DNA from: an uncultured Acidobacteriota bacterium
GTDB lineage: Bacteria; Acidobacteriota; Thermoanaerobaculia; UBA5066; Gp7-AA6
Direction: 5' to 3'
Length of the DNA stretch: 64,000 nt
Assembly: GCA_963773905.1 (NCBI GenBank)
Contig: CAVZDB010000005.1
Span: 181,624-245,623 of the forward strand
In this document: one piece after another, positions 1 to 64,000 of the stretch
Layout: every line of letters starts with the position of its first letter
How positions within the stretch are numbered: position 1 is the stretch's first letter
Translations under genes and position numbers: made by a program
The notes under the pieces: model-generated
The model's input: only the letters and a program-made list of their open reading frames with translations
Told to the model about the DNA's origin: nothing
Database searches by the model: none

Positions 1-928
1 GTGGGAGCTCGACGCGGTGCTCGCGACCTTTCGAGGCGCCTCCGTCCCGGAGGAGGCTCTCGGGCAGGCCGTCCTGTCTCTGGGGCGCATCGTCGAGATC
101 CAGCGTGTCCTGATCCAGCAGGTCGACGTTCTGGAGACCATGACGCCTCTCGACTTCCTTGATTTCCGGGACTATCTGATCCCGGCTTCGGGCTTTCAGA
201 GCGTTCAGTTCCGCCTGATCGAGAACACGCTGGGAATGCGGCGCGGGGACCGCCTTCAGTTGAACGACGCCCCCTACACGTCGCGCTTCACCAGGGAAGA
301 TGCCGCGCGGGTCGAGGCTTCCGAGAAGGAGCCTTCCCTCTTCGACCTGATCGAGGGCTGGCTCGAGCGAACGCCCTTCCTCCACTTCGGCGAATTCGAC
401 TTCTGGCAGGAGTATCGACGAGCGGTCGACGCCATGCTCGCCGCCGACCGCTCCACGATCCGGGGCAATCCCACCCTGACGGAAGACGAGAAGGCCACAC
501 AGCTCAAGGGAGTCGAGGCGATGGTCGGTAAGTTCGCGGACCTGTTCCGGCCGGACGCCGGTGAACCCGCGTCCTCGCCGGGGCGTCACTTTTCACGGCG
601 TGCGCTCCAGGCGGCGCTGCTGATCAATCTCTATCGCGACGAGCCGATCCTGCACCTGCCCTTTCAGCTGCTGGCGATCCTCGCCGACATCGAACGGAAT
701 TTCACGACCTGGCGCCAACGCCACGCCCAGATGGTGATGCGCATGATCGGCACCCGCATCGGCACGGGCGGCTCGTCGGGTCACGAGTATCTCGACCGGA
801 CGGCCGAGCGTCACAAGGTCTTCGCGGACCTCTCGGCGCTTTCGAGTTTCTTCATTCCCCGATCGGCGCTGCCAAGGCTTCCTCCCGACGTGAGGAGCCG
901 GATGGGATTCCGGTTCGAGACTCCTTGA
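1..928 (+). CDS. kynA: Tryptophan 2,3-dioxygenase, long eukaryote-like form, 5'-truncated by the window edge
   Basis: Motifs LETMTPLDFLDFRDYLIPASGFQSVQFR and RMIGTRIGTGGSSGHEYL; the frame is open back to the window start (WELDAV). Confidence 0.93.
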   Translation, partial: WELDAVLATFRGASVPEEALGQAVLSLGRIVEIQRVLIQQVDVLETMTPLDFLDFRDYLIPASGFQSVQFRLIENTLGMRRGDRLQLNDAPYTSRFTREDAARVEASEKEPSLFDLIEGWLERTPFLHFGEFDFWQEYRRAVDAMLAADRSTIRGNPTLTEDEKATQLKGVEAMVGKFADLFRPDAGEPASSPGRHFSRRALQAALLINLYRDEPILHLPFQLLAILADIERNFTTWRQRHAQMVMRMIGTRIGTGGSSGHEYLDRTAERHKVFADLSALSSFFIPRSALPRLPPDVRSRMGFRFETP

Positions 929-947
929 TGATCGCCGGGGCAAGAGT

Positions 948-1035
948 CCCTCACCCCGACCCTCTCCTCCGAGGCCGGGGAGAGAGAGCAGGGGTGAGTT
1001 CCCTGTCCCGGCGGGAGAGGGTCAGGGTGAGGGGG
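948..1035. repeat. CCCTCACCC...GGGTGAGGG palindromic intergenic repeat, copy 1
   Basis: ccctcaccccgaccctctc...gggagagggtcagggtgaggg; related copies at 7171, 15517 and 46246. Confidence 0.75.
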
Positions 1036-1037
1036 CT

Positions 1038-1442
1038 TTACGTCCGGCCTTCGGCGATCACCTTCAGCTCGACCGAAATCGGCACCGGGAGCGCGACGAC
1101 GCCGACGGTCGTTCTCGTCGGCCGGCTCTCGAACGCCGCGAAGTACTCCCCGTAGACTCGATTGAACGCGGCGAAGTCGCGGTCGATGTCCGTCAGGAAG
1201 ACCGTCACGTCGACCACCTTCTCGAGCGAGCTCCCGGCGTCCTCGAGAATCGTCCTGACGTTCTCGATGCACGCGCGGGTCTGAGCCTCGATGCCGTCGG
1301 GGATCTGCTCGGTCTTCGGATGCCGCGGGCCGATCCCGGAGAGGAACAGCAGATTTCCGACCCGGCGCGCGTGCGGATAGGGACCGAGGGGCCGCGGCGC
1401 GCGGGAGGAAACGGTTTCCGGCTTCCCCGGGGTCGGAGTCAC
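1038..1442 (-). CDS. RidA/YjgF family protein, probable 2-aminomuconate deaminase
   Basis: [29 protein letters not shown] and PTRTTVGV motifs; the specific function is inferred from the kynurenine cluster context. Confidence 0.85.
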
Positions 1443-1468
1443 GCCGCATATACTACGGGACCAACGCC

Positions 1469-1993
1469 ATGGAATCGAAGGCGCTCAATTTCCAGCGGTG
1501 GATCGACGAGCACCGGAGCCTGCTGAAGCCGCCGGTCGGCAACAAGAAGGTCTTCGAGGAAGACGACTTCATCGTCATGGTCGTCGGCGGGCCGAACAGC
1601 CGCAAGGACTACCACATCGACGAGGGGCCGGAGTTCTTCTACCAGCTCGAAGGCGAGATGGTCCTGAAGACGATCCAGGGCGGCAAGGTCGTGGACGTCC
1701 CGATCCGCGCCGGCGAGATCTATCTTCATCCGCCGCGCGTTCCGCACTCGCCGCAGCGGATGCCGAACTCCGTGGGTCTCGTCATCGAACGCAAGCGGCT
1801 CCCGCACGAGAAGGACGGGCTCCAGTGGTACTGCGACAACTGCACGTCGTTGCTCTACGAGGAGTTCTTCACCCTCGCCAACGTCGAGAAGGATTTCCCG
1901 CCCATCTTCGACCGGTTCTTCGCCGACGAGAAGAAACGCACGTGCAAGACGTGCGGCACGGTGATGCCCAAGCCGCCTGCGCCCGGCGCCTGA
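1469..1993 (+). CDS. nbaC: 3-hydroxyanthranilate 3,4-dioxygenase
   Basis: [25 protein letters not shown] and rubredoxin-like CDNC...CKTC motifs. Confidence 0.95.
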
Positions 1994-1994
1994 C

Positions 1995-3012
1995 TTGCTG
2001 AAGATCGACGTTCATACCCACATCCTTCCCGAGAGGCTGCCCGACTTCCGCAACACATCGGGGGGCGAGAGGTTCGTCCGGATCGTGCACGAGTCGCCCC
2101 GCAGCGGCCGCGCGCGGATGATGGTGAACGGTTCTCTTTTCCGCGAGATCGAGAGCAACAGCTGGAGCGTCGAGGCGCGCCTGGCCGAATGCGACGCGGA
2201 TGGCGTCGGCGTCCAGGTCCTCTCGACGGTCCCGGTCCTGTTCAGCTACTGGGCAGAGCCCGATCCCGCGATCGAGCTCGCGAGGCACCTGAACGACCAC
2301 ATCGCCGGGGTCGTGGCCGCGTATCCTCGGCGCTTCATCGGCCTCGGAACGGTCCCGATGCAGAGCCCCGACCTCGCGATTCGGGAGCTCGAGCGCTGCA
2401 TGAGCGACCTGGGGCTCGTAGGCGTAGAGATCGGCTCGAACGTCAACGGGGCGAACCTCGACAGCCCGGAGCTCTTCCCGATCTTCGAGGCGGCCGCGTC
2501 GCTCGGCGCCGCCGTCTTCGTCCACCCGTGGGAGGTGGCCGGCCGCGACCGGATGGAGCGTTACTGGCTCCCCTGGCTCGTGGGGATGCCCGCCGAGACT
2601 TCGCTCGCGATCTGCTCGCTCATCTTCGGCGGAGTGCTCGAGAGGCTGCCGGCCCTGCGGATCGCCTTCGCCCACGGCGGCGGCGCCTTTCCGGCGACGA
2701 TCGGGCGAATCGCCCACGGCTTCGACGTGCGGCCGGACCTGTGCGCCGTGACCAACGGCGTCTCCCCGCGGGAGTATCTGCGTCGGATCTACCTCGACTC
2801 GCTCGTGCACGACCCGCTGATGCTTCGCTACCTCGTCGACCTGATGGGCGCCGATCGCATTGCGCTGGGCAGCGACTATCCCTTCCCGCTCGGCGAGGCT
2901 CGCCCGGGAGCGCTGATCGATTCGTGCGGGTTTCCGGAGGAGACGCGCGCGCGGCTGCTGCACGGCACCGCGCTCGAGTGGCTGGGGCTTCCCGCGGGCG
3001 CGCTTCCAGTGA
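1995..3012 (+). CDS. 2-amino-3-carboxymuconate-6-semialdehyde decarboxylase (ACMSD, amidohydrolase); read as fused to kynU in the ORF track
   Basis: IDVHTH, FVHPW, WLVGMPAET, FAHGGG and GSDYPFPLGE motifs; probable true stop is TGA 3010-3012 if one G near 2996 is an error. Confidence 0.88.
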
Positions 3013-4304
3013 ACGCTCCCTTTCAGACAGGACGCGACTTCGCGCTTGTCCAGGACCGAGAAGACCCGCTCGGCCGGTTCCGGGAGGAGTTCCGCATTCC
3101 GAAGACCGAGCGCGGCGAAGACGAGATCTACTTCGCCGGCAACTCGCTGGGGCTGATGCCGAAAAGAGCTCCCCGGTACGTCGTGGAGGAGCTGGAGAAG
3201 TGGAAGCGGCTCGCCGTCAAGGCGCATTTCTCCGGGGAGAATCCCTGGATGCCGTACCACGAGTTTCTCGCGGAGCCGATGGCAAACCTCGTGGGCGCCT
3301 CTTCGTCGCCGAGCGAAGTCGTGACGATGAACTCGCTCACCGTCAACCTTCATCTGATGATGGCCAGCTTCTACCGTCCCACCCGCGAGCGTCATCGGAT
3401 TCTCCTCGAGGACCATGCGTTCCCCTCCGACGACTACGCGCTGGAGTCTCAGGCCATTCTCCACGGCTTCGACCCGGCCGAAGCGCTCCAGCGGCTGCGC
3501 CCGGTCGAGGGGAAGCATTCGATCGACACTGCGGAAATCGCCGATGTCCTCGAGCGCGATGGTGGGTCGATCGCGTTGGTCCTGCTTCCGGGAGTCCAGT
3601 ACTACACGGGCCAGGCCTTCGATATCGAGGCGATCACCCGACTCGCGCACGCGAAGGGCTGCGTCGTCGGCTTCGACCTCGCGCACGCGGCCGGGAACCT
3701 GGTGCTGCGCCTCCATGACTGGAACGTGGATTTCGCCGTGTGGTGCACCTACAAGTACCTCAACTCGGGCCCGGGCTCGGTGGGCGGCTGCTTCGTCCAC
3801 CAGCGGCACGGCATGAAGAAAGATCTGCCGCGTCTGGCCGGCTGGTGGGGCCACGACAAGGAATCGCGCTTCCGGATGGAGCCCGGGTTTCGACCGATCC
3901 CCGGCGCGGAGGGATGGCAAGTCTCGAACCCTCCGATCCTCTCTCTCGCGGCGATTCGCGCCTCGCTCGACGTCTTCCGGGAAGCGGGCGGCATGGACCC
4001 GCTGCGGGAAAAGTCGCTCCGCCTCACGGGCTACCTCGAGTGGCTCCTTCAGCGGGAAGCCGCCGATTCGGTCGAGATCCTCACTCCCGCGGATCCGCGC
4101 CAGAGGGGATGCCAGCTCTCGTTTCGCGTGAAGTCGAGCGGCTCCTCGAAGGGGTCCGGAAGATCCGTCCTCGAAAACCTCGAAGCCTCCGGCGTCACCT
4201 GCGACTGGCGCGAGCCGGACGTAATTCGCGTGGCGCCCGTGCCGCTCTACAACCGGTACGAGGAGGTCCACCGCTTCGTCGGGATGCTTCGGAGCGCGCT
4301 ATGA
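3009..4304 (+). CDS. kynU: Kynureninase
   Basis: IYFAGNSLGLMP, FDLAHAAGN and WCTYKYLNSGPG (PLP lysine) motifs; GTG start at 3009. Confidence 0.95.
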   Translation: MNAPFQTGRDFALVQDREDPLGRFREEFRIPKTERGEDEIYFAGNSLGLMPKRAPRYVVEELEKWKRLAVKAHFSGENPWMPYHEFLAEPMANLVGASSSPSEVVTMNSLTVNLHLMMASFYRPTRERHRILLEDHAFPSDDYALESQAILHGFDPAEALQRLRPVEGKHSIDTAEIADVLERDGGSIALVLLPGVQYYTGQAFDIEAITRLAHAKGCVVGFDLAHAAGNLVLRLHDWNVDFAVWCTYKYLNSGPGSVGGCFVHQRHGMKKDLPRLAGWWGHDKESRFRMEPGFRPIPGAEGWQVSNPPILSLAAIRASLDVFREAGGMDPLREKSLRLTGYLEWLLQREAADSVEILTPADPRQRGCQLSFRVKSSGSSKGSGRSVLENLEASGVTCDWREPDVIRVAPVPLYNRYEEVHRFVGMLRSAL

Positions 4305-4317
4305 GGCGCGTTGTCGC

Positions 4318-4396
4318 GGGATCCTTCGTCGCTTCGCTCCTCGGGATGACTGGCGAACATTCTTTGCCGTCATCCCGAGCGATTGCGAGGGATTCC
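4318..4396. repeat. GTCATCC...GGATGAC palindromic repeat (half elements)
   Basis: gggatccttcgtcgcttcgctcctcgggatgac followed by gtcatcccgagcga; same family as 5823, 7065 and 42853. Confidence 0.75.
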
Positions 4397-4436
4397 GTCA
4401 CCGGCAGGCTCTGAGCCGACCTCTGCCAGCCGCGCA

Positions 4437-5789
4437 ATGAAATCCCCCCGCTCCACCCCCGAGATCACGCTCGTCGGCGCCGGTCTCGCCGGATCGCTCC
4501 TCTCGATCTTCCTGGCCCGGCGCGGGCATCGCGTGACGCTCCTCGAGCGCCGCCTCGATCCCCGGAAGACCAGCGCGTCGGCCGGCCGCTCCATCAACCT
4601 GGCGCTCGCCAATCGCGGCATCGCCGCGCTCGAAGAGGTCGGCGTGATGGAGAGCGTCCGCCGCGAGCTCATCCCCATGGCGGGAAGGATGCTCCACGAC
4701 GAGGAGGGGCGGCTCAAGCGCATTCCCTACGGCAACAAGCCGCACGAGGTCATCTACTCGGTCTCGCGTGCGGGCCTGAATACGCTCCTGCTCGATGCGG
4801 CGGAGGCGACCGGCAGAGTCTCCATCCGGTTCGGCGAGACCGTCGGCGGCGTCGATTTCGCGAACCGCCAAGTGCGGCCGCAAGCGTCGCCCTACGAGGT
4901 CCTCATCGGGACGGACGGGAGCGCCTCGGCGATTCGCGCCGCGATCCTGGAACGCGCGGGCGGACGGCTCGACGAGGAGCCGCTCGGCCACGGGTACAAG
5001 GAGCTCACGATCCCCGCGGCCGAGGGCGGGCAGTTTCGGATGGAGAAGAACGGCCTCCATATCTGGCCGCGCGGCGAATACATGCTGATCGCGCTCCCCA
5101 ACATCGACGGCAGCTTCACCGTGACCCTGTTCCTACCGAACCAGGGAGAAGAGAGCTTCGAGGCCCTGACGACTCCCGCGGCCGTCCACGCGCTCTTCGA
5201 GCGCCGGTTCGCCGACGCGATTCCGCTCATGCCTCGCCTCGCCGAGAACTTCTTCGCGAACCCCATCGGCCATCTCGAGACGATCCGCTGCGCGCCCTGG
5301 TCCTTCGAGGATCAGGCGCTCGTCCTGGGCGACGCCGCGCACGCGATCGTTCCCTTTCACGGACAGGGCATGAACGCGGCGTTCGAAGACTGCAGCGCCT
5401 TCGACCGATGCCTGGAGAACCCGGACCGCCCGTGGGACGCGATCTTCGAGGAATTCGAGAAGCGCCGCCGGCCCGATACCGACGCGATCGCCGACATGGC
5501 GCTCGAGAACTACGTCGAGATGCGGTCGACGGTCCGGGAGCCGAAGTTTCAGCTGAAAAAGGACCTGTCCTTCCGCCTCGAGGAGCGGCATCCCGGACGG
5601 TTCATTCCCCGCTACTCGATGGTGATGTTCCACACGATTCCCTACGCCGAGGCCAAGCGGCGGGGAGCGATCCAGGAGCAAATCCTCGACGAGCTGACGA
5701 GCGCGACGAGCGCGACAGGGAAAGTCGTGGGCCTCGACGAGGTCGACCTCGCGCGCGCCGACCGGCTCATCGCCGAGCGGCTGGAGTAG
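4437..5789 (+). CDS. kmo: Kynurenine 3-monooxygenase
   Basis: GAGLAG FAD motif, GRSINLALA, LHIWPRG, GDAAHAIVPFHGQGMN and DMALENYVEMR. Confidence 0.93.
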   Translation: MKSPRSTPEITLVGAGLAGSLLSIFLARRGHRVTLLERRLDPRKTSASAGRSINLALANRGIAALEEVGVMESVRRELIPMAGRMLHDEEGRLKRIPYGNKPHEVIYSVSRAGLNTLLLDAAEATGRVSIRFGETVGGVDFANRQVRPQASPYEVLIGTDGSASAIRAAILERAGGRLDEEPLGHGYKELTIPAAEGGQFRMEKNGLHIWPRGEYMLIALPNIDGSFTVTLFLPNQGEESFEALTTPAAVHALFERRFADAIPLMPRLAENFFANPIGHLETIRCAPWSFEDQALVLGDAAHAIVPFHGQGMNAAFEDCSAFDRCLENPDRPWDAIFEEFEKRRRPDTDAIADMALENYVEMRSTVREPKFQLKKDLSFRLEERHPGRFIPRYSMVMFHTIPYAEAKRRGAIQEQILDELTSATSATGKVVGLDEVDLARADRLIAERLE

Positions 5790-5822
5790 GAGCGACTGCT
5801 CTCAGGAGCGCGCCCCATAGCC

Positions 5823-5909
5823 GTCATCCCCAGCGGAAGCGATTGATCCCGTCACTGCCGCCATCTCGGCACGAACGCACGGGATCCTTCGCCTTCGGCT
5901 CAGGATGAC
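5823..5909. repeat. GTCATCC...GGATGAC palindromic repeat
   Basis: gtcatcccc...gatcccgtcactgcc...gaacgcacgggatccttcgccttcggctcaggatgac. Confidence 0.8.
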
Positions 5910-5941
5910 CACATTCAGGACCGGCTTTCCCCAGGCGGAAA

Positions 5942-6982
5942 TCAGGACCCCGGCCGACTGCGCTCCCCCGTCACGTCGAGGAACACGTCCGCGACGTAAG
6001 GGAGCGCCTCGCGGATGCGCCGGTCGAGGTCGTCCATCGCGCGGCCGAGGCGGTCGATGTCGAGCTTCCGCGATGGCCGGATCTTGGCCACGACGATCAC
6101 CTCCTCGGGCCCCGAGTACATCGCGCGCAGCGCCAGCACTTCCTCGACCGCCGCATCCCCCTCGAGAATCGCGCGCAGGCGCTGGAGCTGGCCCTCGGGG
6201 ATCGAGCGCCCCACCAGGAAATCCGCGAACGGCCGCGCGAGCGCGAACGCGGTCACCGCGAGCAGCACGCCGATCAAAAGCGACGCCACCGAGTCCGGGG
6301 TGCCGGTGCCGAGGATCTGGCTCAAGGCGAGGCCGCCCGCGGCCAGGATCAGGCCGATGAGCGCCGCGCTGTCCTCGACGAGGACCGCGCGCACGACCGG
6401 ATCGCTCGAGAGCGCGAGATAGCGCGGCACGGTGACGCCGTAGTCCCTGGCCTGAAGCCGCGCCTGCCGCAGCCCCTGCAACCAGGACGCCCCATCCGCC
6501 AGGAAGGAGACCGCGAGGACGATCCACGCCCACGACGTGCCTCCGACCGTGTGGTGCGACCTCAGCCTCGCAATCGCGATGGCGATCGAGAGGCAGCCTC
6601 CGATCAGGAACGAGGTGATCGCCGCCATGAAGGCCCAGAGGAAGCGCTCGCGCGCATGACCGAGGGGATGCGCCGCGTCCGGCGGCTGGCTGGCACGGTA
6701 GAGGCCGATCGCGAGGAACAGCTCGTTGACGCAGTCGGCGGCCGAGTGCGCGGCCTCCGCAAGCAGCCCGCCGGACCGGGAGACGATTCCTGCGAACAGC
6801 TTGGCGGCGGCGATGGCGGCGTTGGCGGCGAGCGCGATGACGATCGTGCGCACGCTCTCGCCCTCCTGGGCGCGGCGCAGCGCGGTGGCGGAACGCGGCG
6901 CCGCCAGGAGGATCCGCATGCTCCTCGTCAGCTTCGCCGCGGGACTGCTTCGAACGAGCGCAACGTCCGGCTCCTCACGCAT
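5942..6982 (-). CDS. Cation diffusion facilitator family transporter
   Basis: AEAAHSAAD, HPLGHARERFLW and LVEDSAALIGL motifs; several TM helices plus a C-terminal cytoplasmic domain. Confidence 0.88.
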   Translation of the reverse strand: MREEPDVALVRSSPAAKLTRSMRILLAAPRSATALRRAQEGESVRTIVIALAANAAIAAAKLFAGIVSRSGGLLAEAAHSAADCVNELFLAIGLYRASQPPDAAHPLGHARERFLWAFMAAITSFLIGGCLSIAIAIARLRSHHTVGGTSWAWIVLAVSFLADGASWLQGLRQARLQARDYGVTVPRYLALSSDPVVRAVLVEDSAALIGLILAAGGLALSQILGTGTPDSVASLLIGVLLAVTAFALARPFADFLVGRSIPEGQLQRLRAILEGDAAVEEVLALRAMYSGPEEVIVVAKIRPSRKLDIDRLGRAMDDLDRRIREALPYVADVFLDVTGERSRPGS

Positions 6983-7064
6983 GGCGAGCGCATTGTCTCT
7001 CGGGGTCAGTAGACATCACGGGGTGAGGACGAGCCTCCCTACGCCGTCATCCGTCTCTTAGGCC

Positions 7065-7156
7065 GTCATCCTGAGGAGCGAAGCGACAAAGGATCCCGTC
7101 ACTGCCAGCCTCATGGCTTGAACGCACGGGATCCTTCGCCTTCGGCTCAGGATGAC
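7065..7156. repeat. GTCATCC...GGATGAC palindromic repeat
   Basis: Closely matches the 5823-5909 copy, in the same orientation. Confidence 0.8.
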
Positions 7157-7170
7157 GAGAGAGGAGGGCT

Positions 7171-7276
7171 CCCCTCACCCCAACCCGGTCCCGCCGGGAG
7201 AGGGGGTAAGAGGAGCACGGCGATCAAAAAGACATTCCCTCTCCCCCGGCGGGGGAGAGGGCCAGGATGAGGGGGG
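7171..7276. repeat. CCCTCACCC palindromic repeat, copy 2
   Basis: cccctcaccccaacc...gggggagagggccaggatgagggg. Confidence 0.7.
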
Positions 7277-7281
7277 CTCCC

Positions 7282-8049
7282 CTACCACCCCTTCGCGGGG
7301 CGGAAGATCGCGAAGACCGCTCCCTGCGGGTCCGCGAGCACGGAGAAGCGGCCCATGTCCGGGATGTTGGTCGGCGGGACGATCGTCTTCCCGCCGCTCT
7401 TCTCCGCCTTCGCGGCGGTCGCGTCGACGTCGTCGGCCGCGAAGTAGACGAGCCAGCTCGGCGGCATGGGCCCCCACTCCTCGGGGATCTTCATCATGCC
7501 GCCGATCGACGTGTCGTTCTTCTGCCACTCCGTGTACTCGGGGCTGACCTTCGCGCCCCAGCCGAAGAGGCCCGTGTAGAACTTCTGCGCGCTCACCGTG
7601 TCGTTCGTGTCGAGCTCGGCCCAGCACAGCGCGCCCGGCTCGTTCACGACCTGGGCGCCGATGTGCTGCTTCGCCTGCCAGAGGCAGATCGTCCCGCCCT
7701 GCGGATCCTGGACGACCGCCATCCGGCCGTACTCCATGACGTCGAAGGCTTCCGCGACGACCTTGCCGCCGAGGTCCTTCGCCTTCTTCGCGGACGCGTC
7801 GGCGGAGGCAACGGTCACGTACGTGTTCCAGTGCGGCGGGATGTTCGTCTGCTTCGGGTCCTTGTACAGCGCGCCGACGCTTCGGCCGCCCTTCTTGAGC
7901 GTGGTGTAGACCATGTCCGGACCCGCCGGTGAATCCTCGAACCCCCAGCCGAAGAGGCCCGCGTAAAAGGTCTTGGCCGCGGCGGGGTCGCTCGTCGCGA
8001 GTTCGGCCCAGCTGAAGCTTCCGGGATCGTGCTTGTCGACCTGAGTCAT
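7282..8049 (-). CDS. Two-domain VOC/glyoxalase family protein
   Basis: Repeated WAELxT...FYxGLFGW and GRxAVxxDPQG motifs; ATG at 8049. Confidence 0.9.
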   Translation of the reverse strand: MTQVDKHDPGSFSWAELATSDPAAAKTFYAGLFGWGFEDSPAGPDMVYTTLKKGGRSVGALYKDPKQTNIPPHWNTYVTVASADASAKKAKDLGGKVVAEAFDVMEYGRMAVVQDPQGGTICLWQAKQHIGAQVVNEPGALCWAELDTNDTVSAQKFYTGLFGWGAKVSPEYTEWQKNDTSIGGMMKIPEEWGPMPPSWLVYFAADDVDATAAKAEKSGGKTIVPPTNIPDMGRFSVLADPQGAVFAIFRPAKGW

Positions 8050-8343
8050 GCAGAGTCCTCCTGAGCGGACGTACGGTTGAACGGGGACGAGGGTTTCCGG
8101 TCGAGAGCGCCTCAATCCACTCCCCGGCGGCAAAGGTCTTCTGGTCTGACCCCAGTCCCTGGCCGTTTGAGTTTCTGATGAATCGCTGATCGAAATCCAG
8201 ATTGCGCGTGTCGACTCTCGCGGCGTACACCCGTGGTTGGGGTTCCGAAGGGGTTGGCCATGAAGGCATCACGAAGGGTCGAAGATTGGGACGGACGCCT
8301 CGACGCACCTGGCATAGTCTCGATCCTCCCGAGGAGGCCCGTC

Positions 8344-10385
8344 ATGCGCGACTCGCTCTCCCGCGGCCTTCCCCGGCTGTTCGCTCTGCTCGCCGCTCTC
8401 GCGGTCCTGCCGCCCGACGCCGCGCGAGCCGCCACGTCGTGGGCTCCCGTTGGGCCGACCGACGTCGGCATGATCCTGGCCATCGCCGGCGGCCGCAGCG
8501 CCATCTACGCCGCGACGTGCAATGGCATCTACCGCTCCGACGACGGCGCCGCGAGCTGGCACGAGAGGGGCCTGCAGCAGCATTGCGTGATCCGTCTCGC
8601 CGTCGACCCGCGGGGCGACGCCGACACCCTCTATGCGATCGTCGATCTTGGCCTCGTCTCGGCCGATCCCGAGCCCAGCGCCCTCGCGACTTCGGTCGTC
8701 ACTTTCTCGGGCCTTACCTTGTTTTCCACGCTGTGGGTCTCGATAGACGGCGGCCAATCGTGGTCGAACAGAGAGCTCGCGAGCGGCGATGCCCTCGCGG
8801 TCGATCTCACCCAGCCCGGGACCGCCTATGTGTCCAACGTCGACCCGATCTACGCGCCGCTGGCGGTGACCCACGATTTCGGAACGACGTGGAGGACCGT
8901 GCCGGACGCCCCGGGTACGCTCTTCTCACAGCTCGCGGTGGACCCCCGCGACGGAGTGCTTTATGGGGCAAGCGGCTTCCTCAGCACCCTTTCGGCAGGA
9001 GCGTGGTCCAACCTCGCGATTCCTGTAACTACCGTCGCCGTCGGCTCCGGTTCGGACGGCGCCGTCTACGCCGCCGGGCAGAATACGTTCTGCCGCAAGA
9101 CGAACGCCTCGTCATGGAAGTGCGGCGCGATTTCCGAAGGCACGGTGCTCGATATCCTGGAGATCCCCGCGCAGTCGCCCAGGGCCAGGGCCCGCGGGTC
9201 CTGGTGCTCGCCTTCGAGGGCATCCTGTCGAGCGACGACGGCGGCGCGAGCTTCTCGCTCGTGGCGAGCAGTCCGCCGGGTTTCACGCCCGTCGCCGCGC
9301 TCGATCCGTCCGGCGCGAGCGTATACGCCGGGAATGACATCGGCGTGTATCGCAGCGGGGATCGTGGCGCGACCTGGACGAAGTCGAGCGCCGGCTTGCG
9401 GTCGACGTGGGTTCGAGCCCTGGCGGTCGACTCCAAAGACCCGTCCACGATCTGGGCGGGTGCGGAGGCACGCATATCGGACGTCTTCCAGGTAGGTCCG
9501 GGGCTCTTCCGTTCGACCGATGGCGGCGACTCCTGGACGTCGGCCTCTGTGGCGGGCGAGCCCGGATACGTCTTCAGCCTCGGAATCGACCCCTCGAATC
9601 CGCGAAACCTCTTCACCGCATCGTTCAACAGGGTGGATCGCTCGACCGACGGAGGCGCGAGCTGGGGGGAGACCGGGTCCGGTATTTTTCGGGGCTTTGT
9701 TCACGCACTCGCCGCGGACCCGACATCCTCATCGGAGGTGTGGGCGGCCGGCGAAGGTTTGCAAGCGAGCGACGACGGCGGCGAGACCTGGAGGACCGCC
9801 CTGCCCGACAAGGTCTACAGCCTTCTCTTCGACTCCCGGCATCCCGGAACGATCTATGCCGGCGAGGCGGACCAGGGCTCCTACTATCCCTACGGCACAG
9901 GTTTTGCGGTTGCGACCAGTCGCGACGGCGGCGCCACCTGGAGGCGCGCGGGGAGCACGTCCGAAGGCGCAGTGACGGCGTTCGCGGCCGATCCGTTCAC
10001 CGACGGTGTCATCTACGCCGCCACGTACGTGGGAACGATCCTTCGAAGCACCGACTCCGGCGCCACCTGGACGCATTGGAATACGACGGATCTGGGATTC
10101 AACATCTTCACGCTCGTCGCCGACCCCATGCGATCCGGCTCTCTGTACCTCGGGGGATGGGCCGGCGCGTATCGCTCGCTGGACGGAGGCAAGAGCTGGG
10201 ATCCCTTCGTCGAGGGCCTCGAGCCCTATGGGGTGCTCGGGCTCGCCGTGTCTCCCGACGGCAGATTTCTGTACGCAGGCACGACCGGCGGCGGTGTGTT
10301 CCGCTCCGATCTCGTCTTGTCCGATCGCGCGCCGGTCAACCCGTTGAGCGGTGATCGAACGACGAGAGAGGTGATTCGGCCTTAG
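8344..10385 (+). CDS. Secreted Asp-box/BNR beta-propeller protein (sortilin/VPS10-like), frameshift near 9190
   Basis: Signal peptide and many SxDGGxTW repeats; colinear with the intact paralog at 22531-24576 once the frameshift is corrected. Confidence 0.8.
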
Positions 10386-10426
10386 GCGCGCCGAGGTCAG
10401 AGCGGATTCTCCGGGTCTGGGCTACT

Positions 10427-10936
10427 TCACTTCCCCGGAGCCGATGGGCAGGACATGCCTCCCACGATCTGCCATCCCGTTGAGGCCTTGATCCACGTGT
10501 GGGTGATTCGGGTCGTCTCGGGTGGCTCTCCCTTGCCGGTCTTGTCGGACCAGAACGCCGTCACCCAGTAGTGCGTGACGACGATGTTCTCGGTGGCCTG
10601 GCTGGCTGCCGGCTCGATCGAGTACCACTGCAGCCGGAGCCCCTTCTCCGTGGACGCGGTGATCCAGTCGGTGATGTGGTCCTTTCTCGCGGGCTGCGCG
10701 CTCGAGGAGGGCCAGCCGACGAAGTCCTGGTGCCACAGCGTTCGATAGCCGTCGAGGTCAGCCGCCTTCACGTAGCTCCAGTACGCGGTCTCCAACTTCC
10801 AGACCGCCTGCTCGTTCGCGGACTGCTGAGCGGCGGCGGGCAGCGCCGCGCAAAGGCCGGTAATCGCGAGCAGCAGCATTCTCTCGCCGAAATCCCGCCG
10901 CCGCCGCGCCAACGCGCGCTCTTCACGAAGCCTCAT
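10427..10936 (-). CDS. Secreted NTF2-like (DUF4440-type) protein
   Basis: Signal peptide, LWHQDFVGWP and RITHTW...WQIVGGMS; start uncertain. Confidence 0.7.
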   Translation of the reverse strand: MRLREERALARRRRDFGERMLLLAITGLCAALPAAAQQSANEQAVWKLETAYWSYVKAADLDGYRTLWHQDFVGWPSSSAQPARKDHITDWITASTEKGLRLQWYSIEPAASQATENIVVTHYWVTAFWSDKTGKGEPPETTRITHTWIKASTGWQIVGGMSCPSAPGK

Positions 10937-11158
10937 GTCTCCTCCTCTGCTGAGAGTGGATGCAGGAGATCAGGTCGATCGCGGGGAATCAAGAGGAGCG
11001 CCGGAGCCGCAGCGCTCGTCCGCGGCGGCGGGGATCCTGCAAAGACCGTGGACCTTCGGGCAAGAGAGCAATGGCGGCAAGATCCAGGTCGAAGCCGAAG
11101 TCGAAGACGCTGCGGTTCCCCAAGATTCGGAGACCGACGCCGGCTTGAAGGGGGCGGA

Positions 11159-11186
11159 GGGGCCAGTCCTGATTTCTGATTTCGGG
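11159..11186 (+). repeat. GGGGTCA-family site (degenerate)
   Basis: ggggccagtcctgatttctgatttcggg versus ggggtcagtcctgatctctgaactcggg at 35282. Confidence 0.7.
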
Positions 11187-11246
11187 AGCTCCTCACGAGC
11201 AGACCAGGACCGACCCTCCCCTTCCGATGTCAACGACCTCTTCGGC

Positions 11247-11675
11247 TCACCGCGCGCGAGGCGAGGACACCGTCAGCTTGAAGCCGTCGGGGTCGATCAG
11301 CCGAAAGACTCGCGTTCCGTAGGGCGTGTCGAGGGGCCCGTCCGCGATCGAGCCTCCCCGATCCACGATGCGCGCCGCGATCGCGTCGATGTTCTGCTCG
11401 GTCGTGAATTGCACCGAGAAGCCTTCGCCCTTGACCCGCTCCCAGCCTTTGGCGCCGTCGTCCTGACCGATCACGATCTGCACGTCGCCCGCCCTCAGGG
11501 ACACCGCCCTGAGCTTTCCGTCGCGCTCGTGTTTCTCGTCGATCGTGAGGCCGAGAACGTCCCGATACCAGGCCGTGCTCCTCGCGAGATCCTTCACCGT
11601 CAGGGACACCCTCAGGGCGCTCGCCCGGAACGGCTGGACGGCAATGCGTTCGTCGACAGGGGATTCCGTCGTCAT
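11247..11675 (-). CDS. VOC/glyoxalase family protein
   Basis: LTVKDLARSTAWYRDVLG and TPYGTRVFRLIDPDGFKL; ATG at 11675 preceded by GGAGG. Confidence 0.85.
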   Translation of the reverse strand: MTTESPVDERIAVQPFRASALRVSLTVKDLARSTAWYRDVLGLTIDEKHERDGKLRAVSLRAGDVQIVIGQDDGAKGWERVKGEGFSVQFTTEQNIDAIAARIVDRGGSIADGPLDTPYGTRVFRLIDPDGFKLTVSSPRAR

Positions 11676-11920
11676 GAGACCTCCTCCATGCAGGTGGCCG
11701 AGACTCGACCAGACCGGATCGTATCGCGTCGCGTTCGCCACTCCGACCGACCGCGCCGTCACCCTGCCGAACTCTCTCAGAGAATCAGCCCTGGCTCCAT
11801 TCCCGGTCCATCCGGGCCGGCGGGCCGCTGTCACGTTTCGCCGCGCTGCGCGGTCTTCTCCTTTGGCCGGGTTGAGAGTCGTCGAAAACGATCGGGCCCG
11901 GCCGGGAAAGGGGACCTGCC

Positions 11921-12403
11921 GTGTCATCGGAGACGAAAGCCAACAAAGACAAGAGGATCTACTGGATCGCGACGGGGCTCGTGTGCGGGGTCATGGCCTA
12001 CAGCGCCGTCAATTTCAACCTGAAGCATCCGCTGGGACCGATGAAGGACGCCTTCCATCATCTTCTCCTCCCGGACTACTTCCGCATCGAGCTGACGGCC
12101 GCGAAGGTGCTGGGCGTCCTGGCCATGCTCCTTCCGGGGGTGCCGTCGAAGATTCGCGAGTTCACGTACTTCGGGTTCGGGATCACGCTGATCTCGGCCG
12201 CGATCGCGCACTTCTCCGTGGGCGACCCGGCCTTCTTCGTGATAGATCCGTTGCTGTTCTTCGGAGCCCTGGTCACGTCGTACGTCTACTTCTTCAAGCT
12301 CGGCCGGCGCGAACCGGATCGCACACGCCGCCGGACCGCTCGAGAGAATTCCTCCGACGACCCGCTCGCGGCGTCCGGATCCGCGATGAGCCAGTCCGCC
12401 TGA
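11921..12403 (+). CDS. DoxX family membrane protein
   Basis: IYWIATGL, LPDYFRIEL, AKVLG, REFTYFGF and AHFSVGD motifs. Confidence 0.85.
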   Translation: MSSETKANKDKRIYWIATGLVCGVMAYSAVNFNLKHPLGPMKDAFHHLLLPDYFRIELTAAKVLGVLAMLLPGVPSKIREFTYFGFGITLISAAIAHFSVGDPAFFVIDPLLFFGALVTSYVYFFKLGRREPDRTRRRTARENSSDDPLAASGSAMSQSA

Positions 12404-12410
12404 GGGCGCG

Positions 12411-13350
12411 ATGACGAACGACCCGCCGGACGCCTCCGGATCGCTGCCGAAGCCCAAGTCCGAGCCCGACGGGTCGCGCGCGCTCGCTGTCTTCGAGGAG
12501 CACCGCCGGCTCCTCTTCTCGATCGCGTACCGCATGCTCGGGAGCGTGGCCGACGCGGAGGATGCCGTCCAGGAGACCTTCCTGCGCTGGCGGAAGGCGT
12601 CCGAGGATCGAGATCCGCTCGCCGAAGGCCTTTCTCGTCACGATCGTGAGCCGCCTCTGCATCAACCAGCTCGAGTCCGCGCGCGTGCGGCGCGAGGAGT
12701 ACGTGGGCGAGTGGCTGCCGGAACCGCTCGTAACGGACCCGGGAGGCGACGCCGGCGAGGCGGTTCGCGTGGACGAGTCCGTCTCGATGGCGCTGATGCT
12801 CCTGCTCGAACGCCTCACCCCGGCGGAACGCGCGGTCTTCCTGCTCCACGAGGTCTTCGACTACCCCCACGCGGAGATCGCGGAGGCGCTCGGCGTGACC
12901 GAGGCCAACTCGCGGCAGCTCTTGAGGCGGGCGCGGCAGGACGTCCGCCTGACGCGTCCCCGGTTCCGGCCGCCGACCGGCGAGCACCTCGAGCTCCTCC
13001 AGCGCTTCTCCGACGCGGCCGGCCGCGGCGACATGGAGCGGCTGGTTTCGCTCCTCTCGGGCGACGTCGTCATGCATACCGACGGAGGCGGCCGCGCGTC
13101 GGCGCTCCTCCTCCCGATCCAGGGCCCCGAGAAGGTCGCGACCGCGGCCGTGCACGGCCTCCGAAGGCTCCTGGAGCTCGGCGTGACGCAGCGGTTCGTC
13201 GAGATCAACGGCCTGCCCGGCGTCGTGAGCTACCGGGACGGGCGGCCGCAGTCGGTGTTCACGATGGAGGCGCGGGACGGCCGCATCCACGCGATCTACG
13301 TCGTGACCAATCCCGAGAAGCTGTCCCACCTGCCGCCGCCGCCGAGCTGA
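12411..13350 (+). CDS. ECF sigma factor of SigJ/ECF41 type with C-terminal SnoaL-like domain, frameshift near 12600
   Basis: LFSIAYRMLGSVADAEDAVQE in one frame; YVGEWLPEP, DGGG and NPEKL in the next. Confidence 0.88.
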
Positions 13351-13375
13351 ACGGAGTCGGCGCGGGCCGCTCGGC

Positions 13376-13678
13376 CTACCGAATCGGGTCGATCGGAGTG
13401 CGCCGGGGCTCCTTGCCGAATCGGATCCGCGATCGCTCGATGTGCTTCTTGATCTCGACGTCGCGGTCTCTCGGCGGGGCGCCGGTGACCCATCCCCGGA
13501 TCAGCCGCTCCGCGGCCGCGGCCACCTCGTCCACGGCGCGCTGGAACAGTTCCTCGTTCGCCTTCGACGGCTTGTTGGCGCCGCTGATCTTGCGAACGAA
13601 CTGGAGGGACGAGGCCCGGATCTCGGCCTCGGTCGACGGCGGAGCGAAATTGGCGAGCGTTCGGATGTTGCGGCACAT
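13376..13678 (-). CDS. DUF2277 family protein
   Basis: MCRNIRTLANFAPP...EIRASSLQFVRKISG signature. Confidence 0.85.
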   Translation of the reverse strand: MCRNIRTLANFAPPSTEAEIRASSLQFVRKISGANKPSKANEELFQRAVDEVAAAAERLIRGWVTGAPPRDRDVEIKKHIERSRIRFGKEPRRTPIDPIR

Positions 13679-13742
13679 GGGGAGACTGTAACCGGAGAAC
13701 GAGACGCAGGAATACGCGATTGACCTCGAGGGCGTGCCTAGA

Positions 13743-14249
13743 ATGGCCTTCATGAAGAGACACCCTCGCCGGCTGATCTTGCGCATCCTCGCTGCGATGC
13801 TCCTCCTCATCCCCTGCAGCTCTCTCGCCTTCTCCCAGGATGCCGGCCGGCTGCGATCCCAGGCCGCCGGCTCGCCGGGACAGGAGGAGCTGGCCGTGCG
13901 CGAGGCCGAGGCGCGGTGGGTGGAGGCTCTCGATCGCCGGGATGGCGCGGCGCTTCAGGCGCTCCTGGACGAGGACTTCGTGGACGTCACGTGGAAGGGC
14001 GAGGTTCGGGATCGCCGCGCGGCGATCGCGGCCCTGAGCGCTCCGGGACGCCCGTCGATGACGCAGACGCTTGCGGAGGTCCGCGTCCGATTCGCCGTCC
14101 CGGACGTCGCGGTCGTCACGGGCTTGAACGCGATCTCGAGCAAGGCGCCCGAGTTCACGGCTCGCATCCGGTTCACCGACGTCTTCGTGAAGCGAGGAGG
14201 CGCCTGGAGGGCTCTGTCGGCACAGGAGACGCTCGAGCGGGCCCAGTGA
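13743..14249 (+). CDS. Secreted NTF2-like (DUF4440) protein
   Basis: Signal peptide, LLDEDFVDV and RFTDVFVKRGGAWR. Confidence 0.8.
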   Translation: MAFMKRHPRRLILRILAAMLLLIPCSSLAFSQDAGRLRSQAAGSPGQEELAVREAEARWVEALDRRDGAALQALLDEDFVDVTWKGEVRDRRAAIAALSAPGRPSMTQTLAEVRVRFAVPDVAVVTGLNAISSKAPEFTARIRFTDVFVKRGGAWRALSAQETLERAQ

Positions 14250-14331
14250 GGGACAAGGCTCTCTGCACGCAGATCACCAGATCGAAGCCGACCTGGCCCG
14301 CAGGCGACCCCGCGTCGGATAGCATCGCTCC

Positions 14332-14631
14332 ATGGCCGACAAACTCAGGACGTCCTTCGAGCTCGCGATGGAACGGCTCCGTGAAGCCGATCCGGCCGGC
14401 GGCAAGGGAAAGCCCCTGACCTCCGCGCAGAAGGAGAAGATCGCCGAGGCCAGGCGCGTCGCCTCTTCGCGTCTGGCGGAGGTCGAGATTCTCTTCAACG
14501 ATCCTCTGAAGCGGCTCCGCGACCCCGCCGAGCAGGAGAAGGCCGAGGCCGAATACCAGATCGACCGGCAGCGGATCAATGCGGACCTCGAGCGCGCGAT
14601 CGAGTCGATCCGGCGAGGGGGTCAGTCCTGA
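14332..14631 (+). CDS. Conserved hypothetical protein; stop codon lies within a GGGGTCAGTCCTGA site
   Basis: SFELAMERL N-terminus; ends GGQS* encoded across the site at 14618-14631. Confidence 0.7.
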   Translation: MADKLRTSFELAMERLREADPAGGKGKPLTSAQKEKIAEARRVASSRLAEVEILFNDPLKRLRDPAEQEKAEAEYQIDRQRINADLERAIESIRRGGQS

Positions 14632-14655
14632 CGGTTCGGATCGACCCGACCTCTC

Positions 14656-15429
14656 ATGGCTCGCATCTTCATCACCGGCTCGACTGACGGGCTCGGGCTC
14701 GCCGCCGCCCGCACTCTGATCGACGAGGGCCACGAGGTCGTGCTGCACGCGCGCAGCCAGGAGCGCGCGGCCGCTCTTTCCGAGCTGGCCGCGCGAGCCG
14801 AGTGTCCGGGCGTGGCCACCGGCGACCTCAGCAGCGCCGCCGAGACCCGCGCCGTCGCCGACCAGGTCAACGCGCTCGGCCGCATGGACGCCGTCATCCA
14901 CAATGCCGGCGTCTATCTGGAGCCGGCGCGCGGAAGGACACCCGAGGGTCACGCCCGGACGCTCGCCATCAACGTCCTCGCTCCCTACCTGCTGACGGCG
15001 TGGATTGACCGACCGGACCGCCTCGTCTACACCAGCAGCGGGATGCACCGCGGAGGCGACGGCTCGCTCTACGACGTCGACTGGATCGAGCGGCGCTGGA
15101 ACGCCAGCCACGCGTACTCCGAGAGCAAGCTCTATCTCACCGCGCTCGCGTTTGCCGTCGCGCGCCGCTGGCCGGACGTGTTGAGCAACGCCGTCGACCC
15201 GGGCTGGGTCCCGACGAAGATGGGCGGGGCCGGCGCTCCCGACGATCTCGAGATGGGGCACCTCACCCAGACCTGGCTCGCCGTCAGCAACGATCCCGCG
15301 GCAAGAGTCAGCGGCGGGTACTGGCATCACCGGAAACGGCAGACGCCGGCCGCGGAGGCTCCCGATGCCGGCTTCCAGGACCGGCTCGCCGAGAAACTCG
15401 CTGAGCTCACGGGCACGGCGCTCTTCTAG
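14656..15429 (+). CDS. SDR family oxidoreductase
   Basis: TGSTDGLG, HNAG, YSESK and VDPGWVPTKMGG motifs. Confidence 0.9.
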   Translation: MARIFITGSTDGLGLAAARTLIDEGHEVVLHARSQERAAALSELAARAECPGVATGDLSSAAETRAVADQVNALGRMDAVIHNAGVYLEPARGRTPEGHARTLAINVLAPYLLTAWIDRPDRLVYTSSGMHRGGDGSLYDVDWIERRWNASHAYSESKLYLTALAFAVARRWPDVLSNAVDPGWVPTKMGGAGAPDDLEMGHLTQTWLAVSNDPAARVSGGYWHHRKRQTPAAEAPDAGFQDRLAEKLAELTGTALF

Positions 15430-15516
15430 CTTCCAGGCAACGTACCCAAGCAATCTCCGCCGCCGCGGCCTGTGGAAAAGGAGGACGCGATCATCCCAGC
15501 CAGAGGGAAAGGGTGT

Positions 15517-15651
15517 CCCCTCACCCCAGCCCGAGGGAGATCACGAGAGTCCGTGCGGCTACCAACGTCTCCTCTCCCGCCGGGAGAGGGAGTTTGTGCA
15601 GCTATCAAGTCTCCTCTCCCCCCGGCGGTGGGAGAGGCACGGTGAGGGGGG
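15517..15651. repeat. CCCTCACCC palindromic repeat, copy 3
   Basis: cccctcacccc...gggagaggcacggtgaggggg between convergent genes. Confidence 0.7.
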
Positions 15652-15669
15652 CGAATCGCCCGACGACAT

Positions 15670-16122
15670 CTACGCCTTCTCGATCAAGGCCGTCTTGCGC
15701 TCCTCCATTTCCTCTCCGAGCTGTTCCAGCATCTCCTTCGTCAGACGCTTGCGGGTGTTCGGAAAGAGCTCGCCTTCCTCTTCCTTGACGTGGTGCTCGA
15801 TGTTTTCCTTCAGGACGGTCACCTTGGCGTCGTACTGCTCGTCCTCGGGCTTCATCCTCGAGATCTCCTCCATCAGGAGCTTCGCGACGTGGTGCTCCTC
15901 ATCGGCCTCGCGAATCTCGTCCTTGAGCTCCTCGGAGGGCTGCGACTTGACCGTGGGATAGAAGATCGACTCTTCGATGTCCATATGGACCAGCAGCTCG
16001 CTCCTGATCGTCTCGAAAATCGCCTGCTTGGTCCGGTAGGCGGCATCGCCCGCGGCTTCGAACTGCTCGAAGAGCTTCTTCACGGCGTCGTGATCCTTGG
16101 TGAGAAGGGTCGTTGCGTCCAT
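15670..16122 (-). CDS. Hemerythrin domain protein
   Basis: LLTKDH, HMDIEESIFYP, EEH and HHVKEEEGELFP motifs; ATG at 16122. Confidence 0.9.
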   Translation of the reverse strand: MDATTLLTKDHDAVKKLFEQFEAAGDAAYRTKQAIFETIRSELLVHMDIEESIFYPTVKSQPSEELKDEIREADEEHHVAKLLMEEISRMKPEDEQYDAKVTVLKENIEHHVKEEEGELFPNTRKRLTKEMLEQLGEEMEERKTALIEKA

Positions 16123-16229
16123 TTGCGGTTCCTTTCTGAATGACGACTCTCGGCGGCTTCGGGCCGCCTGCTGGGCCCAATGCACGAATCCGGCCAAGGC
16201 ACGGATCCCAACGTCGGCGCTCGACCCGT

Positions 16230-16442
16230 CTAGACGGGGCGGGCTCGGCGCGCATGCGGACCGCCCAGGAGGCGGCCCGGAAGCAGGATGATCGCGGTGA
16301 GCAGGCGGACACCTTCCACCGTGATTCCCACGAGGCGAAAGGGAAGAAGAAGGAGCCACACGAGCGGGTAGAGAGCCAGCGCGAGAAGCGCGAGCGGCCA
16401 GCAGAGGACGAGGAGCAGCAGCCAGACGAGGAAGGTCGCCAT
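16230..16442 (-). CDS. Small hydrophobic membrane protein
   Basis: LLLLVLCWPLALLALALYPLVWLLLLPFRLVG. Confidence 0.65.
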   Translation of the reverse strand: MATFLVWLLLLVLCWPLALLALALYPLVWLLLLPFRLVGITVEGVRLLTAIILLPGRLLGGPHARRARPV

Positions 16443-16543
16443 ATTGTCCATTACGGCGACAGCGCCAGAAAGTTCGCGCGAGTGCCCCCAGCGGGAATCC
16501 AGGGCCCTCTCGGACGCTTAATTGGAAAGGGAGGTCCTGATCC

Positions 16544-17105
16544 ATGTCCCAACGTGCATCTGCCGGCCATTCCGATCGCCGGCGCGCCGAGCTGCTCGCC
16601 GATCGAATCGAGGAGGGAGCCGCGAAGCTCGCCGCCTTCGTGGAGAGTCTCTCGGACGCGCAGTGGCATCAGCCGGTCAGCGCCACGGACCGCCGGCCGA
16701 TCGGTGTCGTCGTCCACCACGTCGCCTACATCTATCCGATCGAGATCGAGGCCGCCCGCGCCATCGGCCGCGGCAAGGCGGTGGAGACGGCGTGGCCGGC
16801 CATCAACGTGCTCAACGCCCGCCACGCCGCCGACAATGCGGCCGTCAGCAGGGCCGAGGCGCTCGAGATCCTCGCCCGGAACAGCCGCGAGGCGGCGGCC
16901 GCGGTGCGAGCGTTCACGGACGAAGAGCTGGATCGCGCGGCACCGTTCGGCCTGAGCGACGGCGCGCCGGTCACGGCGCAGTACGTCATCGAGGACCACG
17001 CGCTGCAGCCACGCGTGGCATCACCTGGCGAAGATCCGCGACGCCGTCGGGAGCGAAACCGCGCTGAGCGGCCGCACGGCGGCGCCGCTCGGAGCGCCGC
17101 GATGA
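16544..17105 (+). CDS. DinB-like four-helix hypothetical protein, frameshift near 17008
   Basis: VVVHHVA; removing one base gives EDHALRHAWHHLAKIR and a TGA overlapping the next ATG (ATGA 17102-17105). Confidence 0.65.
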
Positions 17106-18566
17106 CCGCGCATGCGGTGGTGATCGCCGGCGGAGGGCCGACCGGATTGATGCTGGCCGGCGAGCTCGCGCTGGCGGGGATCGACGCCGCCGTCGTCGAG
17201 CGTCGTCCGAACCAGGACCTCGCCGGCAGGCGCGCGGGCGGTCTGCACGCGCGCACCATCGAGGTCCTCGACCAGCGCGGGATCGCCGATCGGTTCGTCT
17301 CCCGGGGAAAGACGTATCCGGTCGTGAGCTTCCACACCCCGTTGGACATCGGCGATTTTCCGAGCCGCCACAACTACATCCTCGGGCTCACGCAGAACCA
17401 CATCGAGCGCATCCTGGCCGAGTGGGTCGGCGAGCTGGCGGTGCCGATCTACCGCGGATGCGAAGTGACGGGTTTCGCGCAGGATCAGACCGGCGTCGAC
17501 GTCGCGGTCTCCGACGGCCGGCCGCTCCGGGCGGAGTACCTCGTCGGGTGCGACGGCGGCCGCAGCCGGATACGCAAGGCCGCCGGCATCGAGTTCCCCG
17601 GTTGGGATCCGTCGACGAGCTGGCTGATCGCCGAGGCCGAATGGACCGAGGAGCCCGCCTGGGGGTTCCGCGAGGACGCTCGCGGCATCCATGCCCTCGG
17701 CAAGATGGAGAAGGAAGGCGCGGTGGGGATCGTGCTCGTCGAACGGGAGATCGCGCACGCGGGAGAACCCACCCTGCGCGACGTCCGAGAGGCGCTCGTC
17801 TCCGTCTACGGGACCGACTACGGGATCCACAGTCCGACCTGGATCTCCCGGTTCACCGACATGGCGCGTCAGGCCGCCGCCTACCGCGACCGGCGTGTTC
17901 TCCTGGCCGGCGACTCCGCGCACGTGCATGCCCCGGTGGGCGGACAGGGCCTCAACATCGGCGTGCAGGATGCGGTGAACCTGGGATGGAAGCTGGCGCA
18001 GGTGGTCAAGCGGATTTCGCCGGAGAGCCTCCTCGACACGTACCATGCCGAGCGCCACCCGGTCGCCGCGCGCGTGCTGCGCAACACGATGGCACTGGTC
18101 GCGCTTCGACGGACGGACGACCGCACCCGGGCCCTGAAGGAAATCCTTTCCGAGCTCGTCGGCATGGACGAGCCGCGCCGGCAACTCGCCGGCATGATGT
18201 CCGGCCTGGACGTGCGTTACGACCTCGGCGAGGGACACCCGCTGCTGGGACGCCGCATGCCGGACCTCGACCTGGTCACCGCAAACGGGCCGCTGCGCGT
18301 CTTCACCCTGCTGCACGGTGCCCGGCCCGTGCTGCTCAACCTCGGCGAGCCCGGCGGCATCGACATCGCTCCCTGGGCGGATCGCGTCCGGTCGGTCGAC
18401 GCCCGTTACGCTGGCCAATGGGAGCTCCCGGTGATCGGAGCGGTCTCTGCTCCCACCGCCGTGTTGATTCGGCCCGACGGATACGTGGCATGGGTGGGAC
18501 GAAGGGACTCAGGCGGGACTCGCCGACGCGCTCACGACGTGGTTTGGACCGCCGGCCGAATCGTAG
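17102..18566 (+). CDS. FAD-dependent aromatic monooxygenase (Rox/PheA-like class A flavoprotein), frameshift near 18500
   Basis: VIAGGGPTG, GCDGGRS, AGDSAHVH, GGQGLNIG and LIRPDGYVAW; C-terminus LADALTTWFG in another frame ending at TAG 18564-18566. Confidence 0.85.
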
Positions 18567-18616
18567 GGCGTAGCGGCATCGGGGTCCTGGTGCCTTCTCC
18601 TCGCTATGATCTGCCC

Positions 18617-19159
18617 GTGCGGATCCAGACCGATCGTCTCGAGCTCGTCGCGGCGACGCTCGCCCACATCGAGGCGGACATGGAGTCTCCCGAGGGACTC
18701 GGCAGGCTGCTCGGGGCCACGGTCCCTCCGAGCTGGCCGCCGGGCGAGTACGACCGATCCGCCATGCAGTTCTTTCACGCTCGCCTCTCCGAGAGCCTGG
18801 ACGCCGTCGGCTGGTACGGCTGGTACGCGATTTATCGTCCCGACGGTGGCGACGCCACGGTGATAGGCGCGGCGGGATATCTCGGCCCTCCGGGTCCCGG
18901 CGGGGACGTGGAGATCGGCTACTCGATCGCGCCCGAGTTTCAGGCCCGCGCCTTCGCCACGGAGCTGGTCCACGCGCTGAGGGTGCGGGCGTTTTCGGCG
19001 GCGGGCGTCGAGCGGGTGATCGCCCACACGAATGCGACGAACGCCGCGTCCATAAAGGTCCTGGAGCGCTGCGGCTTCACGCAGGTCGGGCACGGAACCG
19101 AGCCGAACACCGTCCGGTACGAATGCCGGCGGCCGGGATCAGCGAATCGGGACTGCTGA
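18617..19159 (+). CDS. GNAT (RimJ/RimL-like) N-acetyltransferase
   Basis: IQTDRLELV, VEIGYSI and NAASIKVLERCGF motifs. Confidence 0.85.
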   Translation: MRIQTDRLELVAATLAHIEADMESPEGLGRLLGATVPPSWPPGEYDRSAMQFFHARLSESLDAVGWYGWYAIYRPDGGDATVIGAAGYLGPPGPGGDVEIGYSIAPEFQARAFATELVHALRVRAFSAAGVERVIAHTNATNAASIKVLERCGFTQVGHGTEPNTVRYECRRPGSANRDC

Positions 19160-19401
19160 TCGTTCTCTCGCCGCGCGAGACTGCTGCGCAACCTCGCCCG
19201 GCGGGACTCTCACCGGCTCACCGCTGGTCAGAATTTTGCATGATTCCCGATTGCCACCGCGACGCTCTCGACGAAGCGGCGAAGAAACGCCTGGGCGCTT
19301 GCGCGAACGGCCACGTCGCAGGATGCTTCGGCGGCGGAATCGCCAAGGGGACGCGTAGACCGGACCGTTCGCGTTGATCGAACACGAGGAGGCACCCGAA
19401 C

Positions 19402-19880
19402 ATGAAGCCAAAGAACACGATCTGCCTCTGGTTCGACAAGGACGCGCATCGAGGCGGCGCGCTTCTACGCCGCCACCTTTCCGGACAGTGAAGTGACCGC
19501 CGTTCACAAGGCGCCCGAGCGACTACCCGGGCGGCAAGGAGGGCGATGTGCTGACGGTGGAGTTCACCGTTCTGGGCATTCCCTGTCTCGGTCTCAACGG
19601 CGGCCCGACGTTCAAGCACAGCGAGGCCTTTTCCTTCCAGATCGCGACGGACAATCAGGAAGAGACGGACCGCTACTGGAACGCGATCGTCGGCAATGGC
19701 GGCAAGGAAAGCGCGTGCGGCTGGTGCAAGGACCGCTGGGGCCTCTCCTGGCAGATCACCCCGCGCGCGCTGACCGACGCGCTTGCGGCCGGCGGCGCTG
19801 AGGCAAAGCGTGCCTTCGAGGCGATGATGCCGATGAAGAAGATCGACGTCGCCACCATCGAGGCCGCGCGGCGGGGCTGA
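19402..19880 (+). CDS. VOC family PhnB-like protein, frameshifted
   Basis: MKPKNTICLWFDKDA, LNGGP and ESACGWCKDRWGLSWQI; indels near 19450 and 19520. Confidence 0.85.
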
Positions 19881-19883
19881 CGG

Positions 19884-20093
19884 TCAGCCGAGAAGCGTCA
19901 CTCCGCCTTTCCGGCCGGCGAGCTGTTCTCCTGCGGCGCCTTCGTCTCCGGGGCCGGGCCCTGGAGGCGCATCCGCGGCTTTGATCGAGTCCTTGAAACC
20001 ACGAATCGCCTCGCCCAGGCCCTTGCCGAGCTCGGGAAGTTTTTTCGGACCGAAGACGATCAGGGCGATGAAGAGGATCACAACCAGATGCAT
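19884..20093 (-). CDS. tatA: Twin-arginine translocase TatA/E subunit
   Basis: [26 protein letters not shown]. Confidence 0.88.
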
Positions 20094-20207
20094 CGGTTGA
20101 AGCAGGCCTTCACCCGAATCTCTACAACTCCTGTCCTGACGTCATGACGCATCCTCCCCAGTGGGGAACGGGCCTTCACCCGCGTTCGTTACCGCCGCCC
20201 CGCTAGA

Positions 20208-21002
20208 ATGCCGCCGATGCCTCCTCGCGCTCCCCGATCCCCGTCCCCGCGGCCCTCGGCCGGCGGAAAACGCGGCGTGCGCAAGAGTCTCGCGGAGTCC
20301 ACCTCCCGGCTCATCCGCCACCTCGAGAAGAGAAACGACATCCTGCTGCTCACCACGAGCACCCGCTATCGAAAGGACACCTGGGACGTCCCGAAGACGA
20401 CCCAGCTCGCGCGGCGTGTCCGGGATCACTTAAAACAGAAGAAGAGACGCGTCACCCTGCTCGACGTCGCGGAGCTGAAGATCTACACCTGCGAGGGCAA
20501 CGTCAGCGGAGGGAAGGGAAACCGGTGCGGGCTGCTCGAGGCGAGGCTGCGCGATCGCTCCAAGAACCCGACCGGCCATCATCGCTGCTGGGCCTCGATC
20601 AACAACGAGGACGATCAGCTCTACAAGATCAGCCGCGAGCTCTTCCGCTCCCGGGTGGTCGTCTTCTTCGTCTCCGTCCGCTGGGGGCAGACCAACAGCG
20701 TGTATCAGCGTCTCTTCGAGCGTCTCAGCTGGATCGAGAACCGGTTCACCACTCTGGGAGAGGCGCCCATCCCGCAGCTCAAAGGGCTCGAGGCCGGGAT
20801 GGTGGTCTTCGGCCAGAACTGGAACGACGCGCAGGTCCTGAAGACCCAGCGTCAGAATTTCAAATGGTTTGCCTGGAAGACTCCTTCCCCGCTCAGCTTC
20901 TACTGGCAATTCACGAGGGATGCGGAGGACGAGTCGCCCGAGTCCTACCTCGGCGCGATCGAGGAATTCAAGGCGCTGCTGAGGGCCGAGTTTCCCAACT
21001 GA
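20208..21002 (+). CDS. Flavodoxin-like fold protein (NADPH-dependent FMN reductase-like)
   Basis: LLLTTS...PKTTQLA, CEGNVS, HRCWAS and SVRWGQ; family assignment tentative. Confidence 0.6.
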   Translation: MPPMPPRAPRSPSPRPSAGGKRGVRKSLAESTSRLIRHLEKRNDILLLTTSTRYRKDTWDVPKTTQLARRVRDHLKQKKRRVTLLDVAELKIYTCEGNVSGGKGNRCGLLEARLRDRSKNPTGHHRCWASINNEDDQLYKISRELFRSRVVVFFVSVRWGQTNSVYQRLFERLSWIENRFTTLGEAPIPQLKGLEAGMVVFGQNWNDAQVLKTQRQNFKWFAWKTPSPLSFYWQFTRDAEDESPESYLGAIEEFKALLRAEFPN

Positions 21003-21012
21003 TCGGCGGACC

Positions 21013-21931
21013 CTACGATCGACGACCGCCGAACTCATCCGCGTGAAGCGACACAAATTCCCGGACGCTCATCGCCGGCCGGCCGGTCACCCGCTCCACG
21101 CCGTCCGCCAGCCGGTCATACCGACCCGCCCGGTTCAACTCGGCCATCGTCACCAGATGCCGGGTCAGGTGCTCCGGCAACCCCGCCTTTTTCAGCTCCC
21201 GTTCCCAATCCTCGGGGGGGATGTCCGCGTACGTGACCTCGCGGTTCAGCGCGTCCGAGTATTCCCGGGCGACCCCGTGCATGTCCTGCGACCGCGGGCC
21301 GGTGAGTTCGTAGATCCGGCCCAGGTGCGGCCCAGGGTCGGCGAGGACGGCAGCGACTACCCGAGCGACATCGGCCGCGGCAACCGGAGATGGTCTTGCC
21401 CCGCCCGAACGGCAGTTCGATGCGGCCTCGGTCGCGGACGCTCGGACCGGTGAGCGGGAGGAAGAAGCCCTCCAGGAAGACCGTCGGCCGGATGGTGACG
21501 ACCGGCAGGCCGGACCACGCGAGCGCCTGCTCGCTGAGCCAGTGCTGCCGCTGCTGCGGGCTCGGGGTGGTGTTCTGGATGCTCATCTGGGAGACGGTCA
21601 TCTGGGACATGTTGACCAGGGCGTCCACCCCGACTTCCCGGGCGACCGCCGCCATGGTCACGGTCGCCTCCAGGTACCCGGCGGACACGGACATGCCGAA
21701 GTAGACCCGCCGACAGCCGCTGACGACCCGATAGACGTCGGCCGGTTCGAGCAGGTCTCCGACCACCACCTCGGCGCCGGCGGCCCGCAAGGCCGCCGCC
21801 CGGTCGTCCTCGCGGCGGACCATGGCGCGAACCGGAAGCCCGCGATCGAGGAGCAGGCCGGTCACGGTTCGCCCGACCGCCCCGAGTTGACCGGCTGCCC
21901 CGGTTACGAGGATCGATCCGTCATCGGCCAT
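21013..21931 (-). CDS. NmrA-like NAD(P)H-binding protein, frameshift near 21385
   Basis: ILVTGAAGQLG, IRPTVFLE and GVERVTGRPAMSVREFV across two frames. Confidence 0.85.
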
Positions 21932-21952
21932 AGGACGATTCCTTTGGGCCTT

Positions 21953-21999
21953 GGGGTCAACGCTGAAAAACTGAATTCAGGGATTCAGCATTTGAACCC
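21953..21999. repeat. GGGGTCA-family inverted dimer (GGGGTCAACGCTGAA variant)
   Basis: ggggtcaacgctgaa...ttcagcatttgaaccc; similar copies at 26969 and 31118. Confidence 0.85.
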
Positions 22000-22021
22000 A
22001 TTCCTGTTTGGGGTCTACCGT

Positions 22022-22291
22022 CTACCGGCGTTTTCCGGTCGCGGGGGACTTGGCCTTCCTGGGCTGGGAGGCCGCTGCCTTCTCGACCGCCTTGGTGAGA
22101 CTCTCGGCGAGCTTCTGCGAGTCCTTGCTGGCACGGCCGAGCTCGCCCGCCGGAGCGGTCTCGCGCTTCCCGAGCACCCACTCCAGGGCGTAGGTCATCG
22201 CAGCGCCTTCCGCGATGTAGAAGCCGCTGAGCTCCTTGACGCGTTCGCGGATGGCCGACACCTGGCTCTTGATCTCGTTTTCGGATTTCAC
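22022..22291 (-). CDS. Small hypothetical protein, cassette A copy 1
   Basis: Near-identical to 27032-27310 at DNA and protein level. Confidence 0.75.
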   Translation of the reverse strand: MKSENEIKSQVSAIRERVKELSGFYIAEGAAMTYALEWVLGKRETAPAGELGRASKDSQKLAESLTKAVEKAAASQPRKAKSPATGKRR

Positions 22292-22326
22292 GGCAGGATC
22301 CTGACATAGGCGCGAGGCCCAGGGCA

Positions 22327-22340
22327 GGGGTCAGTCCTGA
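22327..22340 (+). repeat. GGGGTCAGTCCTGA site
   Basis: Exact core, 36 bp from the start codon of cassette A copy 1. Confidence 0.8.
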
Positions 22341-22530
22341 TCCCCAACCCGGCCTCAACAGACTCCTTTAGGCCTGGTGATGAATCGCTGATCGAAAAAC
22401 AGCTTGCCCGTGCCGACCCTGGGGCGTAGATCGGGGGATGGATTCACGAGAATGAGTCTCTACCCAACTGCCCGGCCTCCTGTTCCGCGAAAAATCAAGA
22501 CTGACCCCTACCCTCTCGAGGAGGCACGTC

Positions 22531-24576
22531 ATGCTCAAAGCGATCCCCCGCGTCCTCCCTCGCATTCTGGCTCTCGGCCTTGCGGTCGGCCTCGGACTCG
22601 TCACGCAGCCGGCCGCCGCGTCGGCCGGCGAATGGACCCCGATCGGGCCGACGGGCGTCGGCATGGTGACCGCCATCGCCGCCGGCCGCACCGCGATGTA
22701 CGCCGCGACGTGCGGCGGCGTGTACCGCTCCGACGACGGCGGCGCGAGCTGGCGCGAGACGGGACCCGCGCGCGCCTGCGTCGTCCGGCTCGCCGTGGAC
22801 CCGCGGCCGGACGCGGACACGCTCTATGCGATCGTCGACACGCACTTCTTCGTCTCCCCGCGTCCGGAGCCCAGCTTCATCGGATTGTCGGGACTCTTCG
22901 TGGAGTCCACGCTCTGGGTCTCCCGCGACGGCGGGCAGTCCTGGACGCAAACGTCGGTCTTCAGCGGCCATTCGGTCGCGGTCGATCTCAGTCAACCCGA
23001 GACCGCGTACGTGGCCAACTACGACCCGGCGTATGCCCCGCTGGAAGTGACCCACGACTCCGGAGCGACCTGGAGCCGCGTTGAGAACGCTCCGGACGCG
23101 ATCTTCGCCGAGATCGCATCGGATCCGCGCGACGGGACCCTCTACGGAGCAAGCGGATTTGGAGCAAGCGGATTTCTCAGCATCTATTCCGGGGGGTCAT
23201 GGTCCGCCCTCGCGATCCAGGTCATCAGCGTCGCAGCCGGCTCCGGCTCCGATGGCGCCGTCTACGCGGCGGGGTTCGAGAACTTCTGCCGCAAAACGAC
23301 CGCCGCGCCCTGGAGCTGCACCGGGCTTCCCGGAACCACGGTGATCCACATCGCCGAGATTCCTGCCTCGCAGACGCAGCCGGCGCGAATCCTCATCGGC
23401 ACCTTCCACGGCTTGATGTCGAGCAACGACGGCGGCGCGACCTTCTCGCCCGTGTCGTCCGTCCCCGCCGCCTTCCTCCCCGCGGCCGCCGTCGATTCCT
23501 CAGGGAGCATCGCCTACGTCGGGAACGACACCGGCGTCTACCGCAGCGCAGACCGCGGGGTGACCTGGACCAGCTCGAGCGCGGGCCTGAGCTCCACGTG
23601 GGTGCGGGCGCTGGCCGTCGACCCCTCCGACCCCTCCACGATCTGGGCCGGCGCGGAGAGCCGGATCTACGACGTCACCCAGGCCGGCGCGGGAATCTTC
23701 CGCTCGACCGACGGCGGCCAATCGTGGACCAGCGTCTCCGTGAACGGGGAGCCCGGATATGTCTTCAGCCTCGGCCTCGATCCGTCGAATCCACACAACC
23801 TCTACACCGGCTCCATCGGCAAAGTGGATCGCACATCCGACGGCGGCGTGAGCTGGTCGATCGCCCAGGCCTTGTCGAACTTCGTTTACGCGCTCGCGGT
23901 CGACCCCGACTCGTCTGAGGTGTGGGCGGGGTCCGACGGCTTCTTGACGAAGAGTACCGATGGCGGAGAGACCTGGTCGGTCGCCCTGTCCCAGAGCGTC
24001 TACTCCATCCTCTTCGACTCGCGGCATCCGGGGACGATCTACGCCGGCGCCGCGAGGGAGGACCAGGGCTCCTACTATCCCTTCGGATCCGGTTTCGCGG
24101 TCCAGACCAGCCGCGACGCCGGCGCCACGTGGAAGCGCGTCGGCACCGCGCAGGAGGGCGGGGTAACGGCGCTCGCAACCGATCCCTTCTCCGACAACGT
24201 CGTCTACGCCGGCACATACGCGGGGACGATCCTCCGCAGTCCCGATGCCGGCGCGACCTGGGAGCGGTGGGATTCGCACTACGACGGCTACTCGGTCTTC
24301 GCTCTCGTTGCCGATCCCGCGCGATCCGGCCAGCTCTACATCGGAGGCTGGAACGGCGTGTATCGCTCGCAGGACGGAGGCCGGTCCTGGGTCCTCTTCT
24401 CGGAGGGTCTCGAAACGTATGGCGTCTTCGGTCTCGCCATCACGCCCGACGGCGCGCGGCTCTACGCGGGTACGACCGGCGGCGGCGTGTACCGCCGCGA
24501 CCTCTTCACCGCCGAGCGCGAGCCCCCGAACCCCGTGAGCGCAACGCGTGGGGCTCGAATCGTCCTGCGGCCCTGA
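22531..24576 (+). CDS. Secreted Asp-box/BNR beta-propeller protein
   Basis: GAGGAGG RBS, signal peptide and repeated SxDGGxSW; paralog of 8344-10385. Confidence 0.88.
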   Translation: MLKAIPRVLPRILALGLAVGLGLVTQPAAASAGEWTPIGPTGVGMVTAIAAGRTAMYAATCGGVYRSDDGGASWRETGPARACVVRLAVDPRPDADTLYAIVDTHFFVSPRPEPSFIGLSGLFVESTLWVSRDGGQSWTQTSVFSGHSVAVDLSQPETAYVANYDPAYAPLEVTHDSGATWSRVENAPDAIFAEIASDPRDGTLYGASGFGASGFLSIYSGGSWSALAIQVISVAAGSGSDGAVYAAGFENFCRKTTAAPWSCTGLPGTTVIHIAEIPASQTQPARILIGTFHGLMSSNDGGATFSPVSSVPAAFLPAAAVDSSGSIAYVGNDTGVYRSADRGVTWTSSSAGLSSTWVRALAVDPSDPSTIWAGAESRIYDVTQAGAGIFRSTDGGQSWTSVSVNGEPGYVFSLGLDPSNPHNLYTGSIGKVDRTSDGGVSWSIAQALSNFVYALAVDPDSSEVWAGSDGFLTKSTDGGETWSVALSQSVYSILFDSRHPGTIYAGAAREDQGSYYPFGSGFAVQTSRDAGATWKRVGTAQEGGVTALATDPFSDNVVYAGTYAGTILRSPDAGATWERWDSHYDGYSVFALVADPARSGQLYIGGWNGVYRSQDGGRSWVLFSEGLETYGVFGLAITPDGARLYAGTTGGGVYRRDLFTAEREPPNPVSATRGARIVLRP

Positions 24577-24612
24577 GTTTTGGCCCGGGTCCGCTTCGAG
24601 CTTCGGTGCTGC

Positions 24613-24640
24613 GCTGCTACGCTGCTACGCTGCTACGCTG
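24613..24640 (+). repeat. Short tandem repeat (GCTGCTAC) x3.5
   Basis: gctgctac gctgctac gctgctac gctg, intergenic. Confidence 0.7.
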
Positions 24641-24672
24641 TCGCCGCGATCGCTGGAGGGTAGGAGGTGAAC

Positions 24673-25098
24673 ATGAAGGCTTCCCTGCTCTATCGAACCG
24701 CCGCGGTTCTCTTGCTGCTCTTTGCCGTCGGCCACACGCTCGGGTTTCGCGAATCCGATCCCGCGTGGGGCGTCGATGCGCTTGTTGGCTCGATGCGGTC
24801 ACTTCACTTCGACGTGCAGGGATTCAGCCGGACCTATTGGGATCTCTTTCTCGCGGCGGGATTCTCGGTCGGCGTGCTCTATCTCTTCGCGGCGGTGTTG
24901 GCGTGGCAGCTCGGTGGCCTTCCGGCGGAGACCCTGGCGGTCATGCGCTTGACCGCGTGGGCCTTCGCCGTTTGCTTCGCCGCCATCACGGTCGTGAGCT
25001 GGAGATACCTCTTCATCCTGCCCCTCGCGTTTTCGGGCGTGATCACGCTGGCTTTGACCGCGGCGGCGTGGCGTTCAGGCTCGAGAGCTCAGGCCTGA
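24673..25098 (+). CDS. Hypothetical membrane protein
   Basis: AGGAGG RBS, about four hydrophobic segments, LFAVGHTLGF. Confidence 0.75.
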   Translation: MKASLLYRTAAVLLLLFAVGHTLGFRESDPAWGVDALVGSMRSLHFDVQGFSRTYWDLFLAAGFSVGVLYLFAAVLAWQLGGLPAETLAVMRLTAWAFAVCFAAITVVSWRYLFILPLAFSGVITLALTAAAWRSGSRAQA

Positions 25099-25160
25099 TC
25101 CTGCCGGTCTCCGCGCCGTCTCTTGGCGTGAACAGGTGGCAAAGAAGCTTCCTCGTGCGA

Positions 25161-25186
25161 AATACACGAATACACGATTGACTCCC
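25161..25186 (-). repeat. GGGGTCA-family site matching the RAYT terminal repeat
   Basis: aatacacgaatacacgattgactccc versus tacaggaatacacgattgacccc at 34984. Confidence 0.8.
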
Positions 25187-25198
25187 AGGCCATCCGGC

Positions 25199-25594
25199 CT
25201 AACCGTGAACGTACTTTTGAAGCTCGATCACTGCGCCCGAGCGGGTTCCAAGCTGGTAGACGAGCACCTTGTCTTTCCCAATCGTCAGGACGATGCCGTG
25301 CGTGAGCTTGTCGTCGCTCCTGGTCTCTTTCGCCTGCGGCAACGCGTGGCGATACCAGTCCTCCACCACACCGAGGGAATCCCTGGTCTGCGCGGTGTAG
25401 ATGGAATACGTCAGGCCATTCGTGGTGGAGGGCGGGTACTGGGTTCCGGTCGTGGCGCTCGGGTAGAGCGGCAGGCCCGTCTCGTTCTTCTGATTTTCCT
25501 CCGCCAACGACCGCCCCGGCGCGACAAGCCCGGCGATGACAAGGACAAGGGCCGCGGCGACGATGAGGCCACCGTGTCGGAACTTCATGACCAC
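25199..25594 (-). CDS. Secreted hypothetical protein (cassette-like)
   Basis: GAGGAGG RBS, signal peptide, GLPLYPSA. Confidence 0.75.
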   Translation of the reverse strand: MVMKFRHGGLIVAAALVLVIAGLVAPGRSLAEENQKNETGLPLYPSATTGTQYPPSTTNGLTYSIYTAQTRDSLGVVEDWYRHALPQAKETRSDDKLTHGIVLTIGKDKVLVYQLGTRSGAVIELQKYVHG

Positions 25595-25826
25595 CTCCTC
25601 GAATTCACGTTCTCCTGCGCCAGTCTAACGTTGTCGAGTCTCGCCGTGAGATACAGGAGTGCGCGTCGGCCCCAGAGAGACAGCGAAGTCAGGAAGTCCA
25701 GACTGACGCTGGGGCGGCACTAGAATGCCGGCGATGCCTCCTCGCGGCTGGCGATCCGTATACCCATCCACGCGGCGCTCGGTCGGTGCACCACGCGGCG
25801 TGCGCGAGAGCCCTCGGCGCGACGAT

Positions 25827-26618
25827 CTAGATCATTGTGTAGTGAATCTTGGCTCCGCCGTCTTTCTCGCCAAGGACGAGTGTTGCCTGGATGACATAAG
25901 GCGCCTCGCGTGTGACCCACCACGTGCTCGAGCCGTAGAGCTTCGTCTCGATCTGGACGACCCACGTCTCCGCCGTCTTGCCCTTTCCGGCCGGCACGGT
26001 CTCACGGCCACTGACGCGCAGATGGATCCAGTCCACCGCGGCGCGATCGGTGTCGAACCCCGAGAAGCTGACCTCGTAGCCCTCGCGTAAGGGAAACGCG
26101 TCGATCAGGATTCCGTACATCCCGTCGTAGAAGTCGAGGACGCGGTGGTCCAACTTCGCTACGTAGTCCTGAGCGAAGTCGTCGTCCGAGCCGGGCCTCC
26201 TGAGGAAGCGGATCGACTGGCCGTCGGACTCGAGGTGCCGGGACTCGCCGTTGTCGCTCCGCGTGTAGTCGAAGACATGGACCGCCATCGACTTCGGGTC
26301 GAAGACGTCCACGAACGTGATCCGGATCCCCTTCTTGTACTCGGCGACTTGAGTGCGCTTCAGAGCCGGACGCCCTCCAAAGGAGACCGACTCCATCACG
26401 TCCGTCCACACTCCGGCCTCGACCGGCGCCGACCCCGGCTTCTCGATCGAGAACGACCAACGGTTTGTGTAGGGGTGCAGAAACGAACCATTCACCACCG
26501 GATCGCCGCCCTCGACGCGAGGCCACTCCTCGGCGCTCATCCCTTCGCCGACGAGAAGACACAGCACGGCGCAGGCTGCGGCAGATGCCACCCGTCTGCC
26601 GATGATTGGGATTCGCAT
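25827..26618 (-). CDS. Secreted hypothetical protein, possibly DUF3108-like
   Basis: Signal peptide; VSGRETVPAG...ETWVV beta-rich pattern. Confidence 0.7.
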   Translation of the reverse strand: MRIPIIGRRVASAAACAVLCLLVGEGMSAEEWPRVEGGDPVVNGSFLHPYTNRWSFSIEKPGSAPVEAGVWTDVMESVSFGGRPALKRTQVAEYKKGIRITFVDVFDPKSMAVHVFDYTRSDNGESRHLESDGQSIRFLRRPGSDDDFAQDYVAKLDHRVLDFYDGMYGILIDAFPLREGYEVSFSGFDTDRAAVDWIHLRVSGRETVPAGKGKTAETWVVQIETKLYGSSTWWVTREAPYVIQATLVLGEKDGGAKIHYTMI

Positions 26619-26746
26619 GCGAGCCTCCAAGCCTGGCGCCTCGACCCATCGACGAGGCCGCACTGCCCTTGTTACCGTCCTCCCTGCCGGAATCCAACGA
26701 CGAAGGGTCGAACGACCATTTCGGCCGGCCGAAGCCGTGTCTGTGC

Positions 26747-26770
26747 GGGTCAGTCCAGATCTCTGATCTT
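26747..26770 (+). repeat. GGGGTCA-family site
   Basis: gggtcagtccagatctctgatctt. Confidence 0.75.
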
Positions 26771-26968
26771 GTGCGCAGTCAATGCGCTGGCCACGTCTCT
26801 GTGATCTTCACGAAGCGACCTCGCGAGGGCGTCTGACCCGTGCACGTCGCCAACGTGCTTTCAACCAGTGTTTCGATGCCCTTCGCCACAGCCATGGCCG
26901 ACAGCATCACCCGGGATCAGACGGGTGGCTTCCATTGCAAAGGCCTCCGTTTGATCTGGTCGCGGCCT

Positions 26969-27016
26969 GGGGGTGAACGCTAAAAAGCTGAATTCAGGGG
27001 TTCAGCGTTTGAACCC
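26969..27016. repeat. GGGGTCA-family inverted dimer (AACGCTGAA variant)
   Basis: gggggtgaacgctaaaaagctgaattcaggggttcagcgtttgaaccc. Confidence 0.8.
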
Positions 27017-27031
27017 ATTCCTGTTCGGAGC

Positions 27032-27310
27032 CTACCGGCGTTTTCCGGCCGCGGGGGACTTGGCCTTTTTGGCCTTCTTGGCCTGGGAGGCCGCCGCCTT
27101 CTCGACCGCCTTGGTGAGACTCTCGACGAGCTTCTGCGAGTCCTTGCTGGCGCGGCCGAGCTCGCCCGCCGGAGCGGTCTCGCGCTTCCCGAGCACCCAC
27201 TCCAGGGCGTAGGTCATCGCGGCGCCTTCCGCGATGTAGAAGCCGCTGAGCTCCTTGACGCGCTCGCGGAGGGCCGACACCTGACCCTTGATCTCGGTCT
27301 CGGATTTCAC
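27032..27310 (-). CDS. Small hypothetical protein, cassette A copy 2
   Basis: MKSETEIKGQVSALRERVKELSGFYIAEGAAMTYALEWVLG. Confidence 0.75.
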   Translation of the reverse strand: MKSETEIKGQVSALRERVKELSGFYIAEGAAMTYALEWVLGKRETAPAGELGRASKDSQKLVESLTKAVEKAAASQAKKAKKAKSPAAGKRR

Positions 27311-27351
27311 GGCAGGATCCTGACACAGTCAGGACGGACGCCAGCTAGCCC

Positions 27352-28239
27352 TCATGCCCCTTCGATCGGACCGGGTACACAAACGGTGATGGCACCAGCC
27401 TCCACATGGACATCGAGACGCTTCACCGGAGCCCGGGTGCTTCCATCGAGCTCATACGCCTGCTTGTGACGGAACTCAACGACGATCCTCTTTGCCTGCC
27501 TGATGTCGACGAGCGGGGAGCGGTCGGGGCGACCTCCCGCGACTCGTGAGAAGACCCTCAACCACTGGAAGGCGGTCCGCGCGGTGACGACCCCAACGTC
27601 GAGCTGACCGTCGGAGGGCGAGGCGTCCGTGAAGACGGTGACCCCACCCGTAATCGTACCGATGTTGCCGATGAGCAGACAGCTCGCGTTACCCTCGAAC
27701 CAGATCGTGTCGTCCAGACGGACTTGCATCCAGAGCCGCTTCGCAAACATCGCTTTCACACCGTTGCCCAGGTAGGCCAGGCGCCCCAATCGCCTCTTGG
27801 CCTTGCCCTTCGTGTCGGCGATGATCGCGTCGAATCCCGTCCCGGCCATCGCCGCGAAGCGCTCTCCGTTCAGGACACCGACGTCGAGGCGCCGGTGAGT
27901 CCCCGTGAGTCCGATCTCGACGCATTTCGCGATGTCCCTGGGAATCCCAAGACTCGTGGCCAGGAGATTGCCGGTGCCGGCAGGCAGGATGGCCATCGCC
28001 GTCTCCGATCCGGCCAGGACATCGATGCAGCGCTGGACCATTCCGTCGCCGCCCCAAACGAAAACGAGCGTTGCGCCGTCCTTGACTGCCTTGCGCACCG
28101 CATCAGGCGCCTTCTTGCTCTTCGGTACCTCGTACCAGATGGGTTGCCGATACCCGCGGGCGGCGAGCGCTCCTCGCAACTTCTCCAGACCACCTCCCAG
28201 CGTCTTACCGCTGTGAGCAACGACGGCAATCTCGGCCAC
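27352..28239 (-). CDS. Diacylglycerol kinase family (YegS/DagK-like) lipid kinase
   Basis: WGGDGM, LPAGTGNLLA, GTGFDA and YELDG motifs. Confidence 0.9.
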   Translation of the reverse strand: MAEIAVVAHSGKTLGGGLEKLRGALAARGYRQPIWYEVPKSKKAPDAVRKAVKDGATLVFVWGGDGMVQRCIDVLAGSETAMAILPAGTGNLLATSLGIPRDIAKCVEIGLTGTHRRLDVGVLNGERFAAMAGTGFDAIIADTKGKAKRRLGRLAYLGNGVKAMFAKRLWMQVRLDDTIWFEGNASCLLIGNIGTITGGVTVFTDASPSDGQLDVGVVTARTAFQWLRVFSRVAGGRPDRSPLVDIRQAKRIVVEFRHKQAYELDGSTRAPVKRLDVHVEAGAITVCVPGPIEGA

Positions 28240-28360
28240 GAGGGGAAAAGTCTACTTCTCGCGGGGCCGAGGCGACGGTCCGGGGGGTCCGTACATCAGG
28301 CGTTGGATTCGGCGGCGCAGGAGTATCACCGAACTCGTCGCACGGCGCCCGAGGCTCAGA

Positions 28361-28383
28361 ATCAAAGGATCAGGACTGAACCC
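28361..28383 (-). repeat. GGGGTCA-family site
   Basis: atcaaaggatcaggactgaaccc, 13 bp from the stop codon of the adjacent gene. Confidence 0.8.
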
Positions 28384-28395
28384 ATTGAGTCCCGT

Positions 28396-29123
28396 TCAGT
28401 GCCCGACCTTCGTGTCCTCCGTCCCATCCGACCACTTGGCGACCGGAATCAGGAACACGGTCAGTGCGATTCAGCTTGTCCTCGGCTCCGAAGATCGGAG
28501 AGCCCGGCAGGTCTGCGCCCCACGCCGAAGATTCCGTGAGCGGCATGAAGAACATCAGGTGAGGATGCCAGTGCCCGCCACTATCGCCCAGGTACTGCTG
28601 CTTCGACAGCATGTAGCACATGGCGCCGGGTCCCGGCGCCTGGAATTCCTTCTTGTCGAAAGCGGCCTGGATCGCCTCGGCCATCCGATCCTTGGACTGT
28701 CGACGCCAGGATCGATTCGGTCCTCTTCATCGAGATGGGAACGTAGGACCGCACGGCGGCCGCATTAAAGCAGATCGGACCCCGCAGCTTGGGATTCCAG
28801 AAGTTCGGATCGTCGAGGGGGGCGGACCATCCTCGTTCGACCAGGCACAGGAAGCCGTTCTTTCCCTGGACCGCGGTCTCGTAGCCATGTTGGCCGAGGA
28901 CCATGACCGAGGCATCCCGCGAGATGGATTCCGGAGCGGCGCTGCGCGCCAGCGCGATCTCGGCATCCCGTTCCATCCGATACTGCTCCACCGGCGCCAT
29001 GTTCGGATACGGCGTCGTCTTGGCATCCTGTGCAAGCGCAGCACCCGCCGCGCCCGCGGCGCCGAGCACGACGGCCAGCGCCAGGCGTCTCGAGGCGAAC
29101 GATCCGAGAGTCTTTCGCGACAT
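28396..29123 (-). CDS. Secreted conserved hypothetical protein, frameshifted near 28700 and 28460
   Basis: YPNMAPVEQY, EIALARSAAP, AMCYMLSKQQYL, HWHPHLMF and KWSDGT across frames. Confidence 0.75.
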
Positions 29124-29143
29124 GTGGTCCTCCTTGGGGAGTC

Positions 29144-29548
29144 CTACTTCTTCAGGCTCGTCTTCCAGGTGCCGGTGTCGACGACCTTGCCCTTGTACAA
29201 CGTCTCGAACTTTCCCGAGAACGTCGGGCCGGCCTTCGTGCCCGTGATCCGGGAAGAGGCCTTGTGGCCCTTGACCTCGAAGTCGTAGGCGGCCTCGATG
29301 GAGTCGCCCTTCACGACGAGCGAGGTCACGGGGGATTTCGTTGGCTGCCCGTCCAGCACGGCGATGACTTCGCCGGTCCAGTTGCCGCCTGGGCCCGGGC
29401 TAAAAGTGAGTTGATAGCCGCCGCTCTTGCCTGCCTTATTGACGTATTCGCCGACGTACGTTCCGGCGATATCTTCCTCGGCGCGCACTACGACGGACAT
29501 CAGAATCAGGGCCGCGAGGGTAAGCACAATCGCAAGGTTTCGTCTCAT
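29144..29548 (-). CDS. Secreted hypothetical protein, cassette B copy 1
   Basis: Signal peptide; near-identical to 32939-33337. Confidence 0.75.
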   Translation of the reverse strand: MRRNLAIVLTLAALILMSVVVRAEEDIAGTYVGEYVNKAGKSGGYQLTFSPGPGGNWTGEVIAVLDGQPTKSPVTSLVVKGDSIEAAYDFEVKGHKASSRITGTKAGPTFSGKFETLYKGKVVDTGTWKTSLKK

Positions 29549-29633
29549 GGAGGCAAAGTTACCATCACGGCGAGATGTGAATGAGATGGCGCCGATGACA
29601 GGACTTGAACTGGTGAGCTGCGTGCGGGCGAAA

Positions 29634-29909
29634 TCAGAAATCAGCCGATCGGCGGAAGGGAACGAGTCGGCGGATCCGGCGGTCCCGCAAGTACAGGCCG
29701 CCCCAGGCGAGAATTCCTACGGCCAACGGAATCGCCGCGCGCGCCGCGTCGCCAACCCGCAAATGCGCAGCCACCGCGCCGCCGAGATAGCCAGTCATCA
29801 GGATTGCGGCGAGGACAGACGTTTGCGGGACGAGGTAGAGCACCACCAGGGCGCATTCCGCAATGACGATCGGGAGGATGGCCGATTCGGGATAGCCATA
29901 GCCCGTCAC
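29634..29909 (-). pseudogene. N-terminally truncated DoxX family gene
   Basis: LYLVPQTSVLAAILMTGYLGGAVAAHLRVG is the C-terminal half of DoxX; the 5' part is absent beyond the site at 29916. Confidence 0.7.
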
Positions 29910-29924
29910 GATTTCGGTCAGTCT

Positions 29925-31089
29925 CGATCGCCCGCCTGGAAGTTAGTTCTCCTTGTTCTGGCTGAAGTTGACCTGGTACGGCTTCCCGCTCTGCGCGATG
30001 GCGAGGAGGCGGTGGCAGAGCTTGCGCGAGACGGCCACGATGGCGCGCTTCCCGCCGCGGCGAGCCTTAATCCTGTCGTAGAAGCGCCGCATCTCCGGGT
30101 CCTTGCCGATCAGGATCCAGGAGCTCTCCACGAGGACGCTGCGAACGACCGGGTTACCCTGGCGCGTGATGTGACCGTGGCGGATGCGCTCGCCGCTGGA
30201 ATGCTCGGAGGGAGTCAGGCCGGCGTAGGAGCTCAATGCCTCGCCGTCGGGGAAGCGGGAGAAGTCCACGATCTCCACGACCAGCGTAAGCGCCGTCAGC
30301 CAGCCGATCCCAGGAATGGTCGACAGCAGCTCCACCATCGGCGCGTAGTCTTCGGACCGGGTCATCTGGCGCAGCTCCTTTGTCAACGCATCCACGCGGG
30401 CGTCCAGATCGAAATAGATACCGCGCAGCTCCTCGAGCACGCGATCGAGCGAGCGATCGTCAAGCTTCAGCCCGCGCAGCCACGCCTCGAAGTCCCCGCT
30501 CCAGTGCGCGCCCGCCTCTTCGGGAATCTCGATGTCGTAGGTTAAAAAGAACGACTTGATCCGCACCATCGCCGCGCAGCGCTCCCGCTGCACCCGGTGG
30601 CGCTGGCGAACCAGCTCGCGATCTGCACGCTGCCGCACTTCCGGAACGAAGATCGGCCTCAGCAACCCGGCCTCCAGAGTCCGCGCCAGCTTAAGCCCGT
30701 CCCGACGATCCGTCTTCACCCGGTTGCCGATCTCCCCAGGCACGTGCGCCGCGGACACCACCATCGAATCCACCTGGCGCAATCGCAGCCAGTCGTGTAG
30801 CCAGTATCCAAACGGCCCCGTCTCGTACGCGCTGTGGACCCGACATCCCTCAAACCGAGCTAGCAGCCCGTTAAGCGCCTCTCGCCTAGGAGGGAAGCTC
30901 GCACTCAGCAGCGTCTCGCCTCCAGACCGAGCCGTCACGTGCCAGGACGTCTTCGAAATATCCAGCCCCAGAAACACCTCGGATCCGCTCGCCAACCTCA
31001 CTCCATCGCGCATGGCCCTCCTCCTCACCCTCAGAGTGCCACGCAAGCCTCCCTTCCTCCGCCCGTCAGCCACGGCCCTAACATAGCGG
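29925..31089 (-). mobile_element. IS110-family insertion sequence inserted within a GGGGTCA-family site
   Basis: Flanks ggtcagtct (29916-29924) and tgattctttgattttt (from 31091) rejoin into ggtcagtcttgattct, matching the reverse complement of the intact site at 36101-36121; no TIR or long TSD. Confidence 0.8.
29943..31013 (-). CDS. IS110 family transposase/recombinase (DEDD RuvC-like plus Tnp20 domain)
   Basis: FLGLDISK, YETGPFG, VKTDRRDG, TIPGIG and YAGLTPSEHSSG; GAGGAGG RBS before ATG 31013. Confidence 0.95.
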   Translation of the reverse strand: MRDGVRLASGSEVFLGLDISKTSWHVTARSGGETLLSASFPPRREALNGLLARFEGCRVHSAYETGPFGYWLHDWLRLRQVDSMVVSAAHVPGEIGNRVKTDRRDGLKLARTLEAGLLRPIFVPEVRQRADRELVRQRHRVQRERCAAMVRIKSFFLTYDIEIPEEAGAHWSGDFEAWLRGLKLDDRSLDRVLEELRGIYFDLDARVDALTKELRQMTRSEDYAPMVELLSTIPGIGWLTALTLVVEIVDFSRFPDGEALSSYAGLTPSEHSSGERIRHGHITRQGNPVVRSVLVESSWILIGKDPEMRRFYDRIKARRGGKRAIVAVSRKLCHRLLAIAQSGKPYQVNFSQNKEN

Positions 31090-31117
31090 TTGATTCTTTG
31101 ATTTTTCGGCGGGTCTT

Positions 31118-31276
31118 GGGGTCAACGCTGAAAGGCTGAATCCAGGGATTCAGCGTGAACCCCATTCCTGCCCCATCGAATCAGATTCAGGGCTGACCCC
31201 AGCTAGCCCCAACCCGACAGCCGTGGTCAGCAGCGAATTCAACGTGGCGAACAATCAAAGAATCGGCACTGACCAC
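31118..31276. repeat. Cluster of GGGGTCA-family sites
   Basis: Dimer 31118-31163, then gaatcagattcagggctgacccc 31178-31200, then degenerate aatcaaagaatcggcactgacc 31253-31274. Confidence 0.8.
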
Positions 31277-31318
31277 TTAACGCTCCTCTCGCACGAGAGT
31301 CTCGAACTCGGCGTTCCG

Positions 31319-32747
31319 CTACCTCCTTGACCCCGGTCGACTAACAATGTGCGTGCAACGGAAACAGCCAATCCTGAAGTAGAGCGTGTTCGACACGATG
31401 GCCCCGGGGTTCTGCAAGCACTCGACGCTCGCTTCGCCCAGCGCACTCAATTCTGAAGCCGATACTTCAGTCGTGATCAGGTTCTCGGACTGGACCGTTG
31501 ACGGCCGCGGTTGGCCCCGCCACAGGACGACAGCGCCTGGAGCATGTGATTTCCCAAAACGTAAAGCGTTGTTGCCGGAGATCTCAACCGGACGTCGGTT
31601 GGGTCGAGATTGATGATCTTGGCTTCACGGCTTGGTAACGCAATGCCGTACCCCATCCGATTCAGGGCGTAGAGGTCCCACCCGTAATGTTGTCGTGTTC
31701 GCCACTCGCAAGAGTTGGGTCCATGATTCCAACGTAATAGCCGAATAGTTCATTCGCTTTCCAATGGCTTGCCTGTTGATGATCGCCACCGGAGCCATCA
31801 GGGCGGCCGGTCGATAGGGGGGCGAAACTCCCCTGGCTCCAGTAATCGTGGTCGCCGCCCGACGAGAGAACTCGATCTTCAGATGCGAAGGTAACTGGGC
31901 CCGGCCGGAAACGGTTGAAGTCCCACACGGACGCGACGAGGGGCAAACTCGGATCCAGCTCGGTGAATCCGACTGCCGACAGGAAACCCAAGGCGTGGCC
32001 GATTTCGTGCGTCGCGGTGCTAGAGAAGTCTGTCAAGAAGGGCTCGATACCGTCCGTAGGATCGAAATCCCAGGAAAATGCAGAATTGAAGCCGATTTGG
32101 GATGCTGGATCTGATGATGTCGCCGCTCGCAAGAGTCCGAGCTCCCGCATGACGGGCGACGGCGCCACCACGAGACTCACCGGGCCGATATCCGTCGGCA
32201 GACTTCCATGCGGCAGCGATTGGATTTCTGAGCTCGACCTGTAGAGGCTCGTTAACGCGGACCTAACGTCGGAGTAGTACTCGACGTCCACATCGGGTGA
32301 AGTTGAACCTAGGGTTTCCGGGTCCGAAAACGGCTCGCCAAATGCCGCCGGCCCGAAATCAACGTCGATGTACACGGTCATCGCGTTGGTTAGCAGGCTC
32401 TCCCAAAGGTCGGCTGCACGAATAAAGGCCGCCTTCGCCTCGGGATAACGCTCGAGTTGAGCGGTGCCGCGCAGGACGATCTTTAGGCCCGCTGCAACTT
32501 CGGAGATGGCCTCTCCTGATTCCGGCAAATGATTAATTTGATTCAGCTCGAGCCGGCTTCCGGCACGCCTTTCTATATCGCCTCGTCCAGAGAGTTCTGC
32601 TTCGCACCTGACCCGCCCCTCGCCTTTTCGAAGAACAAAGCGGATATCTCGGAACCCTCTTGAAGAGTAGTCCTCGCCAAAGGCGGCCCCAGTAAGGGCA
32701 ACGAAAGCGATCGCGGTCACGATCCACCGGCGTCGTTGCATACACAC
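31319..32747 (-). CDS. Secreted zinc metalloprotease (HEXXH) with probable C-terminal Ig-like domain, frameshifted near 31680 and 31550
   Basis: HEIGHALG, QASHWK and IMDPT; other frames continue to SNTLYFRIGCFRCTHIVSRPGSRR*; visibly lower GC. Confidence 0.75.
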
Positions 32748-32825
32748 CTCTCGACGAAGATCTACTACCCAACGTTCTTGCGATCGAGATGACTGAGGGA
32801 CATTTTACATGATTGGGCATTTGGC

Positions 32826-32890
32826 GGTCAGTCCTGATCTCTGATCTCGGGCTAGTTCGCAGAGCGCAATCAGAAATCAGGACTGAACCC
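32826..32890. repeat. GGGGTCA-family inverted dimer
   Basis: ggtcagtcctgatctctgat...atcagaaatcaggactgaaccc. Confidence 0.88.
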
Positions 32891-32938
32891 AATTAGCCCA
32901 AGAACAACCCACCCTGTGCTGCTCTCGACCCGTGAGTC

Positions 32939-33337
32939 CTACTTCTTCAGACTCGTCTTCCAGGTGCCGGTGTCGACGACCTTGCCCTTGTACAACGTCT
33001 CGAACTTTCCCGAGAACGTCGGGCCGGCCTTCGTGCTCGTGATCCGGGAAGAGGCCTTGTGGCCCTTGACCTCGAAGTCGTAGGCGGCCTCGATGGAGTC
33101 GCCCTTCACGGCGAGCGAGGTCATGGGGGATTTCGTTGGCTGCCCATCCAGCACGGCGATGACTTCGCCGGTCCAGTGGCCGCCTGGGCCCGGGGTGAAA
33201 GTGAGTTGATAGCCGCCGCTCTTGCCTGCCTTGTTGACCTACTCGCCGACGTACGTTCCGGCGATGTCTTCCTCGGCGAGCGCTGCGACGGACATCAGCA
33301 TCAGTGCCGACAGGGCAAATGCAAGGTTTCGTCTCAT
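32939..33337 (-). pseudogene. Cassette B copy 2 with an in-frame TAG
   Basis: Colinear with 29144-29548; the Tyr codon TAC is TAG at 33239-33241. Confidence 0.75.
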
Positions 33338-33368
33338 GGAGGCGAAGTTACCATCTCGGCCAGATGTG

Positions 33369-33390
33369 ATCAGAAATCAGGGCTGACCCC
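33369..33390 (-). repeat. GGGGTCA-family site
   Basis: atcagaaatcagggctgacccc. Confidence 0.85.
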
Positions 33391-33402
33391 AATTAGGCCG
33401 GT

Positions 33403-33690
33403 TCATTCGCTATAGTCGACCCATGTGACAGAGTTATAGGTACGCCAGTAATAAATGCGGTCGTCGCTATCGACATAGATCTGTGTCACGGCGTTCGGAT
33501 AGCTACCCCAAATGAGGATGTGTCCGCCGCGGCCATCGGGGCGGACATCCTCGGGTGGGCCCATGCCAGCGCCGGCGATAAATTCTGCTCCCGTGCTTCC
33601 CATCCATGAGTTCATTAACTTTTGTGTGCTTGTACACGATTGGGCCGCGAGTACGGATAGCAGCAGTAGGCTCCGCAGCAAGCGCTTCAT
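33403..33690 (-). CDS. Small putative lipoprotein
   Basis: MKRLLRSLLLLSVLAAQSC signal with Cys; GGAG RBS. Confidence 0.7.
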   Translation of the reverse strand: MKRLLRSLLLLSVLAAQSCTSTQKLMNSWMGSTGAEFIAGAGMGPPEDVRPDGRGGHILIWGSYPNAVTQIYVDSDDRIYYWRTYNSVTWVDYSE

Positions 33691-33814
33691 AGATTGCTCC
33701 TTCGACGACAGCAGGAGGGCTGGCCCAATTGTGCGCCTCCCGCCGCTTCTCGGCAATCGGCTTTTGATTCCGATCCTAGAAATGCGGGGCGCCTTTCAGC
33801 GCCCCGGTGTGCGA

Positions 33815-33894
33815 GGGGTCAGTCCTGATTCCTGACTTTACGGTTCGGCCGGCCCGCGGGACGGTTCAGGCAATCAGGGATCAGGACCGAACCC
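33815..33894. repeat. GGGGTCA-family inverted dimer
   Basis: ggggtcagtcctgattcctga...aatcagggatcaggaccgaaccc. Confidence 0.85.
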
Positions 33895-33939
33895 ACCTTC
33901 CCGCCTGGTCGCCGCCTTGCAGTCTTAATGCAATGATCC

Positions 33940-35006
33940 GGGGTCAATCGTGTATTCCTGTATTTCCCGCTTCGAAGAGGCAAGCCAGGCGGTCGACGTG
34001 ACCGCGAACTGAGTCGTCTCGCGTCATCAACTTCTCGAGCCTGGTCAGACCGCGGTGAAACGTCGACTCCTCGCGCCTGAAGCATCTCGCCATCCGGGCA
34101 ATCGAGAATCCCTCACGACAACCGAGATACGCAGCGATCAGCCGGGTCCGTGAGGCCGCCGAAGACTTTCCGGCCCGCCTCAGCTCTTCCAGGGAGAAGC
34201 CCTCCGCCTTGGCGACCGCATCGGCCAGGCTCTCAGGGGTCCACCCGCTGGGAAGTCGGACGGTCTCCCCCACGATCGCCATGGATCGCTGGACGAACTC
34301 CGGATCTCCCTTGACTGGGAAGCCGCCGGCGACGTCGTCGTAGGACTGCTGGTCGCGGTCTCCCATCATTCGCCGGTAGGCCGCCGCGGCCCCCCTCCGA
34401 TCCGACGCGAGTCGCCCCATCGCGACGTCCAGATCCAGCCAGTCTGGGCCACGTCCGCTTCGGTAGTAGCGATCGCTCGACCACGAGTACGACTCGGGCC
34501 GACTCACCATCCCGGCTCGGACCGGGTTGAGGTGGATGTATCGAAGCAGCGCGAAGAGGTACTTCTCATCTTGAATGAGAAAGGCCTTGTACCGCCCTTG
34601 GAAGAGATGGCCCGATCGCCGGTGCTTCGAGTTGAAACGCTGTGCGTAGAACGAATGCAGCGCCAGCATCGCGCGAGAGAGCGGAAACGGTCCACGCTCC
34701 ACCGCCACGTGAATGTGGTTGCTCATCAGGCAGTACGCCAGGATACGAAGCCGGAATCTCTCCCGGCACTCCGCAAGCCGCTCGAGGTAGATCTCACGAT
34801 CCCGGTCGTCGCGAAAGATGGCCTTGCGTTCGTTGCCGCGGGCAATCACATGGTAGACCGCCCCGGTGAGCTCAACCCGAAACGGCCGCGCCAACGACAC
34901 CTCCGCAGACACCGAGATCCTCTCCCTGCGTCTATCTAAGGTTGTCGCGAACGGTCACGCCCGCGGCGCGGCGAGCGAAGAATTACAGGAATACACGATT
35001 GACCCC
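33940..35006 (-). mobile_element. RAYT-like Y1 transposase unit bounded by perfect 23-bp inverted repeats
   Basis: ggggtcaatcgtgtattcctgta (33940-33962) and tacaggaatacacgattgacccc (34984-35006). Confidence 0.85.
33944..34894 (-). CDS. REP-associated tyrosine transposase-like Y1 HUH nuclease with C-terminal DnaA-C-like helical domain
   Basis: ARPFRVE..GAVYHVIARGNERKAIF, HUH motif YCLMSNHIH, GHLFQGRYKA, catalytic RYIHLNPVRAG and YSWSS; the stop codon lies in the left IR. Confidence 0.9.
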   Translation of the reverse strand: MARPFRVELTGAVYHVIARGNERKAIFRDDRDREIYLERLAECRERFRLRILAYCLMSNHIHVAVERGPFPLSRAMLALHSFYAQRFNSKHRRSGHLFQGRYKAFLIQDEKYLFALLRYIHLNPVRAGMVSRPESYSWSSDRYYRSGRGPDWLDLDVAMGRLASDRRGAAAAYRRMMGDRDQQSYDDVAGGFPVKGDPEFVQRSMAIVGETVRLPSGWTPESLADAVAKAEGFSLEELRRAGKSSAASRTRLIAAYLGCREGFSIARMARCFRREESTFHRGLTRLEKLMTRDDSVRGHVDRLACLFEAGNTGIHD

Positions 35007-35029
35007 TTAGAGCTCTTAGAGCTTCTCGA

Positions 35030-35224
35030 TCACGGCGTCGTCCGAGTGATCCGGGATCTCGAGAAGCGTGAGACAGGGCTTCTGAACCGCTTTCTCTCGT
35101 TTGCGGCTTTCGCGATTCGTCGCGTCTCCCACACGTACCACCCCAAACCAAACAGGGTAAGGATCCCGAGCACCGTGCTCACAACATGAAAGGAGGCATC
35201 TGTCATAGAGAGACAGGCAATCAA
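35030..35224 (-). other. Probable gene fragment (one TM helix) between sites
   Basis: VLGILTLFGLGWYVWETRRIAKA; short, bounded by sites at 35006 and 35282. Confidence 0.4.
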
Positions 35225-35281
35225 ATCACGAAGTCAGCACCGATCGGACCCAGAGCAGTACCAGACTAACCCCGGGACTCT

Positions 35282-35348
35282 GGGGTCAGTCCTGATCTCT
35301 GAACTCGGGCTGCTTCGGAGGGCGAAGTCAGAAATCAGGACTGACCCC
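35282..35348. repeat. GGGGTCA-family inverted dimer (best-conserved copy)
   Basis: ggggtcagtcctgatctctga...tcagaaatcaggactgacccc. Confidence 0.9.
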
Positions 35349-35394
35349 GATTAGCCGCCGAGGCCACGCCGGCGGCGCAGCGGCGGGACAAATG

Positions 35395-35412
35395 GGAATA
35401 CACGATTGACCC
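35395..35412 (-). repeat. Further copy of the RAYT terminal repeat
   Basis: ggaatacacgattgaccc, 16 bp from the stop codon at 35428. Confidence 0.85.
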
Positions 35413-35427
35413 GCTGGAGCTCCGCGA

Positions 35428-35985
35428 TCAGTAGTCCTTCGTCGTCATTGTGATTCGGAGTCGCGTCGTCGGCTGGAGCGATGCCGCGGGTAGAGACCAT
35501 GTCACCTGTTCTTGCTGGCCCTCGCCATTGTCGGGCGCCTTGAACTGCACAATCTCCGACTTCACCGACTCCTCCCCGTTCACTGCGTCGAGCCTCACGC
35601 TGACCATCTTGTCGTGGTTGTGCTTAGGGTTCTGTACCGCGACCTCCATCTCGACTTGGACTTGCCCGCCTGGGAGATCCTTGACGCGCATCCGGATGCC
35701 GGGGTCCCACTGCTTCTTGCGATCAAGGTCTGACCGGAAGAAGACTCCGTCACAGGAGAACTTGCCGAGCTCCCACCATTCGTGCAGGGTGAACCAGCTC
35801 CCGGAGCTCCCGGCCGGCCACTTTACCCGATCGCCGGCGGCAAAATCGGTCTCGAGAACCATCGGTGAATGAAAGGCGTTCGCGTCGACCGGCGTCGAGG
35901 CCTCCGATCCCTGTTTAGCCACGACCTGGGCGCCGGAAGTCGACGCCAATGTCAAAATCCACAATGAAATCAGCGCTATTCTCAT
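35428..35985 (-). CDS. Secreted hypothetical protein
   Basis: Signal peptide MRIALISLWILTLASTSGA; GGAG upstream. Confidence 0.75.
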   Translation of the reverse strand: MRIALISLWILTLASTSGAQVVAKQGSEASTPVDANAFHSPMVLETDFAAGDRVKWPAGSSGSWFTLHEWWELGKFSCDGVFFRSDLDRKKQWDPGIRMRVKDLPGGQVQVEMEVAVQNPKHNHDKMVSVRLDAVNGEESVKSEIVQFKAPDNGEGQQEQVTWSLPAASLQPTTRLRITMTTKDY

Positions 35986-36021
35986 AACTTCTCTCCATCA
36001 GCCGGATCGGAACGGCTCGAA

Positions 36022-36121
36022 GTCAGTCCTGATTGTCTGCAGATCGAAAAAGCAAAGAATCAGTACCAACTCCTTTCTCGACCCCATTTCTACCCGGAAA
36101 AGCAAGAATCAAGACTGACCC
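36022..36121. repeat. GGGGTCA-family sites (degenerate dimer)
   Basis: gtcagtcctgatt (36022) ... agcaagaatcaagactgaccc (36101-36121). Confidence 0.75.
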
Positions 36122-36143
36122 TCCACAAACCCATCGGAGCTAC

Positions 36144-37058
36144 TCAGCTCTCATCGAAATAATCCGAATCCAGGCGCTTCACTTGATACGTCCGAGCTTG
36201 TGAAACACCAATCTCAAAGTCGATCATGAGTTCGGCCAACCGACGCCCATCGATTAAAGCGACCTTGGGATCGATGTGCTCCACGTAGGCGAGTGCTTCC
36301 GCCGAAAATGACCCGGTCGTGATGAAGACGCCCTTCTTCGCGCGTTTGCCGTGCAGAGCACCCACAAACTTGTGGATTTCGGGGCGGCCCACCGTTCCGT
36401 CCCACCGCTTCGCCTGGAGGTAGACCACGTCGAGGCCAAGCCGATCCTCGCTGATGACGCCATCGATCCCTTCATCCCCCGACTTACCGATAGCCTGTCC
36501 AGCGTCCTTCCGCGAGCCCCCGTAGCCCATCTTCAGCAGCAACTCGACCACCAGTTCCTCGAAGAACGAAGGCGATGCCGCCTTCACGCGGGCGATGACT
36601 TCTGCTGCGAGACCTGCTCTGATCCTTGCGTGGGCCGCCTCAAGGGCTTCTTCCGGTGTTTCAGTTTCCTCTTGCGACGTCGCGCTCATGCCAGGCGTCG
36701 CTTCCTCTTGAGACCGGGCCGTCCTGAACTCGACAAACTCCGGATATCGATCGAGAAACTTGATGTCGACTCGGGTGGGAGGATTCTTGAGGACCTCCCG
36801 ACCTCTCTCGGTCAGCTGGAAGTGGCCGCGTCGCGGTGGAGCTGAGGAGCCCGGCTTGCTGAAGGTAGCTTCTCGCCCAAGCGACGCGATTCGCAAATCT
36901 GGTCTGCCGCCCGCTCGGAAGAAGCTCTTCCTTGTCGTCAGGAGTCAGCTGAACTCAACCGCGAGGGCGTTGGCCGCCGCAGCCAATGAATGGGCTTCGC
37001 CGTCGGCGGCAATTTGTAGGAGGGGCAGCATGAATGATTGGAAGTCAGGCACAGTCAT
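36144..37058 (-). CDS. mrr: Mrr type IV restriction endonuclease, frameshifted at about 36850-36960
   Basis: N-terminal MTVPDFQSFMLPLL and LLPSGRQ; C-terminal FFEELVVELL, SGDEGIDG, YLQAKRW and KGVFITT. Confidence 0.9.
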
Positions 37059-37124
37059 GAGGGCTATTATCTGCTCTCTGAGTGGAGTGGTCGCGCACGC
37101 CCCGCCAACGGTCGCAAGCGACAA

Positions 37125-37147
37125 TTCAGAGACTCAGGACTGACCCC
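37125..37147 (-). repeat. GGGGTCA-family site
   Basis: ttcagagactcaggactgacccc. Confidence 0.85.
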
Positions 37148-37171
37148 ACTCCTGCCGAACTAACGTTGCGC

Positions 37172-37459
37172 TTAGGGGCCAGGCAAGTTAACCCATTGAC
37201 CCGAAAACCGCTCATACCAAAGCTTCCGTACTTCTCTTTTGAGATCCCGATCGGTGAGTTTGCGGTAGTCGAGGTGGACTTCGATAATCAGGTCTCCGCC
37301 CATGTGAAGCGCGGAAGCCTCTTCGCTAGTCAGAATGACCGTCTTCATGAGCGGCGCGTCCATCCCATCGCCGATCATTAGGGATTTATTTTGAGGGACG
37401 ACCTCATCTTCTGGGGTCGATGACCGGCCCTCCAGAGTGATGACCGAGTAGGCATTCAC
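37172..37459 (-). CDS. Hypothetical protein; probably extends upstream through frameshifts
   Basis: Lower-GC ORF whose stop is 25 bp from a site; no recognisable motif. Confidence 0.4.
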   Translation of the reverse strand: MNAYSVITLEGRSSTPEDEVVPQNKSLMIGDGMDAPLMKTVILTSEEASALHMGGDLIIEVHLDYRKLTDRDLKREVRKLWYERFSGQWVNLPGP

Positions 37460-37991
37460 GTTGAGGGCTACCGACGTTCCGACGTTGCGGACGTGCGGCA
37501 GCAGGTTAATGGGGCCCGCCAGCCAACTGCCTTCCTAGCGACGGCGCCTCAACCATGAACTCGGGACTCTGAAGCGCCTGAGAGACGTGGAGAGTTCTGT
37601 CTGCTATTAACCAAGCTGCGACAACCGCGAAAATACGCGGCTCCCAGGGTAAGCTGAGCGATTGTTAGAGTTCGCCTGGCTACAACAAGGCTACTCTCAG
37701 CAATCTCAACCGACCTGTCGGCGATACCGTTCGCGCGGCGCGCGAGTTCGTTCGCGTCGCGTGTAAGCGGAAGACGATTGCTTTCCGCTAAAAGATGCGC
37801 GTGCAGGACTTCGAGGCTTGCGCTTCCCCCACATGGTGCGCGCTACGTTTTCGAACCGGGAGACGATTAGGTCGAAGCTCTTCTCGCCAGGGCCGCGTCA
37901 AACCTCGCTTTCATCTCGCCCAGGCGTTCGGTGACTTGTCGGGTTTCAGAGTCTGCGCGTAACGGGGCGCGTGTACGCTAGATCCTGAGCT

Positions 37992-38315
37992 TCAAGGCTT
38001 CTTCTCCTGCAAGGGTGTTGACTCACAAGAATAAGCCTCTCCAGATGCGTGAATGCCTGATGCGACGACGAATACAACATTTCCTCCCAAGTCCGCGGTC
38101 TTGTTTTGAAGTGTCTTCTCGGTGTTCGAGAGCCCGCCAGGCCGGTTCCTGCCGAGCCACCCCATCCCGAAGTCGCCTTGACATTCCCCAGGAACTTGCA
38201 ACCCTTGACAACGTCAGGGTTGCTCGTGACGCGCGCTGCTTTCACCCGCGGGAGTTGTCGACACGCAGGCATTGAATGTCAGCATCGCGACAGCCGTTAG
38301 GATCCTCGAGCTCAT
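37992..38315 (-). CDS. DUF4156-like lipoprotein, frameshifted
   Basis: MSSRILTAVAMLTFNAC lipobox; VKGCKFLGNV...LQNKTADLGGNVV...GEAYSC. Confidence 0.7.
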
Positions 38316-38583
38316 GCCAAGCAGCTCCTTTCGGTGGCCCGCCTCGCAGATGGAGATCGCCAGATTTCAACTCAAGAGTGCGGGGCGCTTTTCGGCGCCC
38401 GCATCGGCCTCAAAAAGCGGCCCCACCCCTTTGAAAACTGGTTTGCAATTCCTACCCTACCGCAAAACCCTCCCGAAGGATCCTGCACGAAAGTGCAGGT
38501 CCGTCATGCCGGCTCCAGGGACGGGATCGGCTCGGAGAGGTCGGGATTCTGGATGACAGGCGTGACGACGATGGGCGCGGAGC

Positions 38584-38788
38584 GGGCGGGCGCGAGGCCC
38601 GCCCCTACGGTTTCGGGGATGGAATCAACGGCGGAAAGCGAGGGAGAAGAAGAGTGCAGCGTGGCGTGGTTGGGGTCCGCCGTGGCGGGCGGACGCGAAT
38701 GGACGGGCACCGAGAGGGCGGGCGCGAGGCCCGCCCCTACGGTCGTGGCGGCGACAGGACGACGGGCGGGGGCAAGCCCCGCCCCTGC
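38584..38788 (-). repeat. Three GTAG-type REP palindromes
   Basis: gggcgggcgcgaggcccgcccctac at 38584 and 38716, variant at 38764; the minus strand reads GTAG plus a GC hairpin. Confidence 0.85.
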
Positions 38789-38811
38789 GTCCGGATCGTC
38801 GAAGTTGCCTT

Positions 38812-41629
38812 CTAGCTGCATCCTGACGTCGCGCCGCAGTTCATGCACTTGTAGCAGGCCGCGGACCTGACCATGATCGAGCCGCACTCGTGGCACGCGG
38901 GCGCGTCCGTGCTCGTCTCGAAGAGCAGCTTGCTGACGATTTCGCCGCTGGCCTGGCGCGCCGCCACGGTGCGCTCGATGACGGGCACCGGGCCCGTCGA
39001 GCTCGTGTCCCGCGCGATCACGCCCACCGCGTTCTTCTCCTCGGCGCTCATGAACTTGCTCGCCAGCCACTTGAAGATGTAGTCGATCAGCGACTTCGCG
39101 ATCGGGACCTCCGGGTTCTTCGTGAAGCCCGCGGGCTCGAACCGCACGTGGGTGAACTTGTTGACCAGGGCCTCCAGCGGCACGCCGTACTGGAGGGTCA
39201 GCGAGATCGCCGTCGCGAACGCGTCCATGAGGCCCGAGATCGTCGAGCCCTCCTTGGACATCCGCAGGAAGATCTCGCCGGGCTTGCCGTCCTCGAACAG
39301 GCCCACCGTCACGTAGCCCTCGTGGCCCGCGACCGAGAACTTGTGGGTGATCGAGCGGCGCTCGTCGGGGAGCTTGCGGCGGAACGGCGCCGGGACCGGG
39401 GCCGCGGCCTTGCCGACGTACTCGAGCGTGCCGCGGGCGACCGGGGACTTGGTGTCGCTCTTCGAAGCCGCCGTGTTCAGCGGCTGCGTGCGCTTGCAGC
39501 CGTCGCGGTAGATCGCGATGGCCTTCAGGCCCTGCTTCCAGCCTTCCATGTAGACGCCCGCGATCTCCTCGGGCGTGGCGTCCGGCGGCAGGTTGACGGT
39601 CTTGCTGATCGCGCCGGAGAGGAACGGCTGCGTCGCCGCCATCATCTTGACGTGGCCCATGTAGTGGATCGAGCGGGTGCCGTTCAGCGCGCGGAACGCG
39701 CAGTCGAACACCGGCAGGTGCTCCTGCAGGAAGTTCGGCGCGCCCTCGATCGTGCCCTTCTCGTCGACGTAGTCGACAATTTCATTGATTGCGTCGGTGG
39801 AATATCCCAGGCGCTTCAGCGCCAGCGGCACGGTCTGATTGACGATCTTGATCGTCCCGCCGCCCACGAGCTTCTTGTACTTGACGAGCGCGAGGTCCGG
39901 CTCGACGCCGGTCGTGTCGCAATCCATCATGAAGCCGATCGTGCCGGTCGGCGCGAGCACCGTGACCTGGCCGTTCTTGTAGCCGTGCTCCTTGCCGGTC
40001 TCGAGCGCCGCGTCCCACACCGCCTTCTGCGCCTTGTGGAGCTCGGCCGGAACGCCGCGCGCGGGAACCTGCGCGGCGGCGTCGCGGTGCATGCCGATGA
40101 CCTCGAGGAACGCGTCGCGGTTGGGGGCGTAGCCCGTGAAGGGCTCGAGCTCCGCCGCGACCCTGGAGGACTGCAGGTACGCCTCGCCGCACATCAGGGA
40201 AGTAATCGCGGCGGCGTGGGCACGACCTTCGTCTGAGTCATAGGGAACCCCCGCCGCCATCAAGAGAGCCCCGAGGTTCGCGTAGCCGAAGCCGAGCGGG
40301 CGGAACTTGTGCGAGTTCGCCGCGATCGCCGGCGTCGGGTAGGAGCAGTTGTCGACCAGCATCTCCTGCGCCGTGATGACGACGTCGCACGCGTGCTTGA
40401 AGGTCGGCACGTCGAAGCTGCCGTCCTCGGCGTTGAAGAACTTCATGAGGTTCAGCGACGCGAGGTTGCAGGCGGAGTCGTCGACGAACATGTACTCCGA
40501 GCACGGATTGCTCGCGTTGATGCGGTGCGTCGCCTTCACCGGGTTCCAGCGGTTGATGGTCGTGTCGTACTGCATGCCCGGATCGCCGCAGACCCACGCG
40601 GAGTCGGCGATGTCGGCCATGAGCTGACGCGCCTTGAAGGTCTTGTACGGCTGGCCGGTCAGGACCTCCTTGGTCTGCCACTCGCCGTCCTTCTCGACCG
40701 CCTCCATGAACTCGTCGGTGACGCGGATCGGAGTGGTTGGCGTTCTGGTAGAAGATCGACGCGTACGCCTCGCCGTTGAAGCTGCCGTCGTAGCCGGCGT
40801 CGATCAGCGCCCAGGCCTTCTTCTCCTCGTTCGCCTTCGAGCAGATGAACTCCTCGATGTCGGGATGGTCGATGTTCAAGATGACCATCTTGGCCGCGCG
40901 GCGCGTCTTGCCGCCCGACTTGATCGCGCCCGCGAAGGAGTCGAAGCCCTTCATGAACGAGAGCGGGCCGGAGGCGGTGCCGCCGGAGGACAGGCTCTCG
41001 TGCGCGCCGCGAAGGTTCGAGAGGTTGCTGCCCGTGCCCGAGCCGTACTTGAACAGCATGCCCTCGGTCTTGGCGAGCGAGAGGATCGAGTCCATCGAGT
41101 CGCCGCACGAATTGATGAAGCAGGCCGAGCCCTGCGGCTTCGGCTCGATGCCGACGTTGAACCAGACGGGTGAGTTGAAGGAGGCGACCTGGTTGACGAG
41201 GATCGCCGCGAGCTCGTCGTGGAACGCGTCGCGGTCCGCGGCGGTCTTGAAGTAGCCGCCCTTCTCGCCGTAGGCGGTGATGGTTCCGGCCACGCGCTCG
41301 ATGAGCTGCCGCACCGAGCTCTCGCGCTCGGGGGTCCCGACGCGCCCGTGGAAATACTTCTGAACGACGATGTTCGTGGCGGTCTGCGACCAGCTCTTCG
41401 GGACCTCGACGTTCTTCTGCTCGAAGATCGTCTCGCCCTTCTCGGACATGATCGCGGCCGTCCGAAGCTCCCACTCGATCGCGTCGTAGGGCGAAACCGA
41501 GGGGTCCGAATACACGCGTGTGAACGTCAGTCCCTTGAGGCCCCCCTGGCTTCCCTGAAGGGTCTGCCGGGACGTCTCACGCCGTTCCTCCCCGATCGCC
41601 CTCTCCACCCCTTTTTCCGTCGAGCTCAT
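38812..41629 (-). CDS. nrdJ: Class II (adenosylcobalamin-dependent) ribonucleotide reductase, frameshift near 40730
   Basis: FNSPVWFN, SACFI, SGGKTRRAAKM, SNPCSEY, LAPTGTI, YRDG and a C-terminal zinc ribbon (CHEC/CMNC). Confidence 0.95.
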
Positions 41630-41718
41630 CCCCTCTTCCTCCTTCCTCCTCGAATCTCAGAACGCTCAAAACGCCTCAAAAACGCCGAATGCTCCGCCGT
41701 GTCCTACCCCCTGGGCTC

Positions 41719-41822
41719 CCACCACCTGTAGTAGCTAGTAGTGCGAAGAAACCGCCAGTGTTGCCTTCGAGGGTAAGACTGGCAGGAACCGCGAGTCAAG
41801 TTAAAAACACAAGATGTAGTGG
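41719..41822 (-). promoter_or_regulatory. NrdR boxes flanking a putative sigma70 promoter of nrdJ
   Basis: acacaagatgtagtgg (41807-41822) and weaker ccaccacctgtagtag (41719-41734) resemble acaCwAtATaTwGtgt; TTGACT on the minus strand at 41794-41799. Confidence 0.7.
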
Positions 41823-41850
41823 TGTGCACTGGGTACGGTGCAGGGAATAG

Positions 41851-41866
41851 TGGCACGGCGATTGCT
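41851..41866 (+). promoter_or_regulatory. Sigma54 -24/-12 promoter
   Basis: TGGCACGGCGATTGCT fits TGGCAC-N5-TTGC(W), about 60 bp before ORF 41924. Confidence 0.7.
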
Positions 41867-41923
41867 GTTGCGTGTGGTGTGAAGAGGACCAGCCTGCGCT
41901 GACGCAGCCTCAAAGGATGTAGC

Positions 41924-42310
41924 GTGAAGAAGACCTTGTTTGAACCGATTGCAGGGACATCAAACGGCCGACCGGGCCGGGATACTGACTCCGTGACAGC
42001 GAGAAGGGCCGGAAAATCGACACTCCTGGAGGCCGCGAATACTGCTGCGAGGGTGACCGTCCGCTCGGTTTTCGACGTGGGCCCGGAGCCCTCGAGGCTC
42101 GCGATCGGGCACTTCAACCGGCCCCTCCTGACCGAGGAGGTTGCGAGCCTCAAGCGCGCCTACGAGCGCTCGAAACTGCCCGAGGTCGTCGACTTCGAGG
42201 TCACGCCAAAGCAGGTCTCTTTTCTCTCGCCGGCGCCCAAGGTCGCGGCGACGTGGAGCTCGATCGAATCCGTCCTCGCCGCAAACTCCTCACTGGCCAA
42301 GGCTTCCTAG
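41924..42310 (+). CDS. Hypothetical protein
   Basis: 128-aa ORF, with host-like codon use in its distal part, downstream of the sigma54 motif. Confidence 0.55.
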   Translation: MKKTLFEPIAGTSNGRPGRDTDSVTARRAGKSTLLEAANTAARVTVRSVFDVGPEPSRLAIGHFNRPLLTEEVASLKRAYERSKLPEVVDFEVTPKQVSFLSPAPKVAATWSSIESVLAANSSLAKAS

Positions 42311-42369
42311 CCATTGCATCGTATCGGTCCTACGGACCATAATTCTCCTCTGGAAGAGAGGTCTAAATA

Positions 42370-42750
42370 ATGTCGTCCACAATGGAATCGTCCACTCCCG
42401 TCCCGATCACCACGGCCGACGGGCCTCTGCTGACGCTGACGGATAAGGCCATCGAGAAGGTCAAGTACTTCGCCGGCTCGATGCCGGACTCCGAGAACAA
42501 GCCCCTTCGCATCTTCGTTCAGGGCGGCGGCTGCTCGGGCTTCCAGTACGGCTTCACGTTCGACGAGAAGAAAGAGGGCGACGCAGTCATGCAAGCCGGC
42601 GGCATCGAAGTCGTCATCGATCCGCAGAGCGCCCAGTACCTGAAGAACTGCACCGTCGATTACGTCGAAGACTTCCGCGGCGCGGGATTCTCCGTAACCA
42701 ACCCCAACTCCACCGGCGGTTGCGGGTGCGGGAAGAGCTTCCAGGCGTAA
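42370..42750 (+). CDS. erpA: Iron-sulfur cluster insertion protein ErpA/IscA
   Basis: GGGCSGFQY and NPN...CGCGKSF motifs. Confidence 0.9.
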   Translation: MSSTMESSTPVPITTADGPLLTLTDKAIEKVKYFAGSMPDSENKPLRIFVQGGGCSGFQYGFTFDEKKEGDAVMQAGGIEVVIDPQSAQYLKNCTVDYVEDFRGAGFSVTNPNSTGGCGCGKSFQA

Positions 42751-42770
42751 GAGCCAACATCACGAATGAG

Positions 42771-42802
42771 GAAGGGCGGCCGTGAGGCCGCCCTTCGTGT
42801 TT
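42771..42802 (+). terminator. Putative intrinsic terminator after erpA
   Basis: Hairpin gaagggcggcc-gtga-ggccgcccttc followed by gtgttt. Confidence 0.6.
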
Positions 42803-42852
42803 GTAGGGGCGGCCGGAAGGCCGTCCTCGTGTTTCGGGGCTGTCATCCCCCC

Positions 42853-42943
42853 GTCATCCTGAGCGAAGCGAAGGATCCCGGACTCGATTGCCGGCGCGGC
42901 TAGAAAGCACGGGATCCTTCGTCGCTGCGCTCCTCAGGATGAC
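42853..42943. repeat. GTCATCC...GGATGAC palindromic repeat
   Basis: gtcatcctgagcgaagcgaaggatcccg...cgggatccttcgtcgctgcgctcctcaggatgac. Confidence 0.85.
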
Positions 42944-43083
42944 AGCGAATTTCGCGTCTCAGGATGAGTTCAAGGCCCCGCTCCTCGGACTGTGGAGCGT
43001 TCTTCTCGAACGTTTCTGCGCTCCAAACAAACGGGGCGGGGTCTCCCCCGCCCCTCCGAACCTGTCGCGTGTAGCGACTCTCG

Positions 43084-45849
43084 CTAGAACCTCACCACCG
43101 CGCTGACCTGGTACGCGCGCGGGGCCTGCAGAGCCGTGCGGGTCGACGGCAGGCCGTAGGTGTCGCCGGGGGTCAGAACGATCCGGGTGGGATCGACGAC
43201 CGTCTGTTGATTCGTGATGTTGAAGATGTCGCCCTTGATCGCGACCTCGACCGGCTGCAACACCTTGAGCGCGGCCTCGAGCGAGAAGTTGACCTGGTAC
43301 CAGTCCTTCAGGCGCGAGGATCCCTGCGGCGTGTCGTAGTAGGTGTCCGTATCGCCGTTGATCTGCAGAAGCCGCGTCTGCTGGTACGTGAGGCCCGCGT
43401 TGTACGTGAACGACGGCGCGGCCGTGAGGTTCATGAAAGAGAACGGGAACGTGTACGCGGCGAACAGCTTCGCGGAGTGCGTCGTGTCCCACGGAAGGTA
43501 GCCGCCCTTGTTGTGGCCCAGGATCTGCGGGCACGGGCCCGACACCTCGGGCAGGTTGCCGGCGGCCGGGACGTCGCAGATGTCGTTGGGATAGTCGAGG
43601 AGCTGCGAGGTGAACGCCACCAGCGAGTAGGAGCGGTCCGCGTTGCCCTTCGCGCTCGAGAGCGTGTAGCTGGCGAGCGCCTGGAAGTTCCTCGAGAAGC
43701 GCCGCTCGAAGGTCACCTCGACCGCCTTGTATTGCCGGTTGATGATGCTGCTGTCGAAGTTGATCGGCGTGAGGATCTTGTTGCCGTCGTCGTCGAGCAC
43801 CTTGACGTCGTCGATGATGTTGCCCCACTTGCGGTAGACGCCCCGGACGGCCACCGCCATCGAGTCGCAGACCTGCTGCTGGAAGGCCACGTTGTACTCG
43901 TCGACGTGCGAGGCCTTGAGGTTCGGGTTGACCGGCTGGTTGAAGGTGCGGATCGGGTACGCGAACTCGAAGGCATCCCCGTTCCACGCGAAGACGTCGG
44001 CCTGTCCCTCCTGGGGATTGCCGGCGAAGATGGAGTCCACGAGCGACTGCGCGATGAACTCGTAGTAGCGCCCGTAGCCGGCGGAGACCAGCGACTTGCC
44101 GGCGCCCGTCACGTCCCACGACATGGAGAGGCGCGGCGCGATCGAGTGCGTGTCGACGGCTCGGATCCCGACGTCGCTGTCCGCACTCTGGATGTCGGCA
44201 CGCACGCCGAGGTTGAACGACAGGCGGCTGCCCATGTCGAAGCGGTCGAGGGCGTAGATGCCCCAGATCGTCCCGGTCGAGATGGACGCCTGCGGCGGGA
44301 GGAAGTCGTACCGGAGGTCGCCGACCTGCAGGAGCGGCTGCCGCGCGACCGGGTCGTAGTCGGACACGATGAAGAGCTGGTTGCTCGGCGTCGTGTAGTT
44401 GTTCTCCGACTTGATGTCCTGATAGTCGACGCCGACCTTGAAGTTGTGGGTGTGGCCGCCGATCGTCGTGAAGTAGTTCACCGCGCCGTTCGCCTGGTTG
44501 CGCGGCCGCAGGACCGAGCCGACGAACGCGCCGCCGTTGTAGGTCAGGCCGTCGGAGAGGTTGATGTACGGCGGCCCGTCGCCGAGGTGGTTGGTCACCT
44601 CGAGCCCGCCCCGCTGCTGCGCGTAGGTGCCCTCGACCGAGACGTTGGCGCCGAAGACGCCGGTGTAGCGCAACTGCCAGATGCATGCCCACGGGCAGTT
44701 GTCGGATTGGTTCTGATCGGTCAGCGACTGCAGGTCCGCCGCGGCGCCCCAGTAGTCGCGGACGTCGCCGGTGAACGGATCCGCCTGCGCCGAGAACTGC
44801 AGCGCGTGCGACGGCGTCACCTGACCCGAGATCTTGCCCTGCCAGGCCTCGTAGAGACGGCTGCGCGAGTAGCTCTCGCCCGTGCCCTCGGGGTGGAGGA
44901 ACGAGGTCTGCGTCTGCTGCTCGGGAGTCGTCTGAGGATTGCGCTCGAAGGCGCCGAAGAACCAGACGTGGTCCTTCCAGACCGGCCCGCCCAGGGTGAA
45001 CAGGTAGTCGTAGATGTTCTCGTCGAACTTGTTGCGGTTGAACGCATTCCCGGAGAGCGGGTTGATGCCCTTGTTGTCGGCGTTCCAGTTGTCGTTGGTC
45101 ACGTTCACGCGGCCCGAACCGTGGAAGATGTTCGTGCCCGACTTCGTGATGACGTTGAACACGCCGCCCTGGACGCGCCCGTACTCGGCGGACACGCCCG
45201 TGTTCGAGACGACGACCTCCTGGATCGTGTCGAAGTTGTTGTTCGCGCCGAAGGTCCCGGTCGTCGGATCCGTCGTGTCGACGCCGTCGAACAGAAACAG
45301 GTTTCCGGAGTCCGGCGCGCCGCGCGAGTTGGGATTGCCGTCGCCGTCGATGTCGTCGGTCCCGGGCGCCATCGTGAGGACGTTCTGGTAGCCGCGGACG
45401 ACCGGCAGCTTGTCGGTCAGCTCGGCGCGAACCGTCGTCGTGTCGGTCGTGTTGGTCCGGTCGATGAGCGGCGTCGTGCCGACGACCTCCACCGTCTCGC
45501 GCGTCGACGCGAGCTTGAGGCTGATCGTCACGTCGGTCGTGCGCTCCGCCTGAATGACGTCGCCGTCCGAGACGAATCCCTCGAAGCCGGAGAGGGTGGC
45601 CTTCGTCGTGTAGCGGCCGGGCGGCAGCAGCGGAACGGAGAAATTGCCGGAGGCGTCCGTCACCGCGGTCCGCACGAAGCCCTTCTCGATGCTGCGGACC
45701 TCGATCGTGACGCCGGGCAGCGCGCCGCCCGACTCGTCCTTGACCCTGCCGGCGAGCGTGCCGAACAACGATCCGTCCGCAAAGAGCGGACAGACGCCCG
45801 CCGTGGCGAAGGCGAGAACGAGGAAAGTCGATCGCACGAATCTGGTCAT
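43084..45849 (-). CDS. TonB-dependent receptor with N-terminal carboxypeptidase-regulatory-like domain
   Basis: Signal peptide, GRVKDESGGALPGVTI, SAEYG..GGVFNVITKSGTN and terminal Phe (VVRF). Confidence 0.92.
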   Translation of the reverse strand: MTRFVRSTFLVLAFATAGVCPLFADGSLFGTLAGRVKDESGGALPGVTIEVRSIEKGFVRTAVTDASGNFSVPLLPPGRYTTKATLSGFEGFVSDGDVIQAERTTDVTISLKLASTRETVEVVGTTPLIDRTNTTDTTTVRAELTDKLPVVRGYQNVLTMAPGTDDIDGDGNPNSRGAPDSGNLFLFDGVDTTDPTTGTFGANNNFDTIQEVVVSNTGVSAEYGRVQGGVFNVITKSGTNIFHGSGRVNVTNDNWNADNKGINPLSGNAFNRNKFDENIYDYLFTLGGPVWKDHVWFFGAFERNPQTTPEQQTQTSFLHPEGTGESYSRSRLYEAWQGKISGQVTPSHALQFSAQADPFTGDVRDYWGAAADLQSLTDQNQSDNCPWACIWQLRYTGVFGANVSVEGTYAQQRGGLEVTNHLGDGPPYINLSDGLTYNGGAFVGSVLRPRNQANGAVNYFTTIGGHTHNFKVGVDYQDIKSENNYTTPSNQLFIVSDYDPVARQPLLQVGDLRYDFLPPQASISTGTIWGIYALDRFDMGSRLSFNLGVRADIQSADSDVGIRAVDTHSIAPRLSMSWDVTGAGKSLVSAGYGRYYEFIAQSLVDSIFAGNPQEGQADVFAWNGDAFEFAYPIRTFNQPVNPNLKASHVDEYNVAFQQQVCDSMAVAVRGVYRKWGNIIDDVKVLDDDGNKILTPINFDSSIINRQYKAVEVTFERRFSRNFQALASYTLSSAKGNADRSYSLVAFTSQLLDYPNDICDVPAAGNLPEVSGPCPQILGHNKGGYLPWDTTHSAKLFAAYTFPFSFMNLTAAPSFTYNAGLTYQQTRLLQINGDTDTYYDTPQGSSRLKDWYQVNFSLEAALKVLQPVEVAIKGDIFNITNQQTVVDPTRIVLTPGDTYGLPSTRTALQAPRAYQVSAVVRF

Positions 45850-46245
45850 GAGCTCCTGGCTCCTCTCCGCGGATTCGCGTCGCATTCGGCGATCCGCGGA
45901 GGAGTCGCAAGAGCAACACCGCTGCCACGCGCTTGCTCGAAATCGCGCTTGACGAAACCGCGCGTTCGGAGGACGACGCGCGCGGAACGCGTGACGAGTG
46001 AGAGCCAAGAAGTTTCCGAATTCGGCGGATTGGAGTGTCGATCAAGAAAGCGGACGCGCGCGGAAATTCGTCGCGGTCGAGAGAGCCGCTCTTTCCCGTC
46101 ATCGGCATTCGCGTCTTGCGGGACCCGACCAACAACGGCGAGCCGGCCACCAACGGCAAACCCCGGCAGTAGGCAACGCTGCGCGCAGCGCAGCGGTATC
46201 CCCCCGGCAGTAGGGAACGTCGCGCGGAGCGCGGGGTTATCGGGC

Positions 46246-46341
46246 AGGGGTGAGGGGCGCTCTCACGACAAGTTCCAAGCAATCGACCTCGGGAAGAGGC
46301 GCCCCCTCACCCTGACCTCTCCCCCGCCGACGGGGAGAGGC
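46246..46341. repeat. CCCTCACCC palindromic repeat, copy 4
   Basis: aggggtgagggg...ccccctcaccctgacctctccccc...ggggagagg. Confidence 0.65.
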
Positions 46342-46491
46342 CAATTGCCAATCGGACGCCGGCTCGAGCTCTCTCTCTGGCGCGCGCTATGCAAAGAGAG
46401 AGGTGGAGGTGATGTGTCGAGAGGCGCGGCGCGCCCTGCAACCGGCGCCTCGCGCGCGAAAACGATGCGACGACGTTACAACCCACGCGAA

Positions 46492-46830
46492 ATGTCCTGG
46501 GACCCGGCGCGGATCCGGCGCCAGCGGGAATACGGCTGGTTCCGACAACACGAGGCGGAGATGATCGAAAAGGCGCGGGAGGCGCGCCGGGCCGAACGGG
46601 AGCGGCTCGAGAACGAAGAGACGGAGCGCCTGCGCGCGCTCCACTGGAAGAAGTGTCCCAACTGCGGACACGATCTGGTCAATCAGGAGATCGAAGGAGT
46701 CGAGACCGACAAGTGCTCCTTCTGCCAGGGAATCTTCTTCCGGCGCGGCGAGCTCGAGAGACTGCTCGTGCGGCACGACGAGGAGAAGCGCGGATTCTTC
46801 CGCCACCTCCTCGGCTTTCACCACGACTGA
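46492..46830 (+). CDS. zf-TFIIB zinc-ribbon domain protein
   Basis: LHWKKCPNCG...DKCSFCQGIFF..GELE. Confidence 0.8.
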   Translation: MSWDPARIRRQREYGWFRQHEAEMIEKAREARRAERERLENEETERLRALHWKKCPNCGHDLVNQEIEGVETDKCSFCQGIFFRRGELERLLVRHDEEKRGFFRHLLGFHHD

Positions 46831-47048
46831 TTCGAGGGCGCCCCCCCCCCGCAACATCTCGAGCGAAGAGAGAAATCCCGCGACCGCCCGCCTCGGCGGC
46901 CATGGCGAATGCGATCCCTCGCGACGGGTCCGTCGCGCTCGGCTGACTGTATCAGCCCGCTGCCCTTTCGGGCTGACCGTTCCGGCCTCTCTTCGTGAAA
47001 TAGAATACGCCGCAACTCGGGGTTGGGAGGCCGCGCGGCAGTCGATTC

Positions 47049-47706
47049 ATGCAGATCTTCCATCGCAGCACGAATACGATCTCGCGCGTCTCCGTGTTCG
47101 GAGGCGTCCTTTTCCTCGGCCTCATGCTCTGGCTCTTCTACGACCTCGAGGCCTCGCCCTACACGACCCAGCAGAACGTGGCCCGCGACCAGCCGGTCCA
47201 GTTCTCCCACGCGCACCACGCGGGCGCGATCGGGATCGACTGCCGCTACTGCCACACCTCCGTCGAGAAGGCCGCCTTCGCGGGCATTCCGCCCACGAAG
47301 ACCTGCATGAACTGCCACTCGCAGATCTGGGCCCAGAGCCCGTACCTCGAGCCGGTGCGCGAGAGCTTCCGCGACGAACCAGTCGATCGAGTGGACGCGC
47401 GTGCACGACCTGCCGGACTTCGTCTACTTCAACCACTCCATTCACGTGAACAAGGGCATCGGCTGCGAGACCTGCCACGGCCGCGTCGACGAGATGCCTC
47501 TCGTCCGGCAGGCCGCGCGCCTGCAGATGGCGTGGTGTCTCGAGTGCCACCGCCACCCGGAGCGATTCATCCGTCCCCGGGAGGAAGTCTTCACGATGGG
47601 TTACGTCCCGGCCGCGGACCAGGCGACGCTGGGGCCGGAGCTGGTCAAGAAGTACGAGCTGAGGAGCCGGGCGGTGCTCGAGAGCTGCTCGACGTGTCAC
47701 CGATGA
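47049..47706 (+). CDS. actA: Alternative complex III pentaheme cytochrome c subunit, frameshift near 47375
   Basis: Five CxxCH motifs (CRYCH, CMNCH, CETCH, CLECH, CSTCH); QPVQFSH. Confidence 0.9.
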
Positions 47707-50700
47707 GCACAGCGAAGACGAACGAGAAGATGAGCGCGAACGCCTCGCTCCTGCCGACGCGGGGAGCCCCCGAGCCGCCGTCGCTCGATTTCGACGCCCT
47801 GCGCCGGCGCCTCGAGACGGAGCGCGGGCGGGGCTACTGGCGCAGCCTCGAGGAGCTCGCGCGCACGCCGGAGTTCGAGCGGATGCTGCGGCGCGACGAG
47901 AACGCCGTCGCGGCCGAGGGCTTCGACCGCCGGGACCTGATCAAGTTCATGGGCGTGTCGCTCGCCCTCGCGGGCCTGACCGGGTGCACCCGCCAGCCCA
48001 CCGAGAAGATCGTCCCCTACGTCCGCCAGCCCGAGGAGATCGTGCCGGGCGGCCGGCCGCTCTTCTTCGCGACGGCGATGACCGTCTCCGGCTACGCGAC
48101 CGGGCTCCTCGTCGAGAGCCACTCCGGACGCCCGACGAAGATCGAGGGCAACGCGCTGCATCCGGCGAGCCTCGGCGCGGCCGACCTCTTCTCCCAGGCC
48201 TCGATCTACACGCTCTACGACCCGGACCGTTCGCAGACCCTGGAGCATCTCGAAGAGATCCGCCCCTGGGCCGCGTTCCTCGCTGCGGCGCGCCGGACGG
48301 CGGACTCGGAGCGCAGGAACGGAGGCGCGGGGCTGCGCATCCTGACCGAGACCGTCTCCTCCCCGACGCTCGGCCTCCAGCTCCGCAACCTCCTGTCCGC
48401 GTTTCCGGGCGCGCGGTGGATCCAGTGGGAGCCGGCGGGGGCCGACAACGTCCGCGAGGGCGCGCGGCTGGCGTTCGGCGAGGACGCGGACGTCCTGGCG
48501 GACCTCGGGGGCGCCGACGTGATCCTCTCGCTCGGCGCCGACTTCCTGGCGTGCGGGCCGGCGCACCTCGCGCTGACGCGCCAGTTCGCGCGGCGCCGGA
48601 GGCCCGAGAGCGGCGCGATGAACCGCCTCTACGTCGTCGAGACCGCGTCGACGGTGACCGGCGCGAACGCCGACCACCGGCTGCCGGTGCCGGCCCGCGA
48701 CCTCGAGCGCGTCGCGCGCGCGATCGCGGCGCTTCTCGGCGTCGGCGGCGCGGCGGAGGCGACTTCGACCTCGTCGTCTCAGGAATCCGCCTTCGCCGCG
48801 GCGGTCGCGGCGGACCTCAAGGCGCATGCCGGCAGGAGCGCGGTCCTCGTGGGCCCCGAGCAGCCGCCGGCCGTGCACGCGCTCGGCCACGCGCTCAACC
48901 ACGCGCTCGGCAACTTCGGCAAGACGGTCCGCGCCATCGAGCCGGTCGCGGAGCGCCCGTCGAACCAGCTCGCGGGGCTCAAGGAGCTCTGCGCCGACAT
49001 GGCCGGCGGGCGCGTCTCGACGATCGTGATCCTCGGCGGGAATCCGGTGTTCACCGCCCCCGCCGATCTCGACTTCGGTCAGGCGCTCACGAAGGTTCCC
49101 AGCCGGATTCATCTCTCGCTCTACAAGGACGAGACCTCCGCCGCGTGCCAGTGGCACATCCCGGAGACCCACTACCTCGAGGCCTGGAGCGACGCGCGCG
49201 CGTTCGACGGCACGGCGTCGATCGTGCAGCCGCTGATCTCCCCCCTCTACGACGGGCGCTCGGCCCACGAGGTCATCGCGGCGCTCGCCGGGCTGCCCGA
49301 GTCCGCCGGCTACGACGTCGTCCGGGGCTACTGGCGCGGGCGCCTCGGCCACGACTTCGAGACCGCGTGGCGGCGGGCGCTGCACGACGGCGTCGTCGCC
49401 GACACCGCGTCGCCCGAGAAGAGGGTCTCCATCGTCCAGGTGCCGCCGCCCGCGCCCCCCGGCGCGCCGACTCCGACTCCGACAGGCGGCGCCCTCGAGC
49501 TCGTCTTCCGGACCGATCCGAAGATCTACGACGGCCGCTTCGCCAACAACGGCTGGCTCCAGGAGCTGCCCGACCCGATCACGCGGCTGACCTGGGACAA
49601 CGCCGTCCTCTTCTCGCTCGAGACCGCGCAGAGGCTGGGCCTTCAGAAGCAGGACGTCGTCACGCTCACCGTCGGCCAGCGCTCGCTCGAGGCCGCCGCA
49701 TGGGTCGAGCCCGGGCTTCCCGACGGAACGGCCGTCCTGCGGCTCGGCTACGGGCGCCGGCGCGGCGGAAGGGTCCTGTCGGGCGTCGGCTTCGACGCCT
49801 ACGGGCTGCGCACCTCCGAGGCACTGTGGGCCGCGGAGGGGCTGACGGTCCGGAAGACGGGCAAGACGCATCCGATCGCGTGCACGCAGATGCACCAGAA
49901 CATGGAAGGGCGCGACATCGTACGCGCCGAGTCTCTCGCGGACTTCTCGAAGGCGAAGACGGCGGAGGGCGGCCACGGCGAGGAGGCGGCGACGGAGCAG
50001 CCCGGCTCGCTCTACGCGCCCCACCCGCCGGACACCTACGCGTGGGCGATGGCGATCGATCTCTCGGCCTGCGTGGGCTGCAACGCCTGCGTCCTCGCGT
50101 GCCAGTCGGAGAACAACATCCCCGTCGTCGGCAAGGACCAGGTGCGGCGCGGGCGCGAGATGCACTGGCTCCGCATCGACCACTACTACGGCGGTGCTCC
50201 GCAGAACCCGCGGCATTTCTTCCAGCCCGTCCCCTGCATGCACTGCGAGGACGCGCCTTGCGAGCTCGTGTGCCCCGTCGGCGCGACCGTCCACAGCGCC
50301 GAGGGGCTGAACGACATGGTCTACAACCGCTGCGTCGGGACGCGGTACTGCTCGAACAACTGTCCCTACAAGGTGCGGCGGTTCAACTTCTACCACTACG
50401 GGACGGACTTTCGCGCGCCGAGCATGCGGATGCTCGCCAATCCCGACGTGACCGTCCGCTGGCGCGGCGTGATGGAGAAGTGCACGTACTGCGTCCAGCG
50501 CATCAACGCGACGAAGATCGACTCGGAGCTCGCGGGCCGCCGCGTGCGCGACGGCGAGATCACGCCCGCCTGCGCACAGACCTGTCCGGCCGAGGCGATC
50601 GTCTTCGGCGACCTCCAGGACAAGGAGAGCCGGGTCGCGAAGTTGCGCGCGAACCCGCGCAACTACGCCCTCCTGGGGGACCTCGGAACGCGCCCGCGGA

Positions 50701-50804
50701 CGACGTACCTGAGCGCGATCCGCAATCCGAACCCCGCGCTTGCGGACCCCGTCACCACCACCTTCCCGCACACGGCGCTCGACGACGAAACGGGCCAGAA
50801 ATGA
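47703..50804 (+). CDS. actB: ACIII molybdopterin-oxidoreductase-like / 4Fe-4S subunit
   Basis: [11 protein letters not shown] motif [32 protein letters not shown] and [14 protein letters not shown]. Confidence 0.93.
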
Positions 50805-52213
50805 GCCGCACGCCGCCGATCGACGATCCCCGCAGCACCGAGATCCTCGAGCCGGGGCACACGTTCGCCTCGGTCACGGACAAGATCTCGGCGATCGTCC
50901 TCGCCAAGCGCACGCCGCGCTTCTGGTGGGTCGGATTCCTGCTCGCGTTCTCCGTCACGCTGTGGCTCTTCGCCGCGATCGGCTACCTCCTGCTGAAGGG
51001 CATCGGCATCTGGGGCATCAACATCCCGGTCGGCTGGGGATTCGCGATCGTCAACTTCGTCTGGTGGATCGGCATCGGACACGCCGGCACGCTCATCTCC
51101 GCGATCCTGCTCCTGCTCCACCAGGAGTGGCGGACGTCGATCAACCGCTTCGCGGAGGCGATGACGCTCTTCGCGGTCGCGCAGCGCGGGGCTCTTCCCG
51201 CTCCTGCACCTGGGCCGGCCCTGGCTCGCCTACTGGCTGCTGCCGTATCCCAACACGATGGCGCTGTGGCCGCAGTTCCGCAGCCCTCTCGTCTGGGACG
51301 TCTTCGCCGTGTCGACCTACGCGACGGTCTCGCTGCTCTTCTGGTACGTCGGCCTCATCCCCGACCTCGCGACGCTGCGCGACCGCGCCAAGCGCGAAGT
51401 TCTTCCAGGTCGTCTACGGCATGGTGCGCGCTCGGCTGGCGCGGCTCGGCGGCGCACTGGCACCGTTACGAGGTCGCGTATCTGCTGCTCGCCGGGCTCG
51501 CGACGCCGCTCGTCGTCTCGGTCCACACGGTCGTCAGCTTCGACTTCACGATCGGGATCATCCCGGGCTGGCACTCGACGATCTTCCCGCCCTACTTCGT
51601 GGCGGGCGCGATCTTCGCCGGCTTCGCGATGGTCCTGACGCTCGCGATCCCGCTGCGCGCCGTCTATGGGCTCGAGGGCTTCATCACGCTGCGCCACCTC
51701 CAGAACATGGCGAAGATCATGCTGGCGACGGGCCTCATCGTCGCGTACGGCTACATGATCGAGGCGTTCATGGGCTGGTACAGCGGGAACGTCTTCGAGA
51801 AGTACTCCGTCTGGAATCGCATCACCGGGCCGTACCGCCACTACTACTGGGCGCTGATCGCGTGCAACATCGTCACGCCGCAGCTGCTCTGGTTCAAGCG
51901 CAACCGCTCGACGCCCTGGATCCTCTGGTGCATCGCGATGGTCGTGAACGCGGGCATGTGGCTCGAGCGCTTCGTCATCGTCGTCACGAGCCTCCACCGG
52001 GACTTTCTGCCCTCGTCGTGGGGCATGTACGCGGGCACCTTCTGGGATTGGTCGATCTTCATCGGCACGATCGGCTTCTTCCTCGCGCTCGTCTTCCTCT
52101 TCATCCGGCTCCTGCCGATGATCTCGATCTTCGAGATGCGCACGCTGGTTCCCGAGGCGGACGTCCATGGAGAGCCGCAGCCCTCGCCGGGACGCCTGGA
52201 GGACGAGGTATGA
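50801..52213 (+). CDS. actC: ACIII NrfD-like quinol-binding membrane subunit, frameshifted at about 51185-51425
   Basis: [41 protein letters not shown] and GMWLERF. Confidence 0.92.
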
Positions 52214-52784
52214 GCGGGCCGGCGAACGCCCACACGCCGGCCGTGACGAAGACGGGTCCCGTGCTCTACGGGCTCATCGCGGAGTTCGACAGCCCGGGCG
52301 ACCTCCTCGAGGCGGCGGGCCGCACGCGGGCGGAGGGCTACCGCTACGTCGACACGTTCAGCCCGTTCCCGATCCAGGAATGGACAAGGCCCTCGGGCTG
52401 AAGCGGACGAAGCTCCCGCTCATCGTCCTGATCGGCGGCCTGACAGGCTGCGGAACGGGCCTGCTCATGCAGTGGTTCTCGGCCGCGGTGCACTACCCCG
52501 TCAACGTCGGCGGCCGGCCGTTCGCGAGCTGGCCGATGTTCATCCCGATCACCTTCGAGCTGACGATCCTCTTCGCCTCGTTCGCCGCGGTCCTCGGCAT
52601 GATCGCCCTGAACGGCCTCCCCATGCCCTACCACCCCGTCTTCAACGCGCCCCGCTTCGCGCTCGCGTCGCGAGACCGCTTCTTCCTCTGCATCGAGGCG
52701 CGGGATCCGAGCTTCGACCGCGACGGCTGCCGGCGATTCCTCGAGACCCTCGGCGCGCACGACATCTCCGAGGTGGAGGAGTAA
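52210..52784 (+). CDS. actD: ACIII subunit D (DUF3341), frameshift near 52378
   Basis: YGLIAEFD, FSPFPI, NVGGRP and PITFELTIL motifs. Confidence 0.9.
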
Positions 52785-53441
52785 GTGCGCAATCTAAAGT
52801 TGTTGATCGCTGCCGGCCTGCTCGCATCGCCCCTCGCGTGTCGTCAGGAAATGTACGACCAGCCCAAGTACAAGGACTTGCGCCGCAGCGACTTCTTCGA
52901 GGATCGCCGCCAGGCCCGGCCGCTGCCGGAAGGCACGGTCGCGCGCGGCTTCCTGCGCGAGGACTCGCGGGTCTTCGCCGGACGCGACGCCGGCGGCGCG
53001 CTCGTGACCGCGTTTCCGATGAGCGTGGACGAGCCTCTGCTCGAACGGGGCCGGCAGCGCTACGACATCTTCTGCTCGCCCTGCCACGACCGCACCGGCA
53101 CCGGCGATGGCATGGTCGTCCGGCGCGGCTACCGGCCGCCGCCGTCGTTCCACATCGCGCGCCTGCGCGAAGCTCCGGTCGGCCATCTCTTCGACGTCAT
53201 CAGCAACGGGTTCGGCGCCATGCCGGACTACTCCTCGCAGATCGAAGTCCCCGACCGCTGGGCGATCGTGGCCTACGTGCGCGCGCTCCAGCTCTCGGAG
53301 AACGCCCCGATCGACAGCCTGCCGGCGGAGGAGCGCGCGCGGCTCGAGGGCCAGCCGGCCGTCGCCCAGACGCCGCTGCCGACGCCGGCGCCGGCGCCGT
53401 TTCCTCTCTCGGGGCGGCCAGGCGGGGGAGCGTCGCGATGA
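52785..53441 (+). CDS. actE: ACIII monoheme cytochrome c lipoprotein
   Basis: Lipobox LAC, MYDQPK, GTVARG, CSPCH and DRWAIVAYVRALQ. Confidence 0.9.
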   Translation: MRNLKLLIAAGLLASPLACRQEMYDQPKYKDLRRSDFFEDRRQARPLPEGTVARGFLREDSRVFAGRDAGGALVTAFPMSVDEPLLERGRQRYDIFCSPCHDRTGTGDGMVVRRGYRPPPSFHIARLREAPVGHLFDVISNGFGAMPDYSSQIEVPDRWAIVAYVRALQLSENAPIDSLPAEERARLEGQPAVAQTPLPTPAPAPFPLSGRPGGGASR

Positions 53442-54637
53442 GCGCGGCTCCTCTCATCGGCCCCGCCCCGGCGGATCTCACGGCCGCGGTCTCCCGCGCG
53501 CGCGGGCCGGTGCTCCTCGCCGGCATCGTCGGGTGCGCCCTCTGCGTGGCGGGTGCGATCCTCCAGCCGGTCCAGTTCTTCCGGTCCTACCTCTTCGCCT
53601 GCGTGTTCTGGGCCGGAATCGCGCTCGGCGCGCTCGCCGTGCTCATGCTGCGGTACCTGACCGGGGGCGCGTGGGGCGTCCCGATCCGCCGTCCGCTCGA
53701 GGCGGCGACGCGGACGCTGCCGCTCGTGGTCCTCTTCTTCCTCCCGATGCTCGCGGGGCTGAAGACGCTGTATCCCTGGGCCCGGCCGGAGGAGGTCGCG
53801 CGGGACCCGATCCTGCGTCACAAGGCGCTCTACCTCAACACGAGCTTCTTCCTGGGACGCTTCGTCGTCTACGCCGCCGTCTGGCTACTGCTCGCCTACT
53901 TCCTCAACCGCTGGTCGCAGGAGGAGGACCGTTCCGCGGACCCCTCGGTCCTGCGGCGGCTCCAGCTGATCTCCGGGGCGGGCGTCCTGACGTACGGGCT
54001 CACGATCACGTTCTGGTCGATCGACTGGCTGATGTCGCTCGAGCCGCACTGGTACTCGACCATGTATGGCGTTCTGCTCATGGCGGGCCAGGCGCTCTCG
54101 GGCCTCGCGTTCGTCACGGCGGTCACGATCCTCCTCGCGCGGTTCGAGCCGCTGTCGAAGTTCCTGAGCCCCGAGCACCTCCACGATCTCGGCAAGCTCC
54201 TGTTCGCCTTCATCATGTTCTGGGCGTACGTGTCCTTCTCCCAGTACCTCATCATCTGGGCCGGCAACCTGCCCGAGGAGATCCCCTGGTATCTCGAGCG
54301 GCTGCACGGCGGGTGGGGCTGGTTCGGCGTCGCGATCGTCCTCCTGCACTTCGCGCTGCCGTTCCTGCTGCTGCTCCCCGCCGACGCGAACCGAAACCCG
54401 CGGCTCCTCGCGTCGGTCGCTCTGTTCGTCGTCGCGATGCGCGCCGTGGATCTTTTCTGGCTCATCCGCCCGGTCTTCTCACCGGGACGCCTCGAGGTCC
54501 ACTGGCTCGACTTCGCCGCCTGGATCGCGCTCGGCGGCGTGTGGCTCTGGTTCTTCCTCTGGCAGCTGCTCCGCCGGCCGCTGCTCCCCCGCTACGATCC
54601 GGACCTCGCCGGAGCGATCGAACATGCCGCCCACTGA
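53438..54637 (+). CDS. actF: ACIII membrane subunit F
   Basis: DWLMSLEPHWYSTMYG, HDLGKLLFAF and SQYLIIWAGNLPEE motifs. Confidence 0.9.
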   Translation: MSAAPLIGPAPADLTAAVSRARGPVLLAGIVGCALCVAGAILQPVQFFRSYLFACVFWAGIALGALAVLMLRYLTGGAWGVPIRRPLEAATRTLPLVVLFFLPMLAGLKTLYPWARPEEVARDPILRHKALYLNTSFFLGRFVVYAAVWLLLAYFLNRWSQEEDRSADPSVLRRLQLISGAGVLTYGLTITFWSIDWLMSLEPHWYSTMYGVLLMAGQALSGLAFVTAVTILLARFEPLSKFLSPEHLHDLGKLLFAFIMFWAYVSFSQYLIIWAGNLPEEIPWYLERLHGGWGWFGVAIVLLHFALPFLLLLPADANRNPRLLASVALFVVAMRAVDLFWLIRPVFSPGRLEVHWLDFAAWIALGGVWLWFFLWQLLRRPLLPRYDPDLAGAIEHAAH

Positions 54638-55083
54638 GCCCGGCCCGGTCTCCCAGGCGGGTATCGGTCGCGAGGAGCGCGACGTCGAGACCTCGGCGGT
54701 CGTGTGGTTCGGCATCTGGCTGTTCGTCGGATGCGTCCTCGCGGCCGTCGCCGTGCTGGGTCGTCTTCCGGGTCTTCGCGGCGCAGGAGAGGGCCGCGCA
54801 GCCCGTCCTGTCCCCGCACCTCGAATTGAGCCTGAGACGAACGCCGGCCGGACCGCGGCTCGAGCCCCTGCCGCTCGAGCCCAGGCTCGCGCTGCGCGCC
54901 GCCGAGGACGGGCAGCTCTCGACGTACGGGTGGGTCGACCGCAAGGCGGGCATCGCGCGGATCCCGATCGACCGCGCGATGATGCTCGTCGTCGAGCACG
55001 GCGTTCCCGGCGGGATGCCGCTTCCGGAGCCAACTCCGGAGCCCGTGCCGGCGCCGGCCGCCGACGGAGGGGCGCGCCCATGA
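54624..55083 (+). CDS. ActG-like small subunit, frameshift near 54755
   Basis: One TM segment then LSTYGWVDRKAGIARIPIDRAM; lies between actF and SCO. Confidence 0.7.
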
Positions 55084-56020
55084 GGGTCGTGGCCGGACTC
55101 GCCATGGCCGCCGCTCTCGCCCTCCGGGCGCTCCCGGCGGCCGCTCAGACCGCGTCCCTGCCACCGAAGACGGCGGCCTCGGCGCCGAAGATTGCGACGG
55201 CCATCGCGCCGGCGACGACGCCGGCCTCGGCGAGCCCGGCCCTCGACCAGCGGCCGGCGATCCTGCGCCAGGTCGGCATCGACGCAGCGGCTCGGCGCGA
55301 GCCTGCCGCTCGACGCGGTCTTCAAGGACGAGAGGGACGCGCCGTGCGGCTCTCGCCAGTACTTCGGCAACTCGCCCGTCGATCCTCGTCCTCGCCTATT
55401 ACAACTGCCCGATGCTCTGCACCGCAGGTGTTGAACGGGCTCCTCGGCTCGCTGAAGGCGCTCTCCTTCGACGTCGGCAAGGAGTTCGAGGTCGTGACCG
55501 TCAGCTTCGACCCGCGCGAGCGGCCCGCCGACGCCGCCGCGAAGAAGAAGGCCTACCTCGACGCCTACGGCCGCTCCGGCGCCGCCGGGGGCTGGCACTT
55601 CCTGACCGGGCGCCCGCGCGTCGATCGAGCGGCTCACGGAGGCCGTCGGCTTCCGCTACGCGCTGCGACGAGCGGACCGGCCAGTTCGCGCACGCGGCGG
55701 CGATCTTCGTCGCGACGCCGGACGGCCGCCTGTCGCGCTACTTCTACGGCATCGACTACGCGCCGCGAGACCTGCGGCTGGGCCTCGTCGAGGCGTCCGA
55801 CCGGAAGATCGGCACGCCCGTCGACCAGCTCCTGCTTACTGCTACCACTACGACCCGACGGTCGGGACGCTACGGCGCCGTCGTGATGAACATGCTGCGG
55901 GTCGGCGGCGCCGGGGCGGTGCTGATCCTCGCGGCCTTCGTCCTCGTGATGCGTCCGGCGCGAGCGGCGGCGCGAGGCCAGCCGCGCCCTCCGCGAGTCC
56001 GGCGGGCAGGCGCGAAGCTA
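55080..56020 (+). CDS. SCO1/SenC family copper chaperone, multiple frameshifts (end approximate)
   Basis: Fragments YYNCPMLC, VVTVSFDP, GWHFLTG, QFAHAA and SRYFYGI. Confidence 0.8.
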
Positions 56021-56022
56021 CG

Positions 56023-57086
<1,064 letters not shown>

Positions 57087-57090
<4 letters not shown>

Positions 57091-58732
57091 CCGCCGAATT
57101 GACCCCGCCCCTCGCCGAGACGCCTCCGCGCGCGACCTACCTGAACGCCGGCTACGGCGTGAAGTAGCTGGCTGCTCACGCGCGACCACAAGCGGATCGC
57201 GCTGCTCTACCTCGCGTCGATCACGTTCTTCTTCTTCCTCGGCGGCCTCTTCGCGCTGCTGATCCGGCTCGAGCTGTTGACGCCGGAGGGCGACCTCGTC
57301 CAGCCCGAGACCTACAACAAGCTCTTCACGATGCACGGCGATCGTCATGGTGTTCTTCTTCCTGATCCCCTCGATCCCGGCCGTTCTCGGCAACTTCCTC
57401 ATCCCGATGATGATCGGGGCCAAGGACCTGGCGTTTCCCCGCCTGAATCTCCTCTCCTGGTACATCTACATGGTCGGAGGGCTCTTCACGCTCTGGGCCA
57501 TCGTGCACGGCGGCGTCGACACCGGCTGGACGTTCTATGCGCCCTTGAGCACCATCTCCTCGACGAGCTCGCGCGTGATCCCGGCCGCGCTCGGCATCTT
57601 CATCACCGGCTTCTCCTCCATCCTGACGGGCCTCAACTTCATCGTGACGATCCACACCATGCGCGCGCCGGGAATGACCTGGTTCCGGCTCCCGCTCTTC
57701 GTCTGGTCCTCCTACGCGACGAGCATGATCTTCGTGCTCGGGACGCCGGTCATCGCGGTGACGCTCCTGCTGGTCGCCCTCGAGCGCATCTTCCACTTCG
57801 GGTTCTTCGATCCGGCGCTCGGCGGCGACCCGGTGCTCTTTCAGCATCTCTTCTGGTTCTACTCGCACCCGGCCGTCTACATCATGGTCCTGCCGGCGAT
57901 GGGTGTGGTCTCGGAGATCGTCCCGACGTTCTCGCGCAAGAGCGTCTTCGGCTACAAGTTCGTGGCCTACGCGTCGATCTCGATCGCCGTCCTGGGCTTC
58001 CTCGTCTGGGGCCACCACATGTTCGTGTCCGGGCAGTCGGTGTACGCCGGACTCTTCTTCTCGCTCATGTCGTTCTTCGTGGCGATCCCCTCGGCCATCA
58101 AGGTCTTCAACTGGACCGCCACGATGTACAAGGGCTCGATCTCGTGGCGCACGCCGATGCTCTACGCGTTCGGCTTCGTGGGGCTCTTCACGATCGGCGG
58201 CCTGACCGGCCTCTTCCTCGCGACGCTCGGCGTGGACGTGCACGTGCACGACACGTACTTCATCATCGCGCACTTCCACTACATCATGGTGGGCGGCGCC
58301 ATCATGGGATACCTCGGCGGCATCCACTACTGGTGGCCGAAGATCTCCGGCAAGATGTACCCGGAGGGGCTCGCGAAGTTCGCGGCGTTCGTGGTCTTCG
58401 TCGGCTTCAACCTCACCTTCTTCCCGCAGTTCATCCTCGGCTACCTGGGAATGCCGCGGCGCTACCACTCGTATCCGCCCGAGTTCCAGGTCCTGAACGT
58501 CATGTCCACCGCCGGCGCCTCGATCCTCGGCTTCGGCTACGTCCTGCCGCTCGCCTATTTGTTCTGGTCGATGCGCTACGGGAGGGACGCGTCCTCGAAC
58601 CCCTGGGGCGCCACCGGCCTCGAGTGGCGCACGACCTCGCCCCCTCCGACCGAGAACTTCCCGGTCACGCCGGTCGTCGACTGGGAGCCCTACGAATACC
58701 GCCCGAAGACGGAGGTCGCCGCCGTTGGCTGA
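57087..58732 (+). CDS. coxA: Cytochrome c oxidase subunit I, A2 type; apparent stop at 57165 and frameshift near 57340
   Basis: [36 protein letters not shown] and GMPRR motifs. Confidence 0.95.
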
Positions 58733-59402
58733 CGCAAGACCGCTCTCTCGTGAGGAATACGCCGCCTCCCGCCTGCAGCACCACTTCGTGTCGATGGAGC
58801 AGCAGCGCGACGCGTCGACGCTCGCGATGTGGGTCTTCCTCGTCACCGAGATCCTGTTCTTCGGCGGGTTCTTCCTGACCTACACCGTCTACCGCTGGCA
58901 GGACCCCGTCGGTTTCGCGCACGCGAGCCAGCACATGGACATCCTGCTCGGCACGATCAACACGGCCGTTCTGATCATCAGCAGTCTCACGATGGCGATG
59001 GCCGTGCACAGCGCCGCGACGGGGCGCCGGAAGCCCCTCCTGGCGTACCTCTCGGCGACCATCGTCCTGGGATTCGCGTTTCTGGGGATCAAGGCCGTCG
59101 AGTACACCGACCACATCCGCCACCACCTCCTTCCCGGCCCGGGCTTCCACTTCCCGGGTCCCGACAAACCGGCGGCGGAGATGTTCTTCTCGCTCTATTT
59201 CGGGATGACCGGCCTCCACGCGCTGCACATGATCATCGGCATCGGCATCGTGGGCACGCTGCTCGTGATGGCGTATCGCGGCCGCTTCACGCCCGAGTAC
59301 CACAGCCCCGTCGAGGTCTCCGGGCTGTACTGGCACTTCGTGGACATCGTGTGGATCTTCCTCTTTCCCCTGCTCTACCTGATCGGGAGGCACCTGAAGT
59401 GA
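58725..59402 (+). CDS. coxC: Cytochrome c oxidase subunit III
   Basis: [21 protein letters not shown] and [19 protein letters not shown]. Confidence 0.93.
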
Positions 59403-59455
59403 GCGACCCCGGCGCCACCCACCGGGGCGGAGGCGAAGCGGTCCGGTCGCCGGCG

Positions 59456-59764
59456 ATGAGCGAGCACATCGTCTCGCCGCGGATCTACGTCGCCGTCTTC
59501 GCCATCCTCCTCCTGATGACCGGCACGACGACCGCGGTGTCGTTCGTGGACCTCGGGCCCTGGAGCACGGTCGTGGCGCTCGGGATCGCCGCGTTCAAGG
59601 CGACACTGGTCGTGCTCTTCTTCATGCACATCAAGTACAGCCGGCGGCTCATGCAGATCGTCATCGCCGGCGGGCTCTTCTGGCTCGCGATCCTGCTGCT
59701 CCTCACCCTGTCGGACTTCATGACCCGCGGCTGGCTCCCGGTGTTCCAGCGCTTCGAGCCGTAG
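59456..59764 (+). CDS. Cytochrome c oxidase subunit IV (CtaF-like)
   Basis: YVAVFAILL and IAAFKATLVVLFFMH. Confidence 0.88.
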   Translation: MSEHIVSPRIYVAVFAILLLMTGTTTAVSFVDLGPWSTVVALGIAAFKATLVVLFFMHIKYSRRLMQIVIAGGLFWLAILLLLTLSDFMTRGWLPVFQRFEP

Positions 59765-59773
59765 ACGCGGCCC

Positions 59774-61159
59774 GTGTCTCCGTTTCGATTTCCCGAAGGC
59801 TTCCTCTGGGGCGCGGCCACGTCGGCGTACCAGGTCGAGGGCTCTCCCCTCGCCGACGGCGCCGGGCCGTCGATCTGGCATCGGTTCAGCCACACGCCCG
59901 GTCTCGTGAGCGGCGGCGACACCGGAGACGTCGCCTGCGACCACTACCGCCGCTGGCGGGGCGACGTCGAGTGGATGAAGCGCCTGGGGCTCACCGCGTA
60001 CCGCTTCAGCATTTCGTGGTCGCGCGTCCTTCCGGAGGGGACCGGCGCCGTCAACGCGAGGGGCCTCGACTTCTACCGCCGGCTCGTCGACGCACTCCTC
60101 GAGGCGGGGATCCGGCCGCTCGCCACGCTGTACCACTGGGACCTGCCGGCGGCGCTGGACGACCGCGGGGGCTGGCTGAACCGGGACATCGCACGCTGGT
60201 TCGCCGACTACGCCGCGACGGCGGCGCGCGCGCTCGCGGGCGTGCCGATGTGGGCGACGCTCAACGAGCCGTGGGTCATCACCGACGGCGGCTACCTCCA
60301 CGGCAAGCTGGCGCCCGGGCACCGAAGCCTCTTCGAGGCGCCGATCGCGTCGCACAATCTGCTCCGCGCCCACGGCGCGGCGGTCGACGCGCTTCGCGCG
60401 GAGGCGGGCGCGGCCCGGATCGGCCTCGTCGTCAACCTCGAGCCGAAGCACCCCGCTTCCGAGTCGGAGGACGACCGCGAGGCGGCCCGGAGGTCCGACG
60501 CCTACATGAACCGCCAGTACCTCGATCCGGCGATCCTCGGCCGCCATCCGGAGGAGCTGCCGGCGATCTTCGGCGAGGCGTGGCCCCGATCCGCCGACGC
60601 GGACCTCGACGCGATGCGCCGGCCGATCGACTTCCTCGGCGTCAACTACTACACCCGCGGCGTCATGAAGCACGACGACGACGCGTGGCCGGTCCGCGCC
60701 GCGCGCGTGCGCCAGCCGGGCCTGCACACGGAGATGGGCTGGGAGGTCTACCCCGACGGGCTCGCCGAGACCCTGCTCTGGGTGCGCGGACGCTACGGTG
60801 AGATCCCCCTCTACGTCACCGAGAACGGCGCCGCGTTCGCCGACGAACCGCCGCCGGAGGGCGCGGACGTGTCGGATTCCCTGCGCGTCGCCTACCTGCG
60901 CGATCACCTCGGCGCCGTCCACGCCGCGATCGAGGCGGGAGCCGACGTGCGCGGCTACTTCGTCTGGTCCCTCCTCGACAACTTCGAATGGTCCGAGGGG
61001 ACGTCCAAGCGGTTCGGCCTGATCCGCGTGGACTACGAGACGCAGGAGCGGAAGGCGAAGGCGAGCGCGCGGCTCTACGCGCGCGTGATCGCGAGCCACG
61101 GCGAGGCGCTCGACGACGACGACGACCACGCGCTCGCCGCGGCCGACGGCGGGCGCTAG
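59774..61159 (+). CDS. GH1 beta-glucosidase
   Basis: FLWGAATSAYQVEG, TLNEP (acid/base), YVTENG (nucleophile) and WSLLDNFEW. Confidence 0.95.
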   Translation: MSPFRFPEGFLWGAATSAYQVEGSPLADGAGPSIWHRFSHTPGLVSGGDTGDVACDHYRRWRGDVEWMKRLGLTAYRFSISWSRVLPEGTGAVNARGLDFYRRLVDALLEAGIRPLATLYHWDLPAALDDRGGWLNRDIARWFADYAATAARALAGVPMWATLNEPWVITDGGYLHGKLAPGHRSLFEAPIASHNLLRAHGAAVDALRAEAGAARIGLVVNLEPKHPASESEDDREAARRSDAYMNRQYLDPAILGRHPEELPAIFGEAWPRSADADLDAMRRPIDFLGVNYYTRGVMKHDDDAWPVRAARVRQPGLHTEMGWEVYPDGLAETLLWVRGRYGEIPLYVTENGAAFADEPPPEGADVSDSLRVAYLRDHLGAVHAAIEAGADVRGYFVWSLLDNFEWSEGTSKRFGLIRVDYETQERKAKASARLYARVIASHGEALDDDDDHALAAADGGR

Positions 61160-63560
61160 GGCACGCGGACCCGGACCCGATGCCGGCCGGCCGCCGACGC
61201 GGACGCGGCCGCCGCGGGGATCCGGTTCTCCGGGAGAGGCCGGCCGTCGAGCTCGACCTCGACCCGCCCGGGCGCCCCCTCCCCGCGCGCGATCTCGATC
61301 TCCCAGCTCTCCCCGCGCCACGGGCGGACCATGCGCGCGCGGTCCCAGCCCGGCGGCAGGCAGGGGTCGATCCGGAGACCCTCCCACTCCGGCCGCACGC
61401 CCAGGATCCACTCGGCCACGACGCGATGCAGCCACGCGGCGGAGCCCGTGTACCACGTCCAGCCGCCGCGGCCGTGGTGCGGGGAATCGGGCCCGTCCAC
61501 GTTGCCGGGCAGGACGTAGGGCTCCGCGAAGTAGCGATCCGGATCCTTCTCGGCGGGGTTGATCGCCGCGAGCAGCCGCCCGGCGAGCTCCGCGTCCTTC
61601 GCCTTCGCCGCGGCCGCGATCGCCCACGTCGCCGCGTGGGTGTAGACGCCGCCGTTCTCGCGAAGGCCCGGAGCGTAGCGGGTGATGTAGCCGATCTCGG
61701 GAACGGGCTCGTCGAACGCCGGCGCGAGCAGCAGGGCGCCCGCATCCGAGACGAGGTGTCGCCGGACCGCGGCCAGGCATCGCGCGACGCGCTCGGGCGG
61801 CAGCGACGTCGGAGAGGATCGCCCAGGTCTGCGGATTCAGGAAGATGCGCGCCACGCGGTCCGCCGAGGCGCCGATCGGGCGGCCCGAGTCGGTCGTGCC
61901 CCGCAGATACCATTCGCCGTCCCAGCCGTGGCGATTGATCGCGGCGACCAGCGCCTCCCGCCGGTCCGCGAATTCCGCGGCGAGTCCGGGGAGCCCGCGG
62001 CGAGTCCAGATCTCGGCCCAGTCGCGGAGGAGTCCCGCGAGGAACTCCGCGAGCCAGAACGATTCGCCGCGCTCGGAGAGCCCCATCGCCGACAATCCGT
62101 CGTTCCAGTCGCCGGCGCCCATGGACGGGATGCCGCGGGGGCTCGTCCGCGCGAAGACGCGTCGAAACGCGCGCAGGACGTGGTCGGAGAGCGGGGCCGG
62201 CGCCGGCGCGTCGAGGTACGGGGACTCGTCGTCGAGGATCCCGAGCTCGCCCGGTCTCGCGGATGTGGCTCGCGGCGACGAACGCGAGCCACAGCAGGTC
62301 GTCCGTCATGGTCGTGACGTGGCCCTGCTCGGTCAGCGGATGCCACCAGTGGTAGACCGAGCCGTCGGCGAACTGGTGGGCGGCGTGGAGCCGCAGCTGC
62401 CGCCGGCAGCGCTCGGGTTCGATCGTGAGCCAGACCTGGGAATCCTGGAGCTGATCGCGGAACCCGAAGGCGCCGCTCTGCTGGTAGTAGCCGCAGCGTC
62501 CCCAGAGCCGCGCCGAGATCGCCTGGTAGCGGGCCCAGTCGTTGACGACCGCGTCGAGGGAGGCCTCCGGCGTCTCGAGGCGGTGGGCGGCGAGCCGCTT
62601 CTCCCAGGCGGGGCCCACGCGCGCGAGCGCGGCGTCGATCGCGTCGAGCCGGCCGAAGCGATCCAGGAGGTCCGCGGTCTCGCCGGCGTCGCCCGCGGTC
62701 GCCAGCGCGAAGCCGAGGCGCCGCGTCTCGTCGGGAGCGAAGGCGATCGGGACGCGCAGCGCGCCGATGGGATCCTCGTGGCGGCCGAAGCGGGACGCCC
62801 AGGCCGCCTCGCGAAGCGCCGCCGGATCCGGGAGGTCGCCGAAGCGCCCCAGGAACGCGGCCTTGTCCCCCTCGGCGTCCACGTCCGCGTCCACGGCCTC
62901 GGTCGCGGCGAACGCGCTGACGAACGGGAAGCTCGTGTTCCAGTGCCCGAACGCCTTCGAGGGGACGTCCCACATGTGGTTGCGGGCGAACACGGCGCGC
63001 CGCGGCTCGTCGCGCCAGGTCTCGAGGAAGAGCCGGGCGAACTCGCGGCGCGGCGAGGGCGACACGCCGCAGCACCACTCGAGGAATCCGCTTGCCGACA
63101 GCCGCCGCGCGCGGCCGGAGACGTTCGTGAGCTCGACCAGCCACAGCTCGACGGTCTCCTCCACGTCGACGAAGAGGGTCCAGCGCGACGCGATCCCGTG
63201 GTGGAGCGCCTCGAACACGGTGTAGCCGAAGCCGTGCCGGCACGCGTAGCGCTCGAGCGGCGCCCACGTCGGCGAGGGCGAGAGCGACCAGACGCGGCCG
63301 TCCTCCGCGTCGCGGACGTAGACGAACTTGCCGGAGCGGTCGGCCGCCAGATCCTGCTGCCACCGCGTCACCGTCGCGAGCTGCGAGTTGTCGATCCACG
63401 AGAAGCCGCTGCCGGTGTGGCTGACGGCGAGTCCCACGCGCTCGTTCGCGATGACGTTGACCCACGGCCGCGGAGGCCGCGGGTCCGTGATCACGTATTC
63501 CCGGCCGTCGGCGGAGAAGCGGCCGTAGCGATTCGCGGGGAGCGCGCGCGGCGGGCTCAC
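61156..63560 (-). CDS. GH94 glycoside phosphorylase, frameshifts near 62255 and 61790
   Basis: YGRFSADGREYVI, PRPWVNVIAN, GAFGFRDQLQD, GDWNDG, RENGGVYTH and WTWYTGSA. Confidence 0.9.
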
Positions 63561-64000
63561 GGGCGTCCCCGCAGGACGACCTCCGCCGGCAACCGGCGAA
63601 CGACGATCTCGGCGGCCGCGGGGACCGGGCGCCCGTCGACGGTGGCAGAGACGCGATCTCCCGGCAGCGGCCAGGGGATCGCGAAGCCGCCCGCAGGGGC
63701 CGCGGTGCCGCCGAGCCGTACACGAACCGTGGCGACCTCGGCTCCGGTGGCCGACAGCGCGAGGTCGAGCGTGCCCCAGCGCGTGCGGAGCCCCGAGATC
63801 GCCACGCCGGAGCCCTCGCGCATCCATTCGAGCGGGATGCCCGCTCCCACGACCAGCGCGTCGTCGCCGTCGCGCTCGTAGGCGAACAGGTCGAGGAACG
63901 ACCGGAGGAAGTCGGCGGCCACCCACCCGTGCGGCATGTCGCCGATGAACTTCGGCTCGCGCACGCGCGGCCAGACGACCTCCGCCCACTGGCTCCAGCC
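63557..64000 (-). CDS. C-terminus of a probable six-hairpin glycosidase-like protein (partial)
   Basis: QWAEVVW...FIGDMPHGWVAADF; its stop overlaps the GH94 start and it runs off the window. Confidence 0.6.
   Translation of the reverse strand, partial: GWSQWAEVVWPRVREPKFIGDMPHGWVAADFLRSFLDLFAYERDGDDALVVGAGIPLEWMREGSGVAISGLRTRWGTLDLALSATGAEVATVRVRLGGTAAPAGGFAIPWPLPGDRVSATVDGRPVPAAAEIVVRRLPAEVVLRGRP

What the first reader, a model, noticed from the sequence alone, without database searches (positions are those of the whole stretch)
21953..38315. Integron-like gene cassette array punctuated by GGGG-TCA-N4-TGA sites around a Y1 HUH (RAYT-like) transposase
Seen: from 25.2 to 38.3 kb about 16 short unrelated genes (secreted proteins, lipoproteins, lipid kinase, metalloprotease, Mrr, fragments) all lie on the minus strand. 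Most boundaries carry a site with core GGGG-TCA-NNNN-TGA, where N4 is GTCC, GCCC, GTCT or ACGC, plus a related TCAATCGTGTA variant. Sites occur at 21953, 22327, 25161, 25685, 26747, 26969, 27327, 28361, 29631, 29916/31090, 31118, 31178, 31253, 32826, 33369, 33815, 33940, 34984, 35282, 35395, 36022, 36101 and 37125. No IntI-type tyrosine recombinase or obvious attC site is visible. Established: RAYT/TnpA-REP enzymes are Y1 HUH single-strand nucleases that act on neighbouring REP repeats. Inference: this could be a gene capture and shuffling system in which an HUH transposase plays the integrase role and these sites play the attC role. I do not know of this architecture being described, but cannot search to confirm.
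Basis: partly seen in the sequence, partly recalled or inferred. Interest (0 to 1): 0.92.

Follow-up and report, generated by a model that had tools for sequence, protein, structure and literature searches.

The report
Tyrosine-transposase end repeats crowding a variable island
The repeated GGGG-TCA sites are the terminal inverted repeats, and stray copies of them, of a published class of HUH tyrosine transposases (TIRYT or "TIRtron" elements), piled up in one variable gene island of an uncultured Acidobacteriota genome; they are not integron sites, and whether they move genes is still untested.

Summary
GGGGTCA-N4-TGA occurs 11 times in the window against 0.06 expected. Eleven of the 14 copies in the 4.19 Mb genome lie at window 14.6-37.1 kb.

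The Y1 gene (33944-34912, minus strand) is a TIRYT, also classed as RAYT group 1 and TnpA-REP subclass 2.1. It has a Y1_Tnp domain and a weak DnaA_C-like helix-turn-helix. It is flanked by 27-nt inverted repeats whose head fits the published GGGGWSAS motif (Di Nocera 2013; Quentin 2018).

The other sites are orphan single or paired copies of the end repeats of sister TIRYT clades. In genus relatives each clade's gene is flanked by its own repeat type.

Site clusters lie just downstream of nrdJ in at least 11 species of the genus, in a 13-33 kb island of differing gene content.

The sites are not attC. A canonical integron with GCCTAAC...GTTAGGC sites sits on another contig.

Some gene modules are duplicated or reordered between species with sites at their junctions. 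Most indels in the island are not site-bound. Integron-like capture is therefore unproven; I give it about 0.2.

Verdict: a new variant of a known kind.

The parts
33940..35006 (-). Complete C-type TIRtron: the TIRYT gene plus its two 27-nt terminal inverted repeats
   Evidence: (I5): arms 33940-33966 and 34980-35006, 27 nt, 96% complementary. One search shows the same layout in relatives.
33944..34912 (-). TIRYT gene, 322 aa: Y1 HUH tyrosine transposase with a weak DnaA_C-like C-terminal helix-turn-helix. HIH lies at residues 66-68 and the RYIHLNP tyrosine at 125, both read from the translation.
   Evidence: PF01797, 52.7 bits. NF047646, 86.1 bits, cut-off 80. Bac_DnaA_C, 17.3 bits, below the 31.5 cut-off. 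Many homologs carry PF08299. It is the only Y1_Tnp gene found in the assembly.
33940..33966 (+). Gene-distal (right) terminal inverted repeat, GGGGTCAATCGTGTATTCC... Its TCA is the complement of the gene's TGA stop codon, and the last five codons lie inside the repeat.
   Evidence: In 13 of the 15 relatives' rows with a GGGGTCA-headed repeat, the repeat head lies 3-7 nt past the stop; the other two lie at 12 and 16 nt. L019_16416 repeats L010.
34980..35006 (-). Gene-proximal (left) terminal inverted repeat. It starts 94 nt upstream of the start codon, and a TTCGCGACAA box lies between the two.
35395..35413 (-). Extra C-type repeat copy, 1 mismatch
25167..25185 (-). Degenerate C-type repeat copy, 2 mismatches
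   Evidence: (I2)
13709..13727 (-).
35282..35348 (.). A-type repeat dimer (heads outward, REPIN- or MITE-like). It folds as a 67-nt hairpin.
   Evidence: I8.: -24.2 kcal/mol, z -7.5.
32813..32901 (.). A-type repeat dimer, 88% identical to the 35284-35356 copy
   Evidence: D10, I4; z -6.2.
33815..33903 (.). A-type dimer with a degenerate right arm, directly beside the TIRtron
   Evidence: D4, D7
22327..22508 (.). A-type inverted pair enclosing 152 nt of non-coding DNA (182 nt from head to head). A counterpart lies beside module M2 in G012.
   Evidence: I15
36019..36121 (.). A-type pair with a degenerate left arm, just downstream of the Mrr gene
37125..37147 (-). Solo A-type copy. Its head lies 24 nt past the stop codon of ORF 37172-37459.
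33370..33390 (-). Solo GCCC-type (D) copy. Its head lies 12 nt past the stop codon of ORF 33403-33756, and its tail abuts duplicated module M4b.
31186..31200 (-). Solo GCCC-type (D) copy
28362..28382 (-). Solo A-type copy upstream of the lipid kinase gene. The same copy is present in G012 and G022, and homology between the three genomes stops at its head.
27327..27351 (-). Degenerate A-type copy between module M2b and the stop codon of the lipid kinase gene. A matching copy sits in the same place in G012.
26747..26766 (+). Solo A-type copy, 2 mismatches
14618..14631 (+). Solo A-type copy that supplies the stop codon of ORF 14332-14631
11160..11179 (+).
21953..22006 (.). B-type repeat dimer (GGGGTCAACGCTGAA ... 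TTCAGC.TTTGAACCC). It is cognate to a B-type TIRYT seen in G006 (L028).
   Evidence: (D5); z -3.8.
26970..27023 (.). B-type dimer, degenerate, part of duplicated module M2b
   Evidence: D5; z -1.7.
31118..31163 (.). B-type dimer
   Evidence: z -4.3.
29943..31073 (-). IS110-family transposase gene. The element appears to sit inside an A-type repeat copy, with the head half at about 29916 and the tail half at about 31090.
   Evidence: NF033542, 229.8 bits. The split site was read by eye.
29139..29580 (-). Module M4a: a 134-aa secreted-protein gene. It is duplicated at 32934-33369 (93% identity).
   Evidence: (D1, D11)
32934..33369 (-). Module M4b: a broken copy of M4a, bounded by an A-type dimer on one side and the tail of a D-type copy on the other
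21947..22309 (-). Module M2a: an 89-aa gene plus a B-type dimer. It is duplicated at 26964-27328 (89.5% identity).
   Evidence: (D2, D5)
27349..28383 (-). Module M3: the lipid kinase gene lying between two directly oriented A-type copies. It is shared at 90-91% nucleotide identity with G012 and G022, where its neighbours differ.
5790..38811 (.). Variable island. It lies between a conserved FAD-monooxygenase-like gene (4383-5789) and nrdJ (38812-41629, frameshifted in this assembly).

Best explanation
The locus is a plastic chromosomal island downstream of nrdJ in an uncultured Acidobacteriota genus. It has been colonised by TIRtrons: about 1.07 kb elements made of a TIRYT gene between 27-30 nt terminal inverted repeats that start with GGGGTCA. 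A TIRYT is a Y1 HUH tyrosine transposase of the RAYT superfamily fused to a DnaA_C-like helix-turn-helix.

The window holds one intact element of the 'C' repeat type (33940-35006). It also holds about 25 orphan repeat copies of at least four types (A, B, C and D). These occur as solo ends or as head-out dimers that resemble REPINs or MITEs.

Shown:
- The anatomy of the element.
- Each repeat type is tied to its own transposase clade in relatives.
- The copies are confined to this island rather than spread over the genome.
- Homologous site clusters occupy the same chromosomal position across the genus.

Inferred:
- The transposases cut and join DNA at or near the GGGG|TCA head and spread their ends mostly over short distances. 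This leaves a strand-biased pile of end copies, and orphans remain after the cognate gene is lost.
- The repeated ends then serve as preferred, but not exclusive, breakpoints for duplication, reordering and inter-species exchange of the small genes between them. The agent could be the transposase or ordinary homologous recombination.
For: Identity of the enzyme. Y1_Tnp scores 52.7 bits and NF047646 'REP-associated tyrosine transposase' scores 86.1 bits against a cut-off of 80. The C-terminus gives a weak Bac_DnaA_C hit, and many of the 120 listed homologs carry PF08299.

End repeats. The gene is flanked by 27-nt arms that are 96% complementary (I5). Published TIRYT repeats share the head GGGGWSAS and occur as singles, dimers and clusters (PMC3733652 passages; PMC6006769 passages).

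Relatives. In one search, 16 of 24 Y1 gene rows, the window's own included (15 distinct loci, since L019_16416 repeats L010), have a detected GGGGTCA-headed (one GGGTCA-headed) inverted repeat. The left repeat starts 69-157 nt before the start codon. In 14 of these 16 rows the right repeat head lies 3-7 nt past the stop; the other two lie at 12 and 16 nt. One further row (L015) carries a doubled GGGGTCAGG-type repeat.

Co-diversification. Repeat type follows the protein tree: clade A has support 84/100, C 97/92 and D 98/97, and the 7 labels need 6 changes, which is the minimum.

Distribution:
- The A-type core is found in 19 of 24 other genomes of the genus sampled in that call and in 0 of 16 outside the genus, at 1-20 copies per genome.
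- The copies cluster directly downstream of nrdJ in G000, G001, G002, G006, G007, G016, G017, G018, G021, G023 and G024, and also in G012 and G022.
- As an internal contrast, about 143 GTAG-headed REP-like sequences are spread over 8 of 9 contigs of the same genome. The GGGGTCA-N4-TGA core has 11 of its 14 copies in this one locus.

Structure. The four single sites tested do not fold better than shuffles, while the two A-type dimers fold strongly, with z of -6.2 and -7.5. This matches 'inverted repeats rather than hairpins'.

Breakpoints:
- The lipid kinase module is flanked by conserved A-type copies in G000, G012 and G022. Homology stops at the CCCC head of the right-hand copy in all three.
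- Duplications in G000, G007, G023 and G002 end at sites.
- Unique homology endpoints within 40 nt of a site number 33 of 158 against a null of 3.8%. Restricted to intergenic DNA the figures are 23 of 94 against 13.1%.

Strand bias. A-type copies are 62 on the minus strand against 28 on the plus strand in loci oriented on nrdJ.
Against: - The window's own TIRYT is C-type, yet most sites are A, B or D types with no cognate gene in this assembly. The assembly holds a single Y1_Tnp gene and is 82% complete. Present-day activity on most sites is therefore unsupported.
- The DnaA_C-like domain is below Pfam's cut-off in this protein (17.3 bits against 31.5).
- The C-type head GGGGTCAA meets only 7 of the 8 positions of GGGGWSAS.
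- Nothing here shows cutting, excision or insertion. No sequencing run could be listed to look for junction reads.
- Why copies stay near nrdJ is unexplained. 'Local hopping' is an inference, and inheritance of one ancient colonised island would give a similar picture.
- Gene calls in relatives come from a crude ORF and GC3 heuristic of my own, so distances from sites to gene ends are approximate.
Confidence: 0.78

Rival explanations
1. Integron-like cassette system driven by the HUH enzyme. Under it, the TIRYT excises the DNA between two same-strand repeat copies as a circle and re-inserts it at the head of another copy. Single genes with a site at one end would then behave as mobile cassettes at a fixed chromosomal platform.
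For: - In G000 nearly every boundary between the 15-16 co-oriented genes at 25-38 kb carries a site.
- The lipid kinase module lies between two directly oriented A-type copies. Its neighbours differ in G000, G012 and G022, and the break falls exactly at a site head.
- The order of modules M2 and M3 is swapped between G000 and G012 without inversion.
- Adjacent modules give incongruent nearest relatives. M3 is 95.5% identical between G022 and G012 but 90-91% to G000. M4 is 90-91% between G000 and G022 but 80-85% to G012.
- There are four intra-cluster duplications of a gene fragment together with its adjacent site.
- In G017 a glyoxalase-like gene sits between head-out A-type copies (39001-39647 in the oriented locus). 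The same gene, 92% identical, has no sites around it in G023.
- The platform is at the same chromosomal place in at least 11 species.
Against: - Junction geometry is not fixed. The same module (M4) abuts a full site tail in G000, a truncated site in G022 and a site head at 12 nt in G023.
- Site orientation relative to genes is only weakly biased: 27 heads beside 3' ends, 17 beside 5' ends, and 36 more than 60 nt from any gene end, out of 90.
- Most of about 43 pairwise indels in the island have no site within 60 nt of either boundary (counted by eye, and the pairs are not independent).
- The excess of breakpoints near sites is only about two-fold once the null is restricted to intergenic DNA.
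- Several site clusters have no TIRYT gene: G022 and G021 gave no match with this query, and G001 holds only a remnant.
- No circular junction or empty-site pair was observed.
Confidence: 0.2
2. The repeat copies are passive. TIRtrons merely seeded 27-35 nt repeats, and the host's homologous recombination between these repeats, together with recombination with DNA from related species through the conserved flanks, produces the duplications, permutations and mosaic divergence.
For: - Breakpoints fall anywhere from tail to head of a site, and some sites are truncated.
- Site clusters persist and vary in genomes where this query found no TIRYT gene.
- Conserved flanks at 82-93% amino-acid identity on the left, plus nrdJ on the right, could support allelic replacement of the whole island.
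- Many indels in the island are site-independent, which shows a generally recombinogenic region.
Against: - Repeats of 27-35 nt with mismatches are poor substrates for RecA-dependent exchange. This is general knowledge, not tested here.
- The 62:28 strand bias of copies and the tandem head-to-tail runs of copies spaced 28-59 nt apart in G001 and G007 point to an active, strand-specific insertion process rather than to passive repeats.
Confidence: 0.3
3. The sites are attC sites, so the cluster is a CALIN (cluster of attC sites lacking an integrase), served by the integron integrase encoded elsewhere in the genome.
For: - An integron integrase exists at C4:584516-585490 (TIGR02249, 431 bits against a cut-off of 265).
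- The genes in the window are small, co-oriented and separated by imperfect palindromes.
Against: - That integrase has its own array of canonical attC sites of the form GCCTAAC...GTTAGGC. One search gives 17 matches, which are 9 sites read mostly on both strands.
- The same pattern has 0 matches in the window.
- The window's sites have no RYYYAAC/GTTRRRY boxes, and single copies do not fold.
- They are instead the end repeats of Y1 transposase genes.
- IntegronFinder itself could not be run.
Confidence: 0.02

Closest known systems
TIRtrons / TIRYT (Di Nocera, De Gregorio and Rocco 2013, BMC Genomics 14:522). The same group is TnpA-REP subclass 2.1 of Quentin et al. 2018 and RAYT group 1 of Bertels et al. 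2017.
   Same: - A Y1 HUH transposase longer than classical RAYTs, with a DnaA_C or HTH-like C-terminus.
- The gene is flanked by terminal inverted repeats rather than hairpins.
- The repeat head is GGGGWSAS.
- Repeat copies occur as singles, dimers and clusters at low to moderate number. Bertels reports about 12 occurrences of the flanking 16-mers for group 1 (passages read).
- Several differently decorated TIRYT genes can share one genome.
- One of the best-defined TIRYT groups is from Acidobacteria.
   Different: In the passages I read I found none of the following:
- confinement of nearly all copies to one island at a fixed chromosomal position across a genus;
- orphan copies of four specificities side by side;
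- the stop codon of the gene lying inside the repeat head;
- repeat copies coinciding with the boundaries of duplicated or reordered genes.
The figures and supplements of these papers were not visible to me and may bear on these points.
Classical REP/REPIN-RAYT systems (Bertels and Rainey 2011, seen in search listing only; Nunvar et al. 2010, recalled)
   Same: - The transposase gene is flanked by its cognate repeats in inverted orientation.
- Non-autonomous head-out doublets form long hairpins.
- There is one repeat family per enzyme clade.
   Different: Classical REPs are hairpins with a GTAG head, present in tens to hundreds of copies dispersed over the chromosome. Here single copies do not fold, only 14 core copies exist, and 11 of them sit in one locus. 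The same genome also has about 143 dispersed GTAG-headed repeats of the classical look.
Chromosomal integrons and CALINs
   Same: - A fixed chromosomal platform.
- A run of small, mostly co-oriented, unrelated genes separated by imperfect palindromes.
- Duplicated cassettes.
- Content that differs between species.
   Different: - No tyrosine-recombinase integrase at the locus.
- No attC boxes.
- Junction positions are not fixed.
- Site orientation relative to genes is not consistent in relatives.
- The genome's true integron is elsewhere and uses different sites.
IS200/IS605 family, including its non-autonomous palindrome-associated derivatives (mechanism recalled from the literature; abstracts seen)
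   Same: - A Y1 HUH transposase.
- Strand-specific biology could explain the 62:28 strand bias.
- Short non-autonomous derivatives made only of element ends.
   Different: IS200/IS605 ends are non-identical subterminal hairpins without inverted repeats, and TnpA is about 130-150 aa. Here the ends are 27-30 nt inverted repeats and the protein is about 320 aa with an extra DNA-binding domain.

Membership tests
TIRYT / TIRtron | Y1 HUH transposase core (HUH motif and catalytic tyrosine) of the RAYT superfamily | tested here: met
   PF01797, 52.7 bits against a cut-off of 23. NF047646, 86.1 bits against a cut-off of 80. H66-I-H68 and Y125 in RYIHLNP were read from the translation. Assigning the catalytic role to Y125 is recalled knowledge.
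TIRYT / TIRtron | C-terminal extension with an HTH or Bac_DnaA_C-like domain (subclass 2.1.2) | tested here: inconclusive
   Bac_DnaA_C gives E 0.005 and 17.3 bits, below the 31.5-bit cut-off, on residues 227-285 of the protein. Many of the 120 listed homologs carry PF08299 in the precomputed column.
TIRYT / TIRtron | Gene flanked by terminal inverted repeats, not by hairpin REPs | tested here: met
   27-nt arms, 96% complementary (I5). A single arm folds no better than shuffles, z +0.16. The same layout is seen in 16 of 24 rows, the window's own included (15 distinct loci).
TIRYT / TIRtron | Repeat head fits GGGGWSAS | tested here: met
   A and D types read GGGGTCAG, which matches all 8 positions. 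B and C types read GGGGTCAA, which matches 7 of 8. The paper says 'some' or 'the majority' of repeats fit the motif.
TIRYT / TIRtron | Further copies of the repeats occur in the genome as singles, dimers or groups | tested here: met
Classical REP-RAYT / REPIN | The repeat unit is a stable hairpin with a conserved 5' tetranucleotide such as GTAG | tested here: not met
   The four single A, C and D copies tested give z between +0.16 and -0.95. The head is GGGGTCA. GTAG precedes it in only a few copies (by eye).
Classical REP-RAYT / REPIN | Many copies dispersed through intergenic DNA genome-wide | tested here: not met
   14 core copies in 4.19 Mb, 11 of them in one locus. Relatives hold 1-20 copies each, mostly in one cluster.
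Integron / CALIN | attC sites with RYYYAAC and GTTRRRY boxes forming an imperfect hairpin | tested here: not met
   CTAAC-N45-75-GTTAGGC has 0 matches in the window and 17 beside the genome's IntI. This tests this genome's attC type only. The general attC model of IntegronFinder was not available.
Integron / CALIN | IntI tyrosine recombinase adjacent to the array (integron) or absent from it (CALIN) | tested here: not met
   The only TIGR02249 match above the cut-off is on contig C4, not in the window.
Integron / CALIN | Cassettes consist of one gene plus one site at its 3' end, in uniform orientation | tested here: inconclusive
   This holds roughly in G000 at 25-38 kb. It does not hold across 13 related loci, where the counts are 27 heads beside 3' ends, 17 beside 5' ends and 36 far from any gene end, out of 90.
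IS200/IS605 | Different subterminal hairpins at the left and right ends, no inverted repeats, and a small TnpA | tested here: not met
   The ends are inverted repeats and the protein is 322 aa.

The most novel reading that the evidence does not exclude
In this Acidobacteriota genus the region downstream of nrdJ would be a dedicated gene-shuffling platform. HUH tyrosine transposases of several specificities would use their GGGGTCA-headed end repeats as recombination sites to excise, duplicate, reorder and exchange single-gene modules between species. This would be a cassette system functionally analogous to an integron, built on single-strand HUH chemistry instead of a tyrosine recombinase and attC sites.
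Probability: 0.2. Interest if true: 0.8.

Novelty: new variant of a known kind. Interest (0 to 1): 0.5.

Why it matters
TIRYTs are a very large family. More than 7,000 proteins scored E <= 1e-10 among the 8,000 candidates scored. My search for the term TIRYT found it in only 3 papers of the library, of which 2 were listed, and no function or activity is described in the passages I read.

This locus offers a natural experiment. Four repeat specificities, intact and orphan, share one island that is homologous across dozens of species, and some gene modules have clearly moved with repeat copies at their edges.

If the enzymes do move the intervening genes, that would add an HUH-based route to cassette-like gene shuffling. 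If they do not, the locus is still a clean example of how transposase end repeats accumulate locally and seed rearrangements. It also stands as a caution that integron-looking arrays can have a quite different origin.

Tried and rejected
attC / CALIN: rejected. The genome's IntI lies on another contig beside its own canonical attC array, and the attC pattern is absent from the window.

Genome-wide REP family: rejected. 11 of 14 core copies lie in the window.

TCA-N4-TGA mini-hairpin as the functional unit: rejected. Single sites do not fold better than shuffles.

A conserved accessory gene next to the transposase: rejected. I first took the 681-688 aa neighbours to be one family. The G000 protein is a BNR/Sortilin-repeat protein, the G023 protein tested is a PhoD-like phosphatase, and its 688-aa G007 and 687-aa G024 counterparts match it at 99% and 85%.

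Reads for excision junctions: the look-up of sequencing runs listed no run.

The 90%-identical protein seen was not retrieved, so no strain-level comparison was possible.

The genome-contig scan served only to name the lineage (the closest records are uncultured Acidobacteriota MAGs) and to add two repeat-flanked homologs.

Left-flank choice: the 871-aa gene at 16544-19159 proved not to be conserved, with matches in 3 of 40 relatives, all partial. The true conserved flank is window 17-5789.

The indel scan and the endpoint statistics count pairs of related genomes and are not independent. I collapsed endpoints within 20 nt but did not correct for phylogeny. HSPs shorter than 150 bp or below 85% identity were dropped before those counts.

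The tree used 16 of the 24 rows. I left out rows with truncated or over-long ORFs and no detected repeat, and one duplicate locus (L019_16416, which repeats L010). I kept L025, where no repeat was detected at a contig end; I labelled it A from the right-end repeat seen. The last 5-8 codons are encoded by the repeat itself, which makes the link between tree and repeat type slightly circular.

Supplements and figures of the cited papers were not seen.

G030 was flagged as unpublished. It enters only the tallies as a genome without matches to the site or the Y1 query, and no specific claim rests on it.

Full report
1. What is in the sequence

The motif GGGGTCA-N4-TGA occurs 11 times in the 64 kb window against 0.06 expected from shuffles. 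In the whole 4.19 Mb assembly (9 contigs, 69% GC) it occurs 14 times, and 11 of these are in the window between 14.6 and 37.1 kb.

The sites fall into types that all begin with GGGGTCA:
- A: GGGGTCAGTCYTGATTTSYTGA.
- D: GGGGTCAGCCCTGA.
- B: GGGGTCAACGCTGAA, always seen here as a head-out pair.
- C: GGGGTCAATCGTGTATTCC.

The stretch 25.2-38.3 kb carries 15-16 minus-strand ORFs:
- a DUF3108 protein, a YegS/DAGK-type lipid kinase, a DoxX-like protein, a weak metalloprotease match and an Mrr-type nuclease, plus several ORFs with no Pfam family;
- an IS110 transposase;
- the Y1 transposase.

GC is 58-63% across 26-38 kb.

2. What the Y1 gene is

ORF 33944-34912 (322 aa) matches Pfam Y1_Tnp (52.7 bits). 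It passes NCBIfam NF047646, 'REP-associated tyrosine transposase' (86.1 bits, cut-off 80). Its C-terminus gives a sub-threshold Bac_DnaA_C match (17.3 bits). Many homologs carry that domain in the precomputed annotation, and sources name them RayT, REP-associated tyrosine transposase or putative transposase. More than 7,000 proteins scored E <= 1e-10 among the 8,000 candidates scored.

The gene is bracketed by 27-nt arms that are 96% complementary, at 33940-33966 and 34980-35006. The TCA of the right-hand GGGGTCA is the complement of the gene's TGA stop, so the last codons are written in the repeat.

This is the published TIRtron architecture. Di Nocera et al. 2013 defined TIRYTs as RAYT-like transposases flanked by terminal inverted repeats, many with the head GGGGWSAS. 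They reported repeat copies as singles, dimers or groups, several differently decorated genes per genome, and a sharply defined group from Acidobacteria (passages read). Quentin et al. 2018 place these proteins in TnpA-REP subclass 2.1, with Bac_DnaA_C or HTH C-termini. They equate that subclass with RAYT group 1 of Bertels et al. (passages read). Bertels et al. 2017 report about 12 genome-wide occurrences of the flanking 16-mers for group 1 (passages read). The closest named records holding relatives of the protein are uncultured Acidobacteriota MAGs.

3. Relatives tie each site type to a transposase clade

Among 40 relatives, 25 hold a match to the protein, often in several copies. I located the genes and their flanks in stored loci. 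In 16 of 24 rows, the window's own included (15 distinct loci, since L019_16416 repeats L010), I found an inverted repeat headed GGGGTCA (one headed GGGTCA). The left repeat starts 69-157 nt before the start codon. In 14 of these 16 rows the right repeat head lies 3-7 nt past the stop; the other two lie at 12 and 16 nt.

The repeat body differs by clade:
- C type in the window's closest relatives (55-61% identity).
- D type at 53-55% identity.
- An ACCG type at 49%.
- B type at 47%.
- A type at 44-48%.
- Two further GGGGTCAGG types.

On a maximum-likelihood tree of 16 proteins, the A, C and D labels each form one group, with support 84/100, 97/92 and 98/97. All 7 labels need the minimum of 6 changes.

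The A, B and D sites in the window are therefore end repeats of sister elements whose genes are not in this assembly. The assembly holds one Y1_Tnp gene and is 82% complete. A TCGCGACAA box lies between the left repeat and the start codon in nearly all of these genes.

4. Single sites are not hairpins

The four single A, C and D copies tested fold no better than shuffled sequence, with z between +0.16 and -0.95. The two A-type head-out dimers tested fold strongly, with z of -6.2 and -7.5. Two B-type dimers give z of -3.8 and -4.3, and a degenerate third gives -1.7. Dimers with the same arms but unrelated spacers of 52-256 bp occur at dispersed places in relatives.

5. The island

The A-type core is present in 19 of 24 other genomes of the genus sampled and in 0 of 16 genomes outside it. 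Copy number is 1-20 per genome and the reversed-pattern control gives zero. The copies cluster, and the clusters lie directly downstream of the B12-dependent ribonucleotide reductase gene nrdJ in G000, G001, G002, G006, G007, G016, G017, G018, G021, G023 and G024 (coordinates). The same holds in G012 and G022.

On the other side the first conserved genes are window 17-5789, at 82-93% amino-acid identity and in the same order in G006, G021, G002, G023 and G024. Between these flanks lie 13-33 kb whose gene content differs between species. Most G000 ORFs at 25-38 kb have no counterpart in the 12 other loci compared.

As a contrast, the same genome has about 143 GTAG-headed REP-like sequences spread over 8 of 9 contigs.

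6. Not an integron

An integron integrase (TIGR02249, 431 bits against a cut-off of 265) lies on contig C4. Next to it is an array of canonical attC sites of the form GCCTAAC...GTTAGGC that runs to the contig end. That pattern is absent from the window. The general attC model could not be run.

7. Do the sites move genes?

Evidence for:
- Two duplications inside the window are bounded by sites: 29139-29580 and 32934-33369 at 93% identity, and 21947-22309 and 26964-27328 at 89.5%. Similar site-bounded duplications of gene fragments occur in G007, G023 and G002.
- G007 and G023 share 4.35 kb at 97.4% identity and then diverge completely at a site.
- Four modules recur at 80-95% nucleotide identity in the nrdJ islands of G012 and G022, in a different order. 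They are M1, a methyltransferase-like gene; M2, an 89/92-aa gene with a B-type dimer; M3, the lipid kinase; and M4, a 134-aa gene.
- M3 lies between two directly oriented A-type copies. The right-hand copy is conserved in all three genomes, and homology stops at its CCCC head, beyond which three different neighbours follow.
- Module identities pair the genomes incongruently.

Evidence against:
- The junction geometry of M4 differs between genomes: a full site tail, a truncated site, or a site head at 12 nt.
- Of 90 A-type copies in 13 loci, 27 have the head within 60 nt of a gene's 3' end, 17 within 60 nt of a 5' end, 36 are further away, 7 lie inside called genes and 3 have no gene on that side.
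- Most of about 43 pairwise indels have no site near either boundary.
- Unique homology endpoints within 40 nt of a site number 33 of 158, against a null of 3.8%. Restricted to intergenic DNA, they number 23 of 94 against 13.1%, which is about two-fold.
- A-type copies show a strand bias of 62 to 28 in loci oriented on nrdJ. This fits a strand-specific insertion process and does not need cassettes.

8. Conclusion

The sites and their confinement to one locus are real. The enzyme and its relation to the sites belong to a described kind, TIRYT/TIRtron. I did not find the following in the passages I read:
- a genus-wide island at a fixed position, crowded with end-repeat copies of several specificities;
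- the stop codon of the gene lying inside the repeat;
- the coincidence of some module boundaries with repeat copies.

The integron analogy describes the look of the G000 array. It does not yet describe a demonstrated mechanism, and I give Y1-driven cassette shuffling about 0.2.

Noticed in passing
G000 contig C4:584516-585490 and onward (L006 13448-14641, attC sites at 14986-19077): A canonical integron. The integrase scores 431 bits on TIGR02249 and is followed by at least 9 attC sites of two length classes (59 and 74 nt between the boxes). The array lies downstream of intI on the same side and runs off the contig end.
   Followed up: partly
window 29916-31117: An IS110-family element (transposase gene 29943-31073, NF033542 at 229.8 bits) appears to be inserted inside an A-type repeat copy. 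The head half GGTCAGTCTCGAT lies on its left and the tail half TGATTCTTTGATTTTTCGG on its right.
   Followed up: partly
window 38812-41629; also 21116-21931, 28370-29123 and 36144-37124: nrdJ is split into two overlapping frames, 40238-41629 and 38812-40707, whereas relatives have about 950-aa open frames. Several other genes in the window also look frameshifted or interrupted. These may be assembly indel errors or real pseudogenes.
   Followed up: partly
whole genome G000; in the window e.g. 38570-38743: About 143 GTAG-headed REP-like sequences (GTAGGGGCGG...) are dispersed over 8 of 9 contigs. Yet the only Y1_Tnp gene found in the 82%-complete assembly is the TIRYT of this window, so no classical RAYT is visible for them.
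   Followed up: partly
window 34935-34945 and the equivalent place in loci L008-L014, L019, L022 and L024-L026: A conserved TCGCGACAA box lies between the left end repeat and the start codon of nearly every TIRYT gene examined. It could be a promoter element or a binding site for the DnaA_C-like domain.
   Followed up: no
window 8233-9495 and 22531-24576: Two paralogous BNR/Sortilin-repeat genes, about 70% identical over 2.1 kb of DNA, lie in the island. The left one is truncated in my ORF call. A 53%-identical homolog sits in the G001 island.
   Followed up: no
loci oriented on nrdJ (G000, G001, G006, G007, G021, G023 and others): A-type repeat copies are strongly strand-biased, 62 minus against 28 plus. 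Tandem head-to-tail runs spaced 28-59 nt apart occur in G001 and G007.
   Followed up: partly
G024 locus (L043+L044), about 18916-21312 in oriented coordinates: A 2.4 kb insertion carrying a 744-aa gene lies between two otherwise adjacent conserved left-flank genes. A GGGGTCA head sits 12 nt from its left boundary.
   Followed up: no

Follow-up and report, generated by a model that had tools for sequence, protein, structure and literature searches.

The insertion sequence (IS) found in the window, the whole 64,000-nt stretch of DNA that was analysed here, appears on comparison with its relatives to be a 3'-truncated copy of an IS1111-type element, and its small size would then be the result of damage and not of a minimal design. 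The transposase gene and the left end are present in full. What resembles the right half of an insertion target coincides with the point at which homology to the element gives way to homology to a neighbouring DoxX-like gene. The favoured history, held with modest confidence, is the insertion of a full-length element followed by a single deletion.

The minus strand from 31013 to 29943 encodes an intact, full-length IS110-family transposase of 356 aa plus stop, with the ATG at 31013 and the stop codon at 29943-29945. The protein scored 92 bits against PF02371 and 40.6 bits against PF01548, and matched profile positions 1-343 of 343 in NCBIfam NF033542 ('IS110 family RNA-guided transposase') at 230 bits, with a cut-off of 140. 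These matches bear out the sequence-only reading, an earlier annotation made from the letters of the window, which had placed an IS110 element here. The C-terminal domain additionally matched the structure of the IS621 transposase (8wt6, E = 5e-12). Aligned to seven relatives, the transposase is collinear throughout with no stops and no gaps, and residues D18, E64, D102 and D105, together with serines S272/S273 of the SSG motif, are invariant in all eight sequences; these we take to be the catalytic residues. The predicted combination of a DEDD/RuvC-like N-terminal domain with an IS116/IS110/IS902 C-terminal domain places the protein in the IS110 family. Within the genome from which the window derives (G000; 9 contigs, 81.7% complete) the transposase is present as a single copy and is the sole IS110-family match, and its closest plasmid-borne protein match is 37% identical.

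To define the architecture of an undamaged element, relatives found by scanning genome and metagenome collections were aligned in the transposase orientation. The transposases of the close relatives (L032, L033 and L037-L041) are 84-92% identical to that of the window at the amino acid level, with L003 at 62% and a partial sequence, L034, at 66%; L041, whose match stops at residue 260, was left out of the 3'-end counts. The 5' homology starts at N-CGCTATGTT in 8/8 aligned copies, and the flank that immediately precedes it ends in CAA. Past the stop codon, homology runs for 175-181 nt of non-coding sequence in 6/6 close relatives that reach the 3' end, and for 195 nt in L003, giving a range of 175-195 nt over all seven relatives. 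The region terminates in TTGAC[A/T]-N6-ACATAGGA-N and is followed by a G(A/C/T)CTGAC(C/A) flank. The subterminal repeats, CTATGT on the left and ACATAG on the right, are inverted with respect to each other and both present in each of the seven relatives, and TTGAC[A/T] sits 12 nt from the end of CATAGGA, again in 7/7. Judged by sequence only, a circle junction of the relatives places TTGAC[A/T] and TATGTT on either side of a 16-17-nt spacer, an arrangement in which the TTGACA -35 box would pair with the -10-like TATGTT. The full-length relatives measure 1321-1335 nt between end motifs (~1.32-1.34 kb), and the IS-derived sequence left in the window amounts to about 1165-1170 nt.

A full-length element would be ordered as a left end (CTATGT, TATGTT), the 356-aa DEDD gene, the 3' non-coding region, ACATAG and the TTGACA -35 box. 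The relatives show the IS1111 layout, in which the inverted repeats are subterminal, the left end is short, and the right end is long and encodes the guide. According to the excerpts used of two studies of IS1111 elements, the downstream non-coding region is essential (PMC11187229) and the bridge RNA is located in the right end (PMC11208160); the relatives' inverted repeat, only 6-7 bp long, is at the lower edge of the 7-17 bp given in the latter. These relatives would define a previously unnamed IS1111-type family in Thermoanaerobaculia-like genomes. A further locus, L005 (G025:C1:502148-505324, same genus), comprises the last 59 transposase codons, an entire 3' non-coding region within the same 175-195-nt range and the right end, and is bounded on both sides by the same 18 nt, GATTGACCCCGGTCCTCC; it is a reciprocal remnant of the window's IS family.

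The left end and 5' UTR of the window copy occupy 31014-31089 of the minus strand, where homology to the relatives begins at N-CGCTATGTT. They include the CTATGT repeat (31086 to 31081), the -10-like TATGTT (31085 to 31080) and a GAGGAGG ribosome-binding site. The non-coding lengths reported earlier were reproduced, with 76 nt between 31089 and the ATG and 18-23 nt past the stop. It is at the 3' end that the window copy departs from its relatives. Post-stop sequence follows theirs for 23 nt (29920-29942, minus strand), ending in ...GATCGAGACT and with the target-like ATCGAGACT at its end, and diverges after this point. In this stump, 22/22 nt agree with nt 2-23 of the non-coding region in L037. 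A BLAST search of the whole window genome with the 181-nt L037 region found nt 2-23 only, at 29920-29941, the other 39 matches listed having E of 0.05 or more. When seven non-coding regions were combined into an nhmmer profile, run with --max and filters off, the stump was again the sole match in the window genome (E = 0.34); among the fetched loci this profile recovered each of the eight distinct non-coding regions, with E-values no higher than 1e-40. The window contains no match to ACATAGGA, the string of the right inverted repeat, and a soil-metagenome contig (run X3) with the full non-coding region parts from the window exactly at 29920.

Compared with IS1111 elements, the window copy carries CTATGT at its left end alone in place of repeats at both ends, and the long non-coding region is missing; as to site- and orientation-specific insertion with no duplication of the target, its left flank CAA fits, the right flank being lost or ambiguous. 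The sequence-only reading had set the end of the element at 29925, a position contradicted by the relatives, in which the homology stops at 29920, inside their 3' non-coding region; the true 3' end lay elsewhere. It had also noted that TTCCAG and TATGTT would come to lie 16 bp apart at a circle junction. The hexamer TTCCAG agrees with the -35 consensus at 2/6 positions and is the start of the relatives' 3' region, the real -35 box being in the missing part.

The insertion lies in an array of palindromic repeats. With three mismatches or fewer, the intact-site motif AAGAATCAAGACTGACC occurs seven times in the window against 0.08 expected, and the array site motif is real and non-random. The 13-nt core, with two mismatches or fewer, occurs 70 times genome-wide, 21 of these within 11161-37133 of the window. 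Full array units are imperfect palindromes of 60-100 nt with the form GGGGTCAGTCCTGAT-N-TCTGAT, loop, ATCAGA-N-ATCAGGACTGACCCC, and are interspersed with small ORFs, most of them on the minus strand, in DNA of lower G+C. The surviving left half of the insertion target (31090-31107, minus strand) is the 3' arm of such a palindrome in the transposase orientation and ends in ...GAATCAA. The partner arm, GGGGTCAGCCCTGAATCTGATT in the transposase orientation, is found in the same palindrome at 31178-31200 of the minus strand (repeat family D10), and the palindrome loop holds a nested hairpin repeat at 31112-31185 (repeat family D11) with copies at 21947-22020 and 26964-27037. On its upstream side the element is flanked by a true arm of the clustered palindromic repeat. 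The hairpin copies at 21947 and 26964 are without the same flanking arms, and therefore cannot serve as intact paralogues of the disrupted site. At 21929, the string CATAGGACGATT falls in the start-codon region of a NAD-binding gene and was taken as chance.

Left flanks end in CAA in 9/9 copies, the window included. The right flanks of all six full-length relatives read N-G(A/C/T)CTGAC(C/A), that of the L005 remnant reads GATTGACCCC, and the crossover point is known to within about 2 nt. Alignment of these flanks, in agreement in 6/6 cases on the right and 9/9 on the left, supports the earlier proposal that the element is aimed at the repeat family, with insertion apparently preferred between CAA and GACTGACCC in the clustered palindromic repeat.

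The 175-181-nt 3' region of the relatives most likely encodes the guide (seekRNA/bridge RNA), on evidence that is suggestive but thin. Part of it, GGTCAGTC(G), reads as the reverse complement of GACTGACC, the right flank; this match extends over 8-9 nt in four of the six close relatives and 6 nt in L040, and L033, in which the flank differs, has no right-flank match of 6 nt or more in its 3' region. At about the same place L003, inserted in an unrelated target, carries GCGCGCTG, which matches its own right flank. Just past the stop, ATCGAGACT resembles the joined target ATCAAGACT, with a 9-mer match in L037 alone of the seven tested. Pairing with the left flank is weak, CAA alone being conserved. 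The 3' region also has segments like the element's own ends (CCGAACA and ATAGGA), and the RNA predicted to come from it would include the GGUCAGUCG segment. The top-strand match is found 5' of the bottom-strand match, the order also described for IS1111 seekRNAs in the excerpted text of Siddiquee et al. (PMC11187229).

Folding of the relatives' 3' non-coding region was no better than that of shuffles (z = 0.51), and RNAalifold on seven non-coding regions gave two-sided changes at 5/51 pairs and a covariation term of +1.48, hence no net covariation, with too little diversity for structure; the eight distinct non-coding sequences represent two target classes only. An Rfam search of 29500-31500 returned three matches at chance level, with E-values from 5.9 upwards, none of them to a relevant family. 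A 20-nt non-coding motif, searched with three mismatches in 401 genomes of the class, gave mostly noise, and nhmmer found no further region in the 30 loci fetched.

At the other side of the 3' joint lies a 5'-truncated DoxX-like gene (29634-29920, minus strand; remaining ORF 29634-29909) from which ~45 N-terminal codons are missing. The downstream ORF matches Pfam DoxX_2 at profile positions 28-102 of 103 only, and its orthologues, of about 136 aa in both G046 and G021, are longer by some 45 codons on the upstream side. DNA homology of these orthologues to the window reaches 29920 and goes no further, making this base, the deletion junction, the one base common to IS homology and DoxX homology. 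Scripted removal of 29925-31090 gave a 17-nt identity, taking in bases of the surviving left half-target, with the intact comparator site AAGAATCAAGACTGACC at 36104-36120 of the plus strand, and to this extent the claim that excision restores a site was correct. Given that DoxX homology starts at the same base where IS homology ends, the supposed right half-site is a deletion junction, for which no origin in target DNA is required. Within this sequence, AGACTGACC (29916-29924), AGACT is IS-internal, TGACC corresponds to DoxX codons and the T at 29920 is common to both. In G046 the bases TGACCGAAATC at the junction position encode Val-Thr-Glu-Ile, TGACC there being Val-Thr. The A of TGACC is found in the G046 orthologue alone, with G021 and the X3/X4 contigs reading TGGCC. 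By these alignments AGACTGACC is accounted for in full without target DNA. G021, of the same genus, has a palindromic repeat ~50 nt before the start codon of DoxX, one arm of which has the matching orientation; the ancestor of the window locus would be expected to look like this. The DNA upstream of the window IS showed no synteny with the DoxX loci of G021 and G046.

In the history favoured here, and considered somewhat probable, a full-length IS would have inserted between CAA and GACTGACC in a palindromic repeat arm upstream of the DoxX-like gene, co-oriented with DoxX. One deletion of ~350 nt would have removed the non-coding region from nt 24 onwards, the right end, the right half-target and the first ~45 DoxX codons, a length estimated by summing the right half-site, ~135 nt of DoxX, a spacer of ~50-60 nt and the ~158 nt that the non-coding region and right end would have contributed. 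The remainder would comprise the transposase gene and left end only, with no guide, right end or junction promoter. Two features of the joint count against a single deletion: the GACC that completes the 17-nt target look-alike must be a coincidence, of ~1 in 256, and the left breakpoint must also fall at the end of the target-like segment.

An alternative, possible if rather doubtful, is a two-step history. Here an array repeat already abutted the truncated DoxX gene via TGACC, the IS inserted precisely, and a later internal deletion took place between the GACT at nt 20-23 of the non-coding region and the right-flank GACT. It is only in this history that precise insertion in a complete site, as first proposed, is literally true. 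In its favour, the junction reproduces the target perfectly across 17 nt, microhomology of 4-5 nt is present at each of the postulated joints, the array contains further genes that are decayed or duplicated (Mrr in two ORFs; 97%-identical duplicates), and DoxX sequences from the same genus have TGGCC, not TGACC. However, this history needs two separate rearrangements with end points only a few bases apart, no base of AGACTGACC requires a target origin, and the CC that usually follows GACC (9/13 sites listed) is absent here. Under both the single-deletion and the two-step histories, the window copy is without a guide region, a right end and a junction -35 box.

The coincidence of the breakpoint with the end of the target-like segment, and the perfect target look-alike at the joint, could also be attributed to the RNA-guided recombinase having cut the element itself, with the guide-encoding ATCGAGACT serving as pseudo-end or pseudo-target and a transposase-only module as the product. 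This is very improbable. A reciprocal guide-only remnant, L005, does exist in the same-genus G025, and ISPpu9 is described in the excerpts of PMC12288879 as forming several circle types, but the left joint of L005 shows no CAA-type left target, known bridge recombination joins a target and a donor, not two target-like sites, and the extra module of ISPpu9 is a hitchhiking small-RNA gene and not a guide. If such self-cutting were true, transposase-only and guide-only derivatives would represent a modular route undescribed for elements with a downstream guide.

Collapsed or mis-joined reads at 29920, with an intact real locus, would be a very improbable source of the junction. The genome is metagenome-assembled, in 9 contigs and 81.7% complete, the junction is covered by no independent contig, and other window genes look frameshifted (ribonucleotide reductase, Mrr); a mis-join of IS interior to gene interior over a 1-nt overlap is nevertheless not a typical assembler error, and both sides of the junction are unique in the genome. 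Four soil-metagenome runs were compared, all as small shares and with no RNA run among those listed. Run pieces of 100% identity are confined to 29700-29841, 30440-30590 and 30604-30754, and no read or contig of these runs at 99% identity or above spans 29920, for which the assembly is the one source.

Scarcely credible is the sequence-only reading's own proposal of a complete minimal 1165-bp IS110 with a short guide in the 76-nt 5' leader: the ORF is intact, virtual excision restores a site and, in the excerpts of Siddiquee et al. (PMC11187229), 17 of >350 ISfinder entries are without a long non-coding region, but the leader (31014-31089) folds no better than shuffles (z = 0.57), matches the target on either strand over at most 5 nt (a length that 712/1000 shuffles also reach) and has an unconserved middle, conservation being confined to the end motif and the vicinity of the ribosome-binding site; the right inverted repeat and -35 box are absent, the flank is DoxX coding sequence and there is a single copy only. 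A guide of 76 nt or less working with an IS110-type recombinase would have mattered; the small size here would be the product of deletion.

Elements of the IS1111 group, such as ISPa11 in Pseudomonas aeruginosa REP and ISKpn4 and ISPst6 in attC, target palindromic repeats, as set out in the excerpts of PMC11187229. The relatives described here are like these three elements in their DEDD transposase, subterminal inverted repeats and long downstream non-coding region, and in entering one arm of a repeated palindrome in a fixed orientation. They are unlike them in host, here Thermoanaerobaculia/Acidobacteriota, and the window copy further differs from them in having no non-coding region, right repeat or -35 box.

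The window copy is a natural counterpart of a laboratory deletion of the non-coding region of ISEc11 (bp 1170-1374), for which the excerpts of PMC11187229 report that circles and transposition were lost and were restored by RNA in trans. In both, the transposase gene is kept and the guide region is gone. The ISEc11 construct, however, keeps its right end, whereas the window copy lost the right end and adjacent host DNA, so that RNA in trans would not be enough. Given the additional loss of the right end and the absence of a second copy from the assembly, and by analogy with ISEc11, the window copy is most likely immobile, and would be unable to circularise or transpose unless the RNA and the right end were both supplied. 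ISPpu9/MITEPpu9 of Pseudomonas putida KT2440 is likewise a family in palindromic repeats, having copies with and without a downstream RNA gene (PMC12288879, in excerpt). ISPpu9 belongs to the IS110 group, its bridge RNA is upstream, and its downstream gene ssr9, which it can do without, lies between repeated end boxes; boxes of this kind are absent around the missing part of the window copy.

For scans of IS110 and IS1111 elements, a caution follows. A target-like joint at the end of such an element can come from its own guide-encoding sequence, false joints of this kind being possible because the guide-encoding sequence mimics the target. The new IS1111-type family, with defined ends and a guide-like 3' region, could be tried as a programmable recombinase.

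The array repeats were also considered as integron attC sites. Integron attC sites carry R'' (RYYYAAC) and R' (GTTRRRY) boxes and lie in an array beside intI. The array arms GGGGTCAGTCCTGAT and ATCAGGACTGACCCC have no AAC/GTT boxes, and the genome's IntI (TIGR02249, 431 bits) is on another contig, without array repeats beside it; the missing boxes and the distant intI ruled against this assignment. In five same-genus genomes, arrays and intI are ~0.5 Mb apart (G006, G017) or on other contigs (G021, G025), and the clusters are absent in G019. Between 3 and 13 kb upstream of the integron integrase of the window's genome (G000:C4:571400-581200; L049 5470-15200) lies a different, GC-rich repeat family, made up of CGTAGGGGCGGCCCTCGCGGCCGCCCG palindromes, three tandem 123-nt units and a 19-nt tandem array, with no window array repeats.

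A second assignment considered was to REP/REPIN elements, in which the repeats flank a RAYT (REP-associated tyrosine transposase) gene and are dispersed in many copies over the genome. The genome's only Y1 transposase, a RAYT, lies inside the array at 33944-34912 of the window (minus strand; NCBIfam REP_Tyr_transpos NF047646, 86 bits, cut-off 80). Inverted GGGGTCAATCGTGTATTCC repeats lie on its flanks, at 33940-33970, 34980-35006 and 35383-35412. GGGGTCAATCGTGTATTCC and the array repeats have a common head, GGGGTCA(A/G)TC, the first 10 nt being nearly equal, and the right-flank motif of the IS family is the reverse complement of this head. The array repeats are few and clustered, not dispersed, with 8/11 exact 10-mers in 18 kb, against 26 expected by composition. 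The corresponding repeat cluster of the same-genus G025 (C5:2247-9993; L024) contains a distant IS110-family gene (28% identity) at 7346-8332, and repeat clusters of this type may attract several IS110-type elements.

Several other features of the array and its surroundings were recorded. Near-identical duplicates occur in the array at 29139-29438 and 32934-33233 (97%) and at 22050-22309 and 27069-27328 (95%), and BNR/sortilin-like paralogous genes of 72-82% identity, at 8.2-10.4 kb and 22.5-24.6 kb, lie 14.19 kb apart. An Mrr-type restriction endonuclease gene at 36144-37124 (minus strand), adjoining the intact site 36104-36120, is divided between an N-terminal domain ORF (36945-37124) and a catalytic domain (36144-36896), and is probably disrupted. 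A class II ribonucleotide reductase at 38812-41629 (minus strand) is represented by two overlapping ORFs in different frames, 40238-41629 and 38812-40707, a split that could reflect a frameshift, a pseudogene or an assembly error.

Follow-up and report, generated by a model that had tools for sequence, protein, structure and literature searches.

The window, the whole 64-kb stretch of DNA that was analysed (64,000 nucleotides), contains a transposase gene enclosed by two copies of one repeat. GGGGTCAATCGTGTATTCCTGTA occurs at 33940-33962 on the plus strand and at 34984-35006 on the minus strand with 0 mismatches, and at 25163-25185 on the minus strand with 2; these 3 window matches at ≤3 mismatches compare with 0.00 expected from 100 shuffles. 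Together, the gene and its two terminal inverted repeats (TIRs) make up a unit of 1,067 bp, in which the perfect 23-bp inverted repeat extends to 27 nt at 96% complementarity. The unit and the other copies of its repeat, designated family C, are as follows.

33944..34912, minus strand: TIRYT gene; longest ORF 322 aa, start GTG at 34912
34984..35006, minus strand: upstream (5′) TIR, family C; head 94 nt ahead of GTG 34912
33940..33962, plus strand: downstream (3′) TIR, family C; inner part codes for the last six residues, NTGIHD
35383..35413, minus strand: solo family-C unit; 87% complementary to 33941-33970 across 30 nt
25163..25185, minus strand: solo family-C unit; 2 mismatches of 23; between convergent ORFs
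13704..13727, minus strand: weak family-C-like unit of uncertain membership; 4 of 23 positions differ; overlaps mechanical ORFs

The ORF ends at a TGA (33944-33946) that is also the TGA of TGACCCC, the head of the 3′ TIR. Read along the minus strand, the 5′ TIR has, in order, the head GGGGTCA, the four bases ATCG and a tandem pair of boxes, TGTATT-cc-TGTA(A)T. The initial annotation had described a perfect 23-bp repeat around the gene with the stop codon inside its left copy, both confirmed here at 0 mismatches, and further single copies at 25161-25186 and 35395-35412, which we recovered as the minus-strand units at 25163-25185 and 35383-35413. It had also stated that the ends are neither hairpins of the IS200/IS605 type nor GTAG REPs; this stands because single arms do not fold (0 kcal/mol, with all 200 shuffles folding at least equally well), and they contain no GTAG. 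The true start codon of the gene is likely TTG 34894, which is preceded by GGAGG and would give a protein of 316 aa; we favour it from the sequence because aligned homologues begin MARPLRLE.

The protein has an N-terminal RAYT-like Y1/HUH nuclease domain, a helical middle and a C-terminal helix-turn-helix (HTH) resembling DnaA domain IV (~residues 225-316). The HUH motif lies at H66/H68 and the catalytic tyrosine at Y125, and all three residues are invariant among 18 homologues. Pfam Y1_Tnp was matched with an E value of 6e-14 (52.7 bits, cut-off 23) and NCBIfam REP_Tyr_transpos with 86.1 bits (cut-off 80), and the NCBIfam IS200 model NF033573 gave 19.3 bits against a cut-off of 55. The single sequence matched Pfam Bac_DnaA_C at E 0.014, under the cut-off; a profile of the 18 homologues matched DnaA domain IV (3pvp) at E 1.5e-9 and TnpA_REP (4er8) at E 1e-3. 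An AF2 model (pLDDT 86.7; below 50 at residues 317-322) had 4er8_A as its best structural match in Foldseek (TMt 0.73), and also retrieved the DNA-binding domains of DnaA (3pvp_B, TMt 0.86, rmsd 1.6 Å; 1j1v, TMt 0.85) and IS200/IS605 transposases (PDB 2vjv, 2xma; E 3e-4 to 1e-3). A homodimer prediction for the transposase scored 0.00 (mark 0.42), which speaks neither for nor against a dimer. These Pfam, NCBIfam, profile and Foldseek matches bear out the annotation of a Y1 transposase with a C-terminal helical domain, and mark the protein as a RAYT-like nuclease-ligase of the HUH/Y1, single-strand DNA type to which a DnaA-domain-IV-like HTH is joined. The gene is single-copy, with one match above cut-off in an assembly that is 82% complete.

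A class with these properties is already in print. Di Nocera, De Gregorio & Rocco (2013, BMC Genomics 14:522, PMC3733652) described TIRYTs and TIRtrons with GGGGWSAS-headed TIRs and, in the portion of the paper available, named an Acidobacteria group as the most sharply defined. Like the resident gene, members are RAYT-like tyrosine transposase genes with long terminal inverted repeats unrelated to GTAG REPs; their repeats may overlap the 3′ end of the gene, and repeat families of moderate size, present as singles, dimers and groups, are frequent and not obligatory (PMC3733652). Quentin, Siguier, Chandler & Fichant (2018, BMC Genomics 19:475, PMC6006769) distinguished a TnpA_REP subclass 2.1.2 with Bac_DnaA_C and equated subclass 2.1 with TIRYTs, giving the consensus GGGG[AT][CG]A[CG]; in the part accessible, the role of the HTH is left open and the head is considered unlike a DnaA box. 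The resident protein resembles that subclass in its length, in combining a Y1/HUH domain with a Bac_DnaA_C-like HTH at the C-terminus and in having no REP-like hairpins beside its gene.

At the locus we find a Y1 domain with HUH and tyrosine, non-GTAG TIRs, a GGGGWSAS-type head and related repeats elsewhere, as in TIRYTs; the C-terminal similarity to Bac_DnaA_C is clear in the profile (E 1.5e-9) and the fold (TM 0.86) and weak in the single sequence. The resident head, GGGGTCAA, fits GGGGWSAS at 7 of 8 positions, differing from the class in having A rather than S as its eighth base. What had been annotated as an atypical recognition site is the published GGGGWSAS-headed TIR of TIRYT/TIRtrons (PMC3733652, PMC6006769, as far as these texts were available). 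We assign the resident gene to the TIRYT class with high confidence; it is an ordinary member of a described class and not a new kind of element.

More distant systems share parts of this design. Classical RAYTs with their REPs and BIMEs, and REPIN-RAYT systems (E. coli TnpA_REP, 4er8; PMC3479197, PMC3116915), have the same catalytic fold and a single-copy gene, flanked in inverted orientation by its own repeats, which also form hairpin doublets. In contrast to them, the resident arms lack GTAG and do not fold alone, the protein is twice as long and carries a DNA-binding domain, and there are ~25 local units rather than a population of tens to hundreds dispersed over the genome. IS200/IS605 elements (IS608, ISDra2; 2vjv, 2xma) have the HUH/Y1 fold and, presumably, the same single-stranded DNA chemistry, but they are multi-copy and bear subterminal imperfect hairpins on one strand, whereas the resident unit is single-copy with terminal inverted repeats. 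The C-terminal ~95 residues superimpose on DnaA domain IV (3pvp, 1j1v) with an rmsd of 1.6-1.7 Å, a TM of 0.85-0.86 and 17-28% identity. In DnaA, however, this domain is fused to an AAA+ initiator and here to a nuclease, and GRDHTTV of DnaA aligns with RREESTF, a stretch that varies among lineages.

Terminal repeats of TIRYT homologues

The TIRYT class comprises at least 589 confirmed matches across many phyla, of which the best 80 are listed. Among 119 homologue loci with a gene match, 105 had adequate flanks and were usable. An inverted repeat flanked the gene in 89 of these, and in 83 GGGTCA (≤1 mismatch) stood at the outer end of both arms; 6 had a repeat without the head on both arms, and 16 had no flanking repeat. 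Every one of the 20 loci from genomes of the same order, counting the window's own, has GGGGTCA-headed inverted repeats on its flanks. Left and right arms are ≥75% identical up to ~position 23 and reach background by ~position 28. In 45 of the 89 loci the gene stops at the TGA of the head, and the upstream arm lies a median of 63 nt ahead of the start codon.

The consensus of the 89 homologue TIRs is GGGGTCAGG.CT. Position 8 is G in 71 of 89 left arms, and the head of most relatives is GGGGTCAG. This head is near-universal (GGGGTCA, usually GGGGTCAGGyCT), and the tail that follows is lineage-specific. Tandem 6-nt boxes with a period of 7-9 were perfect (6/6) in 25 of 77 registered TIRs and matched at ≥5/6 positions in 58; shuffled tails gave 1.5 ± 1.3 (maximum 8, 200 shuffles) and outside flanks 4 of 76. 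The TIR is bipartite, with a conserved head followed usually by two tandem 6-nt boxes 7-9 nt apart. When tails were placed on the protein tree, 41 label changes were required, compared with 53-59 in 200 shuffles, and families A, B and C (A and B are described below) each occupied one clade. Two expectations of the initial annotation, a GGGGTCA inverted repeat conserved in homologues and bases after the head that vary with protein phylogeny, agree with the counts of 83 in 105 loci and 41 changes.

Head distance tracked the N-terminal domain (rho 0.44) and not the C-terminal domain (0.10). Given the N domain, tail distance tracked the C domain with a partial correlation of 0.15, reached by 0 of 500 permutations; the reverse partial was 0.08 and was reached by 14 of 500. 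These domain-to-repeat correlations are weak and confounded by shared descent. It is conceivable, and we propose it tentatively from the sequence comparisons, that recognition is itself bipartite, with head and boxes read separately. In this proposal the target of the HTH would be the variable tail and not the head considered in the subclass 2.1.2 paper, and its basis is weakly correlative. Next to the head, on its outer side, positions -2/-1 lean only weakly towards A-T, 30 and 39 of 76 having T at -1, and therefore no cleavage site can be read off.

The placement of the upstream arm, a median of 63 nt before the start codon, is that of a promoter or operator, and the protein has a DnaA-type duplex-DNA-binding domain. 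On these grounds the inverted repeats might be operator or terminator sites only, at which the HTH autoregulates its gene with no DNA processing. We consider this very unlikely: the repeat is also found, inverted, at the 3′ end in 83 of 105 loci, solo and dimer copies lie away from any TIRYT gene, and the HUH and Tyr catalytic residues are invariant. A scan of 33700-35500 for a sigma-70-like promoter or an intrinsic terminator, weak for this phylum, to which the consensus may not apply, detected neither.

Families A and B and the GTAG REPs

Two further repeat families lie around the gene. The 15-mer GGGGTCAGTCCTGAT has 22 window matches at ≤3 mismatches, compared with 1.9 expected and 5 in the largest shuffle. 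Members of families A and B in the window are listed below.

35282..35348: family-A dimer (GGGGTCAGTCCTGAT..), 67 bp; hairpin -23.2 kcal/mol; not cognate to the resident gene
33815..33894: family-A dimer, 80 bp; right arm degenerate
32824..32890: family-A dimer, 67 bp; palindrome reaches outward to 32813-32901
11159..11217: family-A pair; right arm degenerate
22327..22508: family-A inverted pair; arms 152 nt apart
36019..36122: degenerate family-A inverted pair
14618, plus strand: solo family-A unit
26746, plus strand: solo family-A unit
28369-28383, minus strand: solo family-A unit
31186-31200, minus strand: solo family-A unit
33376-33390, minus strand: solo family-A unit
37133-37147, minus strand: solo family-A unit
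21953..22001: family-B dimer (GGGGTCAACGCTGAA..); arms abut; hairpin -11.4 kcal/mol; just 3′ of small ORF 22022-22291 (minus strand)
26970..27018: family-B dimer; copy of the 21953 dimer within a duplicated module (dimer plus small ORF)
31118..31165: family-B dimer; hairpin -14.7 kcal/mol

All five dimers previously annotated as having GGGGTCA...TGACCCC polarity (21953, 31118, 32826, 33815 and 35282) are present, the third at 32824/32826. As single-stranded DNA the dimers fold at -11.4 to -23.2 kcal/mol (z -2.8 to -7.2). Genome-wide searches at ≤5 mismatches of 21-23 nt returned 6 units of family C (of 23 nt, both TIRs included), 16 of A and 3 of B, with 0-1 in reversed controls, and 20 of these 25 units lie inside the 64-kb window (1.5% of the assembly). 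GGGGTCA itself occurs 356 times in the genome, a raw count not above a rough composition-based estimate. The earlier picture of an autonomous element with a REPIN-like population was overstated, given a genome with ~25 units, 20 of them in one window.

That picture also held the short dimers to be internally deleted derivatives of the unit, so that the gene-carrying unit would be an autonomous master and the dimers its own MITE-like progeny, all mobilized by the resident enzyme. The dimers do share an identical head, polarity and head-plus-two-boxes build, they lie near the gene, and no other TIRYT gene was found in the assembly. However, the arms of the dimers have only the 7-nt head and the general build in common with the gene's repeat, and their tails (GTCCTGAT.. 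and ACGCTGAA..) are unlike the gene's tail ATCGTGTATTCC and match the TIRs of other paralogues. Family A flanks the TIRYT paralogues L007, L009, L107 and L109, and family B flanks L024 and L110; these genes, in congeners, encode proteins of 44-48% identity and belong to separate clades. In three congeners (G023, G007 and G017) the orthologous island has an A-type TIRYT gene with A-type repeats clustered about it. We rejected the A and B dimers as derivatives of the resident element on the match of their tails to other paralogues' TIRs in congeners, and regard the master-element reading as improbable.

A tblastn search of this genome with the resident protein returned only the gene itself, classical RAYT pieces on contig C4 and chance-level matches, with no A- or B-type TIRYT remnant. 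An A- or B-type cognate gene may be unassembled, since the assembly is only 82% complete, and this weighs against taking the resident gene as sole master. As judged from their tails, the dimers of families A and B belong to other TIRYT paralogues; in congeners these genes are present in the orthologous island, which adjoins a ribonucleotide reductase (RNR) gene, and they were not found in this assembly. Without a cognate gene here, the two families are either relics or served by the resident enzyme, and the latter would weaken the idea of one tail per paralogue.

The genome also contains classical REPs, with GTAG plus a GC hairpin. At ≤4 mismatches there are 126, on 8 of 9 contigs, compared with 1 in the reversed control, and three lie in the window at 38584-38788; the count at ≤6 mismatches (185 versus 79 in the reversed control) and that of the 8-mer GTAGGGGC (235 in the genome) are uninformative. 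This abundance, together with the NCBIfam name of the resident protein, REP-associated tyrosine transposase, raises the prospect that the enzyme is the RAYT of the GTAG REPs, the GGGGTCA repeats being incidental. We find this hardly credible. A separate, short classical RAYT, split over two frames, lies at 574783-575174 on the minus strand of contig C4 (G000:C4:574783-575174) with GTAG REPs on both sides, and GGGGTCA arms surround TIRYT genes in 83 of 105 homologue loci, genomes from many phyla included. The initial annotation had allowed that the resident enzyme might instead act on the GTAG REPs; these surround a frame-broken RAYT of their own.

C-type units elsewhere and the RNR-adjacent island

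The C-type unit is present in four genomes, in four different genomic contexts. Across the four units the arms are identical at 23-27 of 27 positions (85-100%), the gene DNA is 60-69% identical and the spacer 40-56%, and the outside flanks are unrelated. This gradient suggests, at the level of sequence comparison, that the arms are under selection. In this genome the orthologues of the flanks of the three other units (L003, L005 and L022) are located on contigs C4, C2 and C6, and not beside the resident gene. In a search for empty sites, these flanks matched this genome only ~150-770 nt from the TIRs, so no clean empty site or target sequence can be defined. No excision junction, target duplication or second identical copy was found, and the gene is single-copy in the assembly. 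From the comparison of contexts we think that the unit probably is, or was, mobile.

The surrounding region is a repeat-rich island that adjoins the same RNR gene in five congeners. A-type repeats cluster beside this gene in all five, and the gene content of the island differs among congeners save for a few genes. Between 21.9 and 37.2 kb of the window the mechanically called ORFs leave 17 gaps, 12 of which hold repeat units; ~13 consecutive ORFs lie on one strand, and the GC content of the island is 0.57-0.63 compared with 0.69 for the genome. ORF orientation is mixed in the congeners' islands. The module of family-B dimer plus small ORF is duplicated, and one boundary of the duplication falls at the dimer's head.

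Several of these observations would fit a domesticated system, in which the TIRYT no longer moves DNA, gene and repeats are inherited vertically, the repeats are host structural or regulatory elements of the island (for example RNA hairpins or protein-binding sites) and the enzyme only maintains or homogenizes them. The gene is single-copy, repeat numbers are low with 20 of 25 units in one window, and units fill 12 of the 17 ORF gaps; that five congeners have A-type repeats clustered at the same RNR gene suggests that these have long stayed in one place. RAYTs in general are described as having a housekeeping-like distribution (PMC5581495, in the portion available). Against domestication, the C-type unit occupies four contexts in four genomes, the gene content of the island varies among congeners, and both catalytic motifs are intact and invariant; Group 1 RAYTs (Bertels) are described as having the most IS-like traits among RAYT groups (PMC5581495), which would count here if TIRYTs correspond to that group. 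We judge domestication to be unlikely, though less so than the operator, master-element and GTAG-RAYT readings.

On balance we favour the reading that the locus is a TIRtron, a single-gene unit composed of a TIRYT gene and two terminal inverted repeats, and would explain its behaviour as follows. On single-stranded DNA, such as the lagging-strand template, both arms of a unit would pair, in the short dimers and the gene-carrying unit alike. The HUH domain would cut beside the conserved head and the C-terminal HTH would read the lineage-specific boxes, in which case each paralogue would have its own repeat family. The enzyme could in this way excise or copy TIR-bounded segments at a low rate. 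By our reasoning, a spacing of 7-9 nt between boxes does not readily accommodate two HTH domains bound to the same face of duplex DNA. The literature searched, parts of which were available, reports no experiment on the TIRYT/TIRtron class, and the accessible text of PMC3733652 makes no mention of a tandem-box tail, an island beside one housekeeping gene or orphan families of absent paralogues.

A more far-reaching scheme would turn the island into an integron analogue, a platform on which single-strand HUH/Y1 enzymes handle cassettes. TIR dimers would be hairpin-forming boundary sites for the capture, duplication and exchange of genes, and the DnaA-like HTH of each TIRYT paralogue would direct it to a boundary family of its own. 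The duplicated module with a boundary at the dimer's head, the shared RNR neighbour with otherwise mostly variable gene content, the units in 12 of the 17 ORF gaps, the run of ORFs on one strand and the lower GC content are the observations to which it would apply. We hold it to be a long shot: the rearrangements could have come from an IS110 element and plain segmental duplication, ORFs point both ways in the congeners' islands, and no junctions were seen. An integron-type reading with a tyrosine recombinase is retained only as part of this improbable scheme.

Should the head-plus-two-box build hold, along with the trend linking head to N domain and tail to C domain, the TIRtron would provide a testable model of how a HUH nuclease gains sequence addressing from an added duplex-binding domain. 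The island of the five genomes lends itself to comparisons of whether repeats of this kind are mobile, stay where they are or shape a variable region. Public sequencing data for 33700-35500 list no RNA set; the segment is represented only in three soil-metagenome contig sets from one study, each with 0.06-0.07 of the sampled words.

The resident TIRYT and the domain make-up of its protein

The resident TIRYT, a RAYT-like Y1/HUH transposase gene, and the copies of its repeat are as follows.

33940-33962 (+), 23-mer GGGGTCAATCGTGTATTCCTGTA, left terminal inverted repeat (TIR)
33944-34912 (-), single ORF between the arms, 322 aa
34984-35006 (-), perfect inverted copy of the 23-mer, right TIR
25163-25185, third copy of the 23-mer, with two mismatches

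Matches to this 23-mer expected by chance in the window number none, and when extended the inverted repeat covers 27 nt at 96% complementarity. The TGA stop of the gene is the TGA of the GGGGTCA head read on the opposite strand, and the last six codons (NTGIHD) therefore fall inside the repeat. The initial annotation had described a Y1 transposase gene enclosed by a perfect 23-bp inverted repeat that contains its stop codon, and this observation was confirmed. Because homologues begin MARPLRLE, the sequence suggests that the real start is TTG 34894, behind GGAGG, giving a protein of 316 aa.

The resident protein matched Pfam Y1_Tnp (E = 6e-14) and, below threshold, Bac_DnaA_C. It exceeded the cut-off of the NCBIfam REP-associated tyrosine transposase model (86.1 bits vs 80) and failed that of the IS200 model (19.3 vs 55). 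A profile of 18 homologues matched DnaA domain IV structures over positions 229-321 (3pvp, E = 1.5e-9) and also matched E. coli TnpA_REP (4er8, E = 1e-3). The AlphaFold2 model (pLDDT 86.7; residues 1-9 and 317-322 below 50) found its best structural match in 4er8_A (TM to target 0.73), and aligned with the DNA-binding domains of DnaA at TM 0.86 (3pvp_B) and 0.85 (1j1v_A), with an rmsd of 1.6-1.7 Å. The HUH motif (H66, H68) and Y125 are invariant across the homologue alignment. The repeat-encoded tail of the protein is predicted to be disordered, which would fit with the DNA element, and not the protein, setting the sequence of this tail.

Di Nocera et al. 2013 (PMC3733652) coined the names TIRYT and TIRtron (gene plus both TIRs) for RAYT-like genes with long terminal inverted repeats. 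They reported that the repeats have a GGGGWSAS motif in common and can overlap the gene at its 3′ end, that related repeat families are moderate in size and occur as singles, dimers or groups, and that the Acidobacteria group is sharply defined. Quentin et al. 2018 (PMC6006769) assigned TIRYTs to TnpA_REP subclass 2.1, with a Bac_DnaA_C-like C-terminus as a trait of subgroup 2.1.2, and left the role of this domain open. Our literature search found no use of either term beyond these two papers, and nothing newer. The resident locus is a further member of this known, widespread and experimentally untouched class.

The bipartite repeat is conserved and co-varies with the protein

We searched 41 genomes for the gene (that of the window and 40 relatives), with matches in 25. 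Inverted repeats starting GGGGTCA flank every one of the 20 loci fetched, counting that of the window, and at 12 of these loci the head's TGA serves as stop codon. Scanning of species-representative genomes confirmed at least 589 relatives; the best 80 of these come from many phyla, the closest among the 80 being Thermoanaerobaculia MAGs. Across everything fetched, 119 loci contained a gene match, and 105 were usable, with adequate flanks and a near-full-length gene. A flanking inverted repeat was present in 89 of the 105 and absent in 16; GGGTCA (≤1 mismatch) occupied the outer end of both arms in 83, and in the other 6 the repeat was present without the head on both arms. The expectation in the initial annotation that homologues would carry a conserved GGGGTCA repeat in their flanks was borne out. 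The 89 distinct cases gave the TIR consensus GGGGTCAGG.CT. Identity between left and right arms is at least 75% up to about position 23 and reaches background by about position 28, and the upstream head lies a median of 63 nt from the start codon.

Behind the head, the tail usually consists of two tandem 6-nt boxes, 7-9 nt apart (TGTATT-cc-TGTATT in the resident gene). Of 77 well-registered TIRs, 25 have an exact (6/6) box duplication and 58 have one of at least 5/6; the controls gave 1.5 ± 1.3 for shuffled tails (maximum 8 in 200 shuffles) and 4/76 for DNA just outside the head. We found no mention of a two-box tail in the text passages of PMC3733652 and PMC6006769 compared. Single arms fold at 0 kcal/mol and dimers form long hairpins; in lacking secondary structure, single TIR arms differ from REPs and from IS200/IS605 ends.

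The C-type tail, that of the resident gene, is common to four genes (resident, L003, L005 and L022). Their arms are identical at 23-27 of 27 positions, the non-coding upstream arm likewise, compared with 60-69% identity for coding DNA, 40-56% for the arm-to-start spacer and unrelated DNA outside. In a protein phylogeny of 75 genes that omitted the last 10 residues, the 6 bases after the head require 41 changes vs 53-59 in 200 label shuffles, in line with the co-variation with protein phylogeny that had been predicted. The three families of GGGGTCA-headed repeats in the window, A, B and C, each correspond to a clade, all within one well-supported 13-member clade. Head distance correlated with the N-terminal domain (rho 0.44) and not with the C-terminal domain (0.10). 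For tail distance and the C-terminal domain the partial correlation was 0.15 (reached by 0/500 permutations), and the reverse partial was 0.08 (14/500). These correlations are weak, and shared descent confounds them; we regard a head/N-domain and tail/C-domain correspondence as a lead, not a result.

HUH/Y1 enzymes such as IS608, ISDra2 and TnpA_REP act on single-stranded DNA. From this chemistry we infer a scheme in which the two arms of a unit would base-pair in the single-stranded state, cleavage by the HUH domain would occur beside the head, and the DnaA-like domain would read the boxes, whether in the stem so formed or in double-stranded DNA. The two-box tail and the conservation of the arms far beyond that of the gene are candidate additions of moderate specialist interest, as are the orphan repeat families of absent paralogues and the conserved repeat island next to ribonucleotide reductase (RNR).

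Repeat families, dimers and the RNR-adjacent island

GGGGTCA-headed repeat families, told apart by their tails. Counts are units at ≤5 mismatches of 21-23 nt: genome-wide / within the window / reversed-pattern control.
Family A; GGGGTCAGTCCTGAT..; dimers at 32824, 33815 and 35282, several solo units; 16 / 12 / 1
Family B; GGGGTCAACGCTGAA..; dimers at 21953, 26970 and 31118; 3 / 3 / 0
Family C; TIRs 33940-33962 and 34984-35006, solo units 25163-25185 and 35383-35413, weak unit 13704-13727; 6 / 5 / 0

In congeners, the A sequence forms the TIRs of paralogues L007, L009, L107 and L109, and the B sequence those of L024 and L110; the proteins of these paralogues are 44-48% identical to the resident protein. 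The initial annotation, which read the locus as an autonomous Y1 element with the short dimers as its internally deleted derivatives, was right in part. Its derivative status for the dimers was rejected, as families A and B are TIRs of other paralogues. No second TIRYT gene or remnant was detected in the window's assembly (82% complete), which contains one TIRYT only. One B dimer, together with a small ORF of 89/92 aa belonging to no known family, is duplicated (21947-22310 and 26964-27330). The copies lie 5 kb apart and are about 95% identical, with one boundary within about 6 nt of the outer head of the dimer and the other at the 5′ end of the ORF.

The window makes up 1.5% of the assembly; it was not chosen blind, and the enrichment of units within it is therefore descriptive only. 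Between 21.9 and 37.2 kb, units are present in 12 of the 17 intervals that separate mechanically called ORFs, and GC is 0.57-0.63 vs 0.69 for the genome. In three congeners (G023, G007 and G017) A-type units are packed no more than 10-15 kb from an A-type TIRYT gene, and a fourth, G006, has a comparable cluster, whose fetched 20-kb stretch contains no TIRYT gene. All five stretches adjoin the same RNR gene (84-98% protein identity) and have a few small genes in common, their remaining content being different; the RNR-adjacent stretch is therefore an orthologous, variable island where TIR repeats persist or accumulate. The C-type unit occurs in different contexts: in the genomes of L003, L005 and L022 it lies elsewhere, beside genes whose orthologues map to contigs C4, C2 and C6 of the window's genome, which argues that the unit has moved.

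Other features of the island and its surroundings are listed below.

29139-29438 and 32934-33233, 97%-identical 300-bp copies holding a 134-aa ORF and its truncated 71-aa copy
29943-31073 (-), IS110-family transposase gene (Transposase_20 and DEDD_Tnp_IS110), within the island and between the 300-bp copies
36144-36896 (-), gene for an Mrr-type restriction endonuclease (Mrr_cat, E = 3e-36), two genes away from the TIRYT and within the low-GC stretch
37150-38500, 1.3 kb between island and GTAG REPs, GC about 0.58, without any long ORF showing the codon bias of the genome; it resembles decayed or foreign DNA

A homologue of the 134-aa ORF adjoins an A-type TIRtron in G023. G006 carries another TIR family (GGGTCAACCGTGCGTT..), seven units of which crowd a 1.2-kb segment inside the RNR-adjacent island (L126, G006:C1:1753100-1754400); their cognate TIRYT gene, L106, is on another contig.

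GTAG REPs and other repeats

Three classical REPs with GTAG and a GC hairpin (reverse complement GTAGGGGCGGGCCTCGCGCCCGCCC, and a variant) are located at 38584-38788, just 3′ of the RNR gene (38812-40707, -). This family is dispersed and unrelated to the GGGGTCA repeats, with 126 copies at ≤4 mismatches spread over 8 of 9 contigs; the reversed control has 1. A separate, short classical RAYT lies at G000:C4:574783-575174 (-) in the window's genome (region 574636-575320), split between two reading frames, with one of the pieces containing a stop; NCBIfam REP_Tyr_transpos matches it piecewise, at positions 8-68, where a TAG occurs, and at 94-146. This RAYT has GTAG REPs on either side, and the TIRYT is therefore unnecessary to explain them. 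This RAYT is likely the partner, possibly a dead one, of the 126 REPs, its frame break being either real or an assembly error. The alternative that the resident enzyme acts on the GTAG REPs instead is thus disfavored, these REPs having their own RAYT.

A small repeat family with CACGGGATCCTTCG, unrelated to the TIRs, has two direct copies (89% identity) and one palindromic copy among 5845-5909, 7092-7156 and 42869-42921. BNR/Asp-box (sortilin-like) paralogues at 8440-10350 and 22633-24541, about 71-82% identical in DNA and 14.19 kb apart, account for direct repeats D2, D4-D7, D13 and D15. G040, a genome of the same order and another family, has 17 matches on many contigs, 25-38% identical to the query and mostly 326-aa open frames, which look like a multi-copy IS200-like element, unlike the low-copy TIRYTs.

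Follow-up and report, generated by a model that had tools for sequence, protein, structure and literature searches.

A Y1 transposase gene between GGGGTCA inverted repeats in an Acidobacteriota genome: a probable single-copy TIRtron accompanied by repeat pairs of sister lineages

In the 64,000-nucleotide stretch of Acidobacteriota DNA analysed here (the window), a Y1 transposase gene lies between inverted repeats that begin with GGGGTCA, and short gene-less repeat pairs of the same polarity are found around it, which raises the question of what kind of element this is and whether the pairs derive from it. Very probably, the unit is a TIRtron, with a single-copy gene for a TIRYT that carries a DnaA domain IV-type domain, with GGGGTCA terminal inverted repeats, and with neighbouring dimers of repeat types B and C that stem from sister lineages (Table 1). 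A perfect 23-bp inverted repeat had been described around the gene, and we confirmed it: GGGGTCAATCGTGTATTCCTGTA is present at 33940-33962 (+) and at 34984-35006 (-) with 0 mismatches, a third copy at 25163-25185 (-) has 2 mismatches, and 100 shuffles used as a control gave 0 matches. With the repeat finder, the arms of the element reach 27 nt at 96% (33940-33966 / 34980-35006) with 1013 nt in between, and the only long ORF between them is the TIRYT gene (33944-34912, -). As also noted before, the stop codon lies inside the left arm, because TCA (+) at 33944-33946 is the TGA of TGACCCC, and the 3' type A repeat codes for the final residues of TIRYT as well as for the stop. The head of the gene's own arms, GGGGTCAA, fits the GGGGWSAS motif at 7/8 positions, the last one being A and not S, while the head of the type B arms, GGGGTCAG, fits at 8/8. 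Single type A arms do not fold beyond their shuffles (z +0.16 and +0.64) and the GTAG tag is absent from them, so the earlier view of a Y1 (HUH) gene bounded by terminal inverted repeats and not by hairpin ends stands. Relatives of the 1067-bp TIRtron measure 1027-1148 bp and are bounded at the same heads.

Table 1. Positions of the TIRtron, its domains and the repeat copies in the window
Feature	Position	Strand	Details
Whole TIRtron	33940..35006	.	1067 bp; bounds GGGGTCA...TGACCCC
3' terminal inverted repeat, type A	33940..33966	+	head GGGGTCA + ATCG + TGTATTCC + TGTATT
5' terminal inverted repeat, type A	34980..35006	-	ends 67 nt upstream of the start codon
TIRYT gene	33944..34912	-	322 aa; GTG start, GGGAGAGGA 6 nt upstream
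Y1/HUH catalytic domain	34478..34879	-	aa 12-145; Pfam Y1_Tnp 6e-14
HUH motif, H66-I67-H68	34709-34717	-	in the Y1 domain
Catalytic Tyr125	34538-34540	-	in the Y1 domain
C-terminal DnaA domain IV-like helix-turn-helix	33965..34240	-	aa 225-316
Solo type A arm	25163..25185	-	2 mismatches; tandem CGTGTATT units intact
Solo type A arm	35393..35413	-	3 mismatches
Solo type A arm	13707..13727	-	2 mismatches over 21 nt
Type B dimer (hairpin)	35282..35348	.	67 nt; DNA fold -23.2 kcal/mol, z -7.2
Type B dimer	32824..32890	.	67 nt; z -4.5
Type B dimer	33815..33894	.	80 nt; right arm decayed, 4 edits; z -2.8
Inverted type B arms	22327..22508	.	~150 nt apart
Decayed type B-like pair	36018..36123	.	5 edits per arm
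Type C dimer	21953..21999	.	arms abut (GGGGTCAACGCTGAA...); z -3.7
Type C dimer	26970..27016	.	found by repeat finder and edit-distance scan
Type C dimer	31118..31163	.	z -4.8
Solo B/D-like arm	31181-31202		after type C dimer 31118..31163
Solo type B arm	33370..33390	-	1 mismatch
Solo B-like arm	11159-11179	+
Solo B-like arm	26746-26766	+
Solo B-like arm	28362-28384	-
Solo B-like arm	37127-37147	-

The NCBIfam model REP_Tyr_transpos (NF047646, REP-associated tyrosine transposase) matches the protein at 86.1 bits, above its cut-off of 80, and the NCBIfam IS200 model (NF033573) gives 19.3 bits, below its cut-off of 55. H66, H68 and Y125 are invariant among the 62 sequences aligned. The best Foldseek match of the Y1 domain is TnpAREP of E. 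coli (4er8_A, E 9e-6, TM 0.72 on the target), which the family profile also reaches with E 8.5e-5, and further matches (2xma, 2vjv, 2a6m) are IS200/IS605-type HUH/Y1 cores. The AlphaFold model of TIRYT has a pLDDT of 91.8. At the C terminus, the family profile detects the DNA-binding domain of DnaA (3pvp, E 3.5e-7, profile positions 230-319), and the predicted fold of this domain superposes on 3pvp with TM 0.86-0.88, rmsd 1.6 A and 27-28% identity and on 1j1v with TM 0.85, while Pfam Bac_DnaA_C scores the single sequence at 0.014 only, under its cut-off. A promoter and terminator scan found nothing in this sequence and says nothing either way, because ~0.2 hits are expected by chance and the scan is uninformative for Acidobacteriota.

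TIRYT is here a TnpAY1 of subclass 2.1, a kind that has already been published. The consulted sections of Di Nocera, De Gregorio & Rocco (2013, BMC Genomics 14:522; PMC3733652) describe the TIRYT and its "TIRtron" with GGGGWSAS repeats, dimeric repeat families, a sharply defined Acidobacteria group and a 3' repeat that overlaps the gene, and those of Quentin et al. (2018, BMC Genomics 19:475; PMC6006769) assign a Bac_DnaA_C-like C terminus to subclass 2.1 and call the GGGG-type head unlike a DnaA box. As far as these sections go, the published elements and ours have in common a RAYT-like Y1 protein that exceeds the length of a RAYT and has a C terminus with a DnaA_C-like helix-turn-helix, long terminal inverted repeats, headed by a GGGGWSAS-type motif, the 3' one of which lies over the gene end, further repeat copies as singles, dimers and groups, and an Acidobacteria group; they differ in that the window gene's repeat has an A at the last head position. 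We do not regard the recognition site, earlier called atypical, as new in kind, since the same sections of the two papers (PMC3733652, PMC6006769) already give this arrangement with the GGGGWSAS motif. They contain no mention of tandem co-varying ~8-nt units, of the head TGA as stop codon, of repeat families lacking a cognate gene or of a tight local clustering of arms. In the literature searched, we found neither TIRYT biochemistry nor a demonstration of DNA recognition by a TIRYT.

Classical RAYTs/REPtrons with their REPINs (E. coli TnpAREP, 4ER8; Pseudomonas REPINs) share with the window element the HUH/Y1 fold, 4er8 being the best structural match, a single-copy gene between inverted repeats, hairpin-forming inverted doublets and one repeat type per enzyme lineage. 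In contrast to these systems, the window arms have neither the GTAG tag nor a hairpin in the single repeat, and the protein has an additional DnaA-like domain; whereas REPs number tens to hundreds, the window types are of very low copy (5-11 arms per type) and their arms are clustered, not dispersed. The HUH/Y1 catalytic core is also common to IS200/IS605 (IS608 and ISDra2 TnpA), as is the lack of a target-site duplication, none being seen at the element ends. However, the ends are symmetric terminal inverted repeats and not differing subterminal hairpins, and the gene is single-copy while IS200/IS605 elements have several near-identical copies. TIRYTs form the branch of the RAYT/IS200 superfamily that lacks hairpin ends.

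The short dimers reported at 21953, 31118, 32824 (then 32826), 33815 and 35282 are present with the GGGGTCA...TGACCCC polarity, and so are the solo copies near 25161-25186 and 35395-35412 (2 and 3 mismatches over 21 nt). The preliminary description took the dimers for the same repeat variant as that of the gene, which is right for the head and the layout; the 14-16 nt that follow the head differ among types A, B and C, and the dimers are of types B and C. Likewise, REPIN/MITE-like dimers of the same architecture do exist but, having arms of types B and C, they did not arise from this gene copy by internal deletion. Five dimers fold as long and stable single-strand DNA hairpins with z between -2.8 and -7.2. 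Dimers were mapped by an edit-distance scan; an ungapped genome-wide scan misses all but 2 true dimers, owing to indels between the arms. No type A dimer was found in this genome with the edit-distance scan, its type A arms being the two flanking ones and three decayed solo arms. Type A has thus not multiplied in this genome, and any activity of the element here would be putative. The number of arms per type in the genome is 5-8 for type A and 11 for type B. When up to 4 substitutions over 21 nt are allowed, 20/24 arms of the genome lie within this window (reversed-pattern control: 2), and nearly all arms are found within ~26 kb around the TIRYT gene. Rfam at gathering threshold gave 0 matches between 9000 and 40000. 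The region is a low-GC, transposase-bearing stretch.

In related genomes, type B and type C repeats flank paralogous genes of 44-48% identity (loci L006/L007/L008/L104/L106 and L107/L108). Each of the related genomes has 2-6 family members, which within one genome are diverged paralogs (33-61% identity to the window protein) with a repeat type of their own. Genes of type B or C, or remnants of them, were not detected in this assembly, which is 81.7% complete, so that "orphan" may simply mean that the gene is unassembled. Perfect type B arms amount to 1/8 in this genome as compared to 15/19 in G024, a genome that carries a type B gene; in G006, which is 98% complete, there are 5 type B-like arms and 0/4 protein matches are of type B. 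As part of the best explanation, the B and C dimers probably stem from sister lineages, the genes of which have either been lost or not been assembled, and these dimers are decaying.

These observations also bear on another reading, which takes the 1067-bp unit for an autonomous insertion sequence that is active at present and derives the dimers around it from that same element by internal deletion. Perfect arms over 23 bp and the 2-6 family members per related genome would fit such an element, as would the type A elements of three same-genus genomes, which have sharp ends exactly at the heads and unrelated flanks outside; by blastn and tblastn (tblastx is noisy in high-GC DNA), 0/15 neighbour proteins have a counterpart within +-20 kb of a type A element in G003 or G006. 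However, the assembly contains one copy of the TIRYT gene and no identical second copy, so that the previous designation as an autonomous element is not supported. The members within a genome are diverged paralogs with their own repeat types, type A dimers are absent here, and the score of the IS200 model remains well below its cut-off. In addition, L003 and L005 sit at one site, between flanks that are identical in the two genomes, a pattern consistent with vertical descent. We therefore regard an active insertion sequence as quite unlikely and retain the single-copy TIRtron with dimers of sister lineages. In G003, which carries a type A gene, four type A dimers of 81-93 nt are present.

We then considered the homologs. 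GGGGTCA is present in both arms at 50/66 loci that encode a homolog of at least 280 aa, and the repeat type tracks the protein tree with a clade-specific sequence after the head, so the test proposed from the window alone gave a positive result; the remaining long-homolog loci have GGGTCA (4), a partial head (5) or no repeat (7). Among the shorter homologs (<280 aa), GGGGTCA arms are seen in only 1/65 and GGGAC-type repeats in 39/65. The head TGA serves as stop codon in 31/66 loci, and in 19/25 within the clade of the window protein, where the gap from the 5' repeat to the start codon is mostly 16-84 nt. This survey argues against the possibility that the enzyme in fact acts on GTAG-tagged REP hairpins (for example at 38584-38788) rather than on the GGGGTCA repeats, since the homologs are flanked by GGGGTCA arms and not by GTAG REPs. 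In its favour, GTAGGGGCGGG occurs 69 times, on 8/9 contigs, and apart from the window gene the assembly has no intact Y1 gene. But a separate, classical RAYT-like gene on contig C4 (~574760-575250), broken by frame changes, has GTAG REPs on both sides, so the GTAG REPs have their own system, and we judge it highly improbable that they are the substrates of TIRYT.

Within the clade of the window protein, the head of the repeat is followed by 4 nt and then by two ~8-nt units in tandem, which co-vary. Over 16 repeat types, unit 1 agrees with the unit 2 of the same type at 5.94/7 positions and with that of other types at 3.76/7, and 0/10000 permutations reached the own-type value. In a broader scan, an exact run of at least 5 at period 6-10 was detected in 20/50 types, whereas 500 shuffles gave 2.6 such types on average and 9 at most. 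The 8-nt period does not correspond to the helical repeat of duplex DNA. The distance between repeat tails correlates with the distance between proteins (Spearman) for the N-terminal (0.48), middle (0.46) and C-terminal (0.42) parts; because all three correlate about equally, the covariation gives no preference to the DnaA-like domain, and the partial correlations of the tail with the protein parts are weak (0.27 vs 0.15).

A further reading is that TIRYT has been domesticated and is immobile, its DnaA-like domain binding the 5' repeat units mainly to autoregulate transcription, and the scattered arms being remnants or hairpins used by the host. The gene is single-copy, the 5' repeat keeps a short and constant spacing to the start codon among the homologs (16-84 nt in most of the clade), the tandem direct units resemble operator or iteron sites, and the arms of this genome are decayed, all of which is compatible with such a role. 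However, the same units are present in the 3' repeat and in the gene-less dimers, where no promoter is expected, and the 15/19 perfect type B copies of G024 point to recent copying; we hold domestication to be unlikely.

For a TIRtron, the steps may be sketched after those of IS608 TnpA and E. coli TnpAREP. Two inverted arms on single-stranded DNA, for instance at a replication fork, would pair as a hairpin whose foot is GGGGTCA/TGACCCC, the Y1 domain would cut at the heads via Tyr125, and the cut piece would be moved or copied, mostly over a short range. More speculatively, the variable DnaA-like domain might bind the tandem units as a lineage-specific address. Where the enzyme cuts, on which form of DNA it acts and what its C-terminal domain does are all inferences. 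The repeat could accordingly be imagined as bipartite, with GGGGTCA as a universal nick-site head for Y1 and the two ~8-nt units as a lineage address for the fast-evolving DnaA domain IV-like domain, a tentative proposal that we find possible but rather doubtful. If true, several paralogous transposase-repeat systems could share a genome without cross-talk, and such a repeat would take the place of hairpin recognition, which to our knowledge is used by all characterised Y1 transposases. It would also resemble the iterons of rolling-circle Rep proteins; the Rep proteins of geminiviruses and plasmids are HUH nucleases with a conserved nick site beside short tandem direct repeats that vary between lineages. 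Unlike them, the window nuclease is of the Y1 transposase subfamily and comes without replication origin or helicase, and its binding to the units is putative.

For this genome alone, the outcome is an ordinary annotation, namely one TIRtron and the decaying repeat pairs of what are probably two sister lineages. Together with its relatives, the locus provides matched protein-repeat pairs, in which the head is constant and the tandem units co-vary over 16 or more repeat types, and these pairs could serve to ask whether a DnaA-type domain addresses a single-strand nuclease. Regarding the folding of single arms in the wider family, the median MFE is -2.9 kcal/mol for long homologs vs -3.6 kcal/mol for short ones (p = 0.03, the related sequences being non-independent), too small a difference to rely on. 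The contrast is plainer by eye, as many arms of the short homologs display a stem around a GGGAC loop.

The transposase gene of the window is bracketed by a perfect inverted pair of the 23-mer GGGGTCAATCGTGTATTCCTGTA (0 mismatches), for which 0 of 100 shuffles gave a match, and it is the sole long ORF between these two arms. As the preliminary description had claimed, the gene ends inside the left repeat, its TGA stop belonging to the TGACCCC head, and every dimer and solo copy listed there was found in the window. A repeat finder widens the arm pair to 27 nt (96%, spacer 1013 nt). The element is a fresh member of a known, barely studied family. RAYT-like genes with long terminal inverted repeats in place of GTAG REPs were reported by Di Nocera et al. 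2013 (PMC3733652), who coined the names TIRYT for the gene and TIRtron for the unit; the available part of that paper describes repeats with a common GGGGWSAS motif, whose 3' copies overlap the gene and whose families comprise singles, dimers and groups, as well as a sharply defined Acidobacteria group of TIRYTs. In the available part of Quentin et al. 2018 (PMC6006769), TIRYTs form TnpAY1 subclass 2.1, with a Bac_DnaA_C-like C terminus. A full-text search for 'TIRYT' returned no work besides these two. The preliminary interpretation had recognized the right kind of element, although this kind is not new, having been published as the TIRtron, and the details of the dimers were wrong.

Coordinates of the TIRtron and neighboring features (window positions)
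Feature	Position	Strand	Remark
Type A arm, left	33940-33962	+	GGGGTCAATCGTGTATTCCTGTA
Type A arm, right	34984-35006	-	GGGGTCAATCGTGTATTCCTGTA
TIRYT gene	33944-34912	-	322 aa
Solo type A arm	13707
Solo type A arm	25163-25185	-	2 mismatches to GGGGTCAATCGTGTATTCCTGTA; also given as 25165
Solo type A arm	35393
Type B dimer	32824-32890		hairpin-forming
Type B dimer	33815-33894		hairpin-forming
Type B dimer	35282-35348		hairpin-forming
Other type B dimers			hairpin-forming
Type C dimer	21953		hairpin-forming
Type C dimer	26970		hairpin-forming
Type C dimer	31118		hairpin-forming
Solo arm	31181-31202		GCCCTGA tail
Solo arm	33370-33390		GCCCTGA tail
Low-GC stretch	26000-38000		GC 58-64%
IS110-family transposase	29943-31073	-	within low-GC stretch
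Mrr-type restriction endonuclease gene	36144-36896	-	within low-GC stretch
GTAG REPs	38584-38788

The protein matches Pfam Y1_Tnp (6e-14, aa 18-127) and, below threshold, Bac_DnaA_C (0.014, aa 227-285); it passes the NCBIfam model of REP-associated tyrosine transposases (86.1 bits, cut-off 80) and falls far below that of IS200 (19.3 bits, cut-off 55). Its HUH/Y1 catalytic core is intact, with the HUH motif (H66/H68) and Y125 invariant in an alignment of 62 homologs. Used as a profile, this alignment matches E. coli TnpAREP (4er8) at 8.5e-5 and, through profile positions 230-319, the DNA-binding domains of DnaA (3pvp, 3.5e-7). In a confident AlphaFold model (pLDDT 91.8), Foldseek places TnpAREP nearest to the N-terminal domain (E 9e-6, TM 0.72 on target), while the modeled C-terminal domain has the DnaA-IV fold, superposing on DnaA domain IV with a DnaA box (3pvp) at TM 0.86-0.88, rmsd 1.6 A and 27-28% identity, and on 1j1v at TM 0.85.

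In order to examine the repeats across homologs, 149 loci were collected, L101 (a duplicate of the window) and L122 (from an unpublished genome) were removed, and the 131 loci without an internal stop and with sufficient flank were kept. The phylum tally of 58/301 takes in two unpublished genomes (G063 and G088), on which no other claim depends. The check proposed in the preliminary description, for a conserved GGGGTCA repeat flanking the homologs, came out positive for the long ones: among the 66 loci encoding at least 280 aa GGGGTCA heads both arms in 50, with GGGTCA in 4, a partial head in 5 and no convincing repeat in 7. Only one of the 65 shorter homologs has it on both arms; 39 have GGGAC-containing repeats, GGGAC often being the loop of a small hairpin, and 15 have none. 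In some lineages (L114, L115 and, among the shorter homologs, e.g. L037, L054, L086) the conserved GGGGTCAGGTCT or GGGGACGGTTCT motif sits in a hairpin loop, for example on a CCGAAAAA...TTTTTCGG stem, and not outermost in a plain repeat, a hint that hairpin-type and terminal-repeat-type ends grade into each other within one protein family.

The tail behind the head is clade-specific when mapped on a maximum-likelihood tree of the 62 long proteins. The window protein, whose nearest relatives come from Acidobacteriota MAGs, groups with L021, L002 and L004 (SH-aLRT 96), all of which have its tail, type A (ATCG TGTATTCC TGTATT); the repeats around the clade L006/L007/L008/L104/L106 have type B tails and those around L107/L108 type C tails. 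The elements measure 1027-1148 bp and their ends coincide exactly with the heads, outside which flanks are unrelated, except for the identical flanks of L003 and L005 in two genomes, and no target duplication was seen. The TGA of the head is the stop codon in 31/66 loci, and in 19 of the 25 from the clade of the window protein.

In that clade (25 rows) the arm consists of the 7-nt head, 4 nt and a tandem pair of units, each about 8 nt long, such as TGTATTCC/TGTATT, CTGATTT/CTGATTT, CTGAATTC/CTGAAT, TGCAAAC/TGCAAAC and TGCGATA/TGCGATA. We compared one row per repeat type (16/25, picked by eye from the tree, omitting near-duplicates and a single repeat-less row): unit 1 agrees with its own unit 2 at 5.94/7 positions, a value attained by 0 of 10000 permutations, versus 3.76/7 for unit 2 of other types, and downstream arms gave 5.69 versus 3.75. 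A wider scan found an exact run of at least 5 at a period of 6-10 in 20/50 distinct tails (500 shuffles: mean 2.6, maximum 9). The units are lineage-specific, and the feature is not general: in the other large clade, GGGGTCAGGTCT followed by a different sequence prevails. Within it, the 3' arm of L018, L020 and L116 continues, beyond the inverted repeat, into TTCGGAT repeated two or three times in tandem, so tandem units may exist there as well, on one side only.

Recognition of the tandem units by the DnaA-like domain is speculative. In its favor, the N-terminal domain and head are conserved while the C-terminal domain and tail vary (mean p-distance 0.45 versus 0.74 for the two domains), a basic residue aligned to the Arg of the SRQ motif of the M. 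tuberculosis DnaA domain is present in 25/25 rows, and the stretch aligned to the DnaA RDHTT turn is similar within and different between repeat-type clades. Arguing against it are the equal correlation of tail distance with all parts of the protein and the 8-nt period, which differs from the duplex helical repeat; Quentin et al. (PMC6006769, available part) also doubted repeat reading by the C terminus, because the head is unlike a DnaA box. The tandem-unit architecture is a lead open to testing.

The dimers had been taken for internally deleted derivatives of this gene, which did not hold: their arms are of types B and C, and type A is represented in this genome only by the two flanking arms and three decayed solo arms. 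An active autonomous IS accompanied by its own deletion derivatives is unlikely here, since type A dimers are absent and the gene is single-copy, being the sole Y1 gene above threshold in the assembly (4.19 Mb, 9 contigs, 81.7% complete). Type B and C proteins of relatives matched nothing in this assembly besides the type A gene; the genes cognate to these two repeat types are thus either lost or unassembled. Type B arms are perfect in 1/8 cases here versus 15/19 in G024, a related genome with a type B gene; G006 (98% complete) has 5 type B-like arms and 0/4 protein matches of type B, and in G003, where a type A gene is present, there are four type A dimers of 81-93 nt. Altogether, the idea of MITE-like pairs derived from TIRtron ends is upheld at the level of the family, whereas in this genome it does not apply to the gene copy of the window. 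In the related genome G006, type A arms at C1:1325182-1334498 and 2610093-2617075 form same-orientation arrays with an exact 267-bp spacing occurring twice, which suggests that the arm is carried by larger tandem units rather than inverted dimers. The two solo arms with a GCCCTGA tail resemble in this tail the L003/L005 lineage repeats; they point to a fourth type (D) or a B/D hybrid, likewise without a cognate gene.

Folded as single-stranded DNA, the dimers are far more stable than shuffles (z -2.8 to -7.2), while a lone type A arm has no fold advantage (z +0.16 and +0.64). By analogy with IS608 TnpA and TnpAREP, TIRYT would act on single-stranded DNA, in which the inverted arms would pair with the heads at the hairpin foot, and Tyr125 would cut at the heads. 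Self-regulation via the 5' repeat is possible and compatible with such action at the element ends.

Allowing at most 4 substitutions from four 21-mer types, 20 of the 24 arms of the genome fall in the window, all within 11159 to 37147 (reversed-pattern control: 2); in relatives, arms are likewise concentrated around the gene or in a small number of arrays. The low-GC stretch (about 69% genome-wide), where several ORFs have no Pfam match, looks like a variable island surrounding the TIRtron. Tandem units, arm clustering and low-GC context are features beyond the descriptions in the available parts of PMC3733652 and PMC6006769.

The assembly has 69 occurrences of GTAG-tagged REP hairpins (GTAGGGGCGGG...), distributed over 8/9 contigs. 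Action of TIRYT on these REPs is unlikely, given that contig C4 has a separate classical RAYT-like gene between GTAG REPs, albeit frame-broken. The C4 sites lie at about 574100-575350 and 580799-581192. This gene reads in at least 3 different frames, so either the REPtron has decayed or the assembly is wrong there, and four GTAG REPs with a 123-bp spacing lie 6 kb from it.
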